64,000 bases of DNA. Source: Nitrosopumilaceae archaeon. GTDB lineage: Archaea; Thermoproteota; Nitrososphaeria; Nitrososphaerales; Nitrosopumilaceae. The notes below the pieces were generated by a model. The model did not search any database. It worked only from the letters and a program-made list of their open reading frames with translations, and was not told the origin of the DNA. The stretch is taken from NCBI GenBank assembly GCA_965200155.1, contig CBDATR010000010.1:288001-352000 (forward strand), read 5' to 3'. Of this stretch, positions 1-64,000 are shown piece by piece (positions within the stretch are counted from its first letter, which is position 1; every line of letters starts with the position of its first letter). The position numbers and the translations under genes were made by a program.

Positions 1-30
1 ATTGTGGAATTTGGCACCATTGCGCCCCAG

Positions 31-140
31 AATGCCGAACGCTGGAACAGTTACTCCCAGTGAATCCTTATGCCATGATTGACAGTAACAGCCCATGTTG
101 CTTCAATGCCGAACGCTGGAACAGTTACTCCCAGTGAATC
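31..140. repeat. 36-bp direct repeat flanking a 38-bp insert (repeat-spacer-repeat unit 1)
   Basis: aatgccgaacgctggaacagttactcccagtgaatc is identical at 31-66 and 105-140. Confidence 0.9.
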
Positions 141-208
141 TATGGAGTATAAATCACGATTGCGCTCCGACAGGTGTTTTAAAATTAGGGAGTGGTAGGA
201 TTAGTCCT

Positions 209-1528
209 ATGGAGGTATCGGCTAGGGAAAAATACGAAGAGGTATTCTCCCGTATTCAGGATCACCACAAATGGTTTGCCCAGTCCATACCCCTCATAGC
301 TAGCGAGAACGTACCCAGTCCGGCCGTGCGGGAGGCCATAATCTCGGATTTTGGTAACAGGTATGCAGAGGGTTGGCCCGGGGAGAGGGTGTATGCGGGA
401 TGCACGTATATCGATGAGGTGGAGATAGAGTGTATGAAGCTGGCGCAGAGGCTGTATGATGCAGAGTTTGTGGATGTGAGGCCCATATCAGGAGTGGTTG
501 CAAACTTGGTGGTCTATTCGGCGTTTACCAAGGCAGGGAACACATTACTGGCACCATCCATACCCGCGGGAGGGCACATATCCCACGGAAAACGCGAGCA
601 TTCCGGAACCGCAGGGTTGGTACACGGGCTGGATGTGAAATTCTATCCGTTTGATCCTAAAGAGATGAACATTGATGTGGATAAGACAAAGAGTATGATA
701 GAAAAGACGGTCGCATCCGGCGACACCCCAAAAATGGCAATGTTTGGCGGATCACTATTCTTGTTCCCCCACCCCCTGCGGGAACTGGCAGATTTTCTAA
801 AATCACACGGCATGCATATCAATTATGATGCCGCCCATGTAGCGGGGTTAATCGCGGGAGGGGAGTTTCAGGATCCACTAAGAGAGGGAACGGACACCAT
901 GACTATGAGTACCCACAAGACCCTTTTTGGTCCCCAGGGTGGCATAGTAATAGGCAACCATGACAACCAGGAGGCCATAAAAAAGGCCACCTTCCCGGGC
1001 ATGACCAGCAGCCACCACATACACCACATGGCCGCCAAGGCCATAGCATTCGCTGAAGCCTTGGAGTTTGGCAGGTCCTACGCAAAGCAGACCATAACAA
1101 ACGCCCAGGCACTGGCAGAGGCGCTGGTGGAGAGAGGCTTCAAGGTACTGGGCGAGAACCACAACTACACCAAGTCACACCAGGTAGCGGTGGATGTTCT
1201 GGAGTACTCTGACGGCGGCCAGGTAGAGGCCCAGTTGGAGAAGGCCAACATAATAGTGAACAGGCAGCTCATACCGGGCGACATAAAGATGGGTCGAAAC
1301 TATTTCCATCCCGGCGGCATACGGCTGGGAGTCTCCGAGGTCACAAGATTGGGAATGCGTAAAGACCAGATGCTGCAGATAGCCGATCTCATCAAAGAGG
1401 TAATAATAGAACACAAAGATCCAGTCCGGACAAAAGAGAAGGTCTCAGAGCTCCGCAGAGACTTTCAGAAGGTGCATTACTGCTTTGATGCCAAGACAGG
1501 GGCTTACGAGTACATCAAGCTCCGGTAA
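209..1528 (+). CDS. glyA: Serine hydroxymethyltransferase
   Basis: LIASEN, RYAEGWPGERVY and STHKT PLP-lysine motifs; start moved to ATG 209. Confidence 0.95.
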   Translation: MEVSAREKYEEVFSRIQDHHKWFAQSIPLIASENVPSPAVREAIISDFGNRYAEGWPGERVYAGCTYIDEVEIECMKLAQRLYDAEFVDVRPISGVVANLVVYSAFTKAGNTLLAPSIPAGGHISHGKREHSGTAGLVHGLDVKFYPFDPKEMNIDVDKTKSMIEKTVASGDTPKMAMFGGSLFLFPHPLRELADFLKSHGMHINYDAAHVAGLIAGGEFQDPLREGTDTMTMSTHKTLFGPQGGIVIGNHDNQEAIKKATFPGMTSSHHIHHMAAKAIAFAEALEFGRSYAKQTITNAQALAEALVERGFKVLGENHNYTKSHQVAVDVLEYSDGGQVEAQLEKANIIVNRQLIPGDIKMGRNYFHPGGIRLGVSEVTRLGMRKDQMLQIADLIKEVIIEHKDPVRTKEKVSELRRDFQKVHYCFDAKTGAYEYIKLR

Positions 1529-1590
1529 AAGCTGGCGCGACCCACTGCAAGCCATTCATCTAATATAGAGAAGGCTCCGTTGTTGTTCTG

Positions 1591-2103
1591 ATGCGAGTCT
1601 TTGTGGCAGTAGAGATAAACCGGCAGGACCTGTTGGAGCGGATAAATTCACTTCAGACAGGATGGGACGGCAAGGCGGTAGAACCCCATAACATGCACTT
1701 TACGCTGCGATTTCTGGGAGAGACTCCCACCCCAAGGGTACAGGAAATTGTTAATGCCCTGAAAACTGTACGGTTTGAATCCTTTGCTGTGACCATACGC
1801 GGGATAGGCGCCTTCAAGAACCGGCAGCAGACAGTAGTATGGGCGGGAACGGATGCCAAAAGCGGGCGCCTTCTGGAAGGCCTTGCTCGCAAGGTGGACG
1901 AGTCACTGGGATTGGTCCGGGACAGGCCATTCAAGCCCCACCTTACCCTGAAAAGGATACGGAGGGGCACGATACCGGATCTGGAAGGACTCACAGACAC
2001 AGTATGGGGAACACAGAATGTGAATGTGATTAAACTCAAGAAGAGTGTACTGACAAGGACAGGGCCCATCTACACCGATGTGGTAGAGGTAGGGGCATGT
2101 TGA
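1591..2103 (+). CDS. thpR: RNA 2',3'-cyclic phosphodiesterase (2'-5' RNA ligase family)
   Basis: MRVFVAVE start; two HxT motifs (HFTLRFLGE, PHLTL). Confidence 0.9.
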   Translation: MRVFVAVEINRQDLLERINSLQTGWDGKAVEPHNMHFTLRFLGETPTPRVQEIVNALKTVRFESFAVTIRGIGAFKNRQQTVVWAGTDAKSGRLLEGLARKVDESLGLVRDRPFKPHLTLKRIRRGTIPDLEGLTDTVWGTQNVNVIKLKKSVLTRTGPIYTDVVEVGAC

Positions 2104-3398
2104 TACAGGATGAGCTGATGCACATAGTCCCGTCTGTCGAGGAGAAAAGCCGGAAGCGGGACACTGCACTCAAGATATTGCGCCTGGTCAGGGAGGAAAT
2201 TGCAATGCGACCAACCATTATTGACGCGGAGCTGGGGGGCTCCTATGCCAAGGGGACCTGGCTTAGCGGGGCAGACATTGACGTGTTTGTGCGTTTTGAT
2301 CGAAGTGTTCCGGATAATATATTCAGGGAGACATCCATAGAGGTAGGCTTTGCCGCAATGAGGGAGTATGGACCATACCGGCGATATGCGGACCATCCCT
2401 ATGTGGAGGCTGCGGTGGACGGAACTGTTGTGAACGTGGTACCATTCTATGATGTAGAGTTGGGAAACTGGATAAGCGCCGCGGATCGCTCACCATATCA
2501 CACTACATACATGCAAAAGCACCTCACCGAGGCCATGAGAAACGAGGTACGCCTGCTCAAGAAGTTTCTCAAGGTACATGACATATACGGCGCCCAGACA
2601 GAGAAGGGCGGGTTCAGCGGGTATGCCGCGGAATCGTTGGTATTGTATTGTGGCGGATTTACAGCGGTGATGGAAACCATCGCTAGGGCGGAGAACGGCT
2701 CCGTACTGGGCCAGGGTGCCAGGAAATTCCAGACCCCCATAACTATACTGGATCCCATAGATAACAACCGTAACCTGGCTGCAGCCATATCCAACAGGAA
2801 TATGGGCATATTCATGATGGCTTGTAAGGCGTTTCAGGAAAGGCTCTCAGGATCGGCGCTCAGTCCCCGGGAGTACCATCCCAAAGTCGACTGGGACTGT
2901 GTGGTAGCGGCGGCATTTCCATACACGGCAAGGAGTCCGGAGATAATATGGGGGCAGGCCAAGAGCGCCACAGTGGCCATGGCACGCCAGTTGAACAAGA
3001 GTGGATTTCATATTACAAGATACCACACGGTGGTCGATGACCATACCGTTTACTCGCTATTCCTGCCTGAGTCAATGAATATACCGCCAAGATACACAAG
3101 GAGCGGACCTAGTGTGTTCCGGCACAGTAGCGCCGCCAAGTTTGTGGAGGCAAACCGGGACAGTCTGGTGTGGGTGACAGATAACATGGACTTGGCGTCC
3201 CTAAAGGACAGGACACACACGGACATATACTCACTGCTACGATGGCTACTCTCCAACCCGAAAAAAACAGGCATACCGGCAGGCATACACAGAGACATAG
3301 AAGATTACAGGGTCATCACCGGCCCTTGTCTGAGCGGAGAGGTAAAGGACAAAGCCCTGAGTATTTTATCGACGGATCACATAGATCCGGCCGCCTAG
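2097..3398 (+). CDS. cca: Archaeal CCA-adding tRNA nucleotidyltransferase
   Basis: GSYAKGTWL..DIDVF, HPYV, SAADRSPYHT, GGFSGY motifs. Confidence 0.95.
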   Translation: MLIQDELMHIVPSVEEKSRKRDTALKILRLVREEIAMRPTIIDAELGGSYAKGTWLSGADIDVFVRFDRSVPDNIFRETSIEVGFAAMREYGPYRRYADHPYVEAAVDGTVVNVVPFYDVELGNWISAADRSPYHTTYMQKHLTEAMRNEVRLLKKFLKVHDIYGAQTEKGGFSGYAAESLVLYCGGFTAVMETIARAENGSVLGQGARKFQTPITILDPIDNNRNLAAAISNRNMGIFMMACKAFQERLSGSALSPREYHPKVDWDCVVAAAFPYTARSPEIIWGQAKSATVAMARQLNKSGFHITRYHTVVDDHTVYSLFLPESMNIPPRYTRSGPSVFRHSSAAKFVEANRDSLVWVTDNMDLASLKDRTHTDIYSLLRWLLSNPKKTGIPAGIHRDIEDYRVITGPCLSGEVKDKALSILSTDHIDPAA

Positions 3399-3428
3399 AA
3401 ATAAATCCGCTTCAAACTGACAGATTCG

Positions 3429-4178
3429 GTGGAAGGCATACCGGTAAACGAACTGGTTGTAGAACCATACCTGACGGTATTGGGGTATCCCCATGCCACA
3501 CCTGACTGCATCGAGTCCATACTTGAAGACATGACAGGACTGGGAGTAAGAGCAGTATCGTTTGTGGGAGAGACGAGACTGAACGGCGTCAATGTACTGG
3601 GCAAGGGAGTTGCGGGCGTTGTGGTGCTGGTGCATACCCCACATGGTCAGGCAGCGCTCAAGATAAGGAGGAGTGATTCGCCTCGGGACAGTATGTATGA
3701 GGAGGGAAGTCATTTGGGTTACGCCAACCGGTTCGGGATAGGGCCCAGATTAATGGGACAGACAAGGGAGTGTATTGTAATGGAGTATTTGAGGGGGACA
3801 GACATAGGACTGTGGTTGCGCGGACTGGGCACAGACGATGAGGATACGCTCAAGGATGTAATGCGAACCATATTGTATGACTGTCATACGCTGGATCGCG
3901 CAAACCTAGACCACGGAGAGGTGGGCCACATTTCAAGACACGTAATTGTGGGAGAGAGGGCAACCATTGTAGATTTTGAGAGTGCTAGTAGACACCGACG
4001 CGCCACCAATGTACTGGCTGCCACGCAGGGCCTATATCTAGGAGGACTTTCCAGGTATGTTGATCGGGTATACAAAATACCGCCCCGGAACAAGACCATC
4101 CAGGTACTGCAGGAGCACAAAAAAAGACACACAAACGAATCCTTTGAGGAAATACTGCGCGTGTTACATTTGATATAA
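3429..4178 (+). CDS. Archaeal RIO-like Ser/Thr protein kinase
   Basis: LGKGVAGVV loop, ALKIRR, DHGE, IVDFESAS. Confidence 0.8.
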   Translation: MEGIPVNELVVEPYLTVLGYPHATPDCIESILEDMTGLGVRAVSFVGETRLNGVNVLGKGVAGVVVLVHTPHGQAALKIRRSDSPRDSMYEEGSHLGYANRFGIGPRLMGQTRECIVMEYLRGTDIGLWLRGLGTDDEDTLKDVMRTILYDCHTLDRANLDHGEVGHISRHVIVGERATIVDFESASRHRRATNVLAATQGLYLGGLSRYVDRVYKIPPRNKTIQVLQEHKKRHTNESFEEILRVLHLI

Positions 4179-4252
4179 TGGGACCGGTGAGATTCGAACT
4201 CACGACCTCTAACACCCCAGGTTAGCATCATGCCAAGCTAGACGACGGTCCC
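4179..4252 (-). tRNA. tRNA-Pro (GGG)
   Basis: Reverse complement GGGACCG...CTAAC-CTGGGGT-GTTAG...GTTCGAATC...CGGTCCCA folds to a cloverleaf with GGG anticodon. Confidence 0.93.
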
Positions 4253-4311
4253 GCGGTGTGTTCTTTTATCCTGAAATTATTAAATTATCGCCTGTCATAT
4301 GTTATCGTGTA

Positions 4312-4509
4312 ATGAAATGTTCCCTGTGTGGCCGCATATCGGGAAATGGGGATCACATAGACTGTATAGAGAAACGCCGTATAGAACTGGAGGACGAGAA
4401 TATCAAGAAAGAGGAGATGGGTCTTGGAAGCACGGAGCTGGCACCGGAGATACGTACCCTAATGGAACACATATCCACAGAGAAGGGACTAGCCAAGCCA
4501 GCCGATTAG
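4312..4509 (+). CDS. Small hypothetical protein with N-terminal CxxC...HxxC motif
   Basis: MKCSLCG...DHIDC; fits the gap between the tRNA and the next gene. Confidence 0.55.
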   Translation: MKCSLCGRISGNGDHIDCIEKRRIELEDENIKKEEMGLGSTELAPEIRTLMEHISTEKGLAKPAD

Positions 4510-5622
4510 CCGTTCCCGCTCGAATTGTATCTTTGCGTCCATGTTCTCTATGGTATAATCACTTAGGGTTGTCCTGGACTGGAAAGCGGCAACCCGTACT
4601 ATTGATGCGGTCCCCCGGCCAGACTCCATAAAGCACTCACCCACACCATCAAAGGGTTCTGGCTGATCGCCGTTGTTTATATCCTGCATGATACAGACGG
4701 CTACGGTAGCACCCTCACCCTCGGCAAAGACGCCTGCCTTGGGAACCGCGCCCGTGTCAGTAGGAAGTACTGTGATATCGCCTACGGCATATACGTTGGT
4801 CACACCCGTCCGCCCAAAGTGGTCTATCCGGATGAACGGGTTCCCGCCAGCCAGTGGTACCGCGACATGGGGCAAGGTGTGGGGGGGAACAGCCAACAAC
4901 AAATCAAAGTTCGCATCACCCCCCTCAAAGATGAGTCTACCGGGATCCACCCCCGTTACCTTACAGGAGCCATGGAATGATATGTGGTCTGCCTGTAGCA
5001 TATCCAGCACGCGCGCACTTATCTGGGGACCCGCGGCAGGCATTGTGAGAGGAGCCGGACTGTAAACATTCACACTTACATTATCCCGGGCACCGGACTC
5101 CCGCAACATTGAGGACACTATAAGAGCGGCCTCAAAGGGCGCCGGTGGACACTTGTACGGCATGCCGGTTATGGCTATGGCTACTGAGCCGGACTTTGTG
5201 TTTAGCAATCTCTCCCGTATGGAGCCGGACTGCAGTGGATCATACAGGTTCATGCCATTCTCCACCAGTCCGGGAATACTCTCTGGTGCAAGCCGGGCAC
5301 CCAATGCCACTACCAGATAGTCGTATTCCAGTGTGCCATTACTGATCTCCACAGCCCTGCGGTTGATGTCAATCTTTTTTATGTCAGCCTTAAGAAATGC
5401 TATATTCCGTTTGGTAAGGTTCCCCAGTGAGGCCACCGACTCTTCGAATGTGCGCGACCCCCGTATCATCCACAGTTTGGCAAAACCTACCATGAACCAG
5501 TCTTTTTTGTCCACTACGGTAATGCGCACCTGCGAGGAGGCAAGACTGTCTCTTATTGTAGTAGCAACAGAGAGACCGCCAAAACCGCCGCCCAGTATCA
5601 CTACGTGGGGCGTCCCGGCCAT
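4489..5622 (-). CDS. FAD-dependent oxidoreductase, sulfide:quinone oxidoreductase/FCSD family
   Basis: GGGFGG Rossmann motif, YKCPPAPFE, VYAVGD, PKAGVFA. Confidence 0.85.
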   Translation of the reverse strand: MAGTPHVVILGGGFGGLSVATTIRDSLASSQVRITVVDKKDWFMVGFAKLWMIRGSRTFEESVASLGNLTKRNIAFLKADIKKIDINRRAVEISNGTLEYDYLVVALGARLAPESIPGLVENGMNLYDPLQSGSIRERLLNTKSGSVAIAITGMPYKCPPAPFEAALIVSSMLRESGARDNVSVNVYSPAPLTMPAAGPQISARVLDMLQADHISFHGSCKVTGVDPGRLIFEGGDANFDLLLAVPPHTLPHVAVPLAGGNPFIRIDHFGRTGVTNVYAVGDITVLPTDTGAVPKAGVFAEGEGATVAVCIMQDINNGDQPEPFDGVGECFMESGRGTASIVRVAAFQSRTTLSDYTIENMDAKIQFERERLIGWLG

Positions 5623-5626
5623 GTAA

Positions 5627-6367
5627 CTATCTTTCCTGTATGGTGGGCCGTATCAGTATCTCGTTGACATTCACGTGTGGAGGAGAGTTCACCGCGTACA
5701 GTATGGCCTGGGCAATATCCTCAGACCGGAGGGACTCCATCTTTTTTGCATTCTCCACGAATCCCTGAAGCGACTCATCGGTGATTGTGTTGGTGAGCTC
5801 GGTAGCTACCACGCCGGGCTCTATACAGGAGACCCGTATGTTCTTGCGGACGCTGAGCTCCTGCCGCAGCCCCTCGCTGAATGCGGTGATCGCATGTTTG
5901 GTGGCGCAGTATACACTGCCACCAGGAAACACCAACCGACCTGCCACAGAAGACACATTAACTATGTGGCCGGACTTTGCCTCCAACATGTGAGGCAGTG
6001 CAGCAGCAGTACAATACAGAACACCCTTTATGTTTACATCAACCATGCGATCCCACTCGTCAACCTTGGTATTTTTTACAAGACTCAGTGGCATGAGACC
6101 CGCATTGTTAACCAGAATGTCAATACGGCCCCACTCCGTTATGGCCCTCTGTATGAGAGCCTCGCATTCCTGCCGTTTCGTCACATCCACCTCCTGTGTC
6201 AGTGCCACTCCTCCTTCCTGTGCTATCCTGGACTGCAGTTCCTCAAGTCGGTTGCGCCTGCGGGCACCCAAGACTACCCTTGATCCTGACCGTGCTAGCT
6301 CCAGTGCGGTGGAATAACCTATTCCACTACTGGCACCGGTTACCACGGCTACTGTATCATCGGACAT
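5627..6367 (-). CDS. Short-chain dehydrogenase/reductase
   Basis: TGASSGIG, NNAG, YCATK; start trimmed to ATG 6367. Confidence 0.92.
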   Translation of the reverse strand: MSDDTVAVVTGASSGIGYSTALELARSGSRVVLGARRRNRLEELQSRIAQEGGVALTQEVDVTKRQECEALIQRAITEWGRIDILVNNAGLMPLSLVKNTKVDEWDRMVDVNIKGVLYCTAAALPHMLEAKSGHIVNVSSVAGRLVFPGGSVYCATKHAITAFSEGLRQELSVRKNIRVSCIEPGVVATELTNTITDESLQGFVENAKKMESLRSEDIAQAILYAVNSPPHVNVNEILIRPTIQER

Positions 6368-6412
6368 GAGGTTCCGACACTCAGATGCATGTAAAAATGT
6401 TCGCCTGCCAAA

Positions 6413-7067
6413 TCGCGGTGTCGATGGCAAACACTTGGCAGCCACAGCCGAATCAGCGGGAATGATAGCCTCCCATTCTACGGAGCACCGCAAGATGCTG
6501 GAAAAATCAACCGGTTAAAGGATCGACTCTCATACTTGAAGGGTCGAAGTCGGCAACTATTAGAGAAGCAGATTCGCCGGTTGTGTAAGAAAGGTGGCAA
6601 CGTTGCAACGAACCGGATGAACCACATCATCAAACAAGTCGCGGACGGTGTAGACTCGGTCGGTGTCGAGAACTTCTCAGTAAAACCCATGACCAGTCAC
6701 GGCGGCAACCGGAAACACGATATTAATGGAATGATGTGACACAATCGTGTTGGTGGGTTCCTGAGAAAGTTGGAACAAAAGTGCAAGGAGAAAGGAATCC
6801 ATCTAATCGCGACTCACAGTCACCACACGAGTCAGAAATGCTTTGTATGTGGGAATATTGACAAGAAAATATGAATATTATGGGCAAATTCATGTGCCCA
6901 GTGTCCGCAAGATACTCACGCGGGCGTAAATGCCGCGCGAAATATCATGCAACGGGAGGCGGAGCAAGTCATCCTGTGTTGATGGGGCGGAAATCCGACA
7001 TAACATGAACATGATGACGATCGTGTGAGGTTTCGGCGCCACGAAAAACCATAGGTGAAGGTTATGG
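6413..7067 (+). pseudogene. tnpB: TnpB (IS200/IS605 family) C-terminal remnant, copy 1
   Basis: VGVEN RuvC-II, TSQKCFVCG zinc ribbon, NAARNI; stops and frameshifts; near-identical to 31224-32040. Confidence 0.8.
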
Positions 7068-7111
7068 TGATGCCATATTGGGTTTTATTGTAGAATGTAG
7101 GTAATCACTTA

Positions 7112-8536
7112 TTGAAACGAGATATCACGAGGGCCCTAGACTATGCTTTCAAGAAGGGATTCCAGATACACCCAAGCGTAGTGGACTTGTTACAGGAGAT
7201 AGAAGTTGGACGGTTGGATCTTGTCGTCAAGGACATAATACGGGAGAAGATGGTAGACAGAAACTATCACATAAGCAGAGCTGATCTGGTCCAGTATCTT
7301 GGGTTGGATGAGAGCGCCGATATTGAAGACTACCACAACATACTATTCGATTGTACATCATCCATAACCACACCCGGAGGAATAGAGGGGTATGGGGAGC
7401 TTTTTCGGGATAGATTTGAGAAGGGTAAAAGGATGATTCTGGGCCGCGGTATATCAGACAAGATGCAGACCATAACCCAGCTAAAGAACCAGTTAGCCGC
7501 AGGTGAGGGGAAGAAATCGTATGTGTGTGGTTTGGTTACGGCAAAACAGTTCGAAGATACCATGTCCAGACTGACGGTGGAGGACACCACCGGTCAGTTA
7601 GAGGGTGTGTTATCCGAGGATGTAGCAGATGTTATACAAAAGTTATTTTTAGATCAGTTTGTAGCAGTGGAGGTAGAAGGGGGATTTAGAGGGGCCGTTT
7701 TCACCGATGTTTTGTATCCAGACATACCGGTTAGGAAGGCAAATAGATCCGAATCTGAAGTTTTTGCTGTGTTTTTATCGGATTTACATGTGGGAAGTAA
7801 GTATTTTTTAGAAGAGGATTTTCGTGTTTTTCTGCAATGGCTCTCAAGCTCAGATCCTATTGCAAGGAAAGTGCGTTTTGTGCTTATAGCAGGAGATGTT
7901 GTGGATGGTGTGGGTATATTTCGAGATCAGGATAGGGAATTATTTCAGCACACCGCGTATGAACAATTTCAGAAAGTGGATGAGTTGTTGGCTATCATAC
8001 CCGAACACATCAAGATATTTGTTATACCAGGTAACCACGATCCAGGAAGGCGGGCTTTACCCCAGCCAGCTATACCAAGAGATGTTGGTGCATCGTTGTG
8101 GAGTAGAAAGAATGTGTTTATGTTGGGAAATCCATCCATGGTTAGTCTTAATGGTGTTAGTGTTATGATGTTTCATGGACAGAGTATAGATGATATAGTA
8201 AAGTCCACTATGGGCATGGATTATTCCCATCCTGCTAATGTTATGAAGTATATGTTAAAGAGTAGGCATTTGGGTTCCATATACGGAAACCAGACACCCA
8301 TAGCTCCAGAATTGAAAGATTTGTTGGTTATAGATGAGGTACCGGACATATTTCATGCTGGTCATGTTCATGTAATGGAAGTTGATAGTTATAAGGGAAC
8401 CATGGTAATAAATTCTGGTACGTGGCAGAGCCAAACACCATTTCAGTCAAGTGTTGGCCAAATCCCAACACCAGGTATAGTCGTCTTATTGAATTTAAAG
8501 ACTTTTGGTGTTTATATTAAAAAATTTTCATCATAA
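7112..8536 (+). CDS. DNA polymerase D small subunit DP1
   Basis: SDLHVGS, GDVVDG, PGNHD, FHG, HAGHVH phosphoesterase motifs; near cdc6 and DP2. Confidence 0.95.
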   Translation: MKRDITRALDYAFKKGFQIHPSVVDLLQEIEVGRLDLVVKDIIREKMVDRNYHISRADLVQYLGLDESADIEDYHNILFDCTSSITTPGGIEGYGELFRDRFEKGKRMILGRGISDKMQTITQLKNQLAAGEGKKSYVCGLVTAKQFEDTMSRLTVEDTTGQLEGVLSEDVADVIQKLFLDQFVAVEVEGGFRGAVFTDVLYPDIPVRKANRSESEVFAVFLSDLHVGSKYFLEEDFRVFLQWLSSSDPIARKVRFVLIAGDVVDGVGIFRDQDRELFQHTAYEQFQKVDELLAIIPEHIKIFVIPGNHDPGRRALPQPAIPRDVGASLWSRKNVFMLGNPSMVSLNGVSVMMFHGQSIDDIVKSTMGMDYSHPANVMKYMLKSRHLGSIYGNQTPIAPELKDLLVIDEVPDIFHAGHVHVMEVDSYKGTMVINSGTWQSQTPFQSSVGQIPTPGIVVLLNLKTFGVYIKKFSS

Positions 8537-8647
8537 CCATTCCCACATAAGGAGTATTCTGATAGGTTTGTGTTGCACAAATCTCAAATAACCAATTTCC
8601 TCACTGGGTGAATCTTATAATCAGAATGGCTGTTTTCCACATTAATT

Positions 8648-8737
8648 GTATGAGTTCACGTCTTCCGGAATATTGTACACAAATCACATTAACTGTCGCG
8701 ATCAGTTATGCGTAAATTTAGACACAGGTGAACTCAT
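8648..8737 (+). mobile_element. 92-bp MITE whose right TIR is interrupted by IS66 (completed at 10433-10434)
   Basis: MITE consensus; outer TSD cattaatt at 8640-8647 and 10435-10442. Confidence 0.9.
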
Positions 8738-10424
8738 GTATGAGTTCACGTGTTTTGATCATTCACTAAGATATAGATTGGTATGGCAATATTTTACTTA
8801 AATACCAAATTTGCAATAAGAATCTAATGAGAAGACGCCGGTCCTATAAGGAATTGGAACTGGAAAATAAACTTCTTCAGGATACCCTTGCGTCTATCAA
8901 GAAAGATATTGAGGATTACAAGAAAGATCTTGCACATTACAAGGAACGTGTGAGAGTATTGGAAGCATATATGTCACACACCATAAAAGAAATACGAAAT
9001 CATATACAAGATTTCCAAATTATTAGAAATTATGTAAGTGAATTAAAAGAGGAATTAGTAGAAAAAGACAGGAAAATTGCGGTACTCACAACGCGACTTA
9101 AATATTATGAGAATGCTCACTCGCCACCATCCCTTCAATCCCTCCAGTACAAGAAGCGAAAACAGGAGGAGCAGAAGCGAAAACAGGGAGATAATAAGCA
9201 ACAGACAGAAGCCAGTACTAAATCAGCCAAAAAGGCTGGCGCTCAAAAGGGACACAAGGGGGTTTCCCGTTCCCACAACCCCGGCAGAGTAGTGCATCAC
9301 ACCTTTGAGCATACTCCACTATGTGAGTGCGGCAATATGATGACAAAAATTGGTTGGAAACAACGACACATAACGGAATTAATACCCGCCAAAATAGAGG
9401 AGACCCTTCATGTGATAGAAATGGCTGCATGCAAGTGCGGCAAAAAACAACTGGCCCCAGCAGCTGGCGTCCCAAAGAGTGGTAGTTTTGGGGTTCAATT
9501 ATGCGGTGCCATCACTGCATTGCGTGCGGAAAAGATTCCAATAAAACGCATACCTGTAATTTCGAAGGATCTCTTCGGCCTGAATATATCTGTGGGTGCA
9601 GTAAACAACATAATTGCCAGGGCCGCCGATGCATGTGAATCATTTATGGAAACAATTCATGAGAATATAATAAAATCACCCAGCATACATGTGGACGAAA
9701 CTGGTATATCACTGGCGGGTAGGCGTGGCTGGGTATGGGGGATGCGGGCCGAAGAGTGGATGATGTCCATATATGACAAAAGTAGGAGTTCAAATGTAGT
9801 GAACAAATACCTGAACGGTTACCAGGGAGCGATAGTAACGGACAGGTACGTTGTGTACCGCCGGTTTGATGACGGTGGGAAGCACCAGTTGTGTTGGGCG
9901 CATTTATTGCGCGATACCCAGGCATTACATGCAGGATTCTATATCGATCCCGGTGCTCAGGACGCCCGGATCAAACTTGACAACGACCTGAAAGGATTGT
10001 TCCGGAGCGCACGTGAATCCCTGAATCACTGCGGGCCGTCCGCGCAATTACGACACTCATTTGAGACAGGAGCAGATGCATCAGTACTGTGATGTTGATG
10101 ATACTGAACTACAAAAGAAGGTAAAAGGATTGAATAAGGCCATACCAGGCATGTTCGTATTCTTAGAATATGACAGTGTAGAGCCCACCAACAATCCAGC
10201 GGAGCAGGCTTTGCGATACGCAGTGGTATTCCGCAAGATTAGTGGCCAGATAAAGGGTGGCGAAAGGGCAATGCGCCGCATGTCTACATTCGTATCATGC
10301 GTTCAGACATGGAGGGCTCAAGGCCTTTCTGTAATGAACGAGGTTGCTGCCAGAATGCAGTTATAATTAAAAAAACTGGGATGTATTCTATATTATTATG
10401 TGATCAAAACACGTGAACTCATAC
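8738..10424 (+). mobile_element. IS66-family insertion sequence (single-ORF type)
   Basis: 24-bp perfect TIR gtatgagttcacgtgttttgatca; 8-bp TSD gaactcat. Confidence 0.92.
8827..10366 (+). pseudogene. IS66 transposase, frameshifted near 10061-10092
   Basis: Coiled coil, CECG/CKCG zinc finger, HVDETG, VTDRY, HQLCWAHLLRD, PTNNPAEQALR split over two ORFs. Confidence 0.88.
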
Positions 10425-10517
10425 GAACTCATACCATTAATTTTCCCTTGGTTCTTTTTTTGGGTACCGTCCTGTTTTTGGGAAACCTTGTATGTCCGGA
10501 TTTATACTTAATGAATC

Positions 10518-10609
10518 GTATGAGTTCACCTGTGTCTAAATTTACGCACAACTGATCGCTACAGTTAATGTGATTTGTGCACAAGATTCCGGAAGACGTG
10601 AACTCATAC
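10518..10609 (-). mobile_element. 92-bp MITE
   Basis: TIR gtatgagttcac; TSD aatgaatc. Confidence 0.95.
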
Positions 10610-10658
10610 AATGAATCTCGGTAATTGTAAAATTATGTGTGGTTTTGTAAGGGTTTAG

Positions 10659-11867
10659 TTATAACAACTCATCAAGATTGTTATCCTCACGTAGTGTTCT
10701 CATAATAAGTTCGGAGGAGATGTTTAGACTGAACTTTTTTGTCCTCCCATGTGATCCCTGATTAACTATACGCCCATTTATTATACCAGACATTTCCAAT
10801 TCACTTAGTATTTGTGTGACTCTCCTTGGTGTAAGTTCACGTTGTCCTATGCGTCTGCACATGCCTTTGTAGGTTGTATAGATTTTCCCAGTTATAAGAC
10901 CGTTGGAGCGTACCACTGACAGAATTAGTACTTTTTCGTGTAGTGGATAGGATCTTATGGCCGTAACCTCCTTGTCCTCCTCTATCTTCAGATGAGCCGT
11001 CCGTACGTGCTCAGACGTCACACCGCCTGCCTGATCCCTCTCTGCAACCTCACCGGCAACTCTAATCAAATCTATTGCGCGCCGGGCATCACCATGTTCC
11101 CCACCAGCCAGTGCTGCGCATAAACTCAGTGCAGATTCATTCACAACGCCGGGTTGGAATGCTATCTGTACACGTTCTTTTATTATGGAATGTAGTTGTT
11201 CTATGGAATAGTTTGGAAATACTATTTCTTCCTCGCCAAGACTACTAATCACACGAGGATCCAGTCTCTCCTTGAATGTCAAATCATTTGATATTCCAAC
11301 TAGTGTTAGTGATCCGAAAGAGAGTCTCTCGTTGGCCCTAGTTATGTTATATAAGACATCTTTCTGCCCCGCAGAAACCAGTTTGGCCAGAAAATCAATC
11401 TCGTCTATTATCAGGACTACGTTTGCACGACTTTTTTCTATATTGTGCAGCATTCTTTTAAAGACCTCACTTATGGCTATACCAGTCCATGGGAGTTCTT
11501 TCTCATCCATACCAAACTGTCTGCCCAAACTTACCAAAAGTCCATACAATGTAGACTCTTCTTTCGAGTTGGCATAGACCAGTTGTATAGGAAATGTTGA
11601 TCGTTTTACCCTTTCCTGTATTTTTCGTATAACGCGTTTCACGATTAATGTTTTACCAGTACCGGGCTTACCATAAACCAGCATGTTAGAGGGCCTGGAT
11701 CTCCTCAATATTGGAGCTAGTGATTGTGTAACTTGTCTTTGTTCTGCATCTCTGTGTAGCACTGTATCTGGCATATGTGTATAATGTAACACATCCCTAT
11801 TCTGTATCAAAGCGACGCCTGCCTCCATCTCATCTAACATATCATCTATCGGATCAGTTACACTCAC
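10659..11867 (-). CDS. cdc6: Orc1/Cdc6 replication initiator
   Basis: GKPGTGKT Walker A, IIDEID Walker B, GDARRAID, C-terminal wHTH; probable GTG start 11867. Confidence 0.95.
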   Translation of the reverse strand: MSVTDPIDDMLDEMEAGVALIQNRDVLHYTHMPDTVLHRDAEQRQVTQSLAPILRRSRPSNMLVYGKPGTGKTLIVKRVIRKIQERVKRSTFPIQLVYANSKEESTLYGLLVSLGRQFGMDEKELPWTGIAISEVFKRMLHNIEKSRANVVLIIDEIDFLAKLVSAGQKDVLYNITRANERLSFGSLTLVGISNDLTFKERLDPRVISSLGEEEIVFPNYSIEQLHSIIKERVQIAFQPGVVNESALSLCAALAGGEHGDARRAIDLIRVAGEVAERDQAGGVTSEHVRTAHLKIEEDKEVTAIRSYPLHEKVLILSVVRSNGLITGKIYTTYKGMCRRIGQRELTPRRVTQILSELEMSGIINGRIVNQGSHGRTKKFSLNISSELIMRTLREDNNLDELL

Positions 11868-12118
11868 ACCACCATTTCCACTGCATAAGGATTTAAGCAC
11901 ATGTTGGTATACTTCACTCATTCTCATTCACTCATTCTCATTTTCATACATCAATGGAGTAGAAATGGTGGGGGGTGTCTATGTTAATCTGGGGTTAACA
12001 TGGATGCTTGGATTGAGAACAGAATGTATCGAATTGACCCCCTCATTTCCACTGCAAGTGTGAAAACACTCCTTAACAACACAAAGAGTTCATATTGACC
12101 CCCTCATTTCCACTGCAA
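11868..12118. promoter_or_regulatory. Replication origin (oriC) with ORB elements
   Basis: Identical 25-mers attgaccccctcatttccactgcaa at 12033-12057 and 12094-12118 (reverse complement TGCAGTGGAAATGAGGGGGT is an ORB with G-string); partial ORBs at 11871-11885 and, inverted, at 11955-11976; directly upstream of cdc6. Confidence 0.85.
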
Positions 12119-12287
12119 ACCTAACACCGATATTGGTCTATGAGAAGATTAACAGATTGTATCACAACTCAGCATGATGGAACGTCATGTTAACAAAACA
12201 CCACACATACAAACACATAGAACAGACAAATTAACAGTTAACAGTAACCGACTATGGTTAAATACTCACATTGTTAACAACTGCGAC

Positions 12288-12653
12288 TTGGTCAGGCGTA
12301 TACGCATAGACATGGATGATGGTGATGGTCTTAAACTGGACATCAAACTGGAGGGCGAGGTAACAAAAGAGAAACTTTTGAAAGTGTATGAAATGATGGA
12401 AATGATGGAAAGTAAACAAACCACAACCCCTGATTCTGTTGGTACCAAAATATGGCATGTGGTGGAGAAATACTTCCCATTGGGTAATTTTACATCATCC
12501 CTTGTACTGGAAAAGTATGAGGACGAGTATAACCAACCTATAAAACTAAGCGTAATCTCCACATATCTATCTCGTTTCACATCCAAGTCGAAACTAAAGA
12601 GAAAGAAGACCGGTAAAGAATGGATGTATGTTCTACCCACAATCACCGCATAA
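12288..12653 (+). CDS. Hypothetical protein, probable winged-helix fold
   Basis: RIRIDM...IKLSVISTYLSRF...GKEWMY; probable TTG start 12288. Confidence 0.7.
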   Translation: MVRRIRIDMDDGDGLKLDIKLEGEVTKEKLLKVYEMMEMMESKQTTTPDSVGTKIWHVVEKYFPLGNFTSSLVLEKYEDEYNQPIKLSVISTYLSRFTSKSKLKRKKTGKEWMYVLPTITA

Positions 12654-12673
12654 ATGTATTAGTGCCAAATATA

Positions 12674-15600
12674 TCAATAGTCTGAGAGTAATGTCTGCTC
12701 TCCTGAACCCTTACCGAACAACAAATCAATCTCTGCCGCAAGTGAGCGAATACGGTCTTTATGATAGGGTCCTACATCATACTTATTCACAAGACTTCTT
12801 GCCATCCTAAGATATTTTTCAACTGACCCCCTGGTTATTGTTAGTATGAGTTTTTGACCACAAACACATTTTCCGGTTAATGGAAAACGCCTGTATACCA
12901 AACCACATTTTGTGCAGTGTAGTTTTTGTCGTGCATAAGAACGTAGATTGCCCATAATATCTGGTACCAAATGTGTGGATACCACATAAGTTACAGTCTC
13001 TGTAAGATCTACAGCATCTATAATGTTTGCATTTTTTATCTGTAAATCCAGCTTATCCAACATAGATTCCAGTGTGGAGTATGCGCTGCGGGATTTTGTA
13101 GTCACCAACAAACTTGTGTCATGTGTGAACCTATAGTCCGTAAACTGTTCTATCATACCCAACCTATCCTTCACAATTTCCACTGATCGTACAGAGGTTG
13201 CCTTGGGTTCTTGCAATGTTTGCTCAAAAAACTCCAAAGGAAAAGCGTCACAAATCTCCATGTTATGTGCCTGGGGTTGGGATTCATACGGCACCACTAT
13301 TGGCTGTACTAGGAGGGGTGCGTCCATCAGCCCCCCAATCTTGTCCGACAAAAGATGCTTGGAAAAATTCAAAAACACATCAAGTAATAACATCATGGAG
13401 TCTGCATCACCATCGGCATCCCTCCGCTTGGCTGAGTGCCAGTTCGGCGTAGCATAACACACATGAGTTTTTACAAAACCTATCACACGACCCACTATAC
13501 CCACAGATGTGTGTGGCGCAAGCCCTACCACTAAATGTCCTACAAACTGGCGCGGTTCACTAACACGATAAAATCTCTCCTTACCATACAACTTTGTAAG
13601 CAGGTCATCAATATACAAAGCGGAATCAACAAAGAAGCGACCGCTCTCTTCTGGCAATATTATATCCTGCATCATTAATTCAACCATCTGGTTCTCATCG
13701 GTGAGGGGTTTGCCGTACATATCTGTCTCATACCCCAAACCCCTCAAAACCTCAACTGCAGTCCCTATCCAAGACGGTCTGAAGTGTGTGAGTGTTGAAT
13801 TGGTTGCATCATAGCGCACCGTCCCATCCTTAAACACGGTTATGTTGTGTGCCTGTCGCAACAACCCCTTCTCTAAAGGCTCTGCCATCCTGTCCTGCCC
13901 TATGAGACTCTTAACTCCCTTGAGTGGCTCTTTGGCTCTATATCCCACCTTCTCCTGCGCCCGTTTCAACTCATCCTTTAGGGGAAATGTGTGGAAGGTG
14001 TGTGCCGGGGCCTTCTTCTGACACCTGTCACAAAAAGGTTCCTTCAACAAATCCCGACAATATTTACACCTGTACATCATAACCACATCACCACCACACC
14101 GTTGGCATACCACACCAAAGGCTGGCATCTCACACACAACACACGTCCTAAGAGAAATCTCCGTGTAGAAATCACCACCCTCTTTTAACATCTTCAACAG
14201 GTCCCGTTTTGGTCCCCCCCTATCACCTACAGGAAAGAGTGTGTGGATAGCTGGTCTCATTGATCTGGGGGCAGCCTTCTCCGGGCGACCCACACGCACT
14301 CCCACCGATGTAGAAAATTTTGGAAGAATTTGTATTCCCGATGATTGACTCAATGCAGAGGGCACGGGAATATCTGATGGCGGATCATTACATAGTACAA
14401 TATTGTGAAAAACTTCAGCCTCATCATCACTCAAAACAACCAATCCATCGCGTAACATGTGAGGAACCCCTAACATCTCCAGAACACTCTTCACTTTTAC
14501 ACTATACACAACAATACCAGGACCAGTTCTCTCTGGTTTTAGAATCATACTGAGCTGTTCCGGTGTTATAAGATCCCAAAAGTACAGGTATTTTGGGTGT
14601 AGCGGAATATTCCACCTCTTCGCAAGCGCCAGGGCCTCGGATAGTGTTGGGGTGTGTCCGGCATACGACTCCCCGCTTCCCCCAGCCTGTACTAGTTGAG
14701 CGTGCCAATATTCTTCCACATATCCTGTGCGTACCATGGGCGCATTGTTCTCCAAAAAATCACCAAAAGACACTAGCATATCACCCAGATGCAAAATCCT
14801 CTCCATATCCCGCCTGATCTTGATGGCATGAGCTGTATCCCTAACCCTAACTACATCACCACTCTTTAGCAGAATGGTTGGCGGGTCTATGGAGTCAACA
14901 AAGGCAATTGTAGCTCCCTTGCCAGGCATGTTCATCTTTACCTGCGTCCCTGCCACAACAGTATGATCTAACAACTCCGCCACGGCAGGATGTATGCCCA
15001 CCGATGCAAAGCCGGTATTACACGCCCGGCCATATCTTAGCCGAAAACCGCCCGGCTTACCCGCGGTGGATAGAACAGAACGGCCCACTATCACCTCCTG
15101 CATACGCTTAGACGCAGCATCCTCCTCTCCCTCGGTAATAACAGCGCCTTTGAGATCCGCCAGCCACTCCCATCCCTTCAACTCATACATCTCTATTCTG
15201 CGTAACAACTTCTTTGCCCTACCGATAAGGCCATCATTGAGAACCCTCAAAGCCCCGCCTCGCACACGATCTGTCTTTATACGGCGCATGTTACGATGGT
15301 TAACCACCTCAGAAGAATCAGTATCAACACCAGCTAATTCTACCGGAAGATGGGTTATCACATGTATGATATCCTCATCTACCACACGATATTGGAAATT
15401 TCCAGCATCCCTCTCATAGACCCTCAACTCTTCCACAAAACGTCCCGGCTCGTCGTCCCGGCCTGTGTCGGCTACATAAGAATCCAGTCCTACTATGGTT
15501 CTGACATGATCAGCTATTAGCATAGTGACCGCGGATTCCGTTCCTCCGGCAGAGCGCATGGGACCTGCTATGGATACTGATAGGTGGCGCGACCCGTCGT

Positions 15601-16015
15601 TATTTTCACCAATACTTACACTGTTTATTCCCTGCAGGGGAGCTATGGTGACCCCCTCAGTTACCACTGCCAATCCTACACGTACTGCAGTATCCAGGTG
15701 CTGCTCCAAGGTGGAATCCGCGGGCATGTATTTGCCCTGGGCTATGCTTTCTGCCAACTTGAGAGCTGCCAGTTCCTTGCCAACTGTACCCAAAAGCTCC
15801 CGTAGGGGCTCGGCTATATCAATACCGTGCATCTTGGCCACCCTGTCAGATAGATCGTATGCTATCTTTGATTCTACAACCCGGGTCAGGTCCATACCGG
15901 TAGCCCTGGCTTCACTGGCGATACCATCCATGATGGCTGTCTGGGACACCAACGAGTCATAATATGACCGGTAATGTTCCGGCATGGGAACCCCGCTTAT
16001 TGGAGCCTGAGACAT
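12674..16015 (-). CDS. polC: DNA polymerase D large subunit DP2
   Basis: 1113 aa; GPMRSAGGT, GGFRLRYGR, KRRDADGDAD catalytic motif, zinc fingers. Confidence 0.97.
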   Translation of the reverse strand: MSQAPISGVPMPEHYRSYYDSLVSQTAIMDGIASEARATGMDLTRVVESKIAYDLSDRVAKMHGIDIAEPLRELLGTVGKELAALKLAESIAQGKYMPADSTLEQHLDTAVRVGLAVVTEGVTIAPLQGINSVSIGENNDGSRHLSVSIAGPMRSAGGTESAVTMLIADHVRTIVGLDSYVADTGRDDEPGRFVEELRVYERDAGNFQYRVVDEDIIHVITHLPVELAGVDTDSSEVVNHRNMRRIKTDRVRGGALRVLNDGLIGRAKKLLRRIEMYELKGWEWLADLKGAVITEGEEDAASKRMQEVIVGRSVLSTAGKPGGFRLRYGRACNTGFASVGIHPAVAELLDHTVVAGTQVKMNMPGKGATIAFVDSIDPPTILLKSGDVVRVRDTAHAIKIRRDMERILHLGDMLVSFGDFLENNAPMVRTGYVEEYWHAQLVQAGGSGESYAGHTPTLSEALALAKRWNIPLHPKYLYFWDLITPEQLSMILKPERTGPGIVVYSVKVKSVLEMLGVPHMLRDGLVVLSDDEAEVFHNIVLCNDPPSDIPVPSALSQSSGIQILPKFSTSVGVRVGRPEKAAPRSMRPAIHTLFPVGDRGGPKRDLLKMLKEGGDFYTEISLRTCVVCEMPAFGVVCQRCGGDVVMMYRCKYCRDLLKEPFCDRCQKKAPAHTFHTFPLKDELKRAQEKVGYRAKEPLKGVKSLIGQDRMAEPLEKGLLRQAHNITVFKDGTVRYDATNSTLTHFRPSWIGTAVEVLRGLGYETDMYGKPLTDENQMVELMMQDIILPEESGRFFVDSALYIDDLLTKLYGKERFYRVSEPRQFVGHLVVGLAPHTSVGIVGRVIGFVKTHVCYATPNWHSAKRRDADGDADSMMLLLDVFLNFSKHLLSDKIGGLMDAPLLVQPIVVPYESQPQAHNMEICDAFPLEFFEQTLQEPKATSVRSVEIVKDRLGMIEQFTDYRFTHDTSLLVTTKSRSAYSTLESMLDKLDLQIKNANIIDAVDLTETVTYVVSTHLVPDIMGNLRSYARQKLHCTKCGLVYRRFPLTGKCVCGQKLILTITRGSVEKYLRMARSLVNKYDVGPYHKDRIRSLAAEIDLLFGKGSGEQTLLSDY

Positions 16016-16752
16016 TAGCGTATGGCTCTAGCTATCTTCCCAAACTCGTCTATACCGCCACCTTTCTCTAGTAGTGTACCAATCACTATGGCGTTGGCTC
16101 CTGCCTCGGCTATGGCCAGCGCAGTCTCTTTGTCCCTAATACCACCACCCACAATAAGAAAACCGTCGAAAGCCTTCCGTACTGCTCCAACCATTTTGGG
16201 TGTTATTGAGCACTCGGCACCGGATCCTGCCTCCAAATATACAAACCTCATTCCCAAAAAACCTGCAGCCATGGAATATGCTGCAGCTATCTGCGGCTTG
16301 TCAAACGGTATGGCTCTGGCGGATCCGACAAACCATGCGGACGTGTCCCTGCCAACTACAAGATATGCTGTGGGGAGTGGCTCTAGCTTGAACTTGCGTA
16401 TGTTGGGGGCGCCCAATGCCTGGGCCTGAGATATGTAATACGGATTCTCCGAGTTCATGAGAGAGCTGAATAAAATGGCATCCGCTCCGGGTACCATTCC
16501 AGTTATGTTACCGGGGAAAAGTATGAGTGGTATTTTAATCTCCTGCTTTATCCTCTTCACCACCCCTGCTAACTCAAACTGGTTTGTAGCCGAGGAGCCG
16601 CCAACCAGTATGGAAGATGCGCCCATCTCCTGAACTGCCAGAGATCGACGTGCTGCCTCTTCCGCTTGTGACTCCTCAGAGTCTATTAGAACAAACAAGA
16701 GCGTCCGCTTCCGGTTCAGCTCGGCCTTCAGGAACTCTTCGGTCTTGCCCAT
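16015..16752 (-). CDS. Geranylgeranylglyceryl phosphate synthase
   Basis: ILVGGS, ILFPG, YLEAGSGA, VGGGIR (GGGPS/PcrB TIM barrel). Confidence 0.92.
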   Translation of the reverse strand: MGKTEEFLKAELNRKRTLLFVLIDSEESQAEEAARRSLAVQEMGASSILVGGSSATNQFELAGVVKRIKQEIKIPLILFPGNITGMVPGADAILFSSLMNSENPYYISQAQALGAPNIRKFKLEPLPTAYLVVGRDTSAWFVGSARAIPFDKPQIAAAYSMAAGFLGMRFVYLEAGSGAECSITPKMVGAVRKAFDGFLIVGGGIRDKETALAIAEAGANAIVIGTLLEKGGGIDEFGKIARAIR

Positions 16753-16814
16753 GAGCTGCTGTTATGCGTATCACTTTAAAATCTTTAAGTGTGTGCATAC
16801 AATTTTGTATAGCT

Positions 16815-17198
16815 ATGGGGATTGAGAAAAAGTATAATTTTAACAAGATAGTACAAAAAATAATAGAAAAATCACTGTTTACTGAGAGACAAATTGAAAT
16901 TATTCTACAATCTGGTACTGGCAACCAGATTCCTAGAACCATAAGCCGTGGTGCATACTACAGACAGCGAAGGCAGACTAATGATAAACTAACAGCGTTA
17001 CTTTACTCTGTGATACTCATGTATGGTTTGGGTGTGTTGCCGCGTGATACACTTGATGTGCTGGGACAAATATCACAACAAGTTACTGTGATTTTTGATA
17101 GTGATGTTGATGACACACACAGCGAGATGGTTATGCGCTTGTTGGATGATACGGTGCAGGCCGCCATTACAAATCTTGACGGATCTGGTCATAAATGA
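16815..17198 (+). CDS. Conserved archaeal hypothetical protein, putative DNA-binding
   Basis: SLFTERQIEII...ISRGAYYRQ helix-turn-helix-like pattern. Confidence 0.65.
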   Translation: MGIEKKYNFNKIVQKIIEKSLFTERQIEIILQSGTGNQIPRTISRGAYYRQRRQTNDKLTALLYSVILMYGLGVLPRDTLDVLGQISQQVTVIFDSDVDDTHSEMVMRLLDDTVQAAITNLDGSGHK

Positions 17199-17400
17199 TT
17201 CAGTGTTGTGATAAAAATATACTAAATCACAATAAAAAGTGATAGTAATGAAACTGTGATTTAATGCGTGATTCTCTTTGCTCTGCACATAGCAGTAACC
17301 GGACTGTGTTTTTAGGTTGGTGTTACTGTCTTTTTGAATCATCGTATTCTGTGATATGTGAGTGATAAGCCTTAAATGATAATCACACAATTGGGAGTAT

Positions 17401-17805
17401 ATGCTGATAGATGATCCTGTATGGTTTGTCATAGTATGCGTTGTGACATTTGCAATCACAACATGCGCATCATACATACTAAATCACAACCAACATCACA
17501 ACCTAAAACATCTTGAGAATGAGATTATTAGACTACGGTTGGAGTTGGACAGGATGCGGCTAGGTGAGCCAAAGCAGGCCACTATTACATCCCGTACAAA
17601 GGCGGAGACAAGGGTGGAAGAGATACTTCAGATTGTGGGCGAGGATCCTAAAACTGCCCGCCAAATACGATCTACTTTGGGTCAGAGTCGTGAGCATGTG
17701 GCTAGATTGGTCAAGAAGATGACCGATGCCGGTTATCTGGAGCGCCTGGAAACTAGACCATTCACGTATGTCATCACCGACAGGGGCAAGACATTACTGA
17801 AATAG
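17401..17805 (+). CDS. Membrane-anchored winged-helix protein
   Basis: N-terminal hydrophobic helix, coiled coil, TARQIR..LGQSREHVARLVKKM...YVITDRG. Confidence 0.7.
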   Translation: MLIDDPVWFVIVCVVTFAITTCASYILNHNQHHNLKHLENEIIRLRLELDRMRLGEPKQATITSRTKAETRVEEILQIVGEDPKTARQIRSTLGQSREHVARLVKKMTDAGYLERLETRPFTYVITDRGKTLLK

Positions 17806-17819
17806 CAGCCTGAATCTAG

Positions 17820-17911
17820 GTATGAATTCACGTCTTCCGGAATCTTGTGCACAAATCACATTAACTGTCGCGATCAGTTGTGCGTAAATTTAGACACAGG
17901 TGAACTCATAT
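17820..17911 (+). mobile_element. 92-bp MITE
   Basis: Consensus match; TSD gaatctag. Confidence 0.93.
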
Positions 17912-17973
17912 GAATCTAGCACCCGATAGTGGGGCATCACGTGACTCTGGTACCTTGGTTACCGGGGCTGTGC

Positions 17974-18932
17974 TGTAATGTATGAAAAGTCGGTCCGCTA
18001 GTCATTGGCATCCCACTCCATCCATTTTGCATCATTTGCCCTAATTGTCTGGGTCGCCTTTTTATTCCTGAAGCGGTGTTTCGCCGTTATCTATCCAGTG
18101 AGAAGTGCAATCTTCTCCCATTGTACTAGTCTACATAATCCCGGAGACTGTCATAATGCCATATCTCATTGGACTCTTAAATAAGAGTCCCCTCGTCCTC
18201 AATCATTCCATGGAAGCGCTCCAGTTTGCCATTTGTCGGCGGGTGGTATGGTCTGGAATTGATTAGTATGATGTCTTGATTCAGCAGTTCTTCCTAGAAT
18301 AGTGGGCTTCCAGTTCTTTTTGCCCTTTTATTGTCCTACGAAACACGCGTCGTTATCCGAGATGCAGGGGCGCCGAATCGTTCTATCACCAATCTCAGTA
18401 ATAGAACGGCGTTCTCTGAGGTTGCATGCTCAAATAGTGCCGCTCCGACTATACACCTGGATGCATCATCTATGAGATTCAGTCCCTTGAAGCGCTCATC
18501 TTTTCATGACATGCTAGTGCCACATTGCATTGGAATATTTACGCTCATAGCGTACCCACTCTGACTTTGCAGGTGATGATCCTGCCGTACCGTTCTTTTT
18601 CATTATGCGACATACTGCGCGATATATTGTCATTCTGTCTAAGCCTCTTTGCAATACGTACTACTCCGGCGGGATCCTTCCTGTATGCTTCAGTTACCAT
18701 TCGTATCTGGGTGTCGGTGGTTGGCATCATGGGCCTGCACATCTTTACTCGAGTCGTTCCCGTTCTCTGGTTCACAATCTTCGTACGTGTCTTGTTTCAG
18801 GTCTTGAGCTATGTTGGTTGTGGCAACGCCTCTTTTGTCTTGATTCCTCTGTTATTCTCTTTACCATCTGGCTTGTGCAATCTGAACTACTGTACGCCGG
18901 ATCCTAAGCGGACTTACTTTTCGTACTATTGA
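17974..18932 (-). mobile_element. IS481-family element, degenerate transposase (copy 1)
   Basis: Imperfect TIR tgtaatgtatgaaaagtcggtccgct / agcggacttacttttcgtactattga; IDDASR and TNGKLER integrase motifs; 16-bp flank duplication. Confidence 0.82.
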
Positions 18933-18984
18933 GTTACCGGTGCTGTGCCATAAAGCGTATTAGTTACTATATGTAATCTAACAT

Positions 18985-19200
18985 GTGAATCTTGAGAAGT
19001 GTTGCTATTGTGGAGAGATGACAGATATGCCTTTCCAATGCAACTACTGCCACGACTTTTTCTGCGCGGAGCACCGGCTGCCGGAGGAGCATCGTTGCGT
19101 CAAACTAACACTTATTCGTGCAAAAAAATTTGGGGAGAAGCGAGTGATTAGAGACGCCGGTACCTCCAAGAGTCTGTTCCGACGAATATTCAGGCTCTAG
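18985..19200 (+). CDS. AN1-type zinc finger protein
   Basis: CxxC...PFQCNYCHDFFCAEHRLPEEHRC. Confidence 0.88.
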   Translation: MNLEKCCYCGEMTDMPFQCNYCHDFFCAEHRLPEEHRCVKLTLIRAKKFGEKRVIRDAGTSKSLFRRIFRL

Positions 19201-19484
19201 TAGGGACTCATATCCGGTGATATGCGAGCCCGCTTACCCTGGTATATCAGGGCCGCGGCCAGAGCGAATAGTACTAGTCCGGTTAATGGAAAATTTTGGG
19301 GAGCCGGTAGCAGGAACCAGTAATACGTGCCAAACCCCACAGAGACGCCCGCTTGAGCCCAGAGCTTGGCCCATTTGGGAGCTCGCACTATTCGGCTTAC
19401 ACCCTCCACAGCCAAAATTCCCAAAACGGGGTAAATAGTATAGTATAGAAAATCAATAACATCTACTCCGGTATGGGACACCAT
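19197..19484 (-). CDS. Small membrane protein
   Basis: Three hydrophobic segments. Confidence 0.65.
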   Translation of the reverse strand: MVSHTGVDVIDFLYYTIYPVLGILAVEGVSRIVRAPKWAKLWAQAGVSVGFGTYYWFLLPAPQNFPLTGLVLFALAAALIYQGKRARISPDMSPY

Positions 19485-19542
19485 TATTCACTAGCATCGT
19501 GTATTATAAAATCGAATGCGAGCTGATGGTTAACTTGAGCCA

Positions 19543-20085
19543 TCAAGCCCAGTTTACCCGGACGGCACTACCTTGTTCTATCAGGGCTCTCGCATTGTCA
19601 TAGGTAATCGAGGCTATGTCTTCTGCCTCGAAGGGTCCATAGGAGTTGTAGTCTGATCCGGTTAGTGTATCGACATCCTTTGTGAATCTCACCGTTATGC
19701 GTCGACTCTTGTGTTTCTGCGAGACATACTCCAAAAACCTAGTCCGTCCGTGGGATGTGGAGTTTATCAACAAGTCTATCCTTCTTCGCTTCTCCTCATC
19801 TGCATCCAGTACGTATTTCTCCTCGTCAAGAAGATTGGCCTGTCCCGAGCCTGATCCCTTCTCCAGTCGTATGCGTAGTAGCAACTCTACCAGTCGTGAG
19901 ACCGTGGCAATGAGGGAGTCACGCACCTCGTTTTCCACACCATCGAACTCCTGTCTGTTCAGGCTTCCAATGTACCTTGATATGGTGCGGTACGTGTCAT
20001 CGTCCATCTCCAGAACAGATTCATTCTCGGCCTCCCGGAGTACCATGCCGTACAGCTTATCAATGACTAGATTTTCTCCACTCAT
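19543..20085 (-). CDS. GINS complex subunit (Gins15/51-like)
   Basis: Helical A domain (RLEK..NLLDEEK) plus C-terminal beta domain VRF...YGPFEAEDIA...NARALIEQG. Confidence 0.8.
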   Translation of the reverse strand: MSGENLVIDKLYGMVLREAENESVLEMDDDTYRTISRYIGSLNRQEFDGVENEVRDSLIATVSRLVELLLRIRLEKGSGSGQANLLDEEKYVLDADEEKRRRIDLLINSTSHGRTRFLEYVSQKHKSRRITVRFTKDVDTLTGSDYNSYGPFEAEDIASITYDNARALIEQGSAVRVNWA

Positions 20086-20121
20086 TTCCTAACCCTTAAA
20101 TCATGGCATATTTATCTGACT

Positions 20122-21585
20122 TTGTTATTGCCTTATAGAAACAATGGTGGTAAGCCGCAACGACTGAGCTACACTGAAGATGATGTATTTGAGATGCTGG
20201 AACGGGATGAAATTAGGTTCATCGACATGCAGTTCAGCAGCTTGCCCGGACGGTTTCATCATACAACTATCTCCGCTACTACATTCACCAAAGAGCAGAT
20301 GCGAGACGGTCTTCCCAAACTTGATGGCTCATCTATCATTGGATTTGCAAGCATAGAAGACTCGGATCTCATAATCAAACCGGATCCAAGCACATACGCC
20401 ATAATACCATGGCTCACGGACAACAAGACCTGCAGACTAATCTGTGACGTATATTGGGGTCAGGGAAGGGGTAGGCTATCCAGGGATCCTCGGGGAATTG
20501 CGCAAAAGGCCGAGAGTTACATAAAGGAATTCGGATTTCACAGCTTCTGGGGTCCTGAGGTAGAATTCTTTGTATTTGACAAGGTACACTGGGATGTACT
20601 TACTCCCTATAAGGGTCAGTCATACTCCATTGAGTCGCAGGAGGCTCCTTGGAACCAGGAGGGATCAGGCTACCCCATGGGTCTCAAACGTGGGTATTAT
20701 CCCAGTACGCCGTCCGATACTCTTTCCCCCTTCCGTAATGATTGCGTAAACATACTTAACACAAACTTTGGCATCTTGTGTGATAATCATCATCACGAGG
20801 TAGCTACCGCGGGTCAGTGCGAGATAGACATAATGTATGACACTCTTACTAATGCCGCCGATTCGGCGCAGTCATACAAGTTTATCGTACGTAATGTAGC
20901 ACAAAAACATAACAAGGTTGCAACAATGATGCCAAAACCCATAGCCATGGATGCCGGTTCCGGCATGCATACCAACGTGAGTTTGTGGCGCAATGGAGAG
21001 AACGCTTTCTATGATGAGAACAGTCCTGATGAATTGAGCCAGGTTGCCAGATACTTTTGTGGCGGCGTGATGGGCCATGCCAAGGCACTCTCCGCAATCT
21101 GCAACCCTACCACAAACTCGTATCATAGACTGGTCCCCGGATACGAGGCACCGGCATACATCGCATGGAGCTCCAGTAACCGCTCTGCCATAGTGCGGGT
21201 TCCAAAGCATTTCAAGGGCAAGACTCACTCAACACTGAAAAGGCTGGAGTTTCGCGCCCCGGATCCCTCGGCTAACCCATATCTTGTCTTTGCAGCTGTA
21301 ACCGCTGCAGGGCTGGATGGTGTAAAGAAGAAGACGGACCCCGGCGATCCAGTACAGGAGGACATATTCAAGATGACTAAAGAGGAGCGTATACAGAGAG
21401 ATATTGGTATTCTCCCCTCAACCTTGGGTGAGGCGCTGGACTGTTTGGAGTCAGACAGTAAATTCCTAAAGCCCATCTTTACATCAGATGTAATAGAAAA
21501 ACTGATCTCGCTTGGCAAACAGGATCAACGAGAGATATCCATAAGGCCGCACCCCCACGAGTTCTATCTATATTTTGATGTATAG
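20122..21585 (+). CDS. glnA: Glutamine synthetase type I
   Basis: DGSSI, GPEVEFF, HHEVATAGQCE, KPIAMDAGSGMH, NSYHRLVPGYEAP, LEFRAPDP. Confidence 0.97.
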   Translation: MLLPYRNNGGKPQRLSYTEDDVFEMLERDEIRFIDMQFSSLPGRFHHTTISATTFTKEQMRDGLPKLDGSSIIGFASIEDSDLIIKPDPSTYAIIPWLTDNKTCRLICDVYWGQGRGRLSRDPRGIAQKAESYIKEFGFHSFWGPEVEFFVFDKVHWDVLTPYKGQSYSIESQEAPWNQEGSGYPMGLKRGYYPSTPSDTLSPFRNDCVNILNTNFGILCDNHHHEVATAGQCEIDIMYDTLTNAADSAQSYKFIVRNVAQKHNKVATMMPKPIAMDAGSGMHTNVSLWRNGENAFYDENSPDELSQVARYFCGGVMGHAKALSAICNPTTNSYHRLVPGYEAPAYIAWSSSNRSAIVRVPKHFKGKTHSTLKRLEFRAPDPSANPYLVFAAVTAAGLDGVKKKTDPGDPVQEDIFKMTKEERIQRDIGILPSTLGEALDCLESDSKFLKPIFTSDVIEKLISLGKQDQREISIRPHPHEFYLYFDV

Positions 21586-21641
21586 TCGTTGTTGAGTAGT
21601 CGCTACCATACTTGTACGTAGACAGGCGGACTAATCTCGCC

Positions 21642-21920
21642 CTAGTTGCTTGCCATAAGAAATATCAGATACAGCGATGCGCCAATTAAACCGAAACCCA
21701 ATGCCATGGCCGGAATGCGGTTACTATCATGGTGAGCTGATCGCCAGAGCATGACCCCGCCGGACAGCCCCAAAAGAAGTATGAAAAAACCGGCAACCAG
21801 TTTGTCACCCTCATTTCCAAATATTAGTGGCTGGAAGAGACCAGAGAGTAATAGAAAGAATATCGCCAAGTAGACATACCTGACAGAAGAAAGCGCCCTG
21901 TACGCGGCGGTGCTACTCAT
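21642..21920 (-). CDS. Small membrane protein
   Basis: Three predicted TM helices; start uncertain. Confidence 0.6.
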   Translation of the reverse strand: MSSTAAYRALSSVRYVYLAIFFLLLSGLFQPLIFGNEGDKLVAGFFILLLGLSGGVMLWRSAHHDSNRIPAMALGFGLIGASLYLIFLMASN

Positions 21921-22044
21921 GCAATACATCTTACACTTGTACAATAAATTAGTACTTGTCGGGCGATGAATTCCGGACTAGAACCGGCAAAAATTTTTGA
22001 CGTATCAACACAAGCTTCATTTGCTCCCCTAACAAACATAATTC

Positions 22045-22584
22045 ATGGAGTCATTCGTCCAAGAGAATGTGTTCCGCGGCAAGATAATCGGGCTTAGTAT
22101 GTATGAGGGTGAGATAGAGGGACGCCGCGTGCGTCGGGAGATAATCGAGCATCCCGGGGCCGCCGCCATATTGGCCATAGATCATAATAACATGCTGGTG
22201 ATGGTGAATCAGCACCGGTTCCCTCTTGGTCGTACACTGGAGATACCTGCGGGAACCTTGGAGGCAAACGAGCTCCCCCTGCATTGCGCCCTGCGGGAGC
22301 TGGAGGAGGAGACCGGGTACGTTGCAGGAAGCATAAAGCCCCTTCTGTCATACTATCCGTCCGTAGGTTACAACAAGGAGATCATACACTGCTTTGTGGC
22401 CACAGATCTCAGAAAAACCGCGACCAACCCGGATGAGGACGAGATACTGTCTGTAGAGACGCACAGCATGGATGCGGTAATGGGCATGATAGCGTCTGGG
22501 CGCATACGCGACTCCAAGACTATATGCTCCCTTTTTGCATATCTGAATAACACGGGACGGTACAACCTTTCCGAGACTGTATAA
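22045..22584 (+). CDS. Nudix hydrolase (ADP-ribose pyrophosphatase-like)
   Basis: EIPAG...CALRELEEETG Nudix box. Confidence 0.9.
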   Translation: MESFVQENVFRGKIIGLSMYEGEIEGRRVRREIIEHPGAAAILAIDHNNMLVMVNQHRFPLGRTLEIPAGTLEANELPLHCALRELEEETGYVAGSIKPLLSYYPSVGYNKEIIHCFVATDLRKTATNPDEDEILSVETHSMDAVMGMIASGRIRDSKTICSLFAYLNNTGRYNLSETV

Positions 22585-22608
22585 GGGCGGAACTCTGTAT
22601 AGGAAATA

Positions 22609-23451
22609 CTACGCCTGCAAAGCCTGGGGTGCGGTCCAAGCCTCGTTTATCTCCTGAAATACGCTCAGGTTATGCATAGCCGCGGTTCCTATTTGGACTG
22701 CTGTAGCGCCCACCTGCAGAAATTGAAATACGTCTTTTGCATTGCATATGCCACCACACCCCATAATGGGTATGGTATTGCCATGTCTCACTCTTATGTC
22801 ATGTATGGTTCTCAGGGCTATGGGTTTTATGGGCTTGCCTGAGAGTCCGCCGGTACCGTGACTGAGCAGTGGCCGCCCTGCATCATCCAGTGCTAGGGCA
22901 GGTACAGTGTTTATCGCCGTTATTCCGTCTATGCCAGCCTTTATTGCTACGTCGACGCCGGGCATCATGCTTGGTCCAACCTTGGCAAAGACGGGCGTGG
23001 TGTGGGCAACTTTTTTTGCCGTAGACACTATATCCTGTACTAACTTCGGATTGTCTCCTACCTCCCGACCCAGATGCTCTGCATGGGGACATGACAAGTT
23101 CAGCTCAAATCCCGCAACACCATCAAACAGGGGTATCATTTCGGCAAAATCGTCGGGGGAGGATCCCGCCATGCTCACTATTACGGGAAAACTTGGTCTT
23201 CCCAGGGCGCGGGCAAACTGGTGGGCTCCGCCATTATTCAGGCCTATGGCGTTAACATAACCGCCTCCATCCACCGGTACAAAGTTGGGCTCTGGATTGC
23301 CCTCACGCGGATTCACGGTAAGTGACTTTGTAACCGTTGCACCCGCGCCACTCTTGTATACCTCTTCTAGACTCTGTGGTGTATTTCCCCGCAGACCCGA
23401 TGCCAGGATTGCGGGCCCCTCTAGCGTCAGCGGACCTAAGTGTATGGACAT
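22609..23451 (-). CDS. pyrD: Dihydroorotate dehydrogenase (family 1)
   Basis: ASG, NAIGL, ELNLSCPH, AINT, GGLSG, GCGGI, VQIGTA. Confidence 0.92.
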   Translation of the reverse strand: MSIHLGPLTLEGPAILASGLRGNTPQSLEEVYKSGAGATVTKSLTVNPREGNPEPNFVPVDGGGYVNAIGLNNGGAHQFARALGRPSFPVIVSMAGSSPDDFAEMIPLFDGVAGFELNLSCPHAEHLGREVGDNPKLVQDIVSTAKKVAHTTPVFAKVGPSMMPGVDVAIKAGIDGITAINTVPALALDDAGRPLLSHGTGGLSGKPIKPIALRTIHDIRVRHGNTIPIMGCGGICNAKDVFQFLQVGATAVQIGTAAMHNLSVFQEINEAWTAPQALQA

Positions 23452-23531
23452 TGCCGTTAATACCACGCTTATTTACCAAATAAATCTCAAATGACTAGCG
23501 TCAGCGGACCTAAGTGTATGGACATTGCCGT
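23421..23531. repeat. 37-bp direct repeat flanking a 37-bp insert (unit 2), covering the pyrD start
   Basis: ctagcgtcagcggacctaagtgtatggacattgccgt is identical at 23421-23457 and 23495-23531. Confidence 0.9.
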
Positions 23532-23538
23532 GACTTGC

Positions 23539-24503
23539 TGTAATGTATGAAAAGTCGGTCCGCTAGTCATTGGCATCCTGCTCCATCCATTTTGCATCAT
23601 TTGCCCTAATTGTCTGGGTCGCCTTTTTATTTCTAAAGACCATGAGCGGTGTTTCGCCGTTATCTATCCAGTGAGAAGTGCAATCTTCTCCCATTGTACT
23701 AGTCTACATAATCCCGGAGACTGTCATAATGCCATATCTCATTGGACTCTTAAATAAGAGTCCCCTCGTCCTCAATCATTCCATGGAAGCGCTCCAGTTT
23801 GCCATTTGTCTGCGGGTGGTATGGTCTGGAATTGATTAGTATGATGTCTTGATTCAGCAGTTCTTCCTAGAATAGTGTGTTTCCAGTTCTTTTTGCCCTT
23901 TTATTGTCCTACGAAACACGCGCCGTTATCCGAGATGCAGGGGCGCCGAATCGTTTCATTGCCAGTCTCAGTAATAGAACGGCGTTCTCTGAGGTTGCAT
24001 GCTCAAATAGTGCCTCTCCTACTATACACCTGGATGCATCATCTATGAGATTCAGTCCCCTGAAGCGCTCATCTTTCATGACATGGCAGTGCCACATTGC
24101 ATTGGAATATTTACGCTCATAGCGTACCCACTCTGACTTTGCAGGTGATGATCCTGCCGTACCGTTCTTTTTCATTATGCGACATACTGCGCGATATATT
24201 GTAATTCTGTCTAAGCCTCTTTGCAATACGTACTACTCCGGCGGGGTCCTTGCTGTATGCTTCAGTTACCATTCGTATCCGGGTGTCGGTGATTGGTATC
24301 ATGGGCCTGCCCATCTTTACTTGAGTCGTCCCCGTTCTCTGGTTCACAATCTTCGTACGTGTCTTGTTTCAGGTCTTGAGCTATTTTGTGGAGGCAACGC
24401 CTCTTTTGTCTTGATTCCTCTGTTATTCTCTTTACCATATGGCTTGTGCAATCTGAACTACTGTACGCCGGATCCTAAGCGGACTTACTTTTCGTACTAT
24501 TGA
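23539..24503 (-). mobile_element. IS481-family element, degenerate (copy 2)
   Basis: Same ends and interior as copy 1; 15-bp flank duplication attgccgtgacttgc. Confidence 0.85.
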
Positions 24504-24697
24504 AATTGCCGTGACTTGCAACACCATCACGTATATACCTTGGAGAGTGAGTTGCCATCTGTCGTCATAGGCTACAGCCTTGCGCAGCACTTAGACTGGA
24601 ATGGCATCATCAAGCCATTCTTGGATTATCAGTACTGATGATGATATGCACCCGGCTCCATGAAAAGATATATGCGTCAGATAACCGCTGCCCTCCC

Positions 24698-25759
24698 ATG
24701 GAAGAGCGTAGGCGCACCCTTTTGGAAAAGACGCGATCGGACGGATATGACTCACTGGTGGCATTCACTCCTGAAAACCTGTACTACATGACCGGGTTCT
24801 GGGGGGAAGCGGTTGGAATACTGGACGAAGACGGGGTCACCATAGTATCCTCCGCACTGGAGGCACAGAGGGCCGCGGACGACTCATACCGGTGTAATAT
24901 TGTAACCTCGGAGCGGGGAAAAGGGATGATCCCATCTGTATCCGGGCTATTACAGGACAAGAACCCCTGTACCGACTGCTGTGACTACTCTACAATGCGG
25001 TCACTAAAAATACACTCGCCGCGCATGGAACACAATCCCCGTCCCTTCCTGACTGCCCGTACAATAAAAGACAACGATGAGATATCCACACTAAGGGCGG
25101 CCTCCAGAATAATTGACTCACTGTTCGACATATGTGCGGCGGAGATGGTTGTCGGTCAGTCCGAAATTCAGCTTCAGGCACTCCTCATGAAATACGCCAT
25201 TGATCGCGACATGTTTGATACAGGATACGTATACGGACTCCATCCGTTAATAGTGGCCGGGGGCCCTAACAGCGCGTTCCCCCACGCACAACCAACCGAC
25301 AGGAAATTCCAGAGTGGTGATTTGGTGGTCGTGGACATAACTCTGCGCCATAAAGGATACATCTCTGATGCCACCCGGACTTTCGCCATGGGTGATGTAT
25401 CTCAGGAGGCCCTGGACGTATACGAAATAGTCCGTGAGTCCCAGAGTCGCGGACTGCAGGCTGTTGCTATTGGTGCATCATGCGGTGATGTCGATGCAGC
25501 CTGCCGAAATTATATTGAGGAGCGCGGTTACGGCAAATTCTTTATTCACTCGACGGGGCATGGTGTGGGTCTGGAGGTACACGAGGATCCATTCCTGGGC
25601 AAGGGTTCTGATACGACACTGCAAAACAACATGGCCATAACCGTGGAGCCAGGAATATATCTGCCGGGCAAACTGGGCGTTCGCATTGAGGACTCTTTAA
25701 TCGTGGGACAGAAACCTGACATATTACATCATTTCCCCAAGGATATGATACGCGTATAG
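24698..25759 (+). CDS. Xaa-Pro aminopeptidase (M24 family)
   Basis: YISDATRT, HSTGHGVGLEVHE, TVEPGIY, GVRIED. Confidence 0.92.
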   Translation: MEERRRTLLEKTRSDGYDSLVAFTPENLYYMTGFWGEAVGILDEDGVTIVSSALEAQRAADDSYRCNIVTSERGKGMIPSVSGLLQDKNPCTDCCDYSTMRSLKIHSPRMEHNPRPFLTARTIKDNDEISTLRAASRIIDSLFDICAAEMVVGQSEIQLQALLMKYAIDRDMFDTGYVYGLHPLIVAGGPNSAFPHAQPTDRKFQSGDLVVVDITLRHKGYISDATRTFAMGDVSQEALDVYEIVRESQSRGLQAVAIGASCGDVDAACRNYIEERGYGKFFIHSTGHGVGLEVHEDPFLGKGSDTTLQNNMAITVEPGIYLPGKLGVRIEDSLIVGQKPDILHHFPKDMIRV

Positions 25760-25773
25760 AACACTCCCAAGCA

Positions 25774-26232
25774 CTAATCGTAAAAGTTTACCACATCCAT
25801 TACATCCTTGGTTAAATCGTTGTTGCCCTGTACCATTCCCTCAGCATCCATACTCCAGTCAAAGGACAGTCCGTCACCGCGTGACTCAAAATCCAGCATG
25901 ACACGATACTCGTCTATGCTGGTACTCATTACCTCTACGCGTACTGCTGTGGAGCGATGATCAAATACATTGCCGTCGGGAAATGCTGTTACAATCCTGT
26001 CCGATATTGCCTCCTCCACATTTATGCCGGAACCGTCCATTCCGTCATACCGCAATACCCGTTCCAGTATATCCATATCCCCGGCATTCAGCGTGTCTGG
26101 TATCGTATCGCGCAGATCCTTCTCCAGCAGGCCTGGTACCACGAACACAGCCAGCAGTGTTATACCCGCCAGATAGAACGGGGCCCGTTTTGTTAGAAAG
26201 TCGCGCATACCAGATTTTTTGGGATCCTTCAC
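25774..26232 (-). CDS. Hypothetical protein with N-terminal membrane anchor
   Basis: KRAPFYLAG..hydrophobic helix, followed by an acidic domain. Confidence 0.7.
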   Translation of the reverse strand: MKDPKKSGMRDFLTKRAPFYLAGITLLAVFVVPGLLEKDLRDTIPDTLNAGDMDILERVLRYDGMDGSGINVEEAISDRIVTAFPDGNVFDHRSTAVRVEVMSTSIDEYRVMLDFESRGDGLSFDWSMDAEGMVQGNNDLTKDVMDVVNFYD

Positions 26233-26261
26233 ATCATGTCATCACACCTGGGAGAATTAAA

Positions 26262-26353
26262 GTATGAGTTCACGTCTTCCGGAATCTTGTGCACAAATCA
26301 CATTAACTGTCGCGATCAGTTGTGCGTAAATTTAGACACAGGTGAACTCATAC
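26262..26353 (+). mobile_element. 92-bp MITE
   Basis: TSD gaattaaa. Confidence 0.95.
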
Positions 26354-26381
26354 GAATTAAAATCTGTGGTGTCAACTATTG

Positions 26382-26473
26382 GTATGAGTTCACGTCTTCC
26401 GGAATCTTATGCACAAATCACATTAACTGTAGCGATCAGTTATGCGTAAATTTAGACACAGGTGAACTCATAC
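26382..26473 (+). mobile_element. 92-bp MITE
   Basis: TSD aactattg, which includes the coaBC stop codon. Confidence 0.95.
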
Positions 26474-26475
26474 AA

Positions 26476-27711
26476 CTATTGTTTTATGCTGGCATACTTA
26501 TTCTCTATTGCGTCCTTGATAAATCGGACTATCTCCTCTTTTACTTTGCGCCCCGAGCTGGTATGTTCGTCCCTGTCTACAACAATGACTAGGTTACTGT
26601 CTGAGTCATTCTGGTATCCGTCCCCCACATCGTTTGCCACTATCATATCTGCCTCCGTCTCTAGGAGCTTGTCCCGGGCGGACTTTACGAGATCGTCCTG
26701 GGATACGTTAACCTCTGCCTTGAAGCCCACAAGCATGGATTGAGGGGCAGCCTTTCTTAGGCGATTTATTATCCTAGGCGCCCTGTTCATAGCTATATTC
26801 AATCCATCCTGCTCACTGTCTATCTTGTCTCGATTGTACTCTGCCGGAATATAGTCCGCGGCCGCGGCCGCCATTACTATAATATCGTGGTTATTCTGGG
26901 CCTCCCTGAGTGTGGCCGCCATCATCTCTGCCACGCTGATAACGTTTATGACCTTGGCGCCCTCAGGAGCCCTCTCCCTTCCGGGACCGTACACCATGGT
27001 GACATCACACCCGTCCAAGATTAGCTCACTGGCCAGCAAGACTCCCGTACGTCCGGAACTGGTGTTGGTAATGGCCCTCACCGGATCTATCAACTCCATG
27101 GTTGGTCCGGCCACCACCAGAACCCGCTTGCTCCTAAGTCTGGACGGTTTGGTTATAATATCCATTATGGCGTCCGATACCTCCTGCGGTTCTGCCACCT
27201 TGGCCTTGCCTTCTGTTATGCTGGGTGGCATAAACCGAGCCCATTGAGACAATGACTTTATGTTTCGCTGTATCACACTGTTCTCGTACATGGCCTCGTG
27301 CATGGCCGGGCAGATAATGATGGGTGTCTTGGAGCCCAGCGCCACGGTTAGCACTGACGTGGGTGCCGTATCGTCTATGCCACATGCCATCTTGCTTATG
27401 GTGTTGGCCGTGGCCGGATACGCCACTACCATATCAGCCCTGCCAAAGTCTGCCAGCTCCACATGTTTCATATCCCCATCCAGTACCGATACGGCACGAT
27501 TGCCCGTAGCCCATGTCATGTAATCGGTAGTGATGAGCCTGGTGGCGGATTCGCTCATGACGCATTGGACTGATGCTCCATGCCGCATAAGCATCCTGGC
27601 CAAGTCTATGGCCTTATACGCGGCCACACTCCCGGAGATGCAGAGTACTATACTCTTTCCTGATAGCTGTGCGCTGTCGGTTCCGGTAATGTCAAGCGAT
27701 GGATGTGTCAT
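26476..27711 (-). CDS. coaBC: Phosphopantothenoylcysteine decarboxylase/synthetase
   Basis: SGSVAAYKA, PATANT, PAMHEAM, IDPVRAITN.SSG, VGFKAE, IVANDV. Confidence 0.95.
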   Translation of the reverse strand: MTHPSLDITGTDSAQLSGKSIVLCISGSVAAYKAIDLARMLMRHGASVQCVMSESATRLITTDYMTWATGNRAVSVLDGDMKHVELADFGRADMVVAYPATANTISKMACGIDDTAPTSVLTVALGSKTPIIICPAMHEAMYENSVIQRNIKSLSQWARFMPPSITEGKAKVAEPQEVSDAIMDIITKPSRLRSKRVLVVAGPTMELIDPVRAITNTSSGRTGVLLASELILDGCDVTMVYGPGRERAPEGAKVINVISVAEMMAATLREAQNNHDIIVMAAAAADYIPAEYNRDKIDSEQDGLNIAMNRAPRIINRLRKAAPQSMLVGFKAEVNVSQDDLVKSARDKLLETEADMIVANDVGDGYQNDSDSNLVIVVDRDEHTSSGRKVKEEIVRFIKDAIENKYASIKQ

Positions 27712-28493
27712 CTCTCCCTCACCGAGAACGTATGTTCATTGGCCGGAAATATGCCATTTTCAACTTCATACCTGTACGTAGATATGGCCCGTCTTATATC
27801 CTCCGATAGCGTGGCATACTTTTTCACAAACTTGAACTTGTTCGGGTACATGCCTAGCATGTCCTGGATAACCAGCACCTGCCCGTCACAGTCAGGACCG
27901 GATCCTATGCCTATGGTGGGAATCTCCAGGCTCCGGGTAACGAACTTGGCTGTCTGATGTGCCACTTTCTCCAATACAATACAGAATGCGCCCACATTTT
28001 GGAGTTCTGTGGCTTCCTCTAAAAGCCTCTCGGCTCCCTGGCTATCTTCCCCTCTTACGCCAAAGTCTGAGTGTATGGCCGCGTACTGAGGCTGCAACCC
28101 CAAATGTCCCATTACCGGTATCTGCGCCTCGGTCAGGGCCTGTACCATCATGGGATTACCTTCCACCTTTACCGCGTCGGCGCCTTCCCTGACCAGCCTT
28201 CCCGCATTCTTTATGGCGATATCATCTGAGTAACATGACAGAAAAGGCATGTCTGCCACTATTAGTGCCTCCTTGCGGGCCCTGTTTACGGCGCCGGTAA
28301 ACATACACATATGATCCATGGTTACATGCAATGTAGTCTGATGGCCAAGCATGACCATGCCTGCACTATCTCCCACCAACAGTATGTCCACACCATCATC
28401 GCACAACGCGGTCATGGTATAGTCATATGCGGTCACCGCCACTATCTTCTTTTTCCCCTTCATGGCTGCTATTTGGGATACCCTCTTACGCAT
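27708..28493 (-). CDS. panB: Ketopantoate hydroxymethyltransferase
   Basis: TAYD, LVGDSAGMV, ADMPF, AVKVEG, GIGSG..CDGQVLV. Confidence 0.95.
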   Translation of the reverse strand: MRKRVSQIAAMKGKKKIVAVTAYDYTMTALCDDGVDILLVGDSAGMVMLGHQTTLHVTMDHMCMFTGAVNRARKEALIVADMPFLSCYSDDIAIKNAGRLVREGADAVKVEGNPMMVQALTEAQIPVMGHLGLQPQYAAIHSDFGVRGEDSQGAERLLEEATELQNVGAFCIVLEKVAHQTAKFVTRSLEIPTIGIGSGPDCDGQVLVIQDMLGMYPNKFKFVKKYATLSEDIRRAISTYRYEVENGIFPANEHTFSVRER

Positions 28494-29241
28494 ATTCTAC
28501 CTCTTCTAGGCGTTTTTTTATATGTTGTATACAGTCCCTCAGGTTGGCCGCATTGTCAAACTGCTTCACTATGCTCTTTAACGTAACTTGGTCGTACTCT
28601 TTCATTCTGCTACAGTAGTAGGCAAGCAGCGGAATTGCACGTATAAGATTGTCCACTATGGTTATGTGCGCCGTTCGTGCCGTTCGTGACAGCGGGTTTA
28701 GGTCTATGGTAATTACGCGCTTTTCCAGATTGCGCAGTGCCATGGTGCGGTCACCGTCTTCTAGGGGCACAAGCACAACATCTGCTGCAGCTATGCCATC
28801 CGGGCTAACCAGCCTGCGTGCAGACTCAAGTCCCGTTATGGCGACACGGTCTTCATCGGCGCCCAGAACCGATTTGGCACCGTGTCGAAGCAGAATACCC
28901 GCGATTACCCTGCGGCGCTCCGGACTGTCATAGAACAGGTTGACCTCCAAAAGGGCGGAGGTGGACGCGGCAAGCTTCACTATGCCCTCGGGACACAGCG
29001 CCGCCACGTTCCCGTTAACCGATATTACCGGGCTCTTGGCCAGTAATAGTGCCGCTGCGGCAGCATGGGCAGCTTTCTGGGCATGGGGCGCACTTGTCTC
29101 ACCAATGATATAGTCAAAGGCCTCTCCCCTTCCGTGGGCAATAATACCCTCTGTTGTAACTGCGCCCGCGTTGAAACCGCCTACCAATAACTCCCGTGTT
29201 CGCAGTGACTGATATCGTGGATGGGATTGGGGTGTGCGCAT
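28486..29241 (-). CDS. pps: Archaeal phosphopantothenate synthetase
   Basis: HPRYQSL, AHGRGEAFDY, VPLEDGDR, IDLNPLSRT. Confidence 0.92.
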   Translation of the reverse strand: MRTPQSHPRYQSLRTRELLVGGFNAGAVTTEGIIAHGRGEAFDYIIGETSAPHAQKAAHAAAAALLLAKSPVISVNGNVAALCPEGIVKLAASTSALLEVNLFYDSPERRRVIAGILLRHGAKSVLGADEDRVAITGLESARRLVSPDGIAAADVVLVPLEDGDRTMALRNLEKRVITIDLNPLSRTARTAHITIVDNLIRAIPLLAYYCSRMKEYDQVTLKSIVKQFDNAANLRDCIQHIKKRLEEVEYA

Positions 29242-29279
29242 GTATTACTCACCTGCGCGCGGGAACCCATACAATGCCA

Positions 29280-30134
29280 TCACAACACACGAGCTCCAAC
29301 GCTGTCTATTCTTGTCCTAATGGTATTTTTGTACCTGCCCAGTATTGTTGATATCCTCTCCACATCCTGATGTGGTACTATCGTGAATAGGGTCTGCCCA
29401 AACAGTGCCATCCCGCAAGCGACCCCTGCCCCGTCTAGCTCCTGAACAATACCCTCCACCATGGGGGTTACTATATCACATCTGCGGGCAAACTCCAGGG
29501 ACATATTCTGGAAACTTCTCATATCATGGTATTTGAGCATATCTGTAACCATCCTTTCTCCTAGGTCTCCTACCGTGTCCATACGGTCCAGATGATCCTT
29601 TGTAGACAGAGGGGAGATGCACACCACAAATACCCAAACATCTTTGGGATATAGATTCGTTATACTGCCGTATCCCGGAGCTCCTGCCTTGGTCCTGATC
29701 TCAAAGCCGCCATGGTATGCTGCCAATACGTCCCCCAGTCCGCTTTTGTAAAACATGTCCGCACGGTGGGCCATCTGTCCCAGCCGCTCCTTCCTTAACC
29801 CTGTACCGAATGCCCTGTCCAGTGCATATGCTGTCGACAGGGCTAGGGCCCCGCTGGTACCAAGGCCATAACCGGAAGGCACTCCCATGGCATGGCTTAT
29901 CTCCACACCCCGGGAATTGTTTCCGGTCTCACTTAGAAACAGCTCTGCCACATGCCTGGGAATCGGTTGTCCCCGCAGGACATGGCGTTCCAGTACGCGT
30001 ACCTTGGTGGTTACGCCCGCGGCAATGGAGAATCCTGCCCCAATAGAACCGGTGACCATCCAGGAGTCTCCCTTCATGGCCTGGAAGAAGCCAGTTATAT
30101 GAGCTGGACAGAATGCGACACCATCCATGCACAT
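29280..30134 (-). CDS. pok: Pantoate kinase (GHMP family)
   Basis: PAHITGFF, GSIGAG, PSGYGLGTSG, GLGDV; lies in the CoA cluster. Confidence 0.9.
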   Translation of the reverse strand: MCMDGVAFCPAHITGFFQAMKGDSWMVTGSIGAGFSIAAGVTTKVRVLERHVLRGQPIPRHVAELFLSETGNNSRGVEISHAMGVPSGYGLGTSGALALSTAYALDRAFGTGLRKERLGQMAHRADMFYKSGLGDVLAAYHGGFEIRTKAGAPGYGSITNLYPKDVWVFVVCISPLSTKDHLDRMDTVGDLGERMVTDMLKYHDMRSFQNMSLEFARRCDIVTPMVEGIVQELDGAGVACGMALFGQTLFTIVPHQDVERISTILGRYKNTIRTRIDSVGARVL

Positions 30135-30185
30135 GATGCAATTCCCAACAAAATAAACGCGCCGATTGCCATTACAGCTGTCAGA

Positions 30186-31190
30186 TCAGCACCCGATTCT
30201 GAACTTCTCGTAACTGCCCTTGGCGGCGGGCACTGCCTGAATGTCCCGGCAATTACCGTCCTGCGTCACGGTCACGTATCCGGAACTATCTGGCGCATCA
30301 GAGTATGTCAGTGTTACACCCGCGGCAAATTCTACATATTCTCCGGCCCTTCTGCCCCGGAGTATGGTGGTGGGACCCACATGATCCCGTGCCTCCAGCA
30401 GTATGTCACCTGGCAGTGTCAGCATTTGTATGGTCCCGTTCTCTGCCTGGTTTCTGCCCACTACCATCTTTGTCTCATTATCCAGTCGATGCTGGCGGCC
30501 AACCTTCAGCAAGTCTATGTCATTGATTGTGGGGTTCTCTGTGTGATCAAATAGATCCTTGACCCGGAGACCAAAGATAGGATCCGTTAGCAGGCAGCCT
30601 CCTCCCGCATTGGGCGGATCCTTTATTCCCATCTCTTGGGCCATGGCTAACTGCGGTTTCCTACTTCGGCCCCTTATTATTCCTAGATCCTCCCGCTTGA
30701 TTAACCCGCTCTTTTCGGGTTCAGTAGCCGGAAGAAGGCCTCCTGAGAGCGGCCGGAGTATCTTCCCCTCCAATTGGGATTCTGCCTCTATGGTCTTTAG
30801 GGCCTTCCGGTGCTGGCTCATGGGTCGCTGGCCCAGCACTTCCCCGGATATTATAAACTCGGCCCCTATCTTTTCCATTTGATCCTTGGCCGCATCAAAC
30901 ATCATCGCCCTGCAGTCGACACACGGATTGAAGCCGGCGCCCCTGCCATATTTTGGAGACTTTAGCATCTTGATATACTCGTCTCCCAGGTATACTGTCT
31001 TCAAGTCAACATTCAGATCATCTGCGCGCTCCCTAATCTCAAAACCACAGCCCCGTCCACAATCAAAGTCACAAAAGGGGGTCTTTATTGCAACCGCAGA
31101 TACCTCAAATCCCTGCTTCTGCATCATGCGCACGGCCAGCTGGCTGTCCAGGCCACCGGATAGCAATGCTACCACCTTCTTCTTTTCCAT
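30186..31190 (-). CDS. PP-loop tRNA thiouridylase-like protein (ThiI/MnmA-related)
   Basis: LLSGGLDS, PCVDCR, GEVLGQRPMSQ, GGGCLLTD. Confidence 0.8.
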   Translation of the reverse strand: MEKKKVVALLSGGLDSQLAVRMMQKQGFEVSAVAIKTPFCDFDCGRGCGFEIRERADDLNVDLKTVYLGDEYIKMLKSPKYGRGAGFNPCVDCRAMMFDAAKDQMEKIGAEFIISGEVLGQRPMSQHRKALKTIEAESQLEGKILRPLSGGLLPATEPEKSGLIKREDLGIIRGRSRKPQLAMAQEMGIKDPPNAGGGCLLTDPIFGLRVKDLFDHTENPTINDIDLLKVGRQHRLDNETKMVVGRNQAENGTIQMLTLPGDILLEARDHVGPTTILRGRRAGEYVEFAAGVTLTYSDAPDSSGYVTVTQDGNCRDIQAVPAAKGSYEKFRIGC

Positions 31191-31223
31191 GTGATACGCT
31201 GGCATACTGTGTATATAGCACTA

Positions 31224-32040
31224 ACCATAAGTCCTTGCCCATGGTTTTTCGTGGCGCCGAAACCTCACACGATCGTCATCATGTTCATGTTATGTCGGAT
31301 TTCCGCCCCATGAACACAGGATGACTTGCTCCGCCTCCCGTTGCAGGATATTTCGCGCGGCATTTACGCCCGCGTGAGTATCCTGCGGACACTGGGTACA
31401 AATGAATTTGCCCCATAATGTTCGTGTTTTCTTGTCAATATTCCCATACACAAAGCATTTCTGGCTCGTGTGGTGACTGTGAGTCGAGATTAGATGGATT
31501 CCTTTCTCCTTGCACTTTTGTTCCAACTTTCTCAGGAACCCACCAACACGATTGTGTCGCATCATTCCATTAATATCGTGTTTCCGGTTGCCGCCGTGAC
31601 TGGTCATGGGTTTTAGAGAGGTTCTCGACACCGACCGAGTCCACACCGTCTGCGACTTGTTTGATGATGTGGTTCATCCGGTTCGTTGCAACGTTGCCAC
31701 CTTTCTTCCACAACCGGCGAATCTGCTTCTCTAATAGTTGCCGACTTCGACATCCAGTACCGTGATTCCCAGTGAAGATGAGGCTCTGGGCGAATCTGCT
31801 TCTCTAATAGTTGCCGACTTCGACATCCAGTACCGTGATTCCCAGTGAAGATGAGGCTCTGGGCGAATCTGCTTCTCTAATAGTTGCCGACTTCGACCCT
31901 TCAAGTGTGTGAGTCGACCCTTTAACCGGTTGATTTTTCCAGTATCTTGCGGTGCTCCATAGAATGGGAGGCTATCATTCCCGCTGAGTCGGCTGTGACT
32001 GCCAAGTGTTTGCCATCGACACCGCGATCAACGCCGGTTT
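31224..32040 (-). pseudogene. tnpB: TnpB remnant, copy 2, 5'-truncated at an IS5 element
   Basis: GVDRG RuvC-I, TSQKC, NAARNI; homologous to 6413-7067. Confidence 0.8.
31716..31897. repeat. Mini-array: three 36-bp repeats and two identical 37-bp inserts (unit 3)
   Basis: Repeats at 31716-31751, 31789-31824 and 31862-31897; single uninterrupted copy at 6543-6578. Confidence 0.92.
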
Positions 32041-32041
32041 G

Positions 32042-33159
32042 TAGTTTGTTGCATAACTGACTTTGATAGAACACAGGTTCGCTATGTCGTGATCTAATTT
32101 TCTACGCTGCAACCGCGTCCACCTATTTGTTGTACTTGGCTACCCTCATTGCGATTTCCTGTACTATTCCCATCTTCGCGACTATACTACGTGCCCGAAT
32201 ACTCGCTTGAATGAGAACACCGCTTTATTATGATATCAATTGCCCATCGCTTGTCATGCCGCCTTCCAGTTGTTTGTTTTCGGTTTTACCCTCTGACATG
32301 AGGCAGTTGTACACTTTTTGGCTTTCGCCCAGCTGATCCCGGACTGCAATCCCCGACGCTCACCTTTCCCTTGCATGATGGAATTCAGCCAAACCGGAAA
32401 CTCTGCTGGAGTTCGCGATTCTGACAAATATCATGTTATTCCTGTACGCGTATGCCCATCCGTTAGTAGCCCCTTGTACGCGTGCTTTTGTTCATCAGAC
32501 ATTTGTAATGTCAGGCGTGACTTGCCAACATCCGGCTGCTTCTAATTTTAATCTGGTAATTTCAGCAGCCCACCAGCTCCCTTAGTATCGGTGGGTCGCC
32601 GGTTTGCTCATCCGTGACTGCGGTTGCATGGATTAGTACGCTTTCCTCATCCACCAGCACGTGCAGCTTGCTGAATCTCCGTTTCACCTTCCATTCGTAG
32701 TCAATCCATTCACCACAGCTACACATTTCCAGTTCGATGGAGTCGACAATCATGGTCCATGTTTTATCGCGATTGGTACAGGCAACTAGGCGAGTCGCCA
32801 TTATCTATGTTGACATCAAGGTCTTGCATACGCCGGCATATTGTAGAGTAGTGTGAGGATTTGTATCCGTTGTGCATCATAAAAAAAGCCGGATAGCTAT
32901 GTCTGTTTCTCATATTTGTTGCGACATACATGGCGCCGACAACAATTATCTGGGCATCCAAATGGCGCACCCTCCACGAGGTATTGGGCCCAAATACATT
33001 CCCACTGGACATATTCGACGTTGTCAATAAATATTATCAAGTTTGTTGAAATATTCTCAGAAATTAATGCTTGGATCTAAGACTAACAAAGTGAGCAGGA
33101 ATTCGTAAACTTTCTCATCAGTGCAATTTTATTACATGATTGAGTTATGCAACAAACTA
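32042..33159 (-). mobile_element. IS5-family element (IS903-like ends), decayed transposase
   Basis: 17-bp perfect TIR tagtttgttgcataact; fragments GEW...KLHVLVD and FKRVFG. Confidence 0.8.
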
Positions 33160-33583
33160 TATCTACCCGGCAAGGAGTTATGGCGGGCGCTATACCATAA
33201 GTCTATGGTATGCAAGACGGGTACTTGACAAATACAGAATTTGTCATCCAGAGATTTATGGCGGGCGCTATAAATCCACCATATTCTAAAATGACTACTA
33301 GAATAGTGCATTACGCCTCTACTGCACGGGTATTACATAGTACAGAACAAGATTCCGCACACTGACTCTGGGAATACTGGTGGCCTATCCTAACAAAAGC
33401 GTGAATGTTATCTTTGGAGAGCTAAACGGCTATGCCTGCACGGCATTGTGGATATGTGAGTTCGACTGACACCTATCTGCGCATGTCTAATAGCAATGAC
33501 CTGTATGATTTGAGTACGGGATTGGATATACTGACAGATACCATACCTAAAATTTAAGAACGGCCATAGAAACATTTGCACTG

Positions 33584-34462
33584 TTGCCTGGAATCACCAT
33601 ATTATCGGGTACATCCTCAACTGACTTGGCCCAAAAACTGGCCAGCAGATTAGGTGTGGATTTACTCAACTGTGATATCCGGGTGTTTCCTGACGGTGAG
33701 TCCAAACTAACAATTCCACAAATGCCTCATGGCCATTGCATTCTAGTCCACTCCACAGGTCCCCCATCAGATACGAACTTGGTTCACCTCCTCTCCATTA
33801 TACACAAGATACACAATCATGTGGATAAAATAACGGTCATAATCCCGTATCTTGGCTATGCCAGACAAGACAAAGAATTCGTGGCCGGTGAGGTAGTTAC
33901 TCTCAAAGTTGTAGCCAATATACTCCGGGGGACAAACATTGATCGTATAATAACCATAGATATACACAGCATGGTGGGCTTGGAGTATTTCCATAATGCC
34001 ACTAATCTGACAGCAACCCCGGAGTTGGCGCGGTACTTTGGTACAAAGAGTCTGGAGAGGCCCATATGTGTGTCTCCGGACCGTGGTGGCCGGGAGAGAG
34101 CTGCTTCATTCGCGTACATATTGGGAATAGAGAGTCTAGCCTTAAACAAGATACGGGATCGTGATACCGGCGCCGTTACCATAAAGAACGACAATGTGGA
34201 TGTTTCTGGTCGTGATGTGATACTGGTGGATGATATGATAAGTACGGGTGGTAGCGTGATCAAGGCTACTGCATTTCTCAAGGAACAGGGGTGTGGTAGG
34301 GTTTTTGTTGCATGCACCCATGCTTTAATGGTAGACAAGGCGTCTCGCAAAATAATCGATGCGGGAGCGGCAGAGATAGTTAGTACAAACACGGTACCCG
34401 GCAACACGGCCGTTGTAGACATGTCTGGTGCTATACACAAAGCCTTGATAAAGAATCAATAA
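33584..34462 (+). CDS. prs: Ribose-phosphate pyrophosphokinase
   Basis: FPDGE, PYLGYARQDK, VSPDRGG, VDDMISTGGS. Confidence 0.95.
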   Translation: MPGITILSGTSSTDLAQKLASRLGVDLLNCDIRVFPDGESKLTIPQMPHGHCILVHSTGPPSDTNLVHLLSIIHKIHNHVDKITVIIPYLGYARQDKEFVAGEVVTLKVVANILRGTNIDRIITIDIHSMVGLEYFHNATNLTATPELARYFGTKSLERPICVSPDRGGRERAASFAYILGIESLALNKIRDRDTGAVTIKNDNVDVSGRDVILVDDMISTGGSVIKATAFLKEQGCGRVFVACTHALMVDKASRKIIDAGAAEIVSTNTVPGNTAVVDMSGAIHKALIKNQ

Positions 34463-34478
34463 TAATCAGAATTAATGG

Positions 34479-35618
34479 GTGAGGGACATGGTGAAAAGCA
34501 ATTATGAAATATTGGGAATAGAGGAAGAGGCTACACCCAAAGATATACGTAATGCATTCCGTCGGTTGGCACTACAAGCACACTCTGACAGGGGGGGCAC
34601 CAGTACCGAGTTCATAAAGATAAAACAAGCCTATGAGGATCTAAAGGTAGGCAAGAAATATCCGGACACCCCACTAGAAAAACTTCGAAACTCGCGTGTA
34701 TTCTCTGGAGATACAGACGCAGAGATTAGGCGGAGGAACGAGGTTATAGGTCAGGAACTGAGTGCAGAGATGAGGGCAGCTCAGGAATGGGCTGGTGCAA
34801 TTTATCGCAGTGGTATAACCGGGAGCAGAATGTTTGGCTCAAAAACTATGGGAGAGATGGAGTTTGAGGTAAAAGACAACAGGACACTATTCATGAAGGG
34901 AAACTATATGGCCGGGAGTCTAAAGTATTCCGGTCCTGTATTGCTTCAAGGTAACATTTCCAGTCCATCATGGACAAACGAGTTTCGGACTAACATTGTT
35001 GTCGGTGATGGAGACTTTAAGCTTCTCAACCCCTTGGTGAATGGATACCGAATCGAGAATGGAGCCTCTATCACATCTCATACTGGCAATATTGTGATGG
35101 GTAATGTCTTTGGGAGAAAGTTTAGGGTTGAGGATCCCGGTGGGCGCGTGGGCGTATACACGATCCGGGAACACCGTACTCATCTACTGGCTCCTAGAGG
35201 GCGCGTTATCGTTGAAAATGCAGTAAACACCGTACTCCTAGAGGGTGATGTCGTAATAATTCTCAATCTGGAAGATGATGTCGTGATATCTGGACGTGAG
35301 ATTCTCATATATGGTAATAAGATGACTTACGACTGCATTATACGACTAAAGGCCGGTGGCATGATACGATTCTTTGAAACAAACTCCTTTGTGGGGCTGA
35401 GCGATGATGCTATAATAGAGTTGGATAACGGAAAACGGCTGTATCTTCGTGACATAAAGTCAAAAAAGATACACAGATTGGCTGAGGGATTGGTGACAAA
35501 TTTGGGTCAATATGACAAAAACCAAACCATGGTGGGTGGAGGTTTCTCCATAACATATGACATGCTGGATAGTGTGGCAAGGAACCCCGGTAAAAAACGC
35601 AAGATTTTTGGTGTATGA
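34479..35618 (+). CDS. J-domain (DnaJ-like) protein
   Basis: YEILGI..IRNAFRRLAL..HSD (HPD variant)..FIKIKQAYE. Confidence 0.8.
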   Translation: MRDMVKSNYEILGIEEEATPKDIRNAFRRLALQAHSDRGGTSTEFIKIKQAYEDLKVGKKYPDTPLEKLRNSRVFSGDTDAEIRRRNEVIGQELSAEMRAAQEWAGAIYRSGITGSRMFGSKTMGEMEFEVKDNRTLFMKGNYMAGSLKYSGPVLLQGNISSPSWTNEFRTNIVVGDGDFKLLNPLVNGYRIENGASITSHTGNIVMGNVFGRKFRVEDPGGRVGVYTIREHRTHLLAPRGRVIVENAVNTVLLEGDVVIILNLEDDVVISGREILIYGNKMTYDCIIRLKAGGMIRFFETNSFVGLSDDAIIELDNGKRLYLRDIKSKKIHRLAEGLVTNLGQYDKNQTMVGGGFSITYDMLDSVARNPGKKRKIFGV

Positions 35619-35736
35619 TTTTATACCATTTGAACAGAGTTACATCTGCTGCCATATTCAGTATAGTGTTAACAGCCAGATCAAAGACCATCGTAGATGA
35701 CATTTCCTAAGTCCTTCTCGGATAGCACATTGGCGG

Positions 35737-36028
35737 GTAATTGCTTAAGTCACTCTTTCATTTACCACCAAAGCAGAGACTAAATCCTGTTATTTCGTAT
35801 GAGTTCACCTGTGTTTAAATTTACGCATAACTGATCGCGACAGTTAATGTGATTTGTGCACAAGATTCCGGAAGACGTGAACTCATACGTTATTTCACTA
35901 CACGACATTTGCATAGCAATGTAGCACAGGACTGGCAAGGATCATTCCCTATCGGTTTGGAACGCTTATGTTTGACGGATTTTGTGTTATGAAAACATAC
36001 CTCAATTCGGAGCGACCTAAATGGTTAT
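35737..36028. mobile_element. Degenerate MITE of a second family, interrupted by a 92-bp MITE
   Basis: Ends gtaattgcttaagtcactctttca / ggagcgacctaaatggttat; internal similarity to 55137-55308. Confidence 0.65.
35797..35888 (-). mobile_element. 92-bp MITE
   Basis: TSD gttatttc. Confidence 0.95.
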
Positions 36029-36107
36029 CATTAGTGGTATGCTCTTTGTCAAAATTTACGTACCGTGATTTATGTACGTGATTGGGAAAGACGTGAACTC
36101 ATATTTT

Positions 36108-36199
36108 GTATGAGTTCACGTCTTCCGGAATCTTGTGCACAAATCACATTAACTGTCGCGATCAGTTGTGCGTAAATTTAGACACAGGTGAACTCATAC
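36108..36199 (+). mobile_element. 92-bp MITE inserted at a relic MITE end
   Basis: TSD catatttt; preceded by aagacgtgaactcata. Confidence 0.93.
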
Positions 36200-36209
36200 C
36201 ATATTTTGT

Positions 36210-36749
36210 CTAGAATCCGGGGAGCATAACTCCTGCATCGCGGACCATCTCTATCATCTGATGCTCTATTAGACCTCCACCTAGGAGCAATCCTGCCACC
36301 ATGCCTACTTCTATGAGAATATTCCTCAAGTCTTTCTTTATTCCTTCACGCCTGATTATCATTATGGTGAGCAATAAACTCCTAGAACTTGCAATTGAGT
36401 AAGCCGTTAGTTCCATTATACCGAATGGTGTTAGGAACAATATTGACAGTGGCTGAATGTCGATCAGTAAGGGGTTTAGTGTAGCTAGAGCTGCAAACGT
36501 AAAACCGGTGGACCAGGCAGAGAAGAGACTAAGGGCTACACCGAAACCGGGTACAAACATGGGAAGTGCCAATGTTGTGTTATGAAAGAATATCCCAGCA
36601 CCGTCAATTCCATCTATAATCTCCATAAACTCATCTACCAGCGCCTGGGCCTGCTCGGGTGTATGCTCGTGCATGGTTCCGGCATAAAATGTGATGGCAA
36701 AGAGTCCCATCATCCCAAAGAAAGTAACAATCCTCCACACAACCCTCAC
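36210..36749 (-). CDS. SpoIIM-family membrane protein
   Basis: IFFHN, TPFGIMEL.AY, C-terminal ..IE; multiple TM helices. Confidence 0.8.
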   Translation of the reverse strand: MRVVWRIVTFFGMMGLFAITFYAGTMHEHTPEQAQALVDEFMEIIDGIDGAGIFFHNTTLALPMFVPGFGVALSLFSAWSTGFTFAALATLNPLLIDIQPLSILFLTPFGIMELTAYSIASSRSLLLTIMIIRREGIKKDLRNILIEVGMVAGLLLGGGLIEHQMIEMVRDAGVMLPGF

Positions 36750-36826
36750 TCCTAAAATGATATATTTGAACTCATACGGACCGTTTCACGAACGTGATTG
36801 GACTGGCCACATCCGGGATTCATTCA

Positions 36827-36949
36827 GTAACCGTTAAGGTGGCGTAAAAGATCAGACATCTATACATGGGCATATGTGTGACAAAAAAACAAGAGTGGTA
36901 TGTTGCAGTGTATCTCAAACAGTTGTCTAGGGGTGACCTAAACGGTTAC
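36827..36949. mobile_element. Degenerate second-family MITE
   Basis: Inverted ends gtaaccgttaaggt / acctaaacggttac. Confidence 0.55.
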
Positions 36950-37128
36950 CCGTCACCAATGGCACACCTATTCAATAATTAGAAAAAATACAGTAGTCAC
37001 TAGCATGCCTGCGCCTCGTCATGCGAACCTAAACCATACTATTTGTCACGTAGCGCCGGTACCGGCGTCGTACGTAAATCTAGACACTCATACTGCCAAG
37101 CCATTGATGGGAAAAACAGGGTTCGGCC

Positions 37129-38073
37129 TCATACCTTTGAAATCTTGCCATCAATGTCCAGTTTTTTCTGCATTAGTACAACACCATTTCGTATAGTAAC
37201 ATCGCTAACTCCCGTAATTCTTGATAGTGTCCTCTGTGTTACCCGTTCTTCTGTAATTAGGCATGCGATATAGATTGCCGCCGCAGCCATAGCCATGGGG
37301 TGCTTGCCTGCAGTAAGCAGCTTCTTTTCACTTTGCACAAGTATGTCTAGGGCATGTCGTTTCGTGATCTCGGAGAGGTTTATGTTGTTGGCTATCTTTG
37401 TTACAAACGAGGATATTTCATATTGATTTAGGCGAATATCCAACTTTTTGAGTATTACGCGCACATCCCGGAGTAGCACTTTTCTTTCAACATTAGTAAC
37501 TGCCAACATGTCATCCAAAGTTCTTGGTGTGTCACTTTCTCTGCAGGCTATGTATAACGAAGCAACAGTCAATGAAGTTATAGTTCTGCCTCGTGTAAGT
37601 CCGGCCGACACAGTTTTGCGGTATATGTAGGCAGCTCGTTCTACCACATTATTGGGTATGGCAAGTTTGGTCTTCATTGAATGCAACAGAGTAAATGCTT
37701 TACTTAGTGTGGCAGCCGAGCGTGACTTACTCCTCTGATCCCACATTCTAAGTCGTGTAAACTTGTTTTTGGTTTTAATGGAGAGTGTATTACCACCAGA
37801 GTCCCTATTATTTCCTATTATGGTGGACAGACCATTATCGTGCATTACAATAGAAGTACGAGGACCAGTGCGTGTTTGTGCACTAAATTCTTCTGCCGTA
37901 TGCGCCGCGGTATCGTGGGAAATGTCCGGCATATAATCAATCATTATAGTTCCACATCCTTCACAGAATACCTCGCCTCGCTCTTCATCTGTAACATATG
38001 AGGAATTACAGGATGCATCTGAGCACTTTCCAAAATTATCATCATATAATGCCATAGGTATATTATATACCAC
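37129..38073 (-). CDS. tfb: Transcription initiation factor B
   Basis: Zinc ribbon GEVFCEGCG, RTGP..HDNGLSTII, two cyclin repeats (LYIACR, TIRN). Confidence 0.93.
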   Translation of the reverse strand: MVYNIPMALYDDNFGKCSDASCNSSYVTDEERGEVFCEGCGTIMIDYMPDISHDTAAHTAEEFSAQTRTGPRTSIVMHDNGLSTIIGNNRDSGGNTLSIKTKNKFTRLRMWDQRSKSRSAATLSKAFTLLHSMKTKLAIPNNVVERAAYIYRKTVSAGLTRGRTITSLTVASLYIACRESDTPRTLDDMLAVTNVERKVLLRDVRVILKKLDIRLNQYEISSFVTKIANNINLSEITKRHALDILVQSEKKLLTAGKHPMAMAAAAIYIACLITEERVTQRTLSRITGVSDVTIRNGVVLMQKKLDIDGKISKV

Positions 38074-38472
38074 TCCGTCATATAAAAACGGCAGTTTATA
38101 GGCTAAAATTTACCAAAAATTAATAATTGCAGTAAAAATTGCAAATTACTTACTATGAAGTATATTCAAATGGGTCAGGGAATCCAAAGTAGCAAGTTTT
38201 GTGTGTGATCGTTGAGCTTTGTAGACCGATTTGCATAATGACCAATTTTGCTAGACGAAACATTCTAAATAAGTTTTATGTAATGTATAAAAAGTCGGTC
38301 CGCTAGTCATTGGCATCCTGCTCCATCCATTTTGCATCATTTGCCCTAATTGTTTGGGTTGCCTTTTTATTACTGAAGCGGTGTCTCGCCGTTATCTATA
38401 TCCAGTGAGAAGTGCAATCTTCTCTCATTGTAGTAGTCTACATAATCCCGGAGACTGTAATAATGCCATATC

Positions 38473-38564
38473 GTATGAGTTCACCTATGTCTAAATTTAC
38501 GCACAACTGATCGCGACAGTTAATGTGATTTGTGCACAAGATTCCGGAAGACGTGAACTAATAC
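38473..38564 (-). mobile_element. 92-bp MITE
   Basis: TSD gccatatc/accatatc. Confidence 0.9.
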
Positions 38565-38756
38565 ACCATATCTCGTCCTCAATCGTTCTATGGAAGCGCT
38601 CCAGTTTACCATTTGTCTGCGGGTGGCATGGCCTGGAATTGATTAGTATGATGTCTTGATCCAGCAGTTCTTCCTAGCATAGCGTGGGTTTCCAGCTTTT
38701 CTTGCCCTTTTATTGTCCTACGAAACACGCGCCGTTATCAGATAGCATGGATGCAG

Positions 38757-38864
38757 GGGCGCCGAATCGTTTCGTTGCCCGTCTCAGTAATATGCCATAT
38801 CCTTGTAACGAACCATGATTGGAACAAAGGGCGCCGAATCGTTTCATTGCTAGTCTCAGTAATA
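38757..38864. repeat. 36-bp duplication (3 mismatches) flanking a 36-bp insert (unit 4)
   Basis: Repeats at 38757-38792 and 38829-38864; empty site at 23941-23976. Confidence 0.9.
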
Positions 38865-39781
38865 GAACGGCGTTCTCTGAGGTTGCATGCTCAAATAGTG
38901 CCGCCCCGACGATGCATCATCTATGAGATTCAGTCCCTCGAAGCGCTCATCTTTCATGACATGCCAGTGCCACATTGCATTGGAATATTTACGCTCATAG
39001 TGTACCCACTCTGACTTTGCAGGTGATGATCCTGCCGTACCGTTCTTTTTCATTATGCGATATACTGCGCGATATATTGTCATTCTGTCTAAGCCTCTTT
39101 GCAATACGTACTACTCCGGCGGGATCCTTGCTGTATGCTTCAGTTACCATTCGTATCTGGGTGGCGGTGATTGGTATCATGGGCCTGCCTATCTTTACTC
39201 GAGTCGTTCCCGTCCTCTGGTTCACAATCTTCGTACGTGTCTTGTTTCAGGTCTTGAGCTATTTTGGTTGTGGCAACGCCTCTTTTGTCTTGATTCCTCT
39301 GTTATTCTCTTTACCATCTGGCTTGTGCAATCTGGACTACTGTACGCCGGATCCTAAGCGGACTTTTCGTACTATTGATAGTAAAATAACAGGATTTGGT
39401 AGCACATATAGCGAACACCATAAGTCTTTGACATGAAGGACGGGGATTGTATGTCAGATGTAGGATTTGTTACCGAGAAACTTATGGTGACCGCTATAGG
39501 AGAAATTACTTAGTCGACCTAGACGGTTACTCCCACCCCAGTTACACACAAATCATACCAATAGCCTTTGCATAATAATCCCCTATAACGTCACAATTTT
39601 TAGACCAAGCCACTATTGAGCGGCAGTTTTACATTGTATGCAACTTGTACACACAATCTGAAAGTCAAAGTAGTAGTGATCTGAGTTCGCGTATTGCCAA
39701 TCCTGTGCATGAATGGAGTATGTGTGAACCCATGCAATAATTCATGTACGATACATATAGACGCCTATGAATTAGGGAGTA

Positions 39782-40495
39782 ATGGGGGTTCGCATAATGG
39801 AGGTATTTACCTCTGTGGAAGGGGAAGGTATACTCTATGGTACAAAAACCCTTTTTGTCAGGCTAGCCGGATGCCCCTTCTCCTGCGGTTACTGTGATAC
39901 AGTGGAGGCTCTACCAGCCGATTCAGGAGAGGAGTATGAGATAGACGAGGCCAAAGCGTTGGTGGACGATAATCTCCAGCAACACACCTACAAGGTCAAC
40001 TTTACCGGTGGCGAACCCCTAGTACAACACAGGTCTGTTGCTATATTGGCGAAGCATGTAAGAGACAGGGGCATTCCCACATACCTGGAATCATCTTGTT
40101 TTAGTGCGTCGCGTTTTAGGCATGTGTTGCCACATATGGACTATATCAAGATAGAATTCAAGACGCCAGAATCAGGATTTGTAGGTGCAGAAGAACACGA
40201 CTCACTGCAAAACGAGGCCATGTTGTGCCTTAAGGAGTCCATTAAGGCAGGCAGGACTACCTATGTCAAAGTCGTGGTAGGGGAACAGACCACACTCAAA
40301 TACATACAGGCGCTGGTGCGCGACGTATTTGATGCAATATCTGCGCATAGACTGGCAGGTTTTACCATACAGCCGGTTTATGGCGCCGGAGCGCCGTCTC
40401 TGGCCTTGTTGCTACAGATGTATGACATTGTGCATTCACTATACCCCGATGTGCGTATATTGCCCCAAATGCACAAATATTTAGGGGCACCATAG
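39782..40495 (+). CDS. queE: 7-carboxy-7-deazaguanine synthase (radical SAM)
   Basis: EVFTSVEGEG, FVRLAGCPFSCGYCDT, FTGGEP, PQMHK. Confidence 0.9.
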   Translation: MGVRIMEVFTSVEGEGILYGTKTLFVRLAGCPFSCGYCDTVEALPADSGEEYEIDEAKALVDDNLQQHTYKVNFTGGEPLVQHRSVAILAKHVRDRGIPTYLESSCFSASRFRHVLPHMDYIKIEFKTPESGFVGAEEHDSLQNEAMLCLKESIKAGRTTYVKVVVGEQTTLKYIQALVRDVFDAISAHRLAGFTIQPVYGAGAPSLALLLQMYDIVHSLYPDVRILPQMHKYLGAP

Positions 40496-40836
40496 CGGTA
40501 CGAGTTCACCTCTAATTATGCATCGATGATACAGTGTCCAAAATTAGACGCAGGTTTATCAAAGATTATCATGTTTTGTTGCACAGATTAAATGGAAGAA
40601 AACAGCCTTGAGTCAGAGACCGAACTGCCTGCAAGAGACTTGTGCAAATTTTAGACCCCGTGAGCCATAGACACGTCAAGCCAGACTACTTTCAATGTAG
40701 GACGTCGTACATGGGAGTCTACTAGAATAGACCTTATGCGCATGATTGACAGTAACAGCCTAGGTTGCTTCAAACTGGGGTGTATTTTATGGCACACAAT
40801 CAGTCAAGCATGAACAATGTGAATGGCACCTGCCAG

Positions 40837-41166
40837 GTATGAGTTCACGTGTTTTGATCATTCACTAAGATGTATAGATTGGTATGACAATATTTTGCTT
40901 AAATACTAAATTTGCAATAAGAATCTAATGAGAAGACGCCGGTCCTATAAGGAATTGGAACTGAAAAATCGTATGAGTTCACGTCTTCCGGAATCTTGTA
41001 CACAAATCACATTAACTGTCGCGATCAGTTATGCGTAAATTTAGACACAGGTGAACTCATACCCTGTGTCTTCTCATTATTCTTATTACAAATTTTGTAT
41101 TTAAGCAAAATATTGCCATACCAATCTATACATCTTAGTGAATGATCAAAACACGTGAACTCATAC
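40837..41166. mobile_element. Foldback element: two inverted IS66 left ends around a 92-bp MITE
   Basis: Both arms match the IS66 left end (8738 onward); whole unit flanked by TSD cctgccag. Confidence 0.88.
40971..41062 (+). mobile_element. 92-bp MITE (no TSD of its own)
   Basis: Consensus match. Confidence 0.92.
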
Positions 41167-41339
41167 CCTGCCAGCGCTAACGTATGCCGTGATTGCAAAT
41201 ATCGTGTAGTGGGGTGACCGGATCTTGATGACGTATATCATGTGATCTAAACGGTTACCACAAAACCCATTAATTTAGTGGATTTTCTGATGAGTAATAT
41301 TCGAATTATAATATCATGGAAATTATGGACAGATATTTT

Positions 41340-41431
41340 GTATGAGTTCATCTGTGTCTAAATCTACGCATAACTGATCGCGACAGTTAATGTGATTTGT
41401 GCATAAGATTCCGGAAGGCGTGAACTCATAC
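41340..41431 (-). mobile_element. 92-bp MITE
   Basis: TSD gatatttt. Confidence 0.93.
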
Positions 41432-42600
41432 GATATTTTTCAGAAATTTCTTGTACCTGTTATGCTTGTGCATAATGTGCAAATTATGCAACCCGGATAC
41501 TACGAGTAGATCTTCCCGAAATTCCTCACGACTGCCATCATATACCTGACTTAATCTACGATATACCTTGAGCATACGTATGACATGCTCGATTAATATG
41601 CGCCTTTTTGACACAGTTTGGTTGTATTTCCTTTCAGTTTTAGTGAGTGATTCCCCGCCCTTGTATGAAATTATGACCTCTGCGCCGGGTAGGAAGTCTT
41701 TCATCTCCTGGTATCCTGCATCTACAACTACTGTTATCTTATCAGATGGCGGCGTGGTTTATTCTTCTAGGGACTTACCACCGAGGGGAATATCATGAAT
41801 ACGCCATAATCGTGTCTTTTTCCCTCATATACTCCACTGATGTGAATTATCAGTCTTGTTTGATGTTATCTGTACGTTGTATGGGTGGGTTTTTTGTTTA
41901 CCAGTGTACATTGCCTCCTGATTTTTTTCAGGATGCTGTACGCGTACATGTGTCCCGTCAGTCTTTATCTCCACTCCGGCTCGACCGGGAACAATTTCCT
42001 TAAAGTCGGGTGTTGACTTGATTTGTGATATTGCTTTTGCAACGGTATCGGCCGTTGGGAGTATCTTGATCAGTCCCTGCTTTGTAAACTGGATGTAACG
42101 GCATATGTTTGACTGGTTTATCTTGAGTATAGATGCCAGCAGCTCCTGCTTTGTATTGCAGCGCAGGCGTATCAGTGTAACTAAGAGTACATGCCTGACC
42201 GGAAATTTGTTCACGTGCCCGCGTTCATTTGTAAGTTCTAAGAATCGCCGTGCATCATCGCCTTCCAGGGACTCTACGTATTCTGTGAATCTGGTTAGTA
42301 TCCATTTGAACTCTTCCGGGGTGCATCCGGTCAGGAAATGAAGCTGATCCTTGCGTTCTATGATGTCATCGAGATTTGAAACGAGGGCATTCTTTGTGAG
42401 CTTCAAGTTTGCCATGCAGGTTGTATGAGTTCACGTCTTCCGGAATCTTATGCACAAATCACATTAACTGTCGCGATCAGTTATGCGTAAATTTAGACAC
42501 AGGTGAACTCACACCGCAGGTTTGTTACTTCGGCCTCGGTGCGTAGCCGGTTGTACTCTGTGACTAACTGCTCCTTGGTGAGTTCTTCTGCTTTTAGCAT
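41426..42600 (-). pseudogene. IS5-family (DDE_Tnp_4/ISL2-like) transposase, frameshifted and MITE-disrupted
   Basis: FLTG..EEF, HTH QELLA..INQSNICRY, DGT, YTGK, DAGYQ, YNQ..SKRRILIEH. Confidence 0.8.
42423..42514 (+). mobile_element. 92-bp MITE
   Basis: TSD tgcaggtt/cgcaggtt. Confidence 0.92.
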
Positions 42601-42619
42601 ACCTGGTACTACAAAATTA

Positions 42620-42711
42620 GTATGAGTTCACGTCTTCCGGAATCTTGTGCACAAATCACATTAACTGTCGCGATCAGTTGTGCGTAAATTTAGACACAGG
42701 TGAACTCATAC
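42620..42711 (+). mobile_element. 92-bp MITE
   Basis: TSD caaaatta. Confidence 0.95.
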
Positions 42712-43084
42712 CAAAATTAGGTCTTAACTTTTCTGTTTCACAAGAGTCTGTGTGGGAAAACCCATGACACTAGGTCAATTGTTCGTATCTAATAACTTGG
42801 TTTAGACGTGCAGGGTGGGAGAAGTGATTCTGCGCATACGGTCTAATGTATTAATTATTACCATAAACTGATAATGCATTTTTCTATCAGACATTGATAA
42901 GTAGACGATGTGGCAAGTAGCTCAAGATTATCGGAGAGTATGGCAGTGGATCAACTTTTCATACATTACACATAGTACAGGAAATCACAATGAGGGTAGC
43001 CAAGTACAACAAGTGGGTGGACGCGGCGGCAACGTAGAAAATTAGATCACGACATGGGGAACCCGTATTCTGTCAAAGTCAGTT

Positions 43085-43405
43085 ATGCAACAAACTCAAA
43101 ATCGAAATATTTTTGAATTAGTATGCCGTGTGTATTGTGTGGAAGTTACGTATCTGAAGGCTATGACGGCGCATGATTTGAGTGATATGGAAATTATCAA
43201 GCGCGACATAAAACGTGGTCTTATACTGATTATTCGGGTGGGCCCTATGGCACTAAAGGATGTCCAAGAATTGCGCCATTTAATAAAAGAGCTTTATGAT
43301 GTTGCCAAAGCTGAAGGATCAGATATAGCACGTCTAGGAGAGGAGAGAATGGTGATCACACCCCCTCATGTGCAGATATGGCGCCCGCAGTACGATTTAA
43401 AATAA
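43085..43405 (+). CDS. sepF: Archaeal SepF-family protein
   Basis: IKRDIKRGLILII...SDIARLGEERMVITP; start uncertain. Confidence 0.75.
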   Translation: MQQTQNRNIFELVCRVYCVEVTYLKAMTAHDLSDMEIIKRDIKRGLILIIRVGPMALKDVQELRHLIKELYDVAKAEGSDIARLGEERMVITPPHVQIWRPQYDLK

Positions 43406-45322
43406 CTTTACAGCTTCCTGAACTTGTGGGTTGTGGGTAGGAATCTTGTACATTCTTCTTATGTTCAATACCAGACTCTCTGATTTTCGCCTTTCCCCAT
43501 GGTTTACCAGAACACGACGAAGCTTGGGGCGCATCTTTTGTATGAACGACATGAGTTGGTTGTAGTCGCTGTGCCCGCTGAATCCGTCCAGCTTCTCTAT
43601 GTTAGCGTTAACGGTCACTGCTCTTACCTTCCCGCCTTTTTCCAGCATGGAGACCTGCTTGGCTCCGTCCAAAACACGTCTGCCCATAGTACCATTCACT
43701 TGATAGGAAACAAAGAGTATGGTATTTTGTTCATGGGGTGCTATATTCTTGAAATACTCGAGTACCGGCCCTCCCTCTAGCATACCGGAAGTGGCCAGTA
43801 TTATTCCCGGCGAATCTTCCCTGATGGCCTCCCCGCGGGAGTCAGAGTGATCAATATTGGTAAAGTATTCTGAGTCAAACGGATTATCGTCCGTTTCCAG
43901 TATCTTTTGTCGTAACTCCTTGGCCAGGTATTCCGGATATGCTTCATGTATGGCCGATGCCTCGGAGATCATGCCCTCAGTAAAGACTGGCGCCTCCACC
44001 ATCTGGCCCGCTTTCATGTAGTGATCCACAACCATCATTATCTCCTGGGCTCTGCCTACGGCCGGTATGGGTATAAGCACCTTGCCACCATTGGCCAACG
44101 TACGGTTGACCACGTTTATGAATGCGGACTCTACCTCTTGGCGGGTGGGTTGTATATCCTCCTTTAGGCCATATGTACTTTCAATAAGAAGCGTCTCTGC
44201 CCTGGGGAATTTCCATTCAGCGGCCTCAAAGAGTATACTCTTTCCAAACTTTATGTCTCCTGAGTATACAAAGTTGTGATCTCCGTTTCCTATGTGAAGG
44301 TGACAAAGTGCAGAGCCCAGTATATGGCCCGCATTAGCTAGGACCAACTTTATGTCAGGAGATATGTCGGTGACCGAACTGTAGGGAAGTGTGATAGTCT
44401 GTTTCATTACCTGCCTGACATCCCTCTCCGAATAGAGCGGTATCTTGCCTTGGGCATTGGCAACCTTGATGGCATCAAGTTGTATGAGATTCATCATGGG
44501 TAGTGTGGGTTCACTACAGTATATTGGACCCCGGTATCCGTATTTGCAAAGCGCCGGGAGAAAACCTGTATGATCCAGATGTGCATGTCCGATAACCACT
44601 GCATCTATCTCGTCCAGTGTAATGTTGGCCCAGTCCAATCGCGGATATGCCTCGTTGGCTGTGCGCGCTCCCGGATTCACGCCACAATCTAGGAGTATCT
44701 TGGACTCTGGCGTGATTAGCAGCATACAGGAGCGTCCAACCTGCCCAAAGCCTCCCAAAGTCAGCAATGACACCTCAGCCTGTTGTGTCATCCGGGGCCG
44801 GAATATCTCCTCGCCTATCTGCTTAAATTGCTTGATTCTTTCGGTGGTGGACATCTTTAGGTTGTAGTTTATGGATTGTATCGTGCTTGAGCTGGTGGTT
44901 GTGGCCTTGCGTATCCTAATACGCCATCCCAACTCCTCGGTTATCTCATTATGATTAAACTTCGGGCCGCGCAAGAGCCATGGACGCTTTACCTCTATGT
45001 TTATCTCGCCGATGGCTCCGTCAAAGAAGGTGCCCTGCAAATCTGCCTCTTTAGGTATGTGTGACGTCAGTATTGCTTTGGCTTCTGTTTCAGATTTTCG
45101 TATGGATTGGTCTGTCCTTATCACAATGCGCTTCTTGATGGCGCTCACCAAGTTGGAGAGTATTTGACTACGATCCAGCAGAAACTTGGGCGATGTAGTG
45201 TATATTGCTATGCGCGGGCCTTCATACTCTATCTTTGTTACCTTTGCGCCCTTGGGTATCTTCTGTAATATTATGGCTATTATATTTTGGATTGGCAGAT
45301 TGCTCTCTGTTTTTTTGTGCAT
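43397..45322 (-). CDS. fttA: Beta-CASP ribonuclease aCPSF1 (termination factor FttA)
   Basis: N-terminal KH domains (IEYEGP), HAHLDH, AGHILGS, ESTYG, GRAQE, GFSGHSD. Confidence 0.93.
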   Translation of the reverse strand: MHKKTESNLPIQNIIAIILQKIPKGAKVTKIEYEGPRIAIYTTSPKFLLDRSQILSNLVSAIKKRIVIRTDQSIRKSETEAKAILTSHIPKEADLQGTFFDGAIGEINIEVKRPWLLRGPKFNHNEITEELGWRIRIRKATTTSSSTIQSINYNLKMSTTERIKQFKQIGEEIFRPRMTQQAEVSLLTLGGFGQVGRSCMLLITPESKILLDCGVNPGARTANEAYPRLDWANITLDEIDAVVIGHAHLDHTGFLPALCKYGYRGPIYCSEPTLPMMNLIQLDAIKVANAQGKIPLYSERDVRQVMKQTITLPYSSVTDISPDIKLVLANAGHILGSALCHLHIGNGDHNFVYSGDIKFGKSILFEAAEWKFPRAETLLIESTYGLKEDIQPTRQEVESAFINVVNRTLANGGKVLIPIPAVGRAQEIMMVVDHYMKAGQMVEAPVFTEGMISEASAIHEAYPEYLAKELRQKILETDDNPFDSEYFTNIDHSDSRGEAIREDSPGIILATSGMLEGGPVLEYFKNIAPHEQNTILFVSYQVNGTMGRRVLDGAKQVSMLEKGGKVRAVTVNANIEKLDGFSGHSDYNQLMSFIQKMRPKLRRVLVNHGERRKSESLVLNIRRMYKIPTHNPQVQEAVKLF

Positions 45323-45329
45323 TATATCA

Positions 45330-45959
45330 CTAGAGTCGAATCTCTGCCTTTTTCTGTTCGTTTTCTAGCAACCGGAATCCGTCGTTGTCCATCACTGCCA
45401 AGTTTATACCATCGCCGGTACCTATATTTCTAATAATGGCGGCCCGAACAGCTTCAAGAGCTAGCGATTTGGCATCGTCCAGTTTTAAGTTGCTCTGGTA
45501 TCCGTCCTCTAATACACCATATGCTACAGGAGAGCCGCTCCCTGTGGTGACATATGGTTTTGCTTCAACCGAACCAAACATATCCACATTGAATAGGGCT
45601 GGTCCATTCGCATCATATCCTCCCAGCAATATGTCGGCCATAAATGGATAGCCACGATTCTGGTGGAACATGATGGATGTGAGCCTTGCCAATGAATTAA
45701 TCGGAATTGCAGTGTTTGCATGCAAGCGATGCAGGTTGGCATGGTATCTTAGCGCACTCACTATATTTTGTGCATCAGCTACGCCACCTGCCAGTGTAAG
45801 TCCGGCGTGGTGATCTATCTTTTGTATCTTCATGGTGTTATTGTTGGCTATAAAGTAGCCAGCACTGGCTCTCATGTCGGCGCACAACACCACACCATGA
45901 TCCGTTTTTATCCCTACGGTCGTAGTCCCATGTAAAATTTTATCCTGTATAGCGGTCAA
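45330..45959 (-). CDS. psmB: Proteasome beta subunit
   Basis: HG-TTTVG propeptide site, ADMRAS, GGVADAQ, TGSGS; probable TTG start. Confidence 0.93.
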   Translation of the reverse strand: MTAIQDKILHGTTTVGIKTDHGVVLCADMRASAGYFIANNNTMKIQKIDHHAGLTLAGGVADAQNIVSALRYHANLHRLHANTAIPINSLARLTSIMFHQNRGYPFMADILLGGYDANGPALFNVDMFGSVEAKPYVTTGSGSPVAYGVLEDGYQSNLKLDDAKSLALEAVRAAIIRNIGTGDGINLAVMDNDGFRLLENEQKKAEIRL

Positions 45960-46025
45960 AATCACACCTTTTGTAGTTAGTATACAATAATACCCTTTTA
46001 AATAACTTGTCAAAGTCCGGGTTCT

Positions 46026-47066
46026 ATGTCCGGTTCTCATGTCATGGAGCTTCCCCGGCGGATAGTGATAGGTGAGGGAAACATGTGTGATCTGGGAAAG
46101 TTTGCTGTATCCCTGATTGGTGCACGGGAGGTGGCACTGATATGCGGCCCGCATGTAAGAGAGGATATAGGATCCACGGTACAGGATTCGCTGACTCGGG
46201 TGGATCTCTCGTATAGGTGGTGTATGCCCCGAGATAATACATTTGATACAGTTAATCTGGTACAGGAAGAGATACGGGGATCTGGCGCAGTACTGGGTAT
46301 CGGTGGGGGTAGATCCGTGGACATGGCAAAGATGACCGCAAACAGACTGGGGTTGCCCTACATCAGCGTGCCTACCGCAGCCTCACACGATGGTATGGCT
46401 AGCCCCTTTGCCTCAATACGTGGGGATAAGCCACATTCAATGCTAGTTTCGGCCCCCTTGGGCGTGTTTGTGGACATATCTGTTATCAAAAAGGCTCCCC
46501 CTAGACTCTTGGCTAGCGGATGCGGGGATCTGATTGCTAATATAATCGCCGTGCGGGATTGGACTCTGGGACATCAGAGGACAGGGGAATATTATGGCAG
46601 GTACTCTGCCGACTTGGCAATACTCAGCGCCAATATAATAATGGAAAACTCGGGTATCTTCGCGCAGAATGGCCTTGATGCGCGTATGATAGTGGAGGCC
46701 CTGATAAGTGCAGGTGTGGCCTCGTGTATTGCAGGAAGTAGCAGGCCATGTTCCGGATCTGAACATCTATTCTCTCATGCATTGGACCAGATAGCTCCTG
46801 GTATAGGACTGCATGGTGAGAAATGTGGCATTGGGTCTATCCTTATGGCAAAACTTCACAAGCTGGACTGGGTGGGTATATCCCAGGCGCTGAGAGATGT
46901 AGGTGCCCCTATCAGGGCTGCACAAATTGGACTAAGTGATGAGCAAGTGATCAAGGCGCTCACGGTGGCACAGCAGATGAGGCCAGAGAGATACACAATT
47001 TTACAAGAGGTAAAACTGGATGTACAAGGCGCCAGACGGTTGGGCGAGGAGACTGGCGTTTTGTGA
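46026..47066 (+). CDS. egsA: sn-glycerol-1-phosphate dehydrogenase
   Basis: GIGGGRSVD, PTAASHDG, SRPCSGSEHLFSH, LHGE, RPERYTIL. Confidence 0.95.
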   Translation: MSGSHVMELPRRIVIGEGNMCDLGKFAVSLIGAREVALICGPHVREDIGSTVQDSLTRVDLSYRWCMPRDNTFDTVNLVQEEIRGSGAVLGIGGGRSVDMAKMTANRLGLPYISVPTAASHDGMASPFASIRGDKPHSMLVSAPLGVFVDISVIKKAPPRLLASGCGDLIANIIAVRDWTLGHQRTGEYYGRYSADLAILSANIIMENSGIFAQNGLDARMIVEALISAGVASCIAGSSRPCSGSEHLFSHALDQIAPGIGLHGEKCGIGSILMAKLHKLDWVGISQALRDVGAPIRAAQIGLSDEQVIKALTVAQQMRPERYTILQEVKLDVQGARRLGEETGVL

Positions 47067-47338
47067 CTTTGCTAATTCACGCGTGATATCTTTCCGGCTG
47101 TGAGATGCATATTGTTATCTACGCGCCTGCAAGCGAACCATTCTGTCACTATTATTCACGTGTTCATATTCGGCAGCTGTGCATTCACTACCATTTCCAG
47201 CTTCCGGTAATGGCAAGACTTGCACATTTGAGGTGAGAACCATTTTTTGTATAACGGCGCGAGCTTATGCCTTGACACAAGTCATACTCATCGTGCGTGA
47301 ATTTATGCGCCAGCGAATTCATACACGGAACCTGTATC

Positions 47339-48031
47339 TTACGTGATGAACATTTTGGAGTCCAGGACTTCATGTGACATTTGAACTATCTCTGCTTGGG
47401 GACAAAACTGCCACATAATGTCCGTACTGCAGCTACGCTGAGCCGCCCTATACATTATCGGTTTGAGATTATGTATCACTACTTGGGCCTCGTAGTGGTC
47501 AATTATACCCAACCGCAGGGCCGCCCCCACATTTCCTGCCACAAAATTGTATAGCAGCATCTGCGGTACCACCTCTCTTGCTATACCCAGTGATTGGCAG
47601 CATATGCCAAAGGATACAGGGTGCGCTCCTGATGCTCTCTTCTTCTTTATCGCTTCTAGATACTTGCCTAGCATGACTGTTTTCTCCTGAAACTTTGCTA
47701 CGCAACGACAGAGTTGGGTCCCGGAACGGCTGGAGGCATCCCGTGATTCCCGAACCGGTCTCTGGGACTGAAACATTTCGTCCAAGCGTACTATTCCGTC
47801 TACGTCATCCTGCTTTGCCATATCATACGCAAAAATGGCCGCCACACAATCTGTGGGTCCCACTTGTTGCTCTACATACATGGCATTCAGGCACTCTATG
47901 TCTGCCGCGGTTCTGATGTGACCTGATGCATACATGGACTCTATACCATTGGATATGGCAAAAGCCCCTGTGGGAAACATAGAGTCACATAATTGGAACA
48001 TACTCAGAAAAGAGTCATGGCCTTCTGGCAT
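47339..48031 (-). CDS. ureF: Urease accessory protein UreF
   Basis: QLCDSMFPTGAFAISNGIE N-terminus; HE...KMFIT C-terminus. Confidence 0.88.
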   Translation of the reverse strand: MPEGHDSFLSMFQLCDSMFPTGAFAISNGIESMYASGHIRTAADIECLNAMYVEQQVGPTDCVAAIFAYDMAKQDDVDGIVRLDEMFQSQRPVRESRDASSRSGTQLCRCVAKFQEKTVMLGKYLEAIKKKRASGAHPVSFGICCQSLGIAREVVPQMLLYNFVAGNVGAALRLGIIDHYEAQVVIHNLKPIMYRAAQRSCSTDIMWQFCPQAEIVQMSHEVLDSKMFIT

Positions 48032-48174
48032 ACTCGCGTTTGTTACATAATGAAGTACAAAAATATTCTAGATGAAAATTCAGTCTCCCTCTTCCCGTCG
48101 GGTGACGCCTAATCTAACCCTGTGATATTTTGTAACAATTTACAAGATTGGTGGTTAGACATGAGTATGCCTAT

Positions 48175-48372
48175 TGTAATGTATGAAAAGTCGGTCCGCT
48201 AGTCATTGGCATTGCACTCCATCCATTTTGCATCATTTGCCCTAATTGTCTGGGTCGCCTTTTTATTCCTGAAGCGGCGTTTCGCCGTTATCTATATCTA
48301 GTGAGAAGTGCAATCTTCTCTCATTGTAGTAGTCTACATAATCCCGGAGACTGTCATAATGCCATATCTCAT
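48175..48372 (-). mobile_element. Truncated IS481 right end
   Basis: About 200 bp matching the right ends of the other copies. Confidence 0.8.
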
Positions 48373-48373
48373 C

Positions 48374-49301
48374 TCAATAGTACGAAAAGTAAGTCCGCTT
48401 AGGATCCGGCGTACAGTAGTTCAGATTGCACAAGCCAGATGGTAAAGAGAATAACAGAGGAATCAAGACAAAAGAGGCGTTGCCGCCACCAACATCTCAA
48501 GACCTGAAACAAGACACGTACGAAGATTGTGAACCAGAGAACGGGAACGACTCGAGTAAAGATGGGCAGGCCTATGATACCAATCACCGCCACCCAGATA
48601 CGAATGGTAACTGAAGCATACAGCAAGGATCCCGCCGGAGTAGTACGTATTGCAAAGAGGCTTAGACAGAATTACAATATATTGCGCAGTATATCGCATA
48701 ATGAAAAAGAACGGTACGGCAGGATCATCACCTGCAAAGTCAGAGTGGGTACGCTACGAGCGTAAATATTCCAATGCAATGTGGCATTGGCATGTCATGA
48801 AAGATGAGCGCTTCAGGGGACTGAATCTCATAGATGATGCATCTAGGTGTATAGTCGGAGCGGCACTATTTGAGCATGCAACCTCAGAGAACGCCGTTCT
48901 ATTACTGAGACTGGCGATAAAGAGATTCGGCGCCCCTGCATCTAGGATAACGGCGCGTGTTTCGTAGGACAATAAAGAGGCAAAAAGAACTGGAAACCCA
49001 CTATTCTAGGAAGAACTGCTGGATCAATACATCATACTAATCAGTTCCAGACCATACCACCCGCAGACAAATGGCAAACTGGAGCGCATCCATAGAACGA
49101 TTGAGGACGATATATGGCATTATGACAGTCTCCGGGATTATGTTGACTACTACAATGAGAGAAGATTGCACTTCTCACTGGATAGATAACGGCGAAACAC
49201 CACTCCAGGAATAAAAGGCGATCCAGACAATTAGGGTAAATGATGCAAAATGGATGGAGCGGGATGCCAATGACTAGCGGACCGACTTTTCATACATTAC
49301 A
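48374..49301 (+). mobile_element. IS481-family element, degenerate (copy 4)
   Basis: Both TIRs present; RPYHPQTNGKLER. Confidence 0.85.
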
Positions 49302-49346
49302 ATGTGATGACAATACTAATATTACTATCGACCATACTTTATCAAA

Positions 49347-50896
49347 ATGTTACAATCTACGAACAATAACAATATCGTACTTAAAGCTTTAATCGGGGGG
49401 GGGGGGGTCTCCTCCTTACACTTTCACTAGTATTAGTACCGGCCACTGATCTTGCGTTTGCTCAAACAGAAAAGGAGCATATTACCTACATGACTGTATC
49501 TGACACCACCTACACTGGTGCCACCGTTACATGGTATCAGTACAAGGTCGAGGACTATATAAGAGTCCAACCAGGGGATGATGATTATGTTAACAAATAT
49601 GTCGTGGTGTTAAGTTATGGAAATGGAACTAAAGTTCCTGATAAGACAACAACAGTTCAAGGAACCACAACACATGATATTACCGGACTGACTCCTGGCA
49701 CCGACTATGAGGTATTTGTCAGAACCACTGGAAACAACAATGTCAAGTCCAACACTAAATCCTTTAGCACAACTGATATAGATCCACCTATAATCTCAGA
49801 AAGAACGTCAAATTCTATAACTATCGAAGTACCTAGAGCTCAGCCAACAAATGGTAAATACTCACCTCTTTGTGTAGTAGCTGATGTCTTTGAATCTTCC
49901 CCACGGAAGTATATACGGACCGAATCTCTGACTGTTAATGATAAAATGACAATCACAGACCTCTTACCTAATACTGATTACACCATCAGTGTGATCAACG
50001 AATGCGATGGTCTAAGACCTTTAGAAACCTTCAATGTCGATACCTCCATCCTCAGATTCACTAATACTATACCAGACATTACCATGGACGAGGGTACAGT
50101 ACGTTCCATAAAGCTAAATGCAGCTGATTATAATGATAGAGACATTACATATAGTGTAAAGGTCCTGAACGACAAGACATTACCTGGGCATGCAGGAATA
50201 TTCGATGATACCCACCTCCACTTGGAGCCTGATAGAACAGCAGCAGGGGAATACACTCTACGTGTCACAGCAACTGCTGGTAGCGACACTAAACGTGATG
50301 AATTTGTACTTACCGTAAGTGATCCTGGTATTAATCCACCCCAAATCAAAACTCAAAATAGCACCTCTGTAACTATAGAGGTCGCCTCAGAGGACTATAA
50401 TACAAAAGACCCAACCTGTACAACCGCCGCTATCTTCAAAACCTCCTCCGGACCTTCAGGTGCTGATTTAGAGGATTTCGAATCAAACCCCTTAACAATT
50501 ACGGGCCTCTCACCTGATACTGCGTACACCATACGTGTGTTTAAATCCTGTGAACCCGATGTTGGAAGGCTGGGAATCCTACAGTTCACTACATCATCTA
50601 GTGGCAGTGAAGATCAGACATCACCTGACGATCAGACATCTTTAACACTAAGTAGAGACATAAGTGGCAATGATGTTACTCTAAGCTGGAACGACTTGGC
50701 AGATACTATCTATATCGTGGCGGTATTTGATGGGGAAAGAAACCGAGTCATTGAAGGCGGAGCGGCACGCGTATCAACTAACTCCTATACCCTCAATGAC
50801 CTAGATGCTGACACATATACTGCATTTGTGAGAACCCCTGGACCCTCAGGAACTCATACCATGTCCAACACTGTAACCTTTACCATCACTAGTTAA
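49347..50896 (+). CDS. Secreted fibronectin type III/Ig-like repeat protein; signal peptide out of frame at G13 tract (49395-49407)
   Basis: FN3 motifs ITGLTPGTDYEV, LLPNTDYTISV, GLSPDTAYTIRV; upstream in-frame LLLTLSLVLVPATDLAFA-Q signal peptide. Confidence 0.78.
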
Positions 50897-50957
50897 TTTT
50901 TTTCTCAGTTTAAGTTGGCTCACGCGTTCAGATGCCAACCTGGCTTGTATGAGAGTG

Positions 50958-51033
50958 CGGCAGAGCCACGGTACTGTTCTAGCCGCCCAACCACGGGACG
51001 GCATAGCCACGGTACTGTTCTAGCCGTCCAGCC
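50958..51033. repeat. 35-bp imperfect direct repeat separated by 6 bp
   Basis: cggcagagccacggtactgttctagccgcccaacc vs cggcatagccacggtactgttctagccgtccagcc. Confidence 0.8.
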
Positions 51034-51146
51034 GTCAAAAGACAGTAAGGCTGGCGTATATCCTGTCCCGACAGAGTACACATAACGGAGTTAATGCCAG
51101 CTAGAATGTGCGGCAGTAGTGAGCGGGAATGATTCCAGTTGGGTGC

Positions 51147-51255
51147 GGTAAATAAAGGGGCGATCATTCCCGCCCAATTAGGATAGATTACTTTGAGCCC
51201 TTTGCAAGCCTCCTGAAAGGTAAACAAAGGGGCGACCATTCCCGCCCAATGAGGA
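51147..51255. repeat. 37-bp duplication (3 mismatches) flanking a 35-bp insert (unit 5)
   Basis: ggtaaataaaggggcgatcattcccgcccaattagga vs ggtaaacaaaggggcgaccattcccgcccaatgagga. Confidence 0.85.
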
Positions 51256-51289
51256 GTGCCCACCACAACAGATTGCATACCGCCCAGAT

Positions 51290-51381
51290 GTATGAGTTCA
51301 CCTGTGTCTAAATTTACGCATAACTGATCGCGACAGTTAATGTGATTTGTGCATAAGATTCCGGAAGACGTGAACTCATAC
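51290..51381 (-). mobile_element. 92-bp MITE without TSD
   Basis: Consensus match; flanks differ. Confidence 0.92.
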
Positions 51382-51497
51382 TCAGTTCGCGCTATTTTCA
51401 TCCTGTCGCATCAGTGCTAGGATAACCATTCTCATCTATACGCAGTTAGGGGGAATGAAGTACGGGCCAAGATCATGAAAAACCTCAAGCAGCTTGG

Positions 51498-53237
51498 TTA
51501 TTCTGAGTCAGTACCTGTCTCGCTAACACTGTCTGGTATGAGATCTCCTGTTCCATGCTTGTCCACCACTTTCTGACGTTGTCCATCCAACTGGTTTATC
51601 TCCGCTTGTTCTTTTTTGTCGTCGCTGTTGTAAATGGTCCTGATAGGCCAGGGTATGCGTATATCATATTTTTGGAACTCCTCGTATATCATAACCCTAA
51701 TGTTGGTTTCTACCACAAACTGGGATCCATAGTCCCGTACGTAGACCCATAAAGAAAAATTCAGCGATGAGTCGGCAAAGTCTTGGAAGCGCACAACCGG
51801 TTGGGCCACATCTACATGCAGGTCCTTGTCACATCCACAGCTAGCCTTGTTCTCGTCCAAATACGGACAACGCGGCTGCCGTATGAGGTGCCTCTGGCTA
51901 GAATCCACAATCTCTTTCATGGCACGCTTCCCCACCATTTGTAAGATGGATGCAACTTGGCGTGGATTGTTAAGATATGATACTCCCACTTTTACTTCTG
52001 CCGGTACAAGCCTGTTCTCCTTGGTGTAGTTTATGATCTGGGCATTTACTAATTGCAGGGTGGGTATTACAGCCACAGACTCGTATAATGCATCCATTAC
52101 GTATGTTACCCGGGGGGTTATTTTGTACACATTTCCAATATATCCGCTCTCCAGACGAACCCGATCCCCCTCTATAAACACCCTATCTTTGCGTATCACG
52201 ATATATGCAAAGTAATTCTGCATAGTATCCTGTAGCGCCAAACCCAAACCGATGGAAAATCCTCCCGTGGCCGTGGCCAGAACAAACAAGTCTATGCCCC
52301 ACCATGCGGCCACCCCCAGTACGGTGGCGATAAAAATGCCTATTGGGAGTATCTGTCTTACCGATAGTGGTGTCTCCTTGCGTTTTTTTAGGGCATATCC
52401 TGGCGGCCTGTTGCCTGGCATTACCGGTTCATACCCGTGTGTTCTCTTCTCATTCCTCCATATGTCTATGGGAAATATTTCTGCCGGACGCGCATCAGGT
52501 CTTAATTTAAGCCCGGACTGGTTGTTTCCGGAAACACAATCCTTGTAATATTTTGCATATTTCTTGCGCTCTGACTCCTTCCATGTCTCATATGGATCTT
52601 CAACTAGGGCCTCATAACCGCCTATGGGATTTCCCTTAGACGTACGGTATCTCTCCAGACGCTCTCTTCCCTCTTTGGTCTCTAACAGGTCCTGAAACAT
52701 TTTTTCTCCCATATCTACAGGCGCCTTATGGGGAGGGACCCATCGATATAATTTATGAAATAGATCACCCTCGTCATCCACAAATCCTCTCAGCCCAAAC
52801 CAGGCGTTAAAATCACTTTCTTCTAATTCTGATTTCTCCCGTTTGTTCATTATTATGGGAATGAGATGAGCTACGGTATAACCAACCACTAACACATTAA
52901 ACGTGTCCAGTATCTTGGCGAACGTATCCTTTATGGAGAGACCGTGTACCCCCTCTGGAAATGTGTATATCTGTATATATAGATTTATAGAAGTAATCAA
53001 AGCAATTGCGAATAGCGGCAGGGCAGCCCGTCGCAAGAAGCGAGAGACGTGGGGCCTTCTGTAATACAACTCCCTGGAAGTTATCCAGAACGAGAATCTT
53101 CTATACGCCACGGTGATGCCTATCATACCTACAATCAAAATTACAAAGGCGATCTGTATTGATGTGGATGATACTATGAGGTCCCAAACATTTTCAAACT
53201 CAGTGACAGATAACTGGGCAATCTCTTCCTCAACCAT
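51498..53237 (-). CDS. mscS: MscS-family mechanosensitive channel
   Basis: GLGLALQDTMQNYFA, GDRV, VGVSY, FADSSLNF, IRIPWP. Confidence 0.88.
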   Translation of the reverse strand: MVEEEIAQLSVTEFENVWDLIVSSTSIQIAFVILIVGMIGITVAYRRFSFWITSRELYYRRPHVSRFLRRAALPLFAIALITSINLYIQIYTFPEGVHGLSIKDTFAKILDTFNVLVVGYTVAHLIPIIMNKREKSELEESDFNAWFGLRGFVDDEGDLFHKLYRWVPPHKAPVDMGEKMFQDLLETKEGRERLERYRTSKGNPIGGYEALVEDPYETWKESERKKYAKYYKDCVSGNNQSGLKLRPDARPAEIFPIDIWRNEKRTHGYEPVMPGNRPPGYALKKRKETPLSVRQILPIGIFIATVLGVAAWWGIDLFVLATATGGFSIGLGLALQDTMQNYFAYIVIRKDRVFIEGDRVRLESGYIGNVYKITPRVTYVMDALYESVAVIPTLQLVNAQIINYTKENRLVPAEVKVGVSYLNNPRQVASILQMVGKRAMKEIVDSSQRHLIRQPRCPYLDENKASCGCDKDLHVDVAQPVVRFQDFADSSLNFSLWVYVRDYGSQFVVETNIRVMIYEEFQKYDIRIPWPIRTIYNSDDKKEQAEINQLDGQRQKVVDKHGTGDLIPDSVSETGTDSE

Positions 53238-53615
53238 GATCTTGTGGTGGCAATGTTGAATACAAAAGTTTGGTCTATCCGTAAAAACAAACATGTTTTC
53301 GAAATTTGTTTATTCGCAAACATACTGTGTGATTAAACAAACCAATGCGAGAATTTACTGGTAGCCATTCCGGCAATCCATGTCGAGACAGCGTTCATGT
53401 CATAACATACATGTCTGATTGATCGGCAGGCTTGAGCAAGACTCCCAGAACACGCGGATACCGGAATTGCCTCATACCGATACAAGTCATATTGCCCCAG
53501 TTTGGCGCAGCAACAGGATCCCTGTGATTCTGGTCGTTGTCTGGTGTATGTGGGCAGCCGATATCATAGGTGTGGCTATTGTCTCTGCATGGCGAGACTT
53601 GAATAACTATCATAC

Positions 53616-54992
53616 GTGACATTTAATAATGATTCTTGGTTTACTGATATAGTGACCTATCAGACTACTGTGTGGACGGATTCTCCAAACATAAGCTCAT
53701 ACACCTTGGCTAACTTTCGTAGCATACCGCAGATTGCCGCATTGCCCGAAGAGAAACAGTTTGAGATGGAGGTGGTAGGTAACGTATTACCATTTAAGGC
53801 CAACAACTATGTAGTTGAGCAGCTCATAGACTGGGATAATATGTACCAAGATCCCATGTTTGTCCTTACGTTTCCGCAAAAGGGTATGTTAAAGCCGGGT
53901 CACTTTGAACAAATGGCATCCACGCTCCGGCAAGGGGCAAGCAGAAAGGAAGTGTCTGAGGTGTCTAATGAAATTAGGCTACAACTAAACCCCCATCCTG
54001 CAGGCCAGATGGAGCTTAACGTACCGCAATTGAAGGATGGTACGCGGTTATACGGCATGCAGCACAAATACAAGGAGACATGCCTATTCTTCCCCAGCCA
54101 AAGTCAGACCTGTCATGCGTATTGCAGCTTTTGCTTCCGTTGGCCACAGTTTGTAGGTATGGGTGACATGAAATTTGCCATGAAAGAGGTGGAGCAGGTC
54201 ATACAATATGTTAGGGAACACTCTGAGATATCTGACATACTATTCACCGGTGGGGACCCCATGATCATGAAGTCCTCCATATTTGCTGCGTATATAGATG
54301 CCATACTTGATGCAGCCCTTCCAAACCTGAGGACTATCCGGATAGGAACCAAGGCGTTGTCTTACTGGCCATACAAATTCCTCACGGATCCAGATGCGGA
54401 TATTCTCCTGAACACCTTTGAGAAGATCACTGCCCGGGGACTGCATTTGGCCATGATGGCACACTTTAACCACCCACGGGAAATGGAGACAACTGCCTTG
54501 GCTAGAGCTGTTAAGGCCGTGCGTCGTACTGGGGCCCAGATACGAACTCAATCGCCCCTGCTGGCACATATCAACGATGATGGGGATCTCTGGGCTGGAA
54601 TGTGGCGGAACCAAGTTCGTATGGGTTGTATTCCATACTACATGTTTGTGGTACGAGACACAGGCGCTCAACACTTTTTCGGAGTTCCGTTGGTACGCGC
54701 CTATGGCATATTTCGTCATGCATACCAGCAAGTTAGTGGCTTGGGGAGGACAGTACGTGGCCCTAGTATGTCTGCTACTCCGGGTAAAGTACAGATTGAC
54801 GGCACTCCTACAATAAATGGCCAAAAGGTGCTACAGCTTAGATTTTTGCAGGGGCGCAATCCTGACTGGGTACAGAGACCCTTCTTTGCCAAATACGATG
54901 AGAATGCAATATGGCTTGACGATCTAACACCCGCGTTTGATGATTCCTTCTTCTTTGAGGATGAAATGTCTAGGCTAAAAAAATCAAGCTAG
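53616..54992 (+). CDS. KamA-family radical SAM protein (lysine 2,3-aminomutase-like)
   Basis: HKY, CHAYCSFCFR, LFTGGDP, HFNHPRE, PYYMF. Confidence 0.88.
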   Translation: MTFNNDSWFTDIVTYQTTVWTDSPNISSYTLANFRSIPQIAALPEEKQFEMEVVGNVLPFKANNYVVEQLIDWDNMYQDPMFVLTFPQKGMLKPGHFEQMASTLRQGASRKEVSEVSNEIRLQLNPHPAGQMELNVPQLKDGTRLYGMQHKYKETCLFFPSQSQTCHAYCSFCFRWPQFVGMGDMKFAMKEVEQVIQYVREHSEISDILFTGGDPMIMKSSIFAAYIDAILDAALPNLRTIRIGTKALSYWPYKFLTDPDADILLNTFEKITARGLHLAMMAHFNHPREMETTALARAVKAVRRTGAQIRTQSPLLAHINDDGDLWAGMWRNQVRMGCIPYYMFVVRDTGAQHFFGVPLVRAYGIFRHAYQQVSGLGRTVRGPSMSATPGKVQIDGTPTINGQKVLQLRFLQGRNPDWVQRPFFAKYDENAIWLDDLTPAFDDSFFFEDEMSRLKKSS

Positions 54993-55136
54993 GCTTCCGG
55001 TTTTCCGAATATCTGTACAGATTTTTAAAGTATATCTCATCATTATACTCGCTGGGATAATGGTAGAAATCCACGCTCCCCTTTCTACATGACTCACGTA
55101 TGCTTTCTAGTACGAGATAGTAAATTACATCCTCTA

Positions 55137-55308
55137 GTGGTGATCGTTTAGGTCACTCTTTCACATACGACGCCAAGGTGGAGGCTAACTCCTGTTATTT
55201 CACTAGCATAGCATGGCGACACGGTATAGGGCTGGCGGTGGCTATTCCCTACCTGATTTTGTACCAGAAAAACACGCCTTAATTCGGAGCGACCTAAACG
55301 GTTACTAC
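55137..55308. mobile_element. Second-family MITE (~170 bp)
   Basis: 22-bp imperfect TIR gtggtgatcgtttaggtcactc / gagcgacctaaacggttactac. Confidence 0.7.
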
Positions 55309-55348
55309 ACTATGCCTATGATTTAATAGCGCCATCGGATAATTCATA

Positions 55349-55558
55349 ATGATGCGAGACAGGAAGGCGAGGGTAAAGCTTCTTGTGCTACTGGGAATAA
55401 TCTGGATTGTAGTCACGTTGCCTCTTCCTTGGGTGGTGGGAAATCCGGATGTACCTGAGACACAATTGTATAACATATTGGGCATAATAGGAATAATATC
55501 GGTCCCGTTCGTAATGCTTGCGGCAGTTTGGACCCTTAAGCCAGAGCTGACCACATAA
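55349..55558 (+). CDS. Small two-TM membrane protein
   Basis: Two hydrophobic helices; stop overlaps the next start codon. Confidence 0.7.
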   Translation: MMRDRKARVKLLVLLGIIWIVVTLPLPWVVGNPDVPETQLYNILGIIGIISVPFVMLAAVWTLKPELTT

Positions 55559-56379
55559 TGTCCGCTCCTACAATAGAAGTAGGATCGTACATGGAGACTG
55601 CCATAAAATCTGCCCGAGAGGGAGGACAAGCTATAATGGACTTGTATGACTCGGATTTAAAATATACAAGTAAAAGTGACAGTTCTCCAGTAACAAACGC
55701 TGACTTGGCCAGCAATAGTGTCATAAAGAAGGTCTTGGCAAGGACAAACATACCCGTACTCTCTGAGGAGGATGCAGACTCCGACACGCGCTTGGGCTCA
55801 GATATCATATGGGTAGTGGATCCGCTGGACGGAACACTGGATTTTCTTGAGCATACAGGTGAATTCACAGTGATGGTGGCTCTGGTACAAAACACCCGAC
55901 CAACCCTTGGCGTCATATACTGGCCGGATAATGATATACTATATGCCGCTTGGACGGGTGGTGGTGCATGGCGCCACGATAGATCCGGATGGGGCAAGAT
56001 TGGAGTGAAGAAGACCGCATCTTTACCATACTGCACTTTGGTGACCTCAAGACACCACATTACCGAGTCTGAGGAGAAATTCATTAACTCGTTGGGCTTT
56101 GGGGATAGGCGGACTCTTGGAAGTTCTTTAAAAGTTGTTGATATCTGCTCCGCCCAAGCTGATGCCTACTTTACTTTTACTGATAAAATGAAAGAGTGGG
56201 ATACCGCGGCATCATGCTGCATACTGCATGAAGCCGGTGGGAAAATGACCGATATGAATGGCAATCCCTTATTCTATAATGATGCTGATGTATTTCATCG
56301 CAATGGCATACTGGCTACCAATGGGGTAGTACATGATCACATTTTGCGCAGATATCGGGAATTACAGCAGGCTTCGTGA
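55558..56379 (+). CDS. cysQ: 3'(2'),5'-bisphosphate nucleotidase / inositol monophosphatase family
   Basis: SPVTNAD, LSEE, WVVDPLDGT, GSSLK, EWDTAA; adjacent to cysC. Confidence 0.85.
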   Translation: MSAPTIEVGSYMETAIKSAREGGQAIMDLYDSDLKYTSKSDSSPVTNADLASNSVIKKVLARTNIPVLSEEDADSDTRLGSDIIWVVDPLDGTLDFLEHTGEFTVMVALVQNTRPTLGVIYWPDNDILYAAWTGGGAWRHDRSGWGKIGVKKTASLPYCTLVTSRHHITESEEKFINSLGFGDRRTLGSSLKVVDICSAQADAYFTFTDKMKEWDTAASCCILHEAGGKMTDMNGNPLFYNDADVFHRNGILATNGVVHDHILRRYRELQQAS

Positions 56380-56877
56380 TCTCAGAAAGTCCATTACTTG
56401 ACCTGAGCTCTCCTCTAGCGTGTCTGTCTCTGTATCCAGGGTTATGTCTGGATTGTCCGGGGCCTCATATGGGTCATCTATGCCAGTAAAGCCCTTTATT
56501 TCGCCCCTGCGCGCTTTTGCGTACATTCCCTTGACATCCCTCTCTTCACATTTGGCCAAGGAACATCGTACGTAGCACTCCGCGAACTGTTCTCCAGCGT
56601 CTACCACACTACGGGCATCACTACGATTGTCTTTGTATGGTGATACAAGAGACACTACTGAAGGCACGCCGTGTTTCAGGAGAAGTTTGGCCAAATATGC
56701 GACGCGATGGTTGTGTTCATCGCGGCCTGCCTTGGAAAAGTCCTTGGGGGAGAACCATTCCCGCAATTCATCGCCGTCCAGCATGGCCAGATTTGGTATA
56801 TCCTTTTGTAGACGTCTCACAATGGTACTCTTTCCAGAACAGGGCAATCCTGTCATCCATAACACGAAAGGTTTCAC
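56362..56877 (-). CDS. cysC: Adenylyl-sulfate kinase
   Basis: WMTGLPCSGKST, LDGD, RDVKGMY, FTGIDDPYEAP. Confidence 0.95.
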   Translation of the reverse strand: MKPFVLWMTGLPCSGKSTIVRRLQKDIPNLAMLDGDELREWFSPKDFSKAGRDEHNHRVAYLAKLLLKHGVPSVVSLVSPYKDNRSDARSVVDAGEQFAECYVRCSLAKCEERDVKGMYAKARRGEIKGFTGIDDPYEAPDNPDITLDTETDTLEESSGQVMDFLRSRSLL

Positions 56878-56901
56878 AACAAGTCACAAGCATACGGCTT
56901 T

Positions 56902-57486
56902 TTATTCCTTGAGCCACTTACAACCTTCCAGATACGACAAGTCCTGTAGCATATCATTGAGTCGCGCTATGTCTACTCCTGACTCGTAAAAGTGCTCATA
57001 CATCTCCCGTTCTTCCTCCACGGTAAGCACAGACTCCTCTACAGTGTCGAAGAATTTTTCCTCCTTCTCCATATGGTCTTTTAGGTATATGGCATAGGTT
57101 CTAAGAAATCGTCCTATTGGCTCTCTGCTGTTGTGTCCTCTCTTCCACTGTTCCAGATATTTTGATATATTTGCAGATATGCGTCGTGAAAATTCATGCT
57201 CGATAAGGAGCTTGCGAATGTCCTTGTCATGTTCTCCATATCCCGCTACACAGGGAAAGTATGCATTCTCTTCTACTGCATAATGTACCGTATACAGAAA
57301 TCCGTCCATTATGCGGGTCATGCGCTCGATGTCCTCTAGTGGTATTTCATACCCATCTGCCAGTCTTTCTTGGCAGACCCAGACAATCTTTTCAAGACGC
57401 CGCAGGTGGCGGTGATCCTCCCGAAGGGCATTGGTAGCGCGCATGTTGACTGTCATACGATGAACTCCATAAGTATTTGCATACAC
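56902..57486 (-). CDS. Hemerythrin-domain protein
   Basis: EDH, HYAVEE..YFP, EHE, HMEKEE; start uncertain. Confidence 0.82.
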   Translation of the reverse strand: MYANTYGVHRMTVNMRATNALREDHRHLRRLEKIVWVCQERLADGYEIPLEDIERMTRIMDGFLYTVHYAVEENAYFPCVAGYGEHDKDIRKLLIEHEFSRRISANISKYLEQWKRGHNSREPIGRFLRTYAIYLKDHMEKEEKFFDTVEESVLTVEEEREMYEHFYESGVDIARLNDMLQDLSYLEGCKWLKE

Positions 57487-57685
57487 AAATCTTGTTTAAG
57501 CATACTAAAATTAGGTCGCACTAAGATATGACGATCATAGAACAAGTTTACGTCTTAATTAGCACACAAATCGTAACGCTGGTACTATCTGTCGTGCGTA
57601 AATTTAGACAATGGCTAACACAAATCGAGTAATGACATGTTGGCGTGCAGATTATGATATCTATCTTTCTGGTTACTGGAGCAGT

Positions 57686-57796
57686 ATTGCTGCCCCCATC
57701 TATTCGGGATGCGACATGTGGGTTGTTTTTGGCCTGCGCGGCTCTCTTTGGGCTGGCGGATTGCTGCCCCCATCTATTCGGGATGCGACATGTGGG
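57686..57796. repeat. 37-bp direct repeat flanking a 37-bp insert (unit 6)
   Basis: attgctgcccccatctattcgggatgcgacatgtggg is identical at 57686-57722 and 57760-57796. Confidence 0.92.
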
Positions 57797-58140
57797 AGAG
57801 TCATTGTACAGCTCAGGGCCATGACATAACTCATAACTCCTGCGATCATAGTGCCATCGCAAGTCTCTGAGCAACAGTTCCTACATTTGTCCCACACAAT
57901 CACTACCTTACGTGTTATCGACTTGTGGAGTACGCTATCCACTATGGACCAAAATGTAAATGGCTCCAGTCTGTGCCAAGCACACATGGCGGTCGTTACA
58001 ATAAAGATAACTTGGAGAAAGCGCGGGTTGAATACGGCGGACTCACTTTTTCATGATCGCGTCCTAAACAGTTACTCATTCCGTCTGAGCATGAGCGCGT
58101 ATCAAATCCTTTTTTATACCCATACACACATCACTAATCG

Positions 58141-58434
58141 TTGGCAAATTCGGAGTATTTGATAACAAAAGCAGAGTATGGTCCAGGCCGACAGCTTCGC
58201 TCTGTCGTACGAAACAAGATCACAGAGCAAGGAGTACTGGAGGGAGAGATCATAGACAAAATGACTCTGGTCTCTGATATCAAGCGCGGGGCCGTATACA
58301 CAACCGCATATGACAACACTACTAGCTGGATAAAGTCCAGCAGTGTACGTACGTACAAACTAAATGCACAACCTTACGTAAGAATAGATGGAAATAACGT
58401 AGAGTTTGATAATTTAGGTGACCTGTCATGGTAG
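58141..58434 (+). CDS. DUF3892-like small protein
   Basis: C-terminal YVRIDGN...DNLGDL pattern; overlaps the next start. Confidence 0.6.
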   Translation: MANSEYLITKAEYGPGRQLRSVVRNKITEQGVLEGEIIDKMTLVSDIKRGAVYTTAYDNTTSWIKSSSVRTYKLNAQPYVRIDGNNVEFDNLGDLSW

Positions 58435-61400
58435 CTGGTGATGACAAGGAGACCTCTGGTGGCTTTAGCTCTTTTTTAAGTAGGTTTAGGCGTAGGAAAG
58501 AGAGCCCTGATACCTCTACTGATACGGATTCGACAAAAAATAATTCGGCCGATGTGGAAGATCCTGTAGATTCCTTGACCAATGAGCCTGAGTCCCCCTC
58601 CGAGCCTGAGTCCCCCTCCGAGCCTGAGTCCCCCTCCGAGCCTGAGTCCCCCTCCGAGCCTGAGTCCCCCTCCGAGCCTGAGTCCCCCTCCGAGCCTGAG
58701 TCCCCCTCCGAGCCTGAGTCCCCCTCCGAGCCTGAGTCCCCCTCCGAGCCTGAGTCCCCCTCCGAGCCTGAGTCCCCCTCCGAGCCTGAGTCCCCCTCCG
58801 AGCCTGAGTCCCCCTCCGAGCCTGAGTCCCCCTCCGAGCCTGAGTCCCCCTCCGAGCCTGAGTCCCCCTCCGAGCCTGAGTCCCCCTCCGAGCCTGAGTC
58901 CCCCTCCGAGCCTGAGTCCCCCTCCGAGCCTGAGTCCCCCTCCGAGCCTGAGTCCCCCTCCGAGCCTGAGTCCCCCTCCGAGCCTGAGTCCCCCTCCGAG
59001 CCTGAGTCCCCCTCCGAGCCTGAGTCCCCCTCCGAGCCTGAGTCCCCCTCCGAGCCTGAGTCCCCCTCCGAGCCTGAGTCCCCCTCCGAGCCTGAGTCCC
59101 CCTCCGAGCCTGAGTCCCCCTCCGAGCCTGAGTCCCCCTCCGAGCCTGAGTCCCCCTCCGAGCCTGAGTCCCCCTCCGAGCCTGAGTCCCCCTCCGAGCC
59201 TGAGTCCCCCTCCGAGCCTGAGTCCCCCTCCGAGCCTGAGTCCCCCTCCGAGCCTGAGTCCCCCTCCGAGCCTGAGTCCCCCTCCGAGCCTGAGTCCCCC
59301 TCCGAGCCTGAGTCCCCCTCCGAGCCTGAGTCCCCCTCCGAGCCTGAGTCCCCCTCCGAGCCTGAGTCCCCCTCCGAGCCTGAGTCCCCCTCCGAGCCTG
59401 AGTCCCCCTCCGAGCCTGAGTCCCCCTCCGAGCCTGAGTCCCCCTCCGAGCCTGAGTCCCCCTCCGAGCCTGAGTCCCCCTCCGAGCCTGAGTCCCCCTC
59501 CGAGCCTGAGTCCCCCTCCGAGCCTGAGTCCCCCTCCGAGCCTGAGTCCCCCTCCGAGCCTGATGTAAAGCCTGAGCCAGCCAAAAAGTCACCCCGAGGC
59601 ACTCTGCCAAAGGGTATGGAAGCACCAAAGCCTGAGCCTGATGTAAAGCCTGAGCCAGCCAAAAAGTCACCCCGAGGCACTCTGCCAAAGGGTATGGAAG
59701 CACCAAAGCCTGAGCCTGATGTAAAGCCTGAGCCAGCCAAAAAGTCACCCCGAGGCACTCTGCCAAAGGGTATGGAAGCACCAAAGCCTGAGCCTGATGT
59801 AAAGCCTGAGCCAGCCAAAAAGTCACCCCGAGCACTCTGCCAAAGGGTATGGAAGCACCAAAGCCTGAGCCTGAAAGCCTGAGCCAGCCAAAAAGTCACC
59901 CCGAGGCACTCTGCCAAAGGGTATGGAAGCACCAAAGCCTGAGCCTGATGTAAAGCCTGAGCCAGCCAAAAAGTCACCCCGAGGCACTCTGCCAAAGGGT
60001 ATGGAAGCACCAAAGCCTGAGCCTGATGTAAAGCCTGAGCCAGCCAAAAAGTCACCCCGAGGCACTCTGCCAAAGGGTATGGAAGCACCAAAGCCTGAGC
60101 CTGATGTAAAGCCTGAGCCAGCCAAAAAGTCACCCCGAGGCACTCTGCCAAAGGGTATGGAAGCACCAAAGCCTGAGCCTGATGTAAAGCCTGAGCCAGC
60201 CAAAAAGTCACCCCGAGGCACTCTGCCAAAGGGTATGGAAGCACCAAAGCCTGAGCCTGATGTAAAGCCTGAGCCAGCCAAAAAGTCACCCCGAGGCACT
60301 CTGCCAAAGGGTATGGAAGCACCAAAGCCTGAGCCTGATGTAAAGCCTGAGCCAGCCAAAAAGTCACCCCGAGGCACTCTGCCAAAGGGTATGGAAGCAC
60401 CAAAGCCTGATCCAAAACCTGATCCCGCCCAGGCTCAGCGCATAACCGAGCTAGAGGCCAAGATCAACCAGGTTCCATCACTGCTTGCCGGACTGGAAGA
60501 CATGATTGCCAAGCTACAATCCGTACCCGAGCCCAAGCCAAAACCTGATCCCGCCCAGGCTCAGCGCATAACCGAGCTAGAGGCCAAGATCAACCAGGTT
60601 CCATCACTGCTTGCCGGACTGGAAGACATGATTGCCAAGCTACAATCCGTACCCGAGCCCAAGCCAAAACCTGATCCCGCCCAGGCTCAGCGCATAACCG
60701 AGCTAGAGGCCAAGATCAACCAGGTTCCATCACTGCTTGCCGGACTGGAAGACATGATTGCCAAGCTACAATCCGTACCCGAGCCCAAGCCAAAACCTGA
60801 TCCCGCCCAGGCTCAGCGCATAACCGAGCTAGAGGCCAAGATCAACCAGGTTCCATCACTGCTTGCCGGACTGGAAGACATGATTGCCAAGCTACAATCC
60901 GTACCCGAGCCCAAGCCAAAACCTGATCCCGCCCAGGCTCAGCGCATAACCGAGCTAGAGGCCAAGATATCCCACGTAGTGCTGGACACCACTCATCTAG
61001 AGACCAAGATATCCCAGCTGGAATCTATTCCGGAGTCTCAACCAAAACCTGATCCCGCCCAGGCTCAGCGCATAACCGAGCTAGAGGCAAAAATAATCAA
61101 GATGCCTCTAAGTATATCTCATCTAGAGACCAAGATATCCCAGCTGGAATCTATTCCGGAGTCTCAACCAAAACCTGATCCCGCCCAGGCTCAGCGCATA
61201 ACCGAGCTAGAGGCCAAGATCAACCAGGTTCCATCACTGCTTGCCGGACTGGAAGACATGATTGCCAAGCTACAATCCGTACCCGAGCCCAAGCCAAAAC
61301 CTGATCCCGCCCAGGCTCAGCGCATAACCGAGCTAGAGGCCAAGATCAACCAGGTTCCATCACTGCTTGCCGGACTGGAAGACATGATTGCCAAGCTACA

Positions 61401-62172
61401 ATCCGTACCCGAGCCCAAGCCAAAACCTGATCCCGCCCAGGCTCAGCGCATAACCGAGCTAGAGGCCAAGATCAACCAGGTTCCATCACTGCTTGCCGGA
61501 CTGGAAGACATGATTGCCAAGCTACAATCCGTACCCGAGCCCAAGCCAAAACCTGATCCCGCCCAGGCTCAGCGCATAACCGAGCTAGAGGCCAAGATCA
61601 ACCAGGTTCCATCACTGCTTGCCGGACTGGAAGACATGATTGCCAAGCTACAATCCGTACCCGAGCCCAAGCCAAAACCTGATCCCGCCCAGGCTCAGCG
61701 CATAACCGAGCTAGAGGCCAAGATCAACCAGGTTCCATCACTGCTTGCCGGACTGGAAGACATGATTGCCAAGCTACAATCCGTACCCGAGCCCAAGCCA
61801 AAACCTGATCCCGCCCAGGCTCAGCGCATAACCGAGCTAGAGGCCAAGATCAACCAGGTTCCATCACTGCTTGCCGGACTGGAAGACATGATTGCCAAGC
61901 TACAATCCGTACCCGAGCCCAAGCCAAAACCTGATCCCGCCCAGGCTCAGCGCATAACCGAGCTAGAGGCCAAGATCAACCAGGTTCCATCACTGCTTGC
62001 CGGACTGGAAGACATGATTGCCAAGCTACAATCCGTACCCGAGCCCAAGCCAAAACCTGATCCCGCCCAGGCTCAGCGCATAACCGAGCTAGAAGACATG
62101 CTGGCAAAACTGACATCTCTAACCAAGCAAAACGCGCCTGCCAAGCATCGCTCTAGACGAAAGAAACAATGA
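58428..62172 (+). CDS. Large tandem-repeat protein, split by indels at ~59831 and ~59873
   Basis: ORFs 58428-59882 and 59923-62172 share the same 26-aa repeat; 1-bp and 4-bp deletions relative to the repeat consensus. Confidence 0.7.
58584..59555 (+). repeat. 18-bp tandem repeat, 54 copies (EPESPS)
   Basis: gagcctgagtccccctcc; 972 bp, no variants seen. Confidence 0.95.
59556..60408 (+). repeat. 78-bp tandem repeat, 11 copies
   Basis: 853 bp = 11x78 - 5. Confidence 0.93.
60412..62091 (+). repeat. 126-bp tandem repeat, 13 full copies plus a partial (42-aa helix plus Pro linker)
   Basis: DPAQAQRITELE every 126 bp from 60421 to 62059; units 5-6 are diverged. Confidence 0.93.
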
Positions 62173-62176
62173 TGTT

Positions 62177-62268
62177 GTATGAGTTCACCTGTGTCTAAAT
62201 TTACGCACAACTGATCGCGACAGTTAATGTGATTTGTGCACAAGATTCCGGAAGACGTGAACTCATAC
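62177..62268 (-). mobile_element. 92-bp MITE
   Basis: TSD atgatgtt, which includes the upstream stop codon. Confidence 0.95.
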
Positions 62269-63014
62269 ATGATGTTTGTTAGTGTGAATCTGATAATGAT
62301 ATTCGGAAGTAGTTTTATCCACTGATCCTATCGCTCCTGAAGACCCTGGACATTCTAATGAAATGTGAGAGTTGGTGTGCCCGTTAGTGACCTTGTTATC
62401 TTGAGTCATGCCCTAATCTCTGGACTGTATTTTTATTAATCAGCACCAAAAGTGAGCATCGTAGTTATCTATGCCCAGCTAGAAATGCATTCTCGTAATA
62501 ACCAATACCGAAGACTGTCAGTGCCATATTGTATGAGTTCACGTGTTTTGATCACATAATAAGATAGAATGCATCCCAGTTTTTTAATTATAATTGCATT
62601 CTGGCAGCAACCTCGTTCATTACAGAAAGGCCCTGAGCCCTCCATGTCTGAATACATGATACGAATGTGGACATGCGGCGCATGGCCCTTTCACCACCCT
62701 TTATCTGGCCACTAATTTTGCGGAATACCACTGCGTATCGCAGAGCCTGCTCCGCTGGATTGTTGGTGGGCTCCACACCGTCATATTCTAAGAATACGAA
62801 CATGCCTGGTATGGCCTTATTCAATCCTTTTACCTTCTTTTGCAGTTCAGTATCATCAACATCACAGTACTGATGCATCTGCTCCTGCCTCAAATGAGTG
62901 TCGTAATTGCGCGGACGGCCCGCAACGATTCACGTGCGCTCCGGAACAATTCTTTCAAATCGTTGTCAAGTTTGATCCGGGCGTCCTGATCACCGGGATC
63001 GATATAGAATCCTG

Positions 63015-63106
63015 GTATGAGTTCACCTGTGTCTAAATTTACGCATAACTGATCGCGACAGTTAATGTGATTTGTGCATAAGATTCCGGAAGACGTGAAC
63101 TCATAC
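63015..63106 (-). mobile_element. 92-bp MITE at a deletion junction
   Basis: No TSD; flanks correspond to positions ~315 bp apart in IS66 copy 1. Confidence 0.9.
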
Positions 63107-63338
63107 GACAATTATGTTGTTTACCGCACCCACCGATATATTCAGGCCGAAGAGATCCCTCGAAATTACAGGTATGCGCTTTATTGGAATCTTTTCCACA
63201 CGTAATGCAGTGATGGCACCACATCTCAAAACCACCACTCTCTGGGACGCCCGCTGCTGGGGCCAGTTGTTTTTTGCCGCACATACATGTGGCCATTTCT
63301 ATCACATGAAGGGTCTCCTCTATTCTGGCTGGTATTAA

Positions 63339-63430
63339 GTATGAGTTCACCTGTGTCTAAATTTACGCATAACTGATCGCGACAGTTAATGTGATTTGTG
63401 CATAAGATTCCGGAAGACGTGAACTCATAC
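63339..63430 (-). mobile_element. 92-bp MITE
   Basis: TSD ggtattaa. Confidence 0.95.
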
Positions 63431-64000
63431 GGTATTAATTCTGTTATGCGTCGTTGTTTCCAACCACTTTTTCTCATCATATTGCCGCACTCACATATTG
63501 GAGTATGCTCAAAGTTGTGGCGCATTACTCTGTCGGGGTTGTGGGAACGGGAAACCCCCTTGTGCCCCTTTTGCGCGCCAGCCTTTTTGGCGGATTTCGT
63601 ACTGGCTTCTGTCTGTTGCTTATTATCTCCCTGTTTCCGCTTCTTGTACTGGAGGGATTGAAGGGATGGTGGCGAGTGAGCATTATCATAATATTTAAGT
63701 CGCGTTGTGATTACCGCAATTTTCCCCTGTTTTTCTTCTAATTTCTCATTCAATTCATTTACATAATTCCTAATAATTTGGAAATCTTGTGTGAGATTTC
63801 GTATTTCTTTTGTGGTGCGGGACACATATGCTTCCAATACTCTCACACGTTCCTTGTAATGTGCAAGTTCTTTCTTGGTAGACGCAAGGGTATACTGAAG
63901 AAGCTTATTTTTCAGTTCCAATTCCTTATAGGACAGGCGTCTTCTCATTAGATTCTTATTACAAATTTGATATTTAAGCAAAATATTGTCATGCCAATCT

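Follow-up and report, generated by a model that had tools for sequence, protein, structure and literature searches.

Six loci in a 64-kb window of contig CBDATR010000010.1 (C10), the window being the whole stretch of DNA that was analysed, share one geometry, in which a 36–37-bp direct repeat (R) of local sequence surrounds an insert (I) of 35–38 bp. This raised the question of which activity places inserts of such uniform length at unrelated sites. A sequence-only reading of the window had proposed ectopic integration by a Cas1-like integrase, or by another enzyme with a ruler. The assembly (G000) is a metagenome-derived draft of a sponge-associated ammonia-oxidizing archaeon, with 2.38 Mb in 51 contigs and a completeness of 87.6%. 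Based on the geometry of the loci, their insertion polarity, the insert sources, the target motif and the presence of a single Cas1, we consider it highly probable that the loci arose by ectopic (off-target) spacer integration, carried out by the archaeon's own type I-G Cas4/Cas1 fusion and Cas2.

Repeat–insert–repeat loci in the window and the genome

All six loci described earlier were confirmed by direct reading of the sequence at the positions given below, each in the order repeat, insert, repeat (R-I-R). A whole-assembly direct-repeat scan found no further R-I-R locus in the window. Locus 1 (window positions 31–140) consisted of two identical 36-bp repeats (31–66 and 105–140) around a 38-bp insert (67–104). 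Downstream of it, at a distance of approximately 70 bp, was the likely start of a gene for serine hydroxymethyltransferase; the start codon was read from the sequence, and the ORF matched Pfam SHMT (9e-73). The insert was identical to C10:156134-156171 (38/38), a sequence with 52 partial matches in the assembly. Locus 2 (23421–23531) had 37-bp repeats (23421–23457 and 23495–23531) and a 37-bp insert (23458–23494) without a second copy in the assembly. It was placed at the 5' end of a minus-strand dihydroorotate dehydrogenase gene (DHO_dh, 2e-55) with the ATG inside the repeat, and removal of one repeat and the insert restored a 326-aa open frame. An element present in approximately 90 copies began 5–8 bp from this locus. 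The multicopy element beside locus 2 was approximately 940 bp long and had neither an ORF longer than 108 codons nor an inverted repeat of length 14 or more.

Locus 3 (31716–31897) contained three 36-bp repeats (31716–31751, 31789–31824 and 31862–31897) and two identical 37-bp inserts, and was reported by TRF with a period of 73, 2.5 copies and 100% match. An exact copy of its insert was present at C24:59620. Locus 3 probably represents a single integration followed by duplication of one repeat–spacer unit. Locus 4 (38757–38864) had 36-bp repeats (38757–38792 and 38829–38864) and a 36-bp insert (38793–38828) identical to C10:412069-412104 (36/36). Since three mismatches separate its repeats, it is an older event. 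It lay within a multicopy element with 78 contiguous empty-site paralogues, and its repeat recurred with different inserts at C13 35858, C34 37402 and C34 161231. Three mismatches were also found between the 37-bp repeats (51147–51183 and 51219–51255) of locus 5 (51147–51255), which flanked a 35-bp insert (51184–51218) matched by C10:375549-375583 at 34/35. The insert and its flanks were also carried by C35:29695-29798; as the entire R-I-R structure was present on C35, the two are copies of one event. Locus 6 (57686–57796), with identical 37-bp repeats (57686–57722 and 57760–57796) and a 37-bp insert (57723–57759), lay in a single-copy region that contained no long open frame, and had neither a paralogue nor a second insert copy in the assembly.

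The whole assembly was scanned for local direct repeats with 14-nt seeds, at most 400 bp apart. Periods of 72–75 were observed in 44 of 150 isolated repeat pairs (20, 15, 6 and 3, respectively), and every period outside 71–75 had at most four pairs. The census comprised 74 groups, three of which were pieces of the canonical array. Five more were set aside, being either tandem repeats in coding sequence or loci located on contigs of low GC (C10 347755, 347801 and 347832; C40 6293; C29 837), which left 70 repeat pairs at 66 dispersed loci; five extra multi-unit loci, including window locus 3, escaped the census filter. The duplication was 36 bp long in 21 and 37 bp in 32 of the 70 pairs. Inserts were 30–40 bp long, with 35, 36 and 37 bp in 18/70, 17/70 and 16/70. 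The period was 72 in 31/70 and 73 in 18/70 (mean 72.7). The uniform geometry suspected from the window was thus found as a sharp genome-wide peak at 36–37 / 72–73, and the proposed density of one locus per 10 kb was true of the window only, being approximately 1 per 33 kb over the genome.

The 66 loci represented 50 unrelated repeat families, none of which was the canonical CRISPR repeat, and the inserts were unrelated to one another and to their flanks. As the sequence-only reading had stated for the window, repeats and inserts differed between loci, which rules out one CRISPR array or one MITE family; a canonical array, whose units share one conserved repeat and which has a leader and is processed by a Cas6-type nuclease, was likewise rejected, as such a common repeat was absent. 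Some loci are copies of one event spread by multicopy elements. Insertions disrupted an Mrr-like gene, occupied the pyrD start and parted cas1 from cas2.

Insertion polarity and support for the structures

When R and I were deleted in silico, the remaining sequence matched paralogous copies without gaps, i.e. the empty sites lacked both the insert and the second repeat. The empty paralogues noticed in the window had exact counterparts elsewhere: the locus at C34 102345 compared with C24:218539-218815, and that at C13 35858 compared with C13:41249-41524, were both 100% identical over 276–277 bp. At four loci, the same deletion reopened a reading frame (523, 326, 495 and 407 codons). The 36-bp site of locus 4 was a hot spot, at which each of four copies of the element had received a different insert, and a second hot-spot site had also received several inserts. 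Paralogues were used for the empty sites because the relatives are too diverged: in a search for orthologous empty sites with window positions 22900–23900 against 31 genomes, only the neighbouring multicopy element was matched, at 65–88% identity.

The empty sites argue against tandem duplication, replication slippage or a short transposon (MITE) family with target-site duplications. Such processes could account for the multi-unit tandem arrays of approximately 72 bp at some loci, and for the location of 37/66 loci in mobile repeated DNA, which makes up 31% of the genome. However, the matching length was half the period, whereas a tandem duplication is expected to match over the full period. 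A MITE family is contradicted by the lack of a common insert sequence and by the inserts that copy other genomic loci (32/70). We regard both origins as extremely improbable.

Public-run material, in the form of assembled Logan contigs, was compared at two window loci. Contigs of runs X1, X6 and X7, from two other studies, ended at window position 23450, 30 nt into the first repeat of locus 2. Contigs of X1 and X6 also ended at 31745, 30 nt into the first repeat of locus 3, where X7 had no listed piece. These breaks would be expected from a 31-mer graph that breaks where the repeat has a second predecessor. A piece from run X5 (23428–23524) spanned the insert of locus 2 with 30 letters on each side, compared with 31 for bridging; X5 may be the assembly's own source sample. 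No joint skipping R and I (an empty allele) was present among the best 15 of 141 matches, and no short insert-spanning piece of X1, X6 or X7 was among the matches listed.

An alternative is that the R-I-R structures were made by the assembler or by chimeric reads, given a metagenome-derived draft of 51 contigs and the fact that the sole displayed insert-spanning piece came from a low-depth run, perhaps the source data. This explanation is hardly tenable, since fixed-length inserts exactly copied distant single-copy loci, the targets carried a specific motif, a combination not known to result from any assembler error, and the older events had mismatches (1–4 between repeats, 1–3 compared with their sources). 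In addition, the points at which contigs broke in X1, X6 and X7 agree with a duplicated repeat, and complete single-contig genomes of relatives carried R-I-R structures too. A de Bruijn graph artefact (k=37) was ruled out by the exact distant copies and the complete genomes of relatives as well.

Insert sources, target motif and the resident type I-G system

The inserts mapped to the archaeon's own genome to a large extent, as 32 of 70 could be traced over their full length to an independent source elsewhere in the assembly; 20 of these sources were identical to the insert and 24 were single-copy. Of the single-copy sources, 15/24 were on a single contig, which accounts for a quarter of the genome. 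Three sources were located in the window itself. Positions 3117–3150 on the minus strand (C10:291117-291150) were the source (protospacer) of the first insert of a mini-array at the cas1/cas2 junction (C9:70440-70473, 34/34), and 20550–20586 on the minus strand (C10:308550-308586) that of the insert of the ectopic locus C5:96434 (37/37). Positions 34665–34698 on the plus strand (C10:322665-322698) were the probable source for the ectopic locus C43:103915 (94% over 34 nt). The PAM that the sequence-only reading had suggested looking for was not found: neither flank of the 32 self sources had a motif with orientations pooled, by which a weak PAM may be masked.

Among the spacers of the canonical array, only 8/284 had any match in the assembly; seven of these matches were within the CRISPR array region, and the eighth was at an ectopic locus on C25. 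There, the ectopic insert C25:4797-4831 shared 26 nt, at an offset of 9, with the canonical spacer C9:75210-75246. The common 26-mer had no match in the viral contigs scanned.

For the target motif, one representative was taken per repeat family (50 families, 100 ends). T at position 3 was present at 48% of the ends compared with 27% in the background (p 4e-6), G/T at position 4 at 70% compared with 50% (p 4e-5), and C at position 5 at 39% compared with 24% (p 4e-4). The strongest signal was G/C at positions 11 and 12 jointly (53% compared with 22%, p 3e-11). The motif was symmetric, with T3, K4, C5 and S11-S12 at both ends of the duplication. The ends of the canonical repeat, ATTTCCGCAGCC and CCTTCAATGAGG, both fit the ectopic target pattern, so the target-site logo mirrors both canonical repeat ends.

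A type I-G CRISPR-Cas locus with a Cas4/Cas1 fusion, Cas2, Cas3g, Csb1 and Csb2 was encoded on C9, outside the contig of the window. The Cas4g/Cas1g fusion matched NF049935 with 710.7 bits (cut-off 560) and was the single Cas1 homologue in the whole assembly; the adjacent Cas2 scored 35.4 bits, above its cut-off. Cas2, Cas3g, Csb2 and Csb1 flanked an array of 287 repeats with a 36-nt repeat, a spacer mode of 36 (97/284) and a mean period of 73.0 (n=284). The lengths of the ectopic duplication (36–37 bp) and insert match those of the resident repeat and spacer (70 pairs compared with 284), although the modal ectopic duplication of 37 bp is one base longer than the canonical repeat. Csx17/Cas8g was sought with TIGR04113, which had no match in G000 and whose control was silent in all genomes as well; a DDE transposase occupied the expected position of this gene. 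Four ectopic loci were present in the 10 kb on the upstream side of the array, where 0.3 would be expected (Poisson P 2.6e-4). One of the four was a two-spacer mini-array, placed precisely where cas4/1 ends and cas2 begins, and C9:44444-44839 contained six repeats with two different spacers.

Relatives were compared on 400 kb sampled per genome, and loci of this kind, with the period of the resident array, were present in two family members that have the system (G071 and G006). G071 had an array with a 36-nt repeat, a period mode of 71 and at least 525 repeats, and contained approximately 15 ectopic pairs with a median period of 71, compared with 72 in G000 (Mann-Whitney p 3e-6). One ectopic insert of G071 agreed at 33/34 positions with a spacer of the resident array. 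G006 encoded a Cas4/1 of 66% identity and had three loci with a period of 72. G003, which had no Cas4/1 match, contained no strict locus in its 400 kb, and no locus was found in those of G035, which had an array of 37 repeats.

Casposons are Cas1-family transposons that occur in this archaeal group and make a target-site duplication. They are kilobases long, encode their own casposase, carry inverted repeats at their termini and duplicate a much shorter target. The loci described here have in common with casposons the target duplication and, on the reading favoured here, an integrase of the Cas1 family, but there was no second Cas1 homologue. Casposons themselves were rejected as the origin, since the inserts were 30–40 bp long without a self-encoded casposase and the assembly had one Cas1-family gene. 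The wider alternative is a different ruler-based integrase, casposase-like or another recombinase, whose agreement with the CRISPR geometry would be coincidental. The lack of a PAM at the insert sources, the modal duplication of 37 instead of 36 and the completeness of 87.6%, at which a gene could be missing, would all be compatible with it. We consider it very unlikely, given that the Cas4/Cas1 fusion is the only Cas1-family gene in the assembly and that the target motif reproduces the two ends of the CRISPR repeat. Furthermore, an insert in G000 shares part of its sequence with a canonical spacer, an insert in G071 is nearly equal to one, and the ectopic period moves with the period of the resident array between the two genomes. 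Casposon duplications are also far shorter. The peak, the single Cas1, the array geometry, the empty sites, the logo and the lack of relationship among the inserts together support the Cas1-type integration with a ruler that had been proposed for the window.

Proposed mechanism, precedents and consequences

In ectopic integration by Cas4/1-Cas2, the adaptation complex would load a DNA fragment of 33–39 bp and join it to the target by two transesterifications on opposite strands, approximately 36–37 bp apart, which is the normal span over one CRISPR repeat. Gap repair would then copy the intervening 36–37 bp, leaving a target copy on each side of the insert. Sites would be chosen where both ends happen to resemble true repeat ends (T3, G/T4, C5 and G/C at 11–12, read inward on each strand). 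Under purifying selection, insertions would last chiefly in intergenic DNA, in repeated elements, at the ends of genes and in genes that are dispensable. Some units were later duplicated or spread with multicopy elements. Since the ectopic repeats differ from the CRISPR repeat, the inserts should escape crRNA processing and be immunologically silent. For this reason, inserts of self DNA would persist at ectopic sites and yet be purged from the array. If interference were dead, however, autoimmune purging could not explain an array free of self spacers.

The reaction has laboratory precedents. In Escherichia coli, off-target integration by type I-E Cas1-Cas2 created 'neo-CRISPR' loci (Nivala, Shipman and Church 2018, Nat Microbiol; as described in PMC6698737, PMC7054753, PMC11788318 and 10.1101/148544). 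According to these accounts, the neo-CRISPR loci likewise had a spacer-sized insert and a repeat-length duplication at a non-CRISPR site, needed the resident integrase and could gain further spacers, but Cas1-Cas2 was overexpressed in the laboratory. The loci described here differ in belonging to a natural archaeal type I-G system with a Cas4/Cas1 fusion, with at least 66 fixed loci and duplications of 36–37 bp. A preprint citing the neo-CRISPR work credits it with no more than circumstantial evidence for two other species (10.1101/148544). Pyrococcus furiosus Cas1-Cas2 integrates off-target in vitro into plasmid substrates; as in our data, the off-target sites resembled the CRISPR repeat, and repeat sequence and spacing fixed the two attack points (PMC6698737). 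In contrast, the footprints observed here are chromosomal and naturally fixed, and the motif (T3, K4, C5, S11-S12) is a different one. Off-target acquisition is also one of three origins proposed for isolated or orphan arrays (Shmakov et al. 2020, CRISPR J, as summarised in PMC13142298). Orphan arrays usually keep recognisable CRISPR repeats, whereas each locus here has a repeat of its own, formed from the surrounding DNA, and in most cases a single spacer; ordinary CRISPR finders would therefore pass over such loci. The reaction is thus already known from the laboratory, and its natural occurrence at such a scale was not found in print.

The weight of off-target integration in nature has so far been an open point, to which this genome contributes more than 60 natural events by a system with a Cas4/Cas1 fusion. 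The data set provides an in vivo specificity logo of the integrase, a ruler length without sequence anchors (36–37 bp) and an unselected spectrum of prespacer sources, about half of which is self DNA (32/70). This spectrum contrasts with the presumably purged canonical array, and early array birth can be read from the data set as well. The insertions in the Mrr-like gene, at the pyrD start and between cas1 and cas2 represent a cost of CRISPR adaptation. Annotation pipelines, like CRISPR finders, would overlook these loci, and the scan used here is applicable to all genomes.

A broader reading, which in our judgement has an even chance of being correct, is that misdirected Cas4/1-Cas2 integration is a continuing mutational process throughout the sponge-associated ammonia-oxidizing archaea that have type I-G systems, one that scales with adaptation, seeds new arrays and leaves a record. 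If so, C9:44444-44839 would be an example of the seeding of a new array, and the process would strike even the cas operon. The ectopic loci would then preserve, like fossils and free of selection, the naive capture of spacers, which drew mostly on the cell's own chromosome and with a regional bias; the real array would lack such a self record, as a spacer against the own genome would be lethal in it. Approximately 12–13 loci per 400 kb were found in G000 and G071, whose arrays have 287 and at least 525 repeats, respectively, compared with three where arrays were smaller (G006) and none in G035, with its 37-repeat array, or in G003, which had no Cas4/1 match. Self-derived inserts were rarer in the relatives, accounting for 0/3 in G006 and 1/3 in G071 at three inserts per genome.

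Geometry and read support of the repeat-insert-repeat loci

The six loci that the sequence-only reading had described in the window (loci 1 to 6: 31-140, 23421-23531, 31716-31897, 38757-38864, 51147-51255 and 57686-57796) had the geometry claimed for them. Each consisted of local sequence directly repeated over 36-37 bp on either side of an unrelated insert of 35-38 bp, with a period of 72-74 bp. The repeat copies differed, as stated, by either 3 mismatches (loci 4 and 5) or 0 (the remaining four). Locus 3 contained three repeats and the identical insert twice, and was reported by Tandem Repeats Finder as 2.5 copies of a 73-bp unit with a 100% match.

The whole assembly (2.38 Mb, 51 contigs) was scanned for local direct repeats with 14-nt seeds, mismatch-tolerant extension and copies at most 400 bp apart. 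The scan found no seventh repeat-insert-repeat locus in the window. The sharp genome-wide peak in period that the same reading had named as a check was present: 44 of 150 isolated pairs of at least 20 bp had periods of 72-75, with 20, 15, 6 and 3 pairs at periods 72, 73, 74 and 75, three at 71, and at most four at any period outside 71-75. A geometry filter and the chaining of neighbours yielded 74 groups, three of which were pieces of the single canonical CRISPR array. Five were discarded, three within a coding tandem repeat (C10 3477xx-3479xx) and two on the low-GC contigs C40 and C29, where the inserts were internally repetitive. The 66 dispersed loci that remained had two repeats (62 loci) or three (four loci), giving 70 repeat pairs. 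Duplications were 37 bp long in 32 pairs and 36 bp in 21; inserts measured 35, 36 and 37 bp in 18, 17 and 16 pairs, respectively; the period was 72 in 31 pairs and 73 in 18. Five multi-unit loci lay beyond the filter (window locus 3, C9:44444-44839, C24:382917, C10:53261 and C24:472912). The locus C9:44444-44839 had six repeats, with one spacer present four times followed by a different one. The last three loci would read as 28-29-bp repeats unless a repeat-edge mismatch or a small indel is allowed.

The false calls on C10 arose from the 78-bp repeats of a long open frame at window 58584-62093. This frame contained long, near-perfect tandem repeats (18 bp x 54, 78 bp x 11 and 126 bp x 13) and its product resembled a repetitive surface-type protein rich in proline and glutamate. 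A set of small contigs with a GC content of 35-42% (C2-C4, C6, C8, C14-C18, C26-C29, C32, C33, C38-C40, C44, C45, C47 and C49) contained microsatellites and satellite-like repeats; they did not resemble the archaeal genome (47% GC) and probably derive from the host or some other organism. No credible ectopic locus, i.e. one outside a canonical array, was found on them in the whole-assembly scan. Local direct repeats of a second type, with copies of ~92-100 bp lying 160-380 bp apart and few mismatches, occurred on several contigs (C5:24296, C5:24554, C34:190752, C34:118255, C46:12955, C35:6487 and C1:7811).

Read evidence was taken from Logan contigs (31-mer unitigs) of public metagenome runs. 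In run X5 (depth 2), which may be the source sample, the pieces 23209-23450, 23428-23524, 23495-23531 and 23502-24448 were exactly the unitigs expected of a repeat-insert-repeat structure, and the piece bearing the locus 2 insert included 30 letters on each side. Runs X1, X6 and X7, from two other studies (depth 40-100), had a contig end at window 23450, and X1 and X6 also had one at 31745; X7 had no piece there among those listed. Both ends fall at nucleotide 30 of the first repeat copy. A unitig would break at this point only where the first 31-mer of the repeat has a second predecessor, such as the insert end would supply. The stretch was present in sponge-metagenome runs of three studies, and the organism possessed archaeal amoA.

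Insertion sites and origin of the inserts

The loci are insertions. For each locus, one repeat copy and the insert were deleted in silico and the product was compared with the rest of the genome. Many loci were located in multicopy elements, and the sequence without repeat and insert then aligned gap-free to other copies of the element. Matches were 100% over 276-277 bp for C34 102345 (to C24:218539-218815) and C13 35858 (to C13:41249-41524); several further loci had 97-99% identity to empty paralogues, and four filled/empty pairs were aligned. At the single-copy sites C10 288031, 311421, 229607 and 141058, the removal restored long open frames of 523, 326, 495 and 407 codons, respectively. 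The first of these (locus 1) precedes the likely start of an SHMT gene by ~70 bp, and the second (locus 2) duplicated the part of a dihydroorotate dehydrogenase gene that holds its start codon. At C10 229607 the last codons of an amidohydrolase were clipped, and at C10 141058 a Mrr-type nuclease gene was split.

Repeated DNA accounted for 31% of the main contigs (2.20 Mb) and held 37 of the 66 loci. DNA with a local cover of at least five other copies (20% of the genome) held 28 of the 66. Such an excess would be expected to remain if purifying selection acted on random insertions. With a local cover of at least 20 other copies, 16% of the 2.20-Mb main genome counted as repeated. One ~940-bp multicopy element occurred at window 23539-24475, starting 5-8 bp from locus 2, and at ~90 other places in the genome. 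It had no ORF of more than 108 codons and no inverted repeat of at least 14 bp, and diverged copies (65-88% identity) were found many times in the same-genus genomes G004, G005 and G009.

When the inserts were compared with the assembly by BLAST, 44 of 75 matched with the five false loci included, and 40 of 70 after the four matches of those loci were subtracted. The 40 comprised 32 independent full-length sources, six other copies of the same locus with identical flanks and two partial matches. Insert and source were identical in 20 of the 32 cases and differed by one base in seven, two bases in two and three bases in three. The source was single-copy for 24 of the 32 inserts. Three sources lay within the window, and an exact copy of the locus 3 insert was found at C24:59620. 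Contig C10, representing 24.5% of the genome, contained 15 of the 24 single-copy sources (binomial p 9e-5), scattered along the contig from 28 kb to 479 kb. This bias may point to a region with many DNA ends or a raised copy number, e.g. through its position relative to the replication origin or terminus.

The canonical array differed in this respect. Only eight of its 284 spacers matched the assembly. Since seven of these matches fell within the CRISPR array region and the eighth in an ectopic locus on C25, whose insert has 26 nt in common with the canonical spacer C9:75210-75246 at an offset of 9, the array was without self spacers. Self-derived inserts accounted for 46% of the ectopic inserts, a minimum given the 87.6% completeness of the assembly, compared with 0 of the array spacers. 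The difference would be compatible with autoimmune removal of self spacers from the array and with silent ectopic units, whose repeats a Cas6-type subunit would not recognise. Alternatively, array spacers may derive mainly from interference-coupled acquisition and ectopic inserts from a PAM-independent side path. The PAM check suggested by the sequence-only reading revealed no PAM-like motif on either flank of the 32 self sources, and such absence would fit the side path.

The resident type I-G system and the target preference of the ectopic loci

The canonical array, 287 repeats on C9 (71011-92014), resembled the ectopic loci in geometry. Its repeat was 36 nt long (ATTTCCGCAGCCTAACGGTTGCGGCCTCATTGAAGG), its spacers were 31-43 nt with a mode of 36 (97 of 284), and its mean period was 73.0. 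Cas1 and Cas2, absent from the window, were encoded upstream of the array, Cas1 as a Cas4/Cas1 fusion of 549 aa (NCBIfam Cas4g/Cas1g, 710.7 bits with a cut-off of 560). This fusion was the sole Cas1-family gene found in the assembly. Genes for Cas3g, a Cas3-extension protein, Csb2 and Csb1/Cas7g were located on the opposite side of the array, and the system is of type I-G. A TIGR04113 search of the assembly for Csx17/Cas8g gave no match, but the control of that search was silent in every genome too. A DDE transposase in two ORFs (C9:98716-100325) was located directly upstream of csb1, the usual place of csx17/cas8g in a type I-G operon. The flanks of the locus (9254-18477 of stretch L002 and 12564-13913 of stretch L001) formed a defence island with a DUF1156 methyltransferase, DUF499, an SNF2/NOV_C helicase, fragments of a HaeIII-type endonuclease and a D12 methylase, and split TnpB-like ORFs.

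Ectopic loci were concentrated next to the array, with four in the 10 kb upstream compared with 0.3 expected (Poisson P 2.6e-4). One of the four, a mini-array of three repeats at C9:70400-70587, used a 37-bp target containing the cas4/1 stop codon and the cas2 TTG start; both genes were intact and are now 148 bp apart.

A target-site logo, another check proposed by the sequence-only reading, revealed a two-fold symmetric preference. Both duplication boundaries were read inward for one representative (first by name) of each of 50 repeat families, giving 100 ends; 16 loci were left out as family duplicates, and 50,000 random 37-mers from the genome served as background. The preferred bases were T at position 3 (48 of 100 ends, background 27%, p 4e-6), G/T at position 4 (70, 50%, p 4e-5), C at position 5 (39, 24%, p 4e-4) and G/C at both 11 and 12 (53, 22%, p 3e-11). 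From its two ends the canonical repeat reads ATTTCCGCAGCC and CCTTCAATGAGG, so TTC at 3-5 and CC or GG at 11-12 occur at both of its ends. The commonest target, CTTGCGTCTACC...CATTACAAGG, was the best fit to the motif and was located in a multicopy element. Both this site and the site GGCGCC...AATAG had taken differing inserts in separate element copies, which argues for sequence-directed site choice. One old event in the CTTGCGTCTACC...CATTACAAGG element (insert of 35 nt, shortened to 29 nt where 6 nt were deleted) appears to have spread by multiplication of the element.

The simplest account of the ectopic loci is misdocking of the type I-G Cas4/1-Cas2 complex. The complex, which would normally attack both borders of the 36-nt repeat, would sometimes dock on DNA with repeat-end-like ends and make the same two staggered attacks there, and repair would duplicate the intervening 36-37 bp. 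The mixture of 36 and 37 bp suggests one-base slippage of the ruler at sites with imperfect sequence anchors. Several results contradicted each of the rival accounts, which were an unrelated integrase, an assembly artefact, replication slippage and a MITE family.

Off-target integration is already known, and what is new here is a natural, unusually rich instance. Cas1-Cas2 is reported to integrate off target in Escherichia coli under overexpression (Nivala et al. 2018, via PMC6698737, PMC7054753, PMC11788318 and 10.1101/148544), natural evidence was circumstantial and came from two species (10.1101/148544 on Nivala et al. 2018), off-target sites of P. furiosus in vitro shared features of the repeat (PMC6698737), and arrays located apart from cas genes have been proposed to arise, among other ways, by off-target integration (PMC13142298, citing Shmakov et al. 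2020). In the open-access literature we found no account of scattered ectopic integrations on such a scale in any wild genome, or for type I-G, which is not proof of absence; the available part of a comparative study of sponge Thaumarchaeota (PMC7848895) contained no mention of them.

Ectopic loci in related genomes

Cas4/Cas1 orthologues with 56-66% identity were found in 17 of 61 sampled genomes of the family (E up to 1e-10, weaker Cas1 hits included) and in several of nine same-genus genomes. Four relatives (G071, G006, G035 and G003) were scanned for repeat-insert-repeat loci over 400 kb each. G071, with a complete Cas4/1 and array (36-nt repeat, at least 525 repeats, period mode 71), had ~15 ectopic pairs with a median period of 71 in the 400 kb around its array, compared with 72 in the study genome (Mann-Whitney p 3e-6). 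Same-genus G006 (Cas4/1 66% identity, 36-nt repeat) had three loci, each with a period of 72. G035, with an array of 37 repeats, had 0 ectopic loci in 400 kb, and G003, in which no Cas4/1 hit was obtained, had 0 strict loci in 400 kb and one borderline pair (78/35). Across five related genomes, partly sampled, this trend is a lead rather than a statistic. Three inserts each from G006 and G071 were tested for self copies; none of the former and one of the latter had one. G071 also had a mini-array 1.5 kb from its array, and one insert matched a spacer of its own array at 33 of 34 positions. The G071 genome was 3.2 Mb in size (70% GC over the 400 kb sampled), and its type I-G array at C1:2941355-2981981 spanned 40 kb.

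Follow-up and report, generated by a model that had tools for sequence, protein, structure and literature searches.

Results

The locus analyzed here lies in a 64,000-nucleotide stretch of archaeal DNA (the window, C10:288001-352000) belonging to an assembly of 2.38 Mb in 51 contigs, the whole of which was searched. The genome encodes an archaeal AmoA (E = 1.7e-115), and the sequencing runs that hold this stretch include sponge metagenomes. Window positions 31716 to 31897 consist of a 36-nt segment (R) and a 37-nt insert (S) in the order R-S-R-S-R, all copies of each being identical. The exact 36-mers, to which no strand is assigned, are R1 (31716..31751), R2 (31789..31824) and R3 (31862..31897), while the two copies of S occupy 31752..31788 and 31825..31861, with the minus strand as the probable spacer sense. 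A fourth exact R is located at 6543-6578 on the opposite strand. An exact-match search thus reproduces what the first-pass annotation of this DNA had described, namely a 36-mer present three times here and once elsewhere, separated here by two identical 37-bp inserts. Tandem Repeats Finder reports a period of 73 with 2.5 copies, 100% matches and a score of 364. No other copies of S were found in the window at up to 3 mismatches, and 100 dinucleotide shuffles of the window yielded no matches to R or S. Since the bases at either end of S are not matched by those of the flanks, R and S can be delimited without ambiguity. The possibility that the insert is a hairpin was rejected on its folding energy, as S has a minimum free energy of only -0.1 kcal/mol, which 193 of 200 shuffles equal or better.

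The mini-array is hosted by a tnpB pseudogene fragment on the minus strand (copy 2, 31241..32042), which comprises the 3' half of the gene and its downstream end and is supported by the PF07282 match, the frameshifted frames and alignments to two related copies. A 118-aa minus-strand open frame at 31290-31646 matches the Cas12f1-like TNB domain PF07282 (E = 1.6e-13). The closest relative, copy 1, is a fragment on the plus strand (6412..7052) that carries the single R at 6543-6578. Frameshifts and the loss of the 5' half of the gene mark both copies as pseudogene fragments of an IS200/IS605-family tnpB, although the PF07282 domain is present. The tnpB frame and the domain match confirm that the repeat is transposon coding sequence, and in our reading of the translation R codes for part of the linker between two nuclease motifs.

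Alignment of copy 1 with copy 2 shows one clean gap of 146 nt, which is exactly two R+S units, between flanks of about 96% identity (95.9% over 513 nt and 95.8% over 167 nt). On contig C9, a tnpB homologue that is more distantly related likewise contains one R equivalent and lacks the 146 nt. The insert is consequently absent from both related copies that cover the site (2/2), and these empty sites, in which the sequence corresponding to R1 stands alone, bear out the proposal that an insertion took place with duplication of a 36-bp target. A close copy of this tnpB fragment was not found among 40 relatives, nor did the exact 36-mer R have a match in metagenome_contigs or genome_contigs.

A source for S, which the first-pass annotation had proposed to look for, was found in the host genome itself. 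Elsewhere in the assembly S has exactly one match, 37/37 at C24:59620-59656, which sits in the acidic N-terminal extension of a 230-aa ribosomal protein S11 gene (residues 96-226 are Ribosomal_S11, PF00411, E = 3.7e-33). Since this exact stretch of a host gene is the sole outside match, the insert is a copy of host DNA. On the minus-strand reading, TTC lies directly 5' of the source of S. The Cas4/1 fusion of Geobacter sulfurreducens selects TTN as its protospacer-adjacent motif (PAM), according to the accessible part of the source (PMC6547450), and the TTC flank fits this motif.

The genome contains a type I-G CRISPR system on contig C9, with an array of 289 repeats of 36 nt, 287 of which are identical. 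Its 288 spacers are mostly 37 nt (n = 101), 36 nt (n = 85) or 38 nt (n = 63) long, the remainder being 35 nt (n = 16), 39 nt (n = 15) or of other lengths (n = 8). Directly upstream of the array lies the gene for a full-length, 549-aa Cas4g/Cas1g fusion (NF049935, E = 1.1e-213, 710.7 bits at a cut-off of 560), of which both the Cas4 and the Cas1 domains were confirmed by Pfam, and Cas2 is also encoded upstream (E = 9.6e-9). Cas3g, a Cas3g extension protein, Csb2 and Cas7g are encoded downstream, and IS5-type fragments are located upstream of cas7g. The Csx17/Cas8g model had no match in this genome; with regard to a missing large subunit as the cause of the ectopic events described below, this is uninformative because three of the four congeners with the same Cas4/1 likewise gave no match, only G001 being matched.

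The mini-array shares its dimensions with the resident system, R having the length of the genuine repeat and S the modal length of the genuine spacers. A resemblance between the two repeats was considered and rejected, as R agrees with the genuine repeat at 9/36 positions in register in either orientation, which is the chance level. The genuine repeat contains an 8-bp hairpin and folds at -7.4 kcal/mol (z -2.4), compared with -2.8 kcal/mol (z -0.6) for R. When the 288 genuine spacers were compared with their own genome, only two matches were obtained, one of 28 bases, which is the ectopic insert C25:4760 described below, and one of 17 bases, and no usable protospacers were found there. Spacers 1-150 had no match among GenBank phages, and in 80 genomes of the family they matched related CRISPR arrays only and no protospacers; spacers 151-288 were searched in their own genome only.

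Next, the genome was scanned for exact direct repeats that stand in isolation, measure 30-44 nt and are spaced at 40-140. At spacings of 71, 72, 73, 74 and 75 there are 3, 21, 15, 8 and 6 isolated exact pairs, respectively, 53 in total (63 isolated pairs when up to 3 mismatches are allowed), compared with a median of one pair per spacing at the other tabulated spacings (40-70 and 76-90), and tandem-repeat families give exceptions at 82, 86, 120 and 123. After removal of C10:347801 and C10:347832, which belong to a protein tandem repeat, and addition of the tnpB locus, a set of 52 events was obtained. Six of these fall within the window. In their distribution of spacings, the ectopic pairs and the genuine array are not distinguishable by a chi-square test (p = 0.17).

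All of the duplicated sequences in the 52 events differ from one another, as do all of the inserts. For 24 of the 52 inserts, the genome contains a source copy at another position, with 94-100% identity. In these self-derived events the inserts are 35-39 nt long and the duplication measures 36 nt in 19, 37 nt in 4 and 33 nt in 1, with ambiguous boundary bases assigned towards 36; the raw exact-run lengths across the whole set are 36 (18 events), 37 (20), 38-40 (9) and below 36 (5). The total therefore varies between 71 and 75 because the duplication is fixed while the insert varies. Empty paralogues are present in the same genome for 20/52 events, since many of the events sit in multi-copy elements, and one repeated element is a hot spot that has been hit at no fewer than 8 loci.

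TTN is found on one side of 7/24 self-derived inserts against about 3.3 expected (p = 0.037), and PAM selection is therefore either weak or directed at a different PAM. The insert at C25:4760 shares 26 exact bases, at an 11-base offset, with genuine spacer 58, and another ectopic insert overlaps genuine spacer 136 over 22 bases with 2 mismatches. Ectopic and genuine inserts have therefore drawn on the same DNA. The two classes differ strongly in the proportion of self-derived sequences, 24/52 ectopic inserts as compared with 0/288 genuine spacers (p = 1e-22), as would be expected if self-targeting spacers are lethal in a processed array but are tolerated at sites with an unprocessable repeat. 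Among the ectopic events, spacings that are multiples of three are over-represented (27/52 versus 101/287 in the genuine array, p = 0.029). Events located in long open frames tend more often to be in frame (8/27 versus 3/25), a difference that is not significant (p = 0.18).

The unambiguous sites share a weak motif at each junction half, with C/G at -5, A/G at -3, G/C at +1, G at +4, no G at +5 and G at +11. Using a weight matrix built from 15 other distinct ectopic sites, with the tnpB site left out, the tnpB site scores 9.89, which only 0.015% of 100,000 random sites equal or exceed. Scoring about 600 positions in the empty copy 1 ranks the true one first, at 10.64 as compared with 4.65 for the runner-up. 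The genuine leader-repeat junction falls in the top 0.5% of random half-sites when scored with the motif of the ectopic sites. Of the two halves of the tnpB site, the one on the minus strand has the higher score (6.56 versus 3.33 on the plus strand), in line with the orientation to which the TTC flank points.

Positions 31898..31904, which abut the duplicated segment, are identical on the minus strand to the seven bases that end the genuine CRISPR repeat. Of 200,000 random sites, 0.058% show a terminal match of at least 7 in one or more of the 8 comparisons. Within the tnpB family this flank is conserved as part of the coding sequence, and the match to the 3' end of the repeat may be a coincidence. 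We do not rely on it, because of this conservation and because it lies on the wrong strand for the canonical attack on the repeat end.

It is very unlikely that the two identical copies of S, with the same boundaries, represent independent captures. The first-pass annotation had attributed the second unit to slippage or recombination. Duplication of a unit has precedents in this genome, both in the genuine array, where spacers 160 and 161 form the one adjacent identical pair, and in at least three clear mini-arrays, and slippage or recombination would be a plausible route. The mini-arrays with tandem identical units are C31:2838 with two, C24:472906 with three and C9:44440 with five and an additional, different spacer, and C24:382915 and C33:4381 probably belong here as well. 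Tandem identical units thus occur at about 6 of about 62 mini-array loci (4 clear) as compared with 1/287 adjacent genuine pairs (p = 1.5e-4), an excess that simple slippage does not explain.

Support from reads, another check named in the first-pass annotation, was obtained from contigs of public runs of two different studies, in which both the R-to-S and the S-to-R junctions are present. The piece 31722-31789 occurs in runs X1 and X2 and the piece 31760-31818 in X1; one of these runs bears the name of the organism and the other that of a sponge metagenome, and the assembly may have been made from one of them. The depth of the R-S piece exceeds that of the unique flank about 1.8-fold in both runs (31.1 versus 17.5 in X1 and 146.7 versus 80.4 in X2). 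The estimated ratio is about 2.2-fold for two units and about 1.2-fold for one, and the depth accordingly leans towards two S units rather than one, the 31-mer contigs giving no direct unit count. No clear polymorphism indicating an empty allele of copy 2 was seen in the reads. The 146 nt are skipped only in an RNA contig of low depth and in one read of run X9, and this joint was rejected as an empty allele: the contig has the seven letters of copy 1 on its right side and is therefore a path through R between the two tnpB copies. In the metatranscriptome run no RNA contigs cross the R-S junctions, and depth is 0 in the bins covering 31742-31809.

The Cas4g/Cas1g family is found above the cut-off in 5 of the 31 genomes searched, including the congeners G005, G006, G008 and G001. 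In 400 kb of G005 outside the CRISPR locus there were no isolated repeats at any spacing from 40 to 140, where about 9 would be expected at the density of the present genome. In 300 kb of G006 outside the CRISPR locus two were found at spacing 72, both of them repetitive coding repeats, where about 6.6 would be expected. As a positive control, the genuine arrays of G005 and G006 were detected by the same script. The near-absence of such repeats in these samples therefore indicates that their accumulation is peculiar to this genome in the parts sampled.

Discussion

Our results make it very probable that the mini-array arose by off-target spacer integration by the resident Cas4/1-Cas2, that is, as a neo-CRISPR locus, followed by duplication of the unit. 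The complex would have captured a 37-bp host fragment from the S11 gene, probably selected beside TTC, and would have carried out two staggered strand transfers 36 bp apart in the dead tnpB gene, at a site resembling the preferred junction motif. Gap filling would then have duplicated the 36 bp to give R-S-R. The 73-bp unit would have been duplicated later to give R-S-R-S-R, the likeliest routes being misaligned replication and unequal recombination involving the identical R copies. We infer both the enzyme responsible and this order of events. The mini-array is probably inert and presumably escapes processing; the self-matching spacer would be harmless here because R is unrelated to the genuine repeat and is without its hairpin.

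A hitherto undescribed process independent of Cas proteins could also add about 72 nt, in the form of a short genomic copy with a compensating duplication of the target. The prevalence of spacing 72 (21/53 pairs) and the weak selection for a PAM would fit such a process, but the duplication is steady at 36-37 nt while the insert ranges from 35 to 39 nt, so that the total spreads over 71-75 instead of being constant. This process also has to contend with a spacing distribution that matches the resident array, with an insert devoid of a hairpin, with the 26 exact bases shared between one insert and a genuine spacer, and with the high rank of the genuine leader-repeat junction under the ectopic motif; we regard it as improbable. 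Template switching or microhomology-mediated repair could have copied 37 nt of the S11 gene, with a subsequent tandem duplication and only coincidental CRISPR dimensions. At one junction the source and the target do show a brief, interrupted similarity (3 bases, then a gap), and slippage does produce tandem duplications. However, neither of the two junctions offers usable microhomology, and repair of this kind offers no reason for an exact 36-bp duplication with a 37-bp insert, or for recurrence at about 50 loci with a common target motif and only at spacings of 71-75, which makes it very unlikely.

We also considered whether the locus is a working new CRISPR array that is transcribed, processed and guides interference with, or regulation of, the S11 gene. 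The TTC at the source would license targeting if the PAM is TTN, and two sources, as far as they are accessible, propose that new arrays may arise through off-target integration (10.1101/148544; PMC6698737). Against this, R matches the genuine repeat only at the chance level and is without its 8-bp hairpin, a guide that worked against so essential a gene as a ribosomal one should be lethal, the two spacers are identical rather than diverse, and the R-S junctions are without RNA contigs in the metatranscriptome run, all of which leaves a working array highly improbable. An assembly or sequencing artefact, in which reads of the S11 gene were chimerically joined into the tnpB repeat, has in its favor that the region is repetitive, with two tnpB copies, and that one RNA-run contig is indeed chimeric, passing through R from the flank of copy 2 to that of copy 1. 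Such an error can hardly be reconciled with both junction types in runs of two studies at a depth above that of the flank, or with some 50 further loci of the same precise architecture, 20/52 of which have empty paralogues, and we consider it extremely unlikely.

Beyond the tnpB locus, off-target integration by Cas4/1-Cas2 is likely to be a general feature of this genome, its type I-G integrase being unusually promiscuous and acting as a genome-wide insertional mutagen, with about 50 recent and mostly perfect off-target integrations over 2.4 Mb. By the same likely reading, about half of the inserts were copied from the host, some lie in frame in open reading frames, and several loci have become small arrays through further integrations or amplification of units.

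Off-target ("non-canonical") integration by Cas1-Cas2 giving rise to neo-CRISPR loci was reportedly described by Nivala, Shipman and Church in Nature Microbiology in 2018. Like such loci, as far as the available accounts describe them, the mini-array combines a spacer-sized insert with a repeat-length duplication outside an array and is the seed of a possible new array. Unlike the E. coli neo-CRISPR loci in these accounts, it is natural, comes from an archaeon whose Cas4/Cas1 fusion is of type I-G, has an identified source and identified empty sites, and is accompanied by about 50 sister events with a common target motif, several of whose units are tandemly amplified. In the accessible part of one report, off-target integration in E. 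coli needed artificially raised levels of the adaptation genes, and the evidence for two other species was circumstantial (10.1101/148544); a second source, as far as it is accessible, states that off-target integration may seed new arrays (PMC6698737). Within the open-access text, no reports of many natural off-target integrations in one genome were found. Off-target integration is thus known as a kind of event, and its natural scale in this genome appears to be unreported.

The remaining comparisons are likewise confined to the accessible portions of the sources. The type I-G (formerly I-U) Cas4/Cas1-Cas2 of G. sulfurreducens belongs to the same gene family, its spacers of about 36-37 bp resemble those seen here, and its TTN motif resembles the flank at the source of S (PMC6547450; PMC10504553). 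In contrast to adaptation in Geobacter, the target here is not the leader-repeat junction and ectopic PAM selection is weak (7/24); moreover, the Geobacter module in E. coli favored plasmid DNA, whereas about half of the present inserts are self-derived. Ectopic acquisition in Streptococcus thermophilus likewise involves an integrase acting at a site other than the leader-proximal repeat (PMC7999890), but there the site is a genuine internal repeat of the array and here it is unrelated coding DNA. Replication misalignment between direct repeats, which can duplicate as well as delete spacer-repeat units, is the accepted cause of such duplications in arrays (PMC8047081) and would account for the second identical unit, although duplicated units turn up much more often among the mini-arrays than among the spacers of the genuine array. 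The target-site duplications of casposons and transposons similarly result from staggered strand transfer and gap repair, as described for the casposase (PMC6977970); unlike copies of one element, the inserts here are 35-39-bp samples of many unrelated sequences, and the 36-bp duplication has the length of the CRISPR repeat.

The tnpB locus is a clean natural case in which the empty site, the spacer source, the resident enzyme and the matching array geometry have all been identified. From the set of about 50 events, in turn, one can read which targets a type I-G integrase intrinsically prefers when it acts away from its leader. The strand-transfer spacing of 36-37 bp appears to be set by the complex and not by the repeat sequence, because it is kept where the target looks nothing like the repeat. 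The comparison of self-derived sequences in ectopic inserts (24/52) and genuine spacers (0/288) is a direct measure of the autoimmune pruning of the real array, and the events indicate that CRISPR adaptation carries a mutational cost for the host, including in-frame gene insertions of 24-25 residues. If the integrase is indeed as promiscuous as we think likely, this genome would hold a natural record of spacer capture and integration by Cas4/1-Cas2 unfiltered by autoimmunity, and would offer a live example of the birth of new CRISPR arrays.

Further repeat-insert-repeat units in the window

Besides the tnpB locus, the window holds five more repeat-insert-repeat units whose build is identical in kind, with a duplication of 36 nt, inserts of 36-38 nt and a spacing of 72-74. 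The repeat copies are exact in the units at 31-140, 23421-23530 and 57686-57795, while three mismatches separate the two repeat copies in each of those at 38757-38864 and 51147-51254. At 57686, the flank together with the start of the repeat reproduces eight contiguous bases of the leader-repeat junction of the genuine CRISPR array.

Other repeats are also present. The point at which the tnpB pseudogene fragment (copy 2) is cut off is marked by a dispersed repeat of 38 bases (32043-32080), which follows the fragment immediately and occurs about 35 times in the assembly. Between 58584 and 62093 lie three long, near-perfect tandem repeats of coding type, with periods of 18 (54 copies), 78 (11 copies) and 126 (13 copies).

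The CRISPR locus and its surroundings

The adaptation genes themselves are adjoined by a mini-array of three repeats with two different inserts. It occupies the stretch that separates cas4/1 from cas2 (contig C9:70397-70583; L001:19397-19583), and both inserts are copies of sequence found elsewhere in the assembly. Upstream of cas7g, fragments of an IS5-type transposase (DDE_Tnp_4, HTH_Tnp_4; C9:98700-100800, L002:6716-8753) occupy the expected place of the large-subunit gene. The large-subunit model Csx17 gave no match in this assembly, but neither did it in three of the four congeners carrying the same Cas4/1. The CRISPR locus is adjoined by a defence island (C9:103400-110000, L002:8753-17976) encoding the anti-phage-associated proteins DUF1156 and DUF499 and a DrmD-like SNF2 helicase. 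Close to a contig end (C43:128228-128263), the genuine CRISPR repeat recurs as an isolated, degenerate copy with three mismatches.

Tandem amplification and an integration hot spot

In four mini-arrays of the assembly (C9:44440-44836, C24:472906-473190, C31:2827-3010 and, as a probable case, C24:382915-383170), a single insert-plus-repeat unit has been amplified in tandem, 2 to 5 times. Such amplification is far commoner in the mini-arrays than in the genuine array, where only one duplicate was found among 289 repeats.

The sequence of one multi-copy element, of which the assembly has about 45 empty copies, has been struck by separate integrations in at least eight copies, some of them repeatedly. 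The struck loci are C10:6482, C10:83012, C13:25587, C24:97261, C24:460667, C24:500843, C31:2837 and C51:60, and this element sequence is an integration hot spot.
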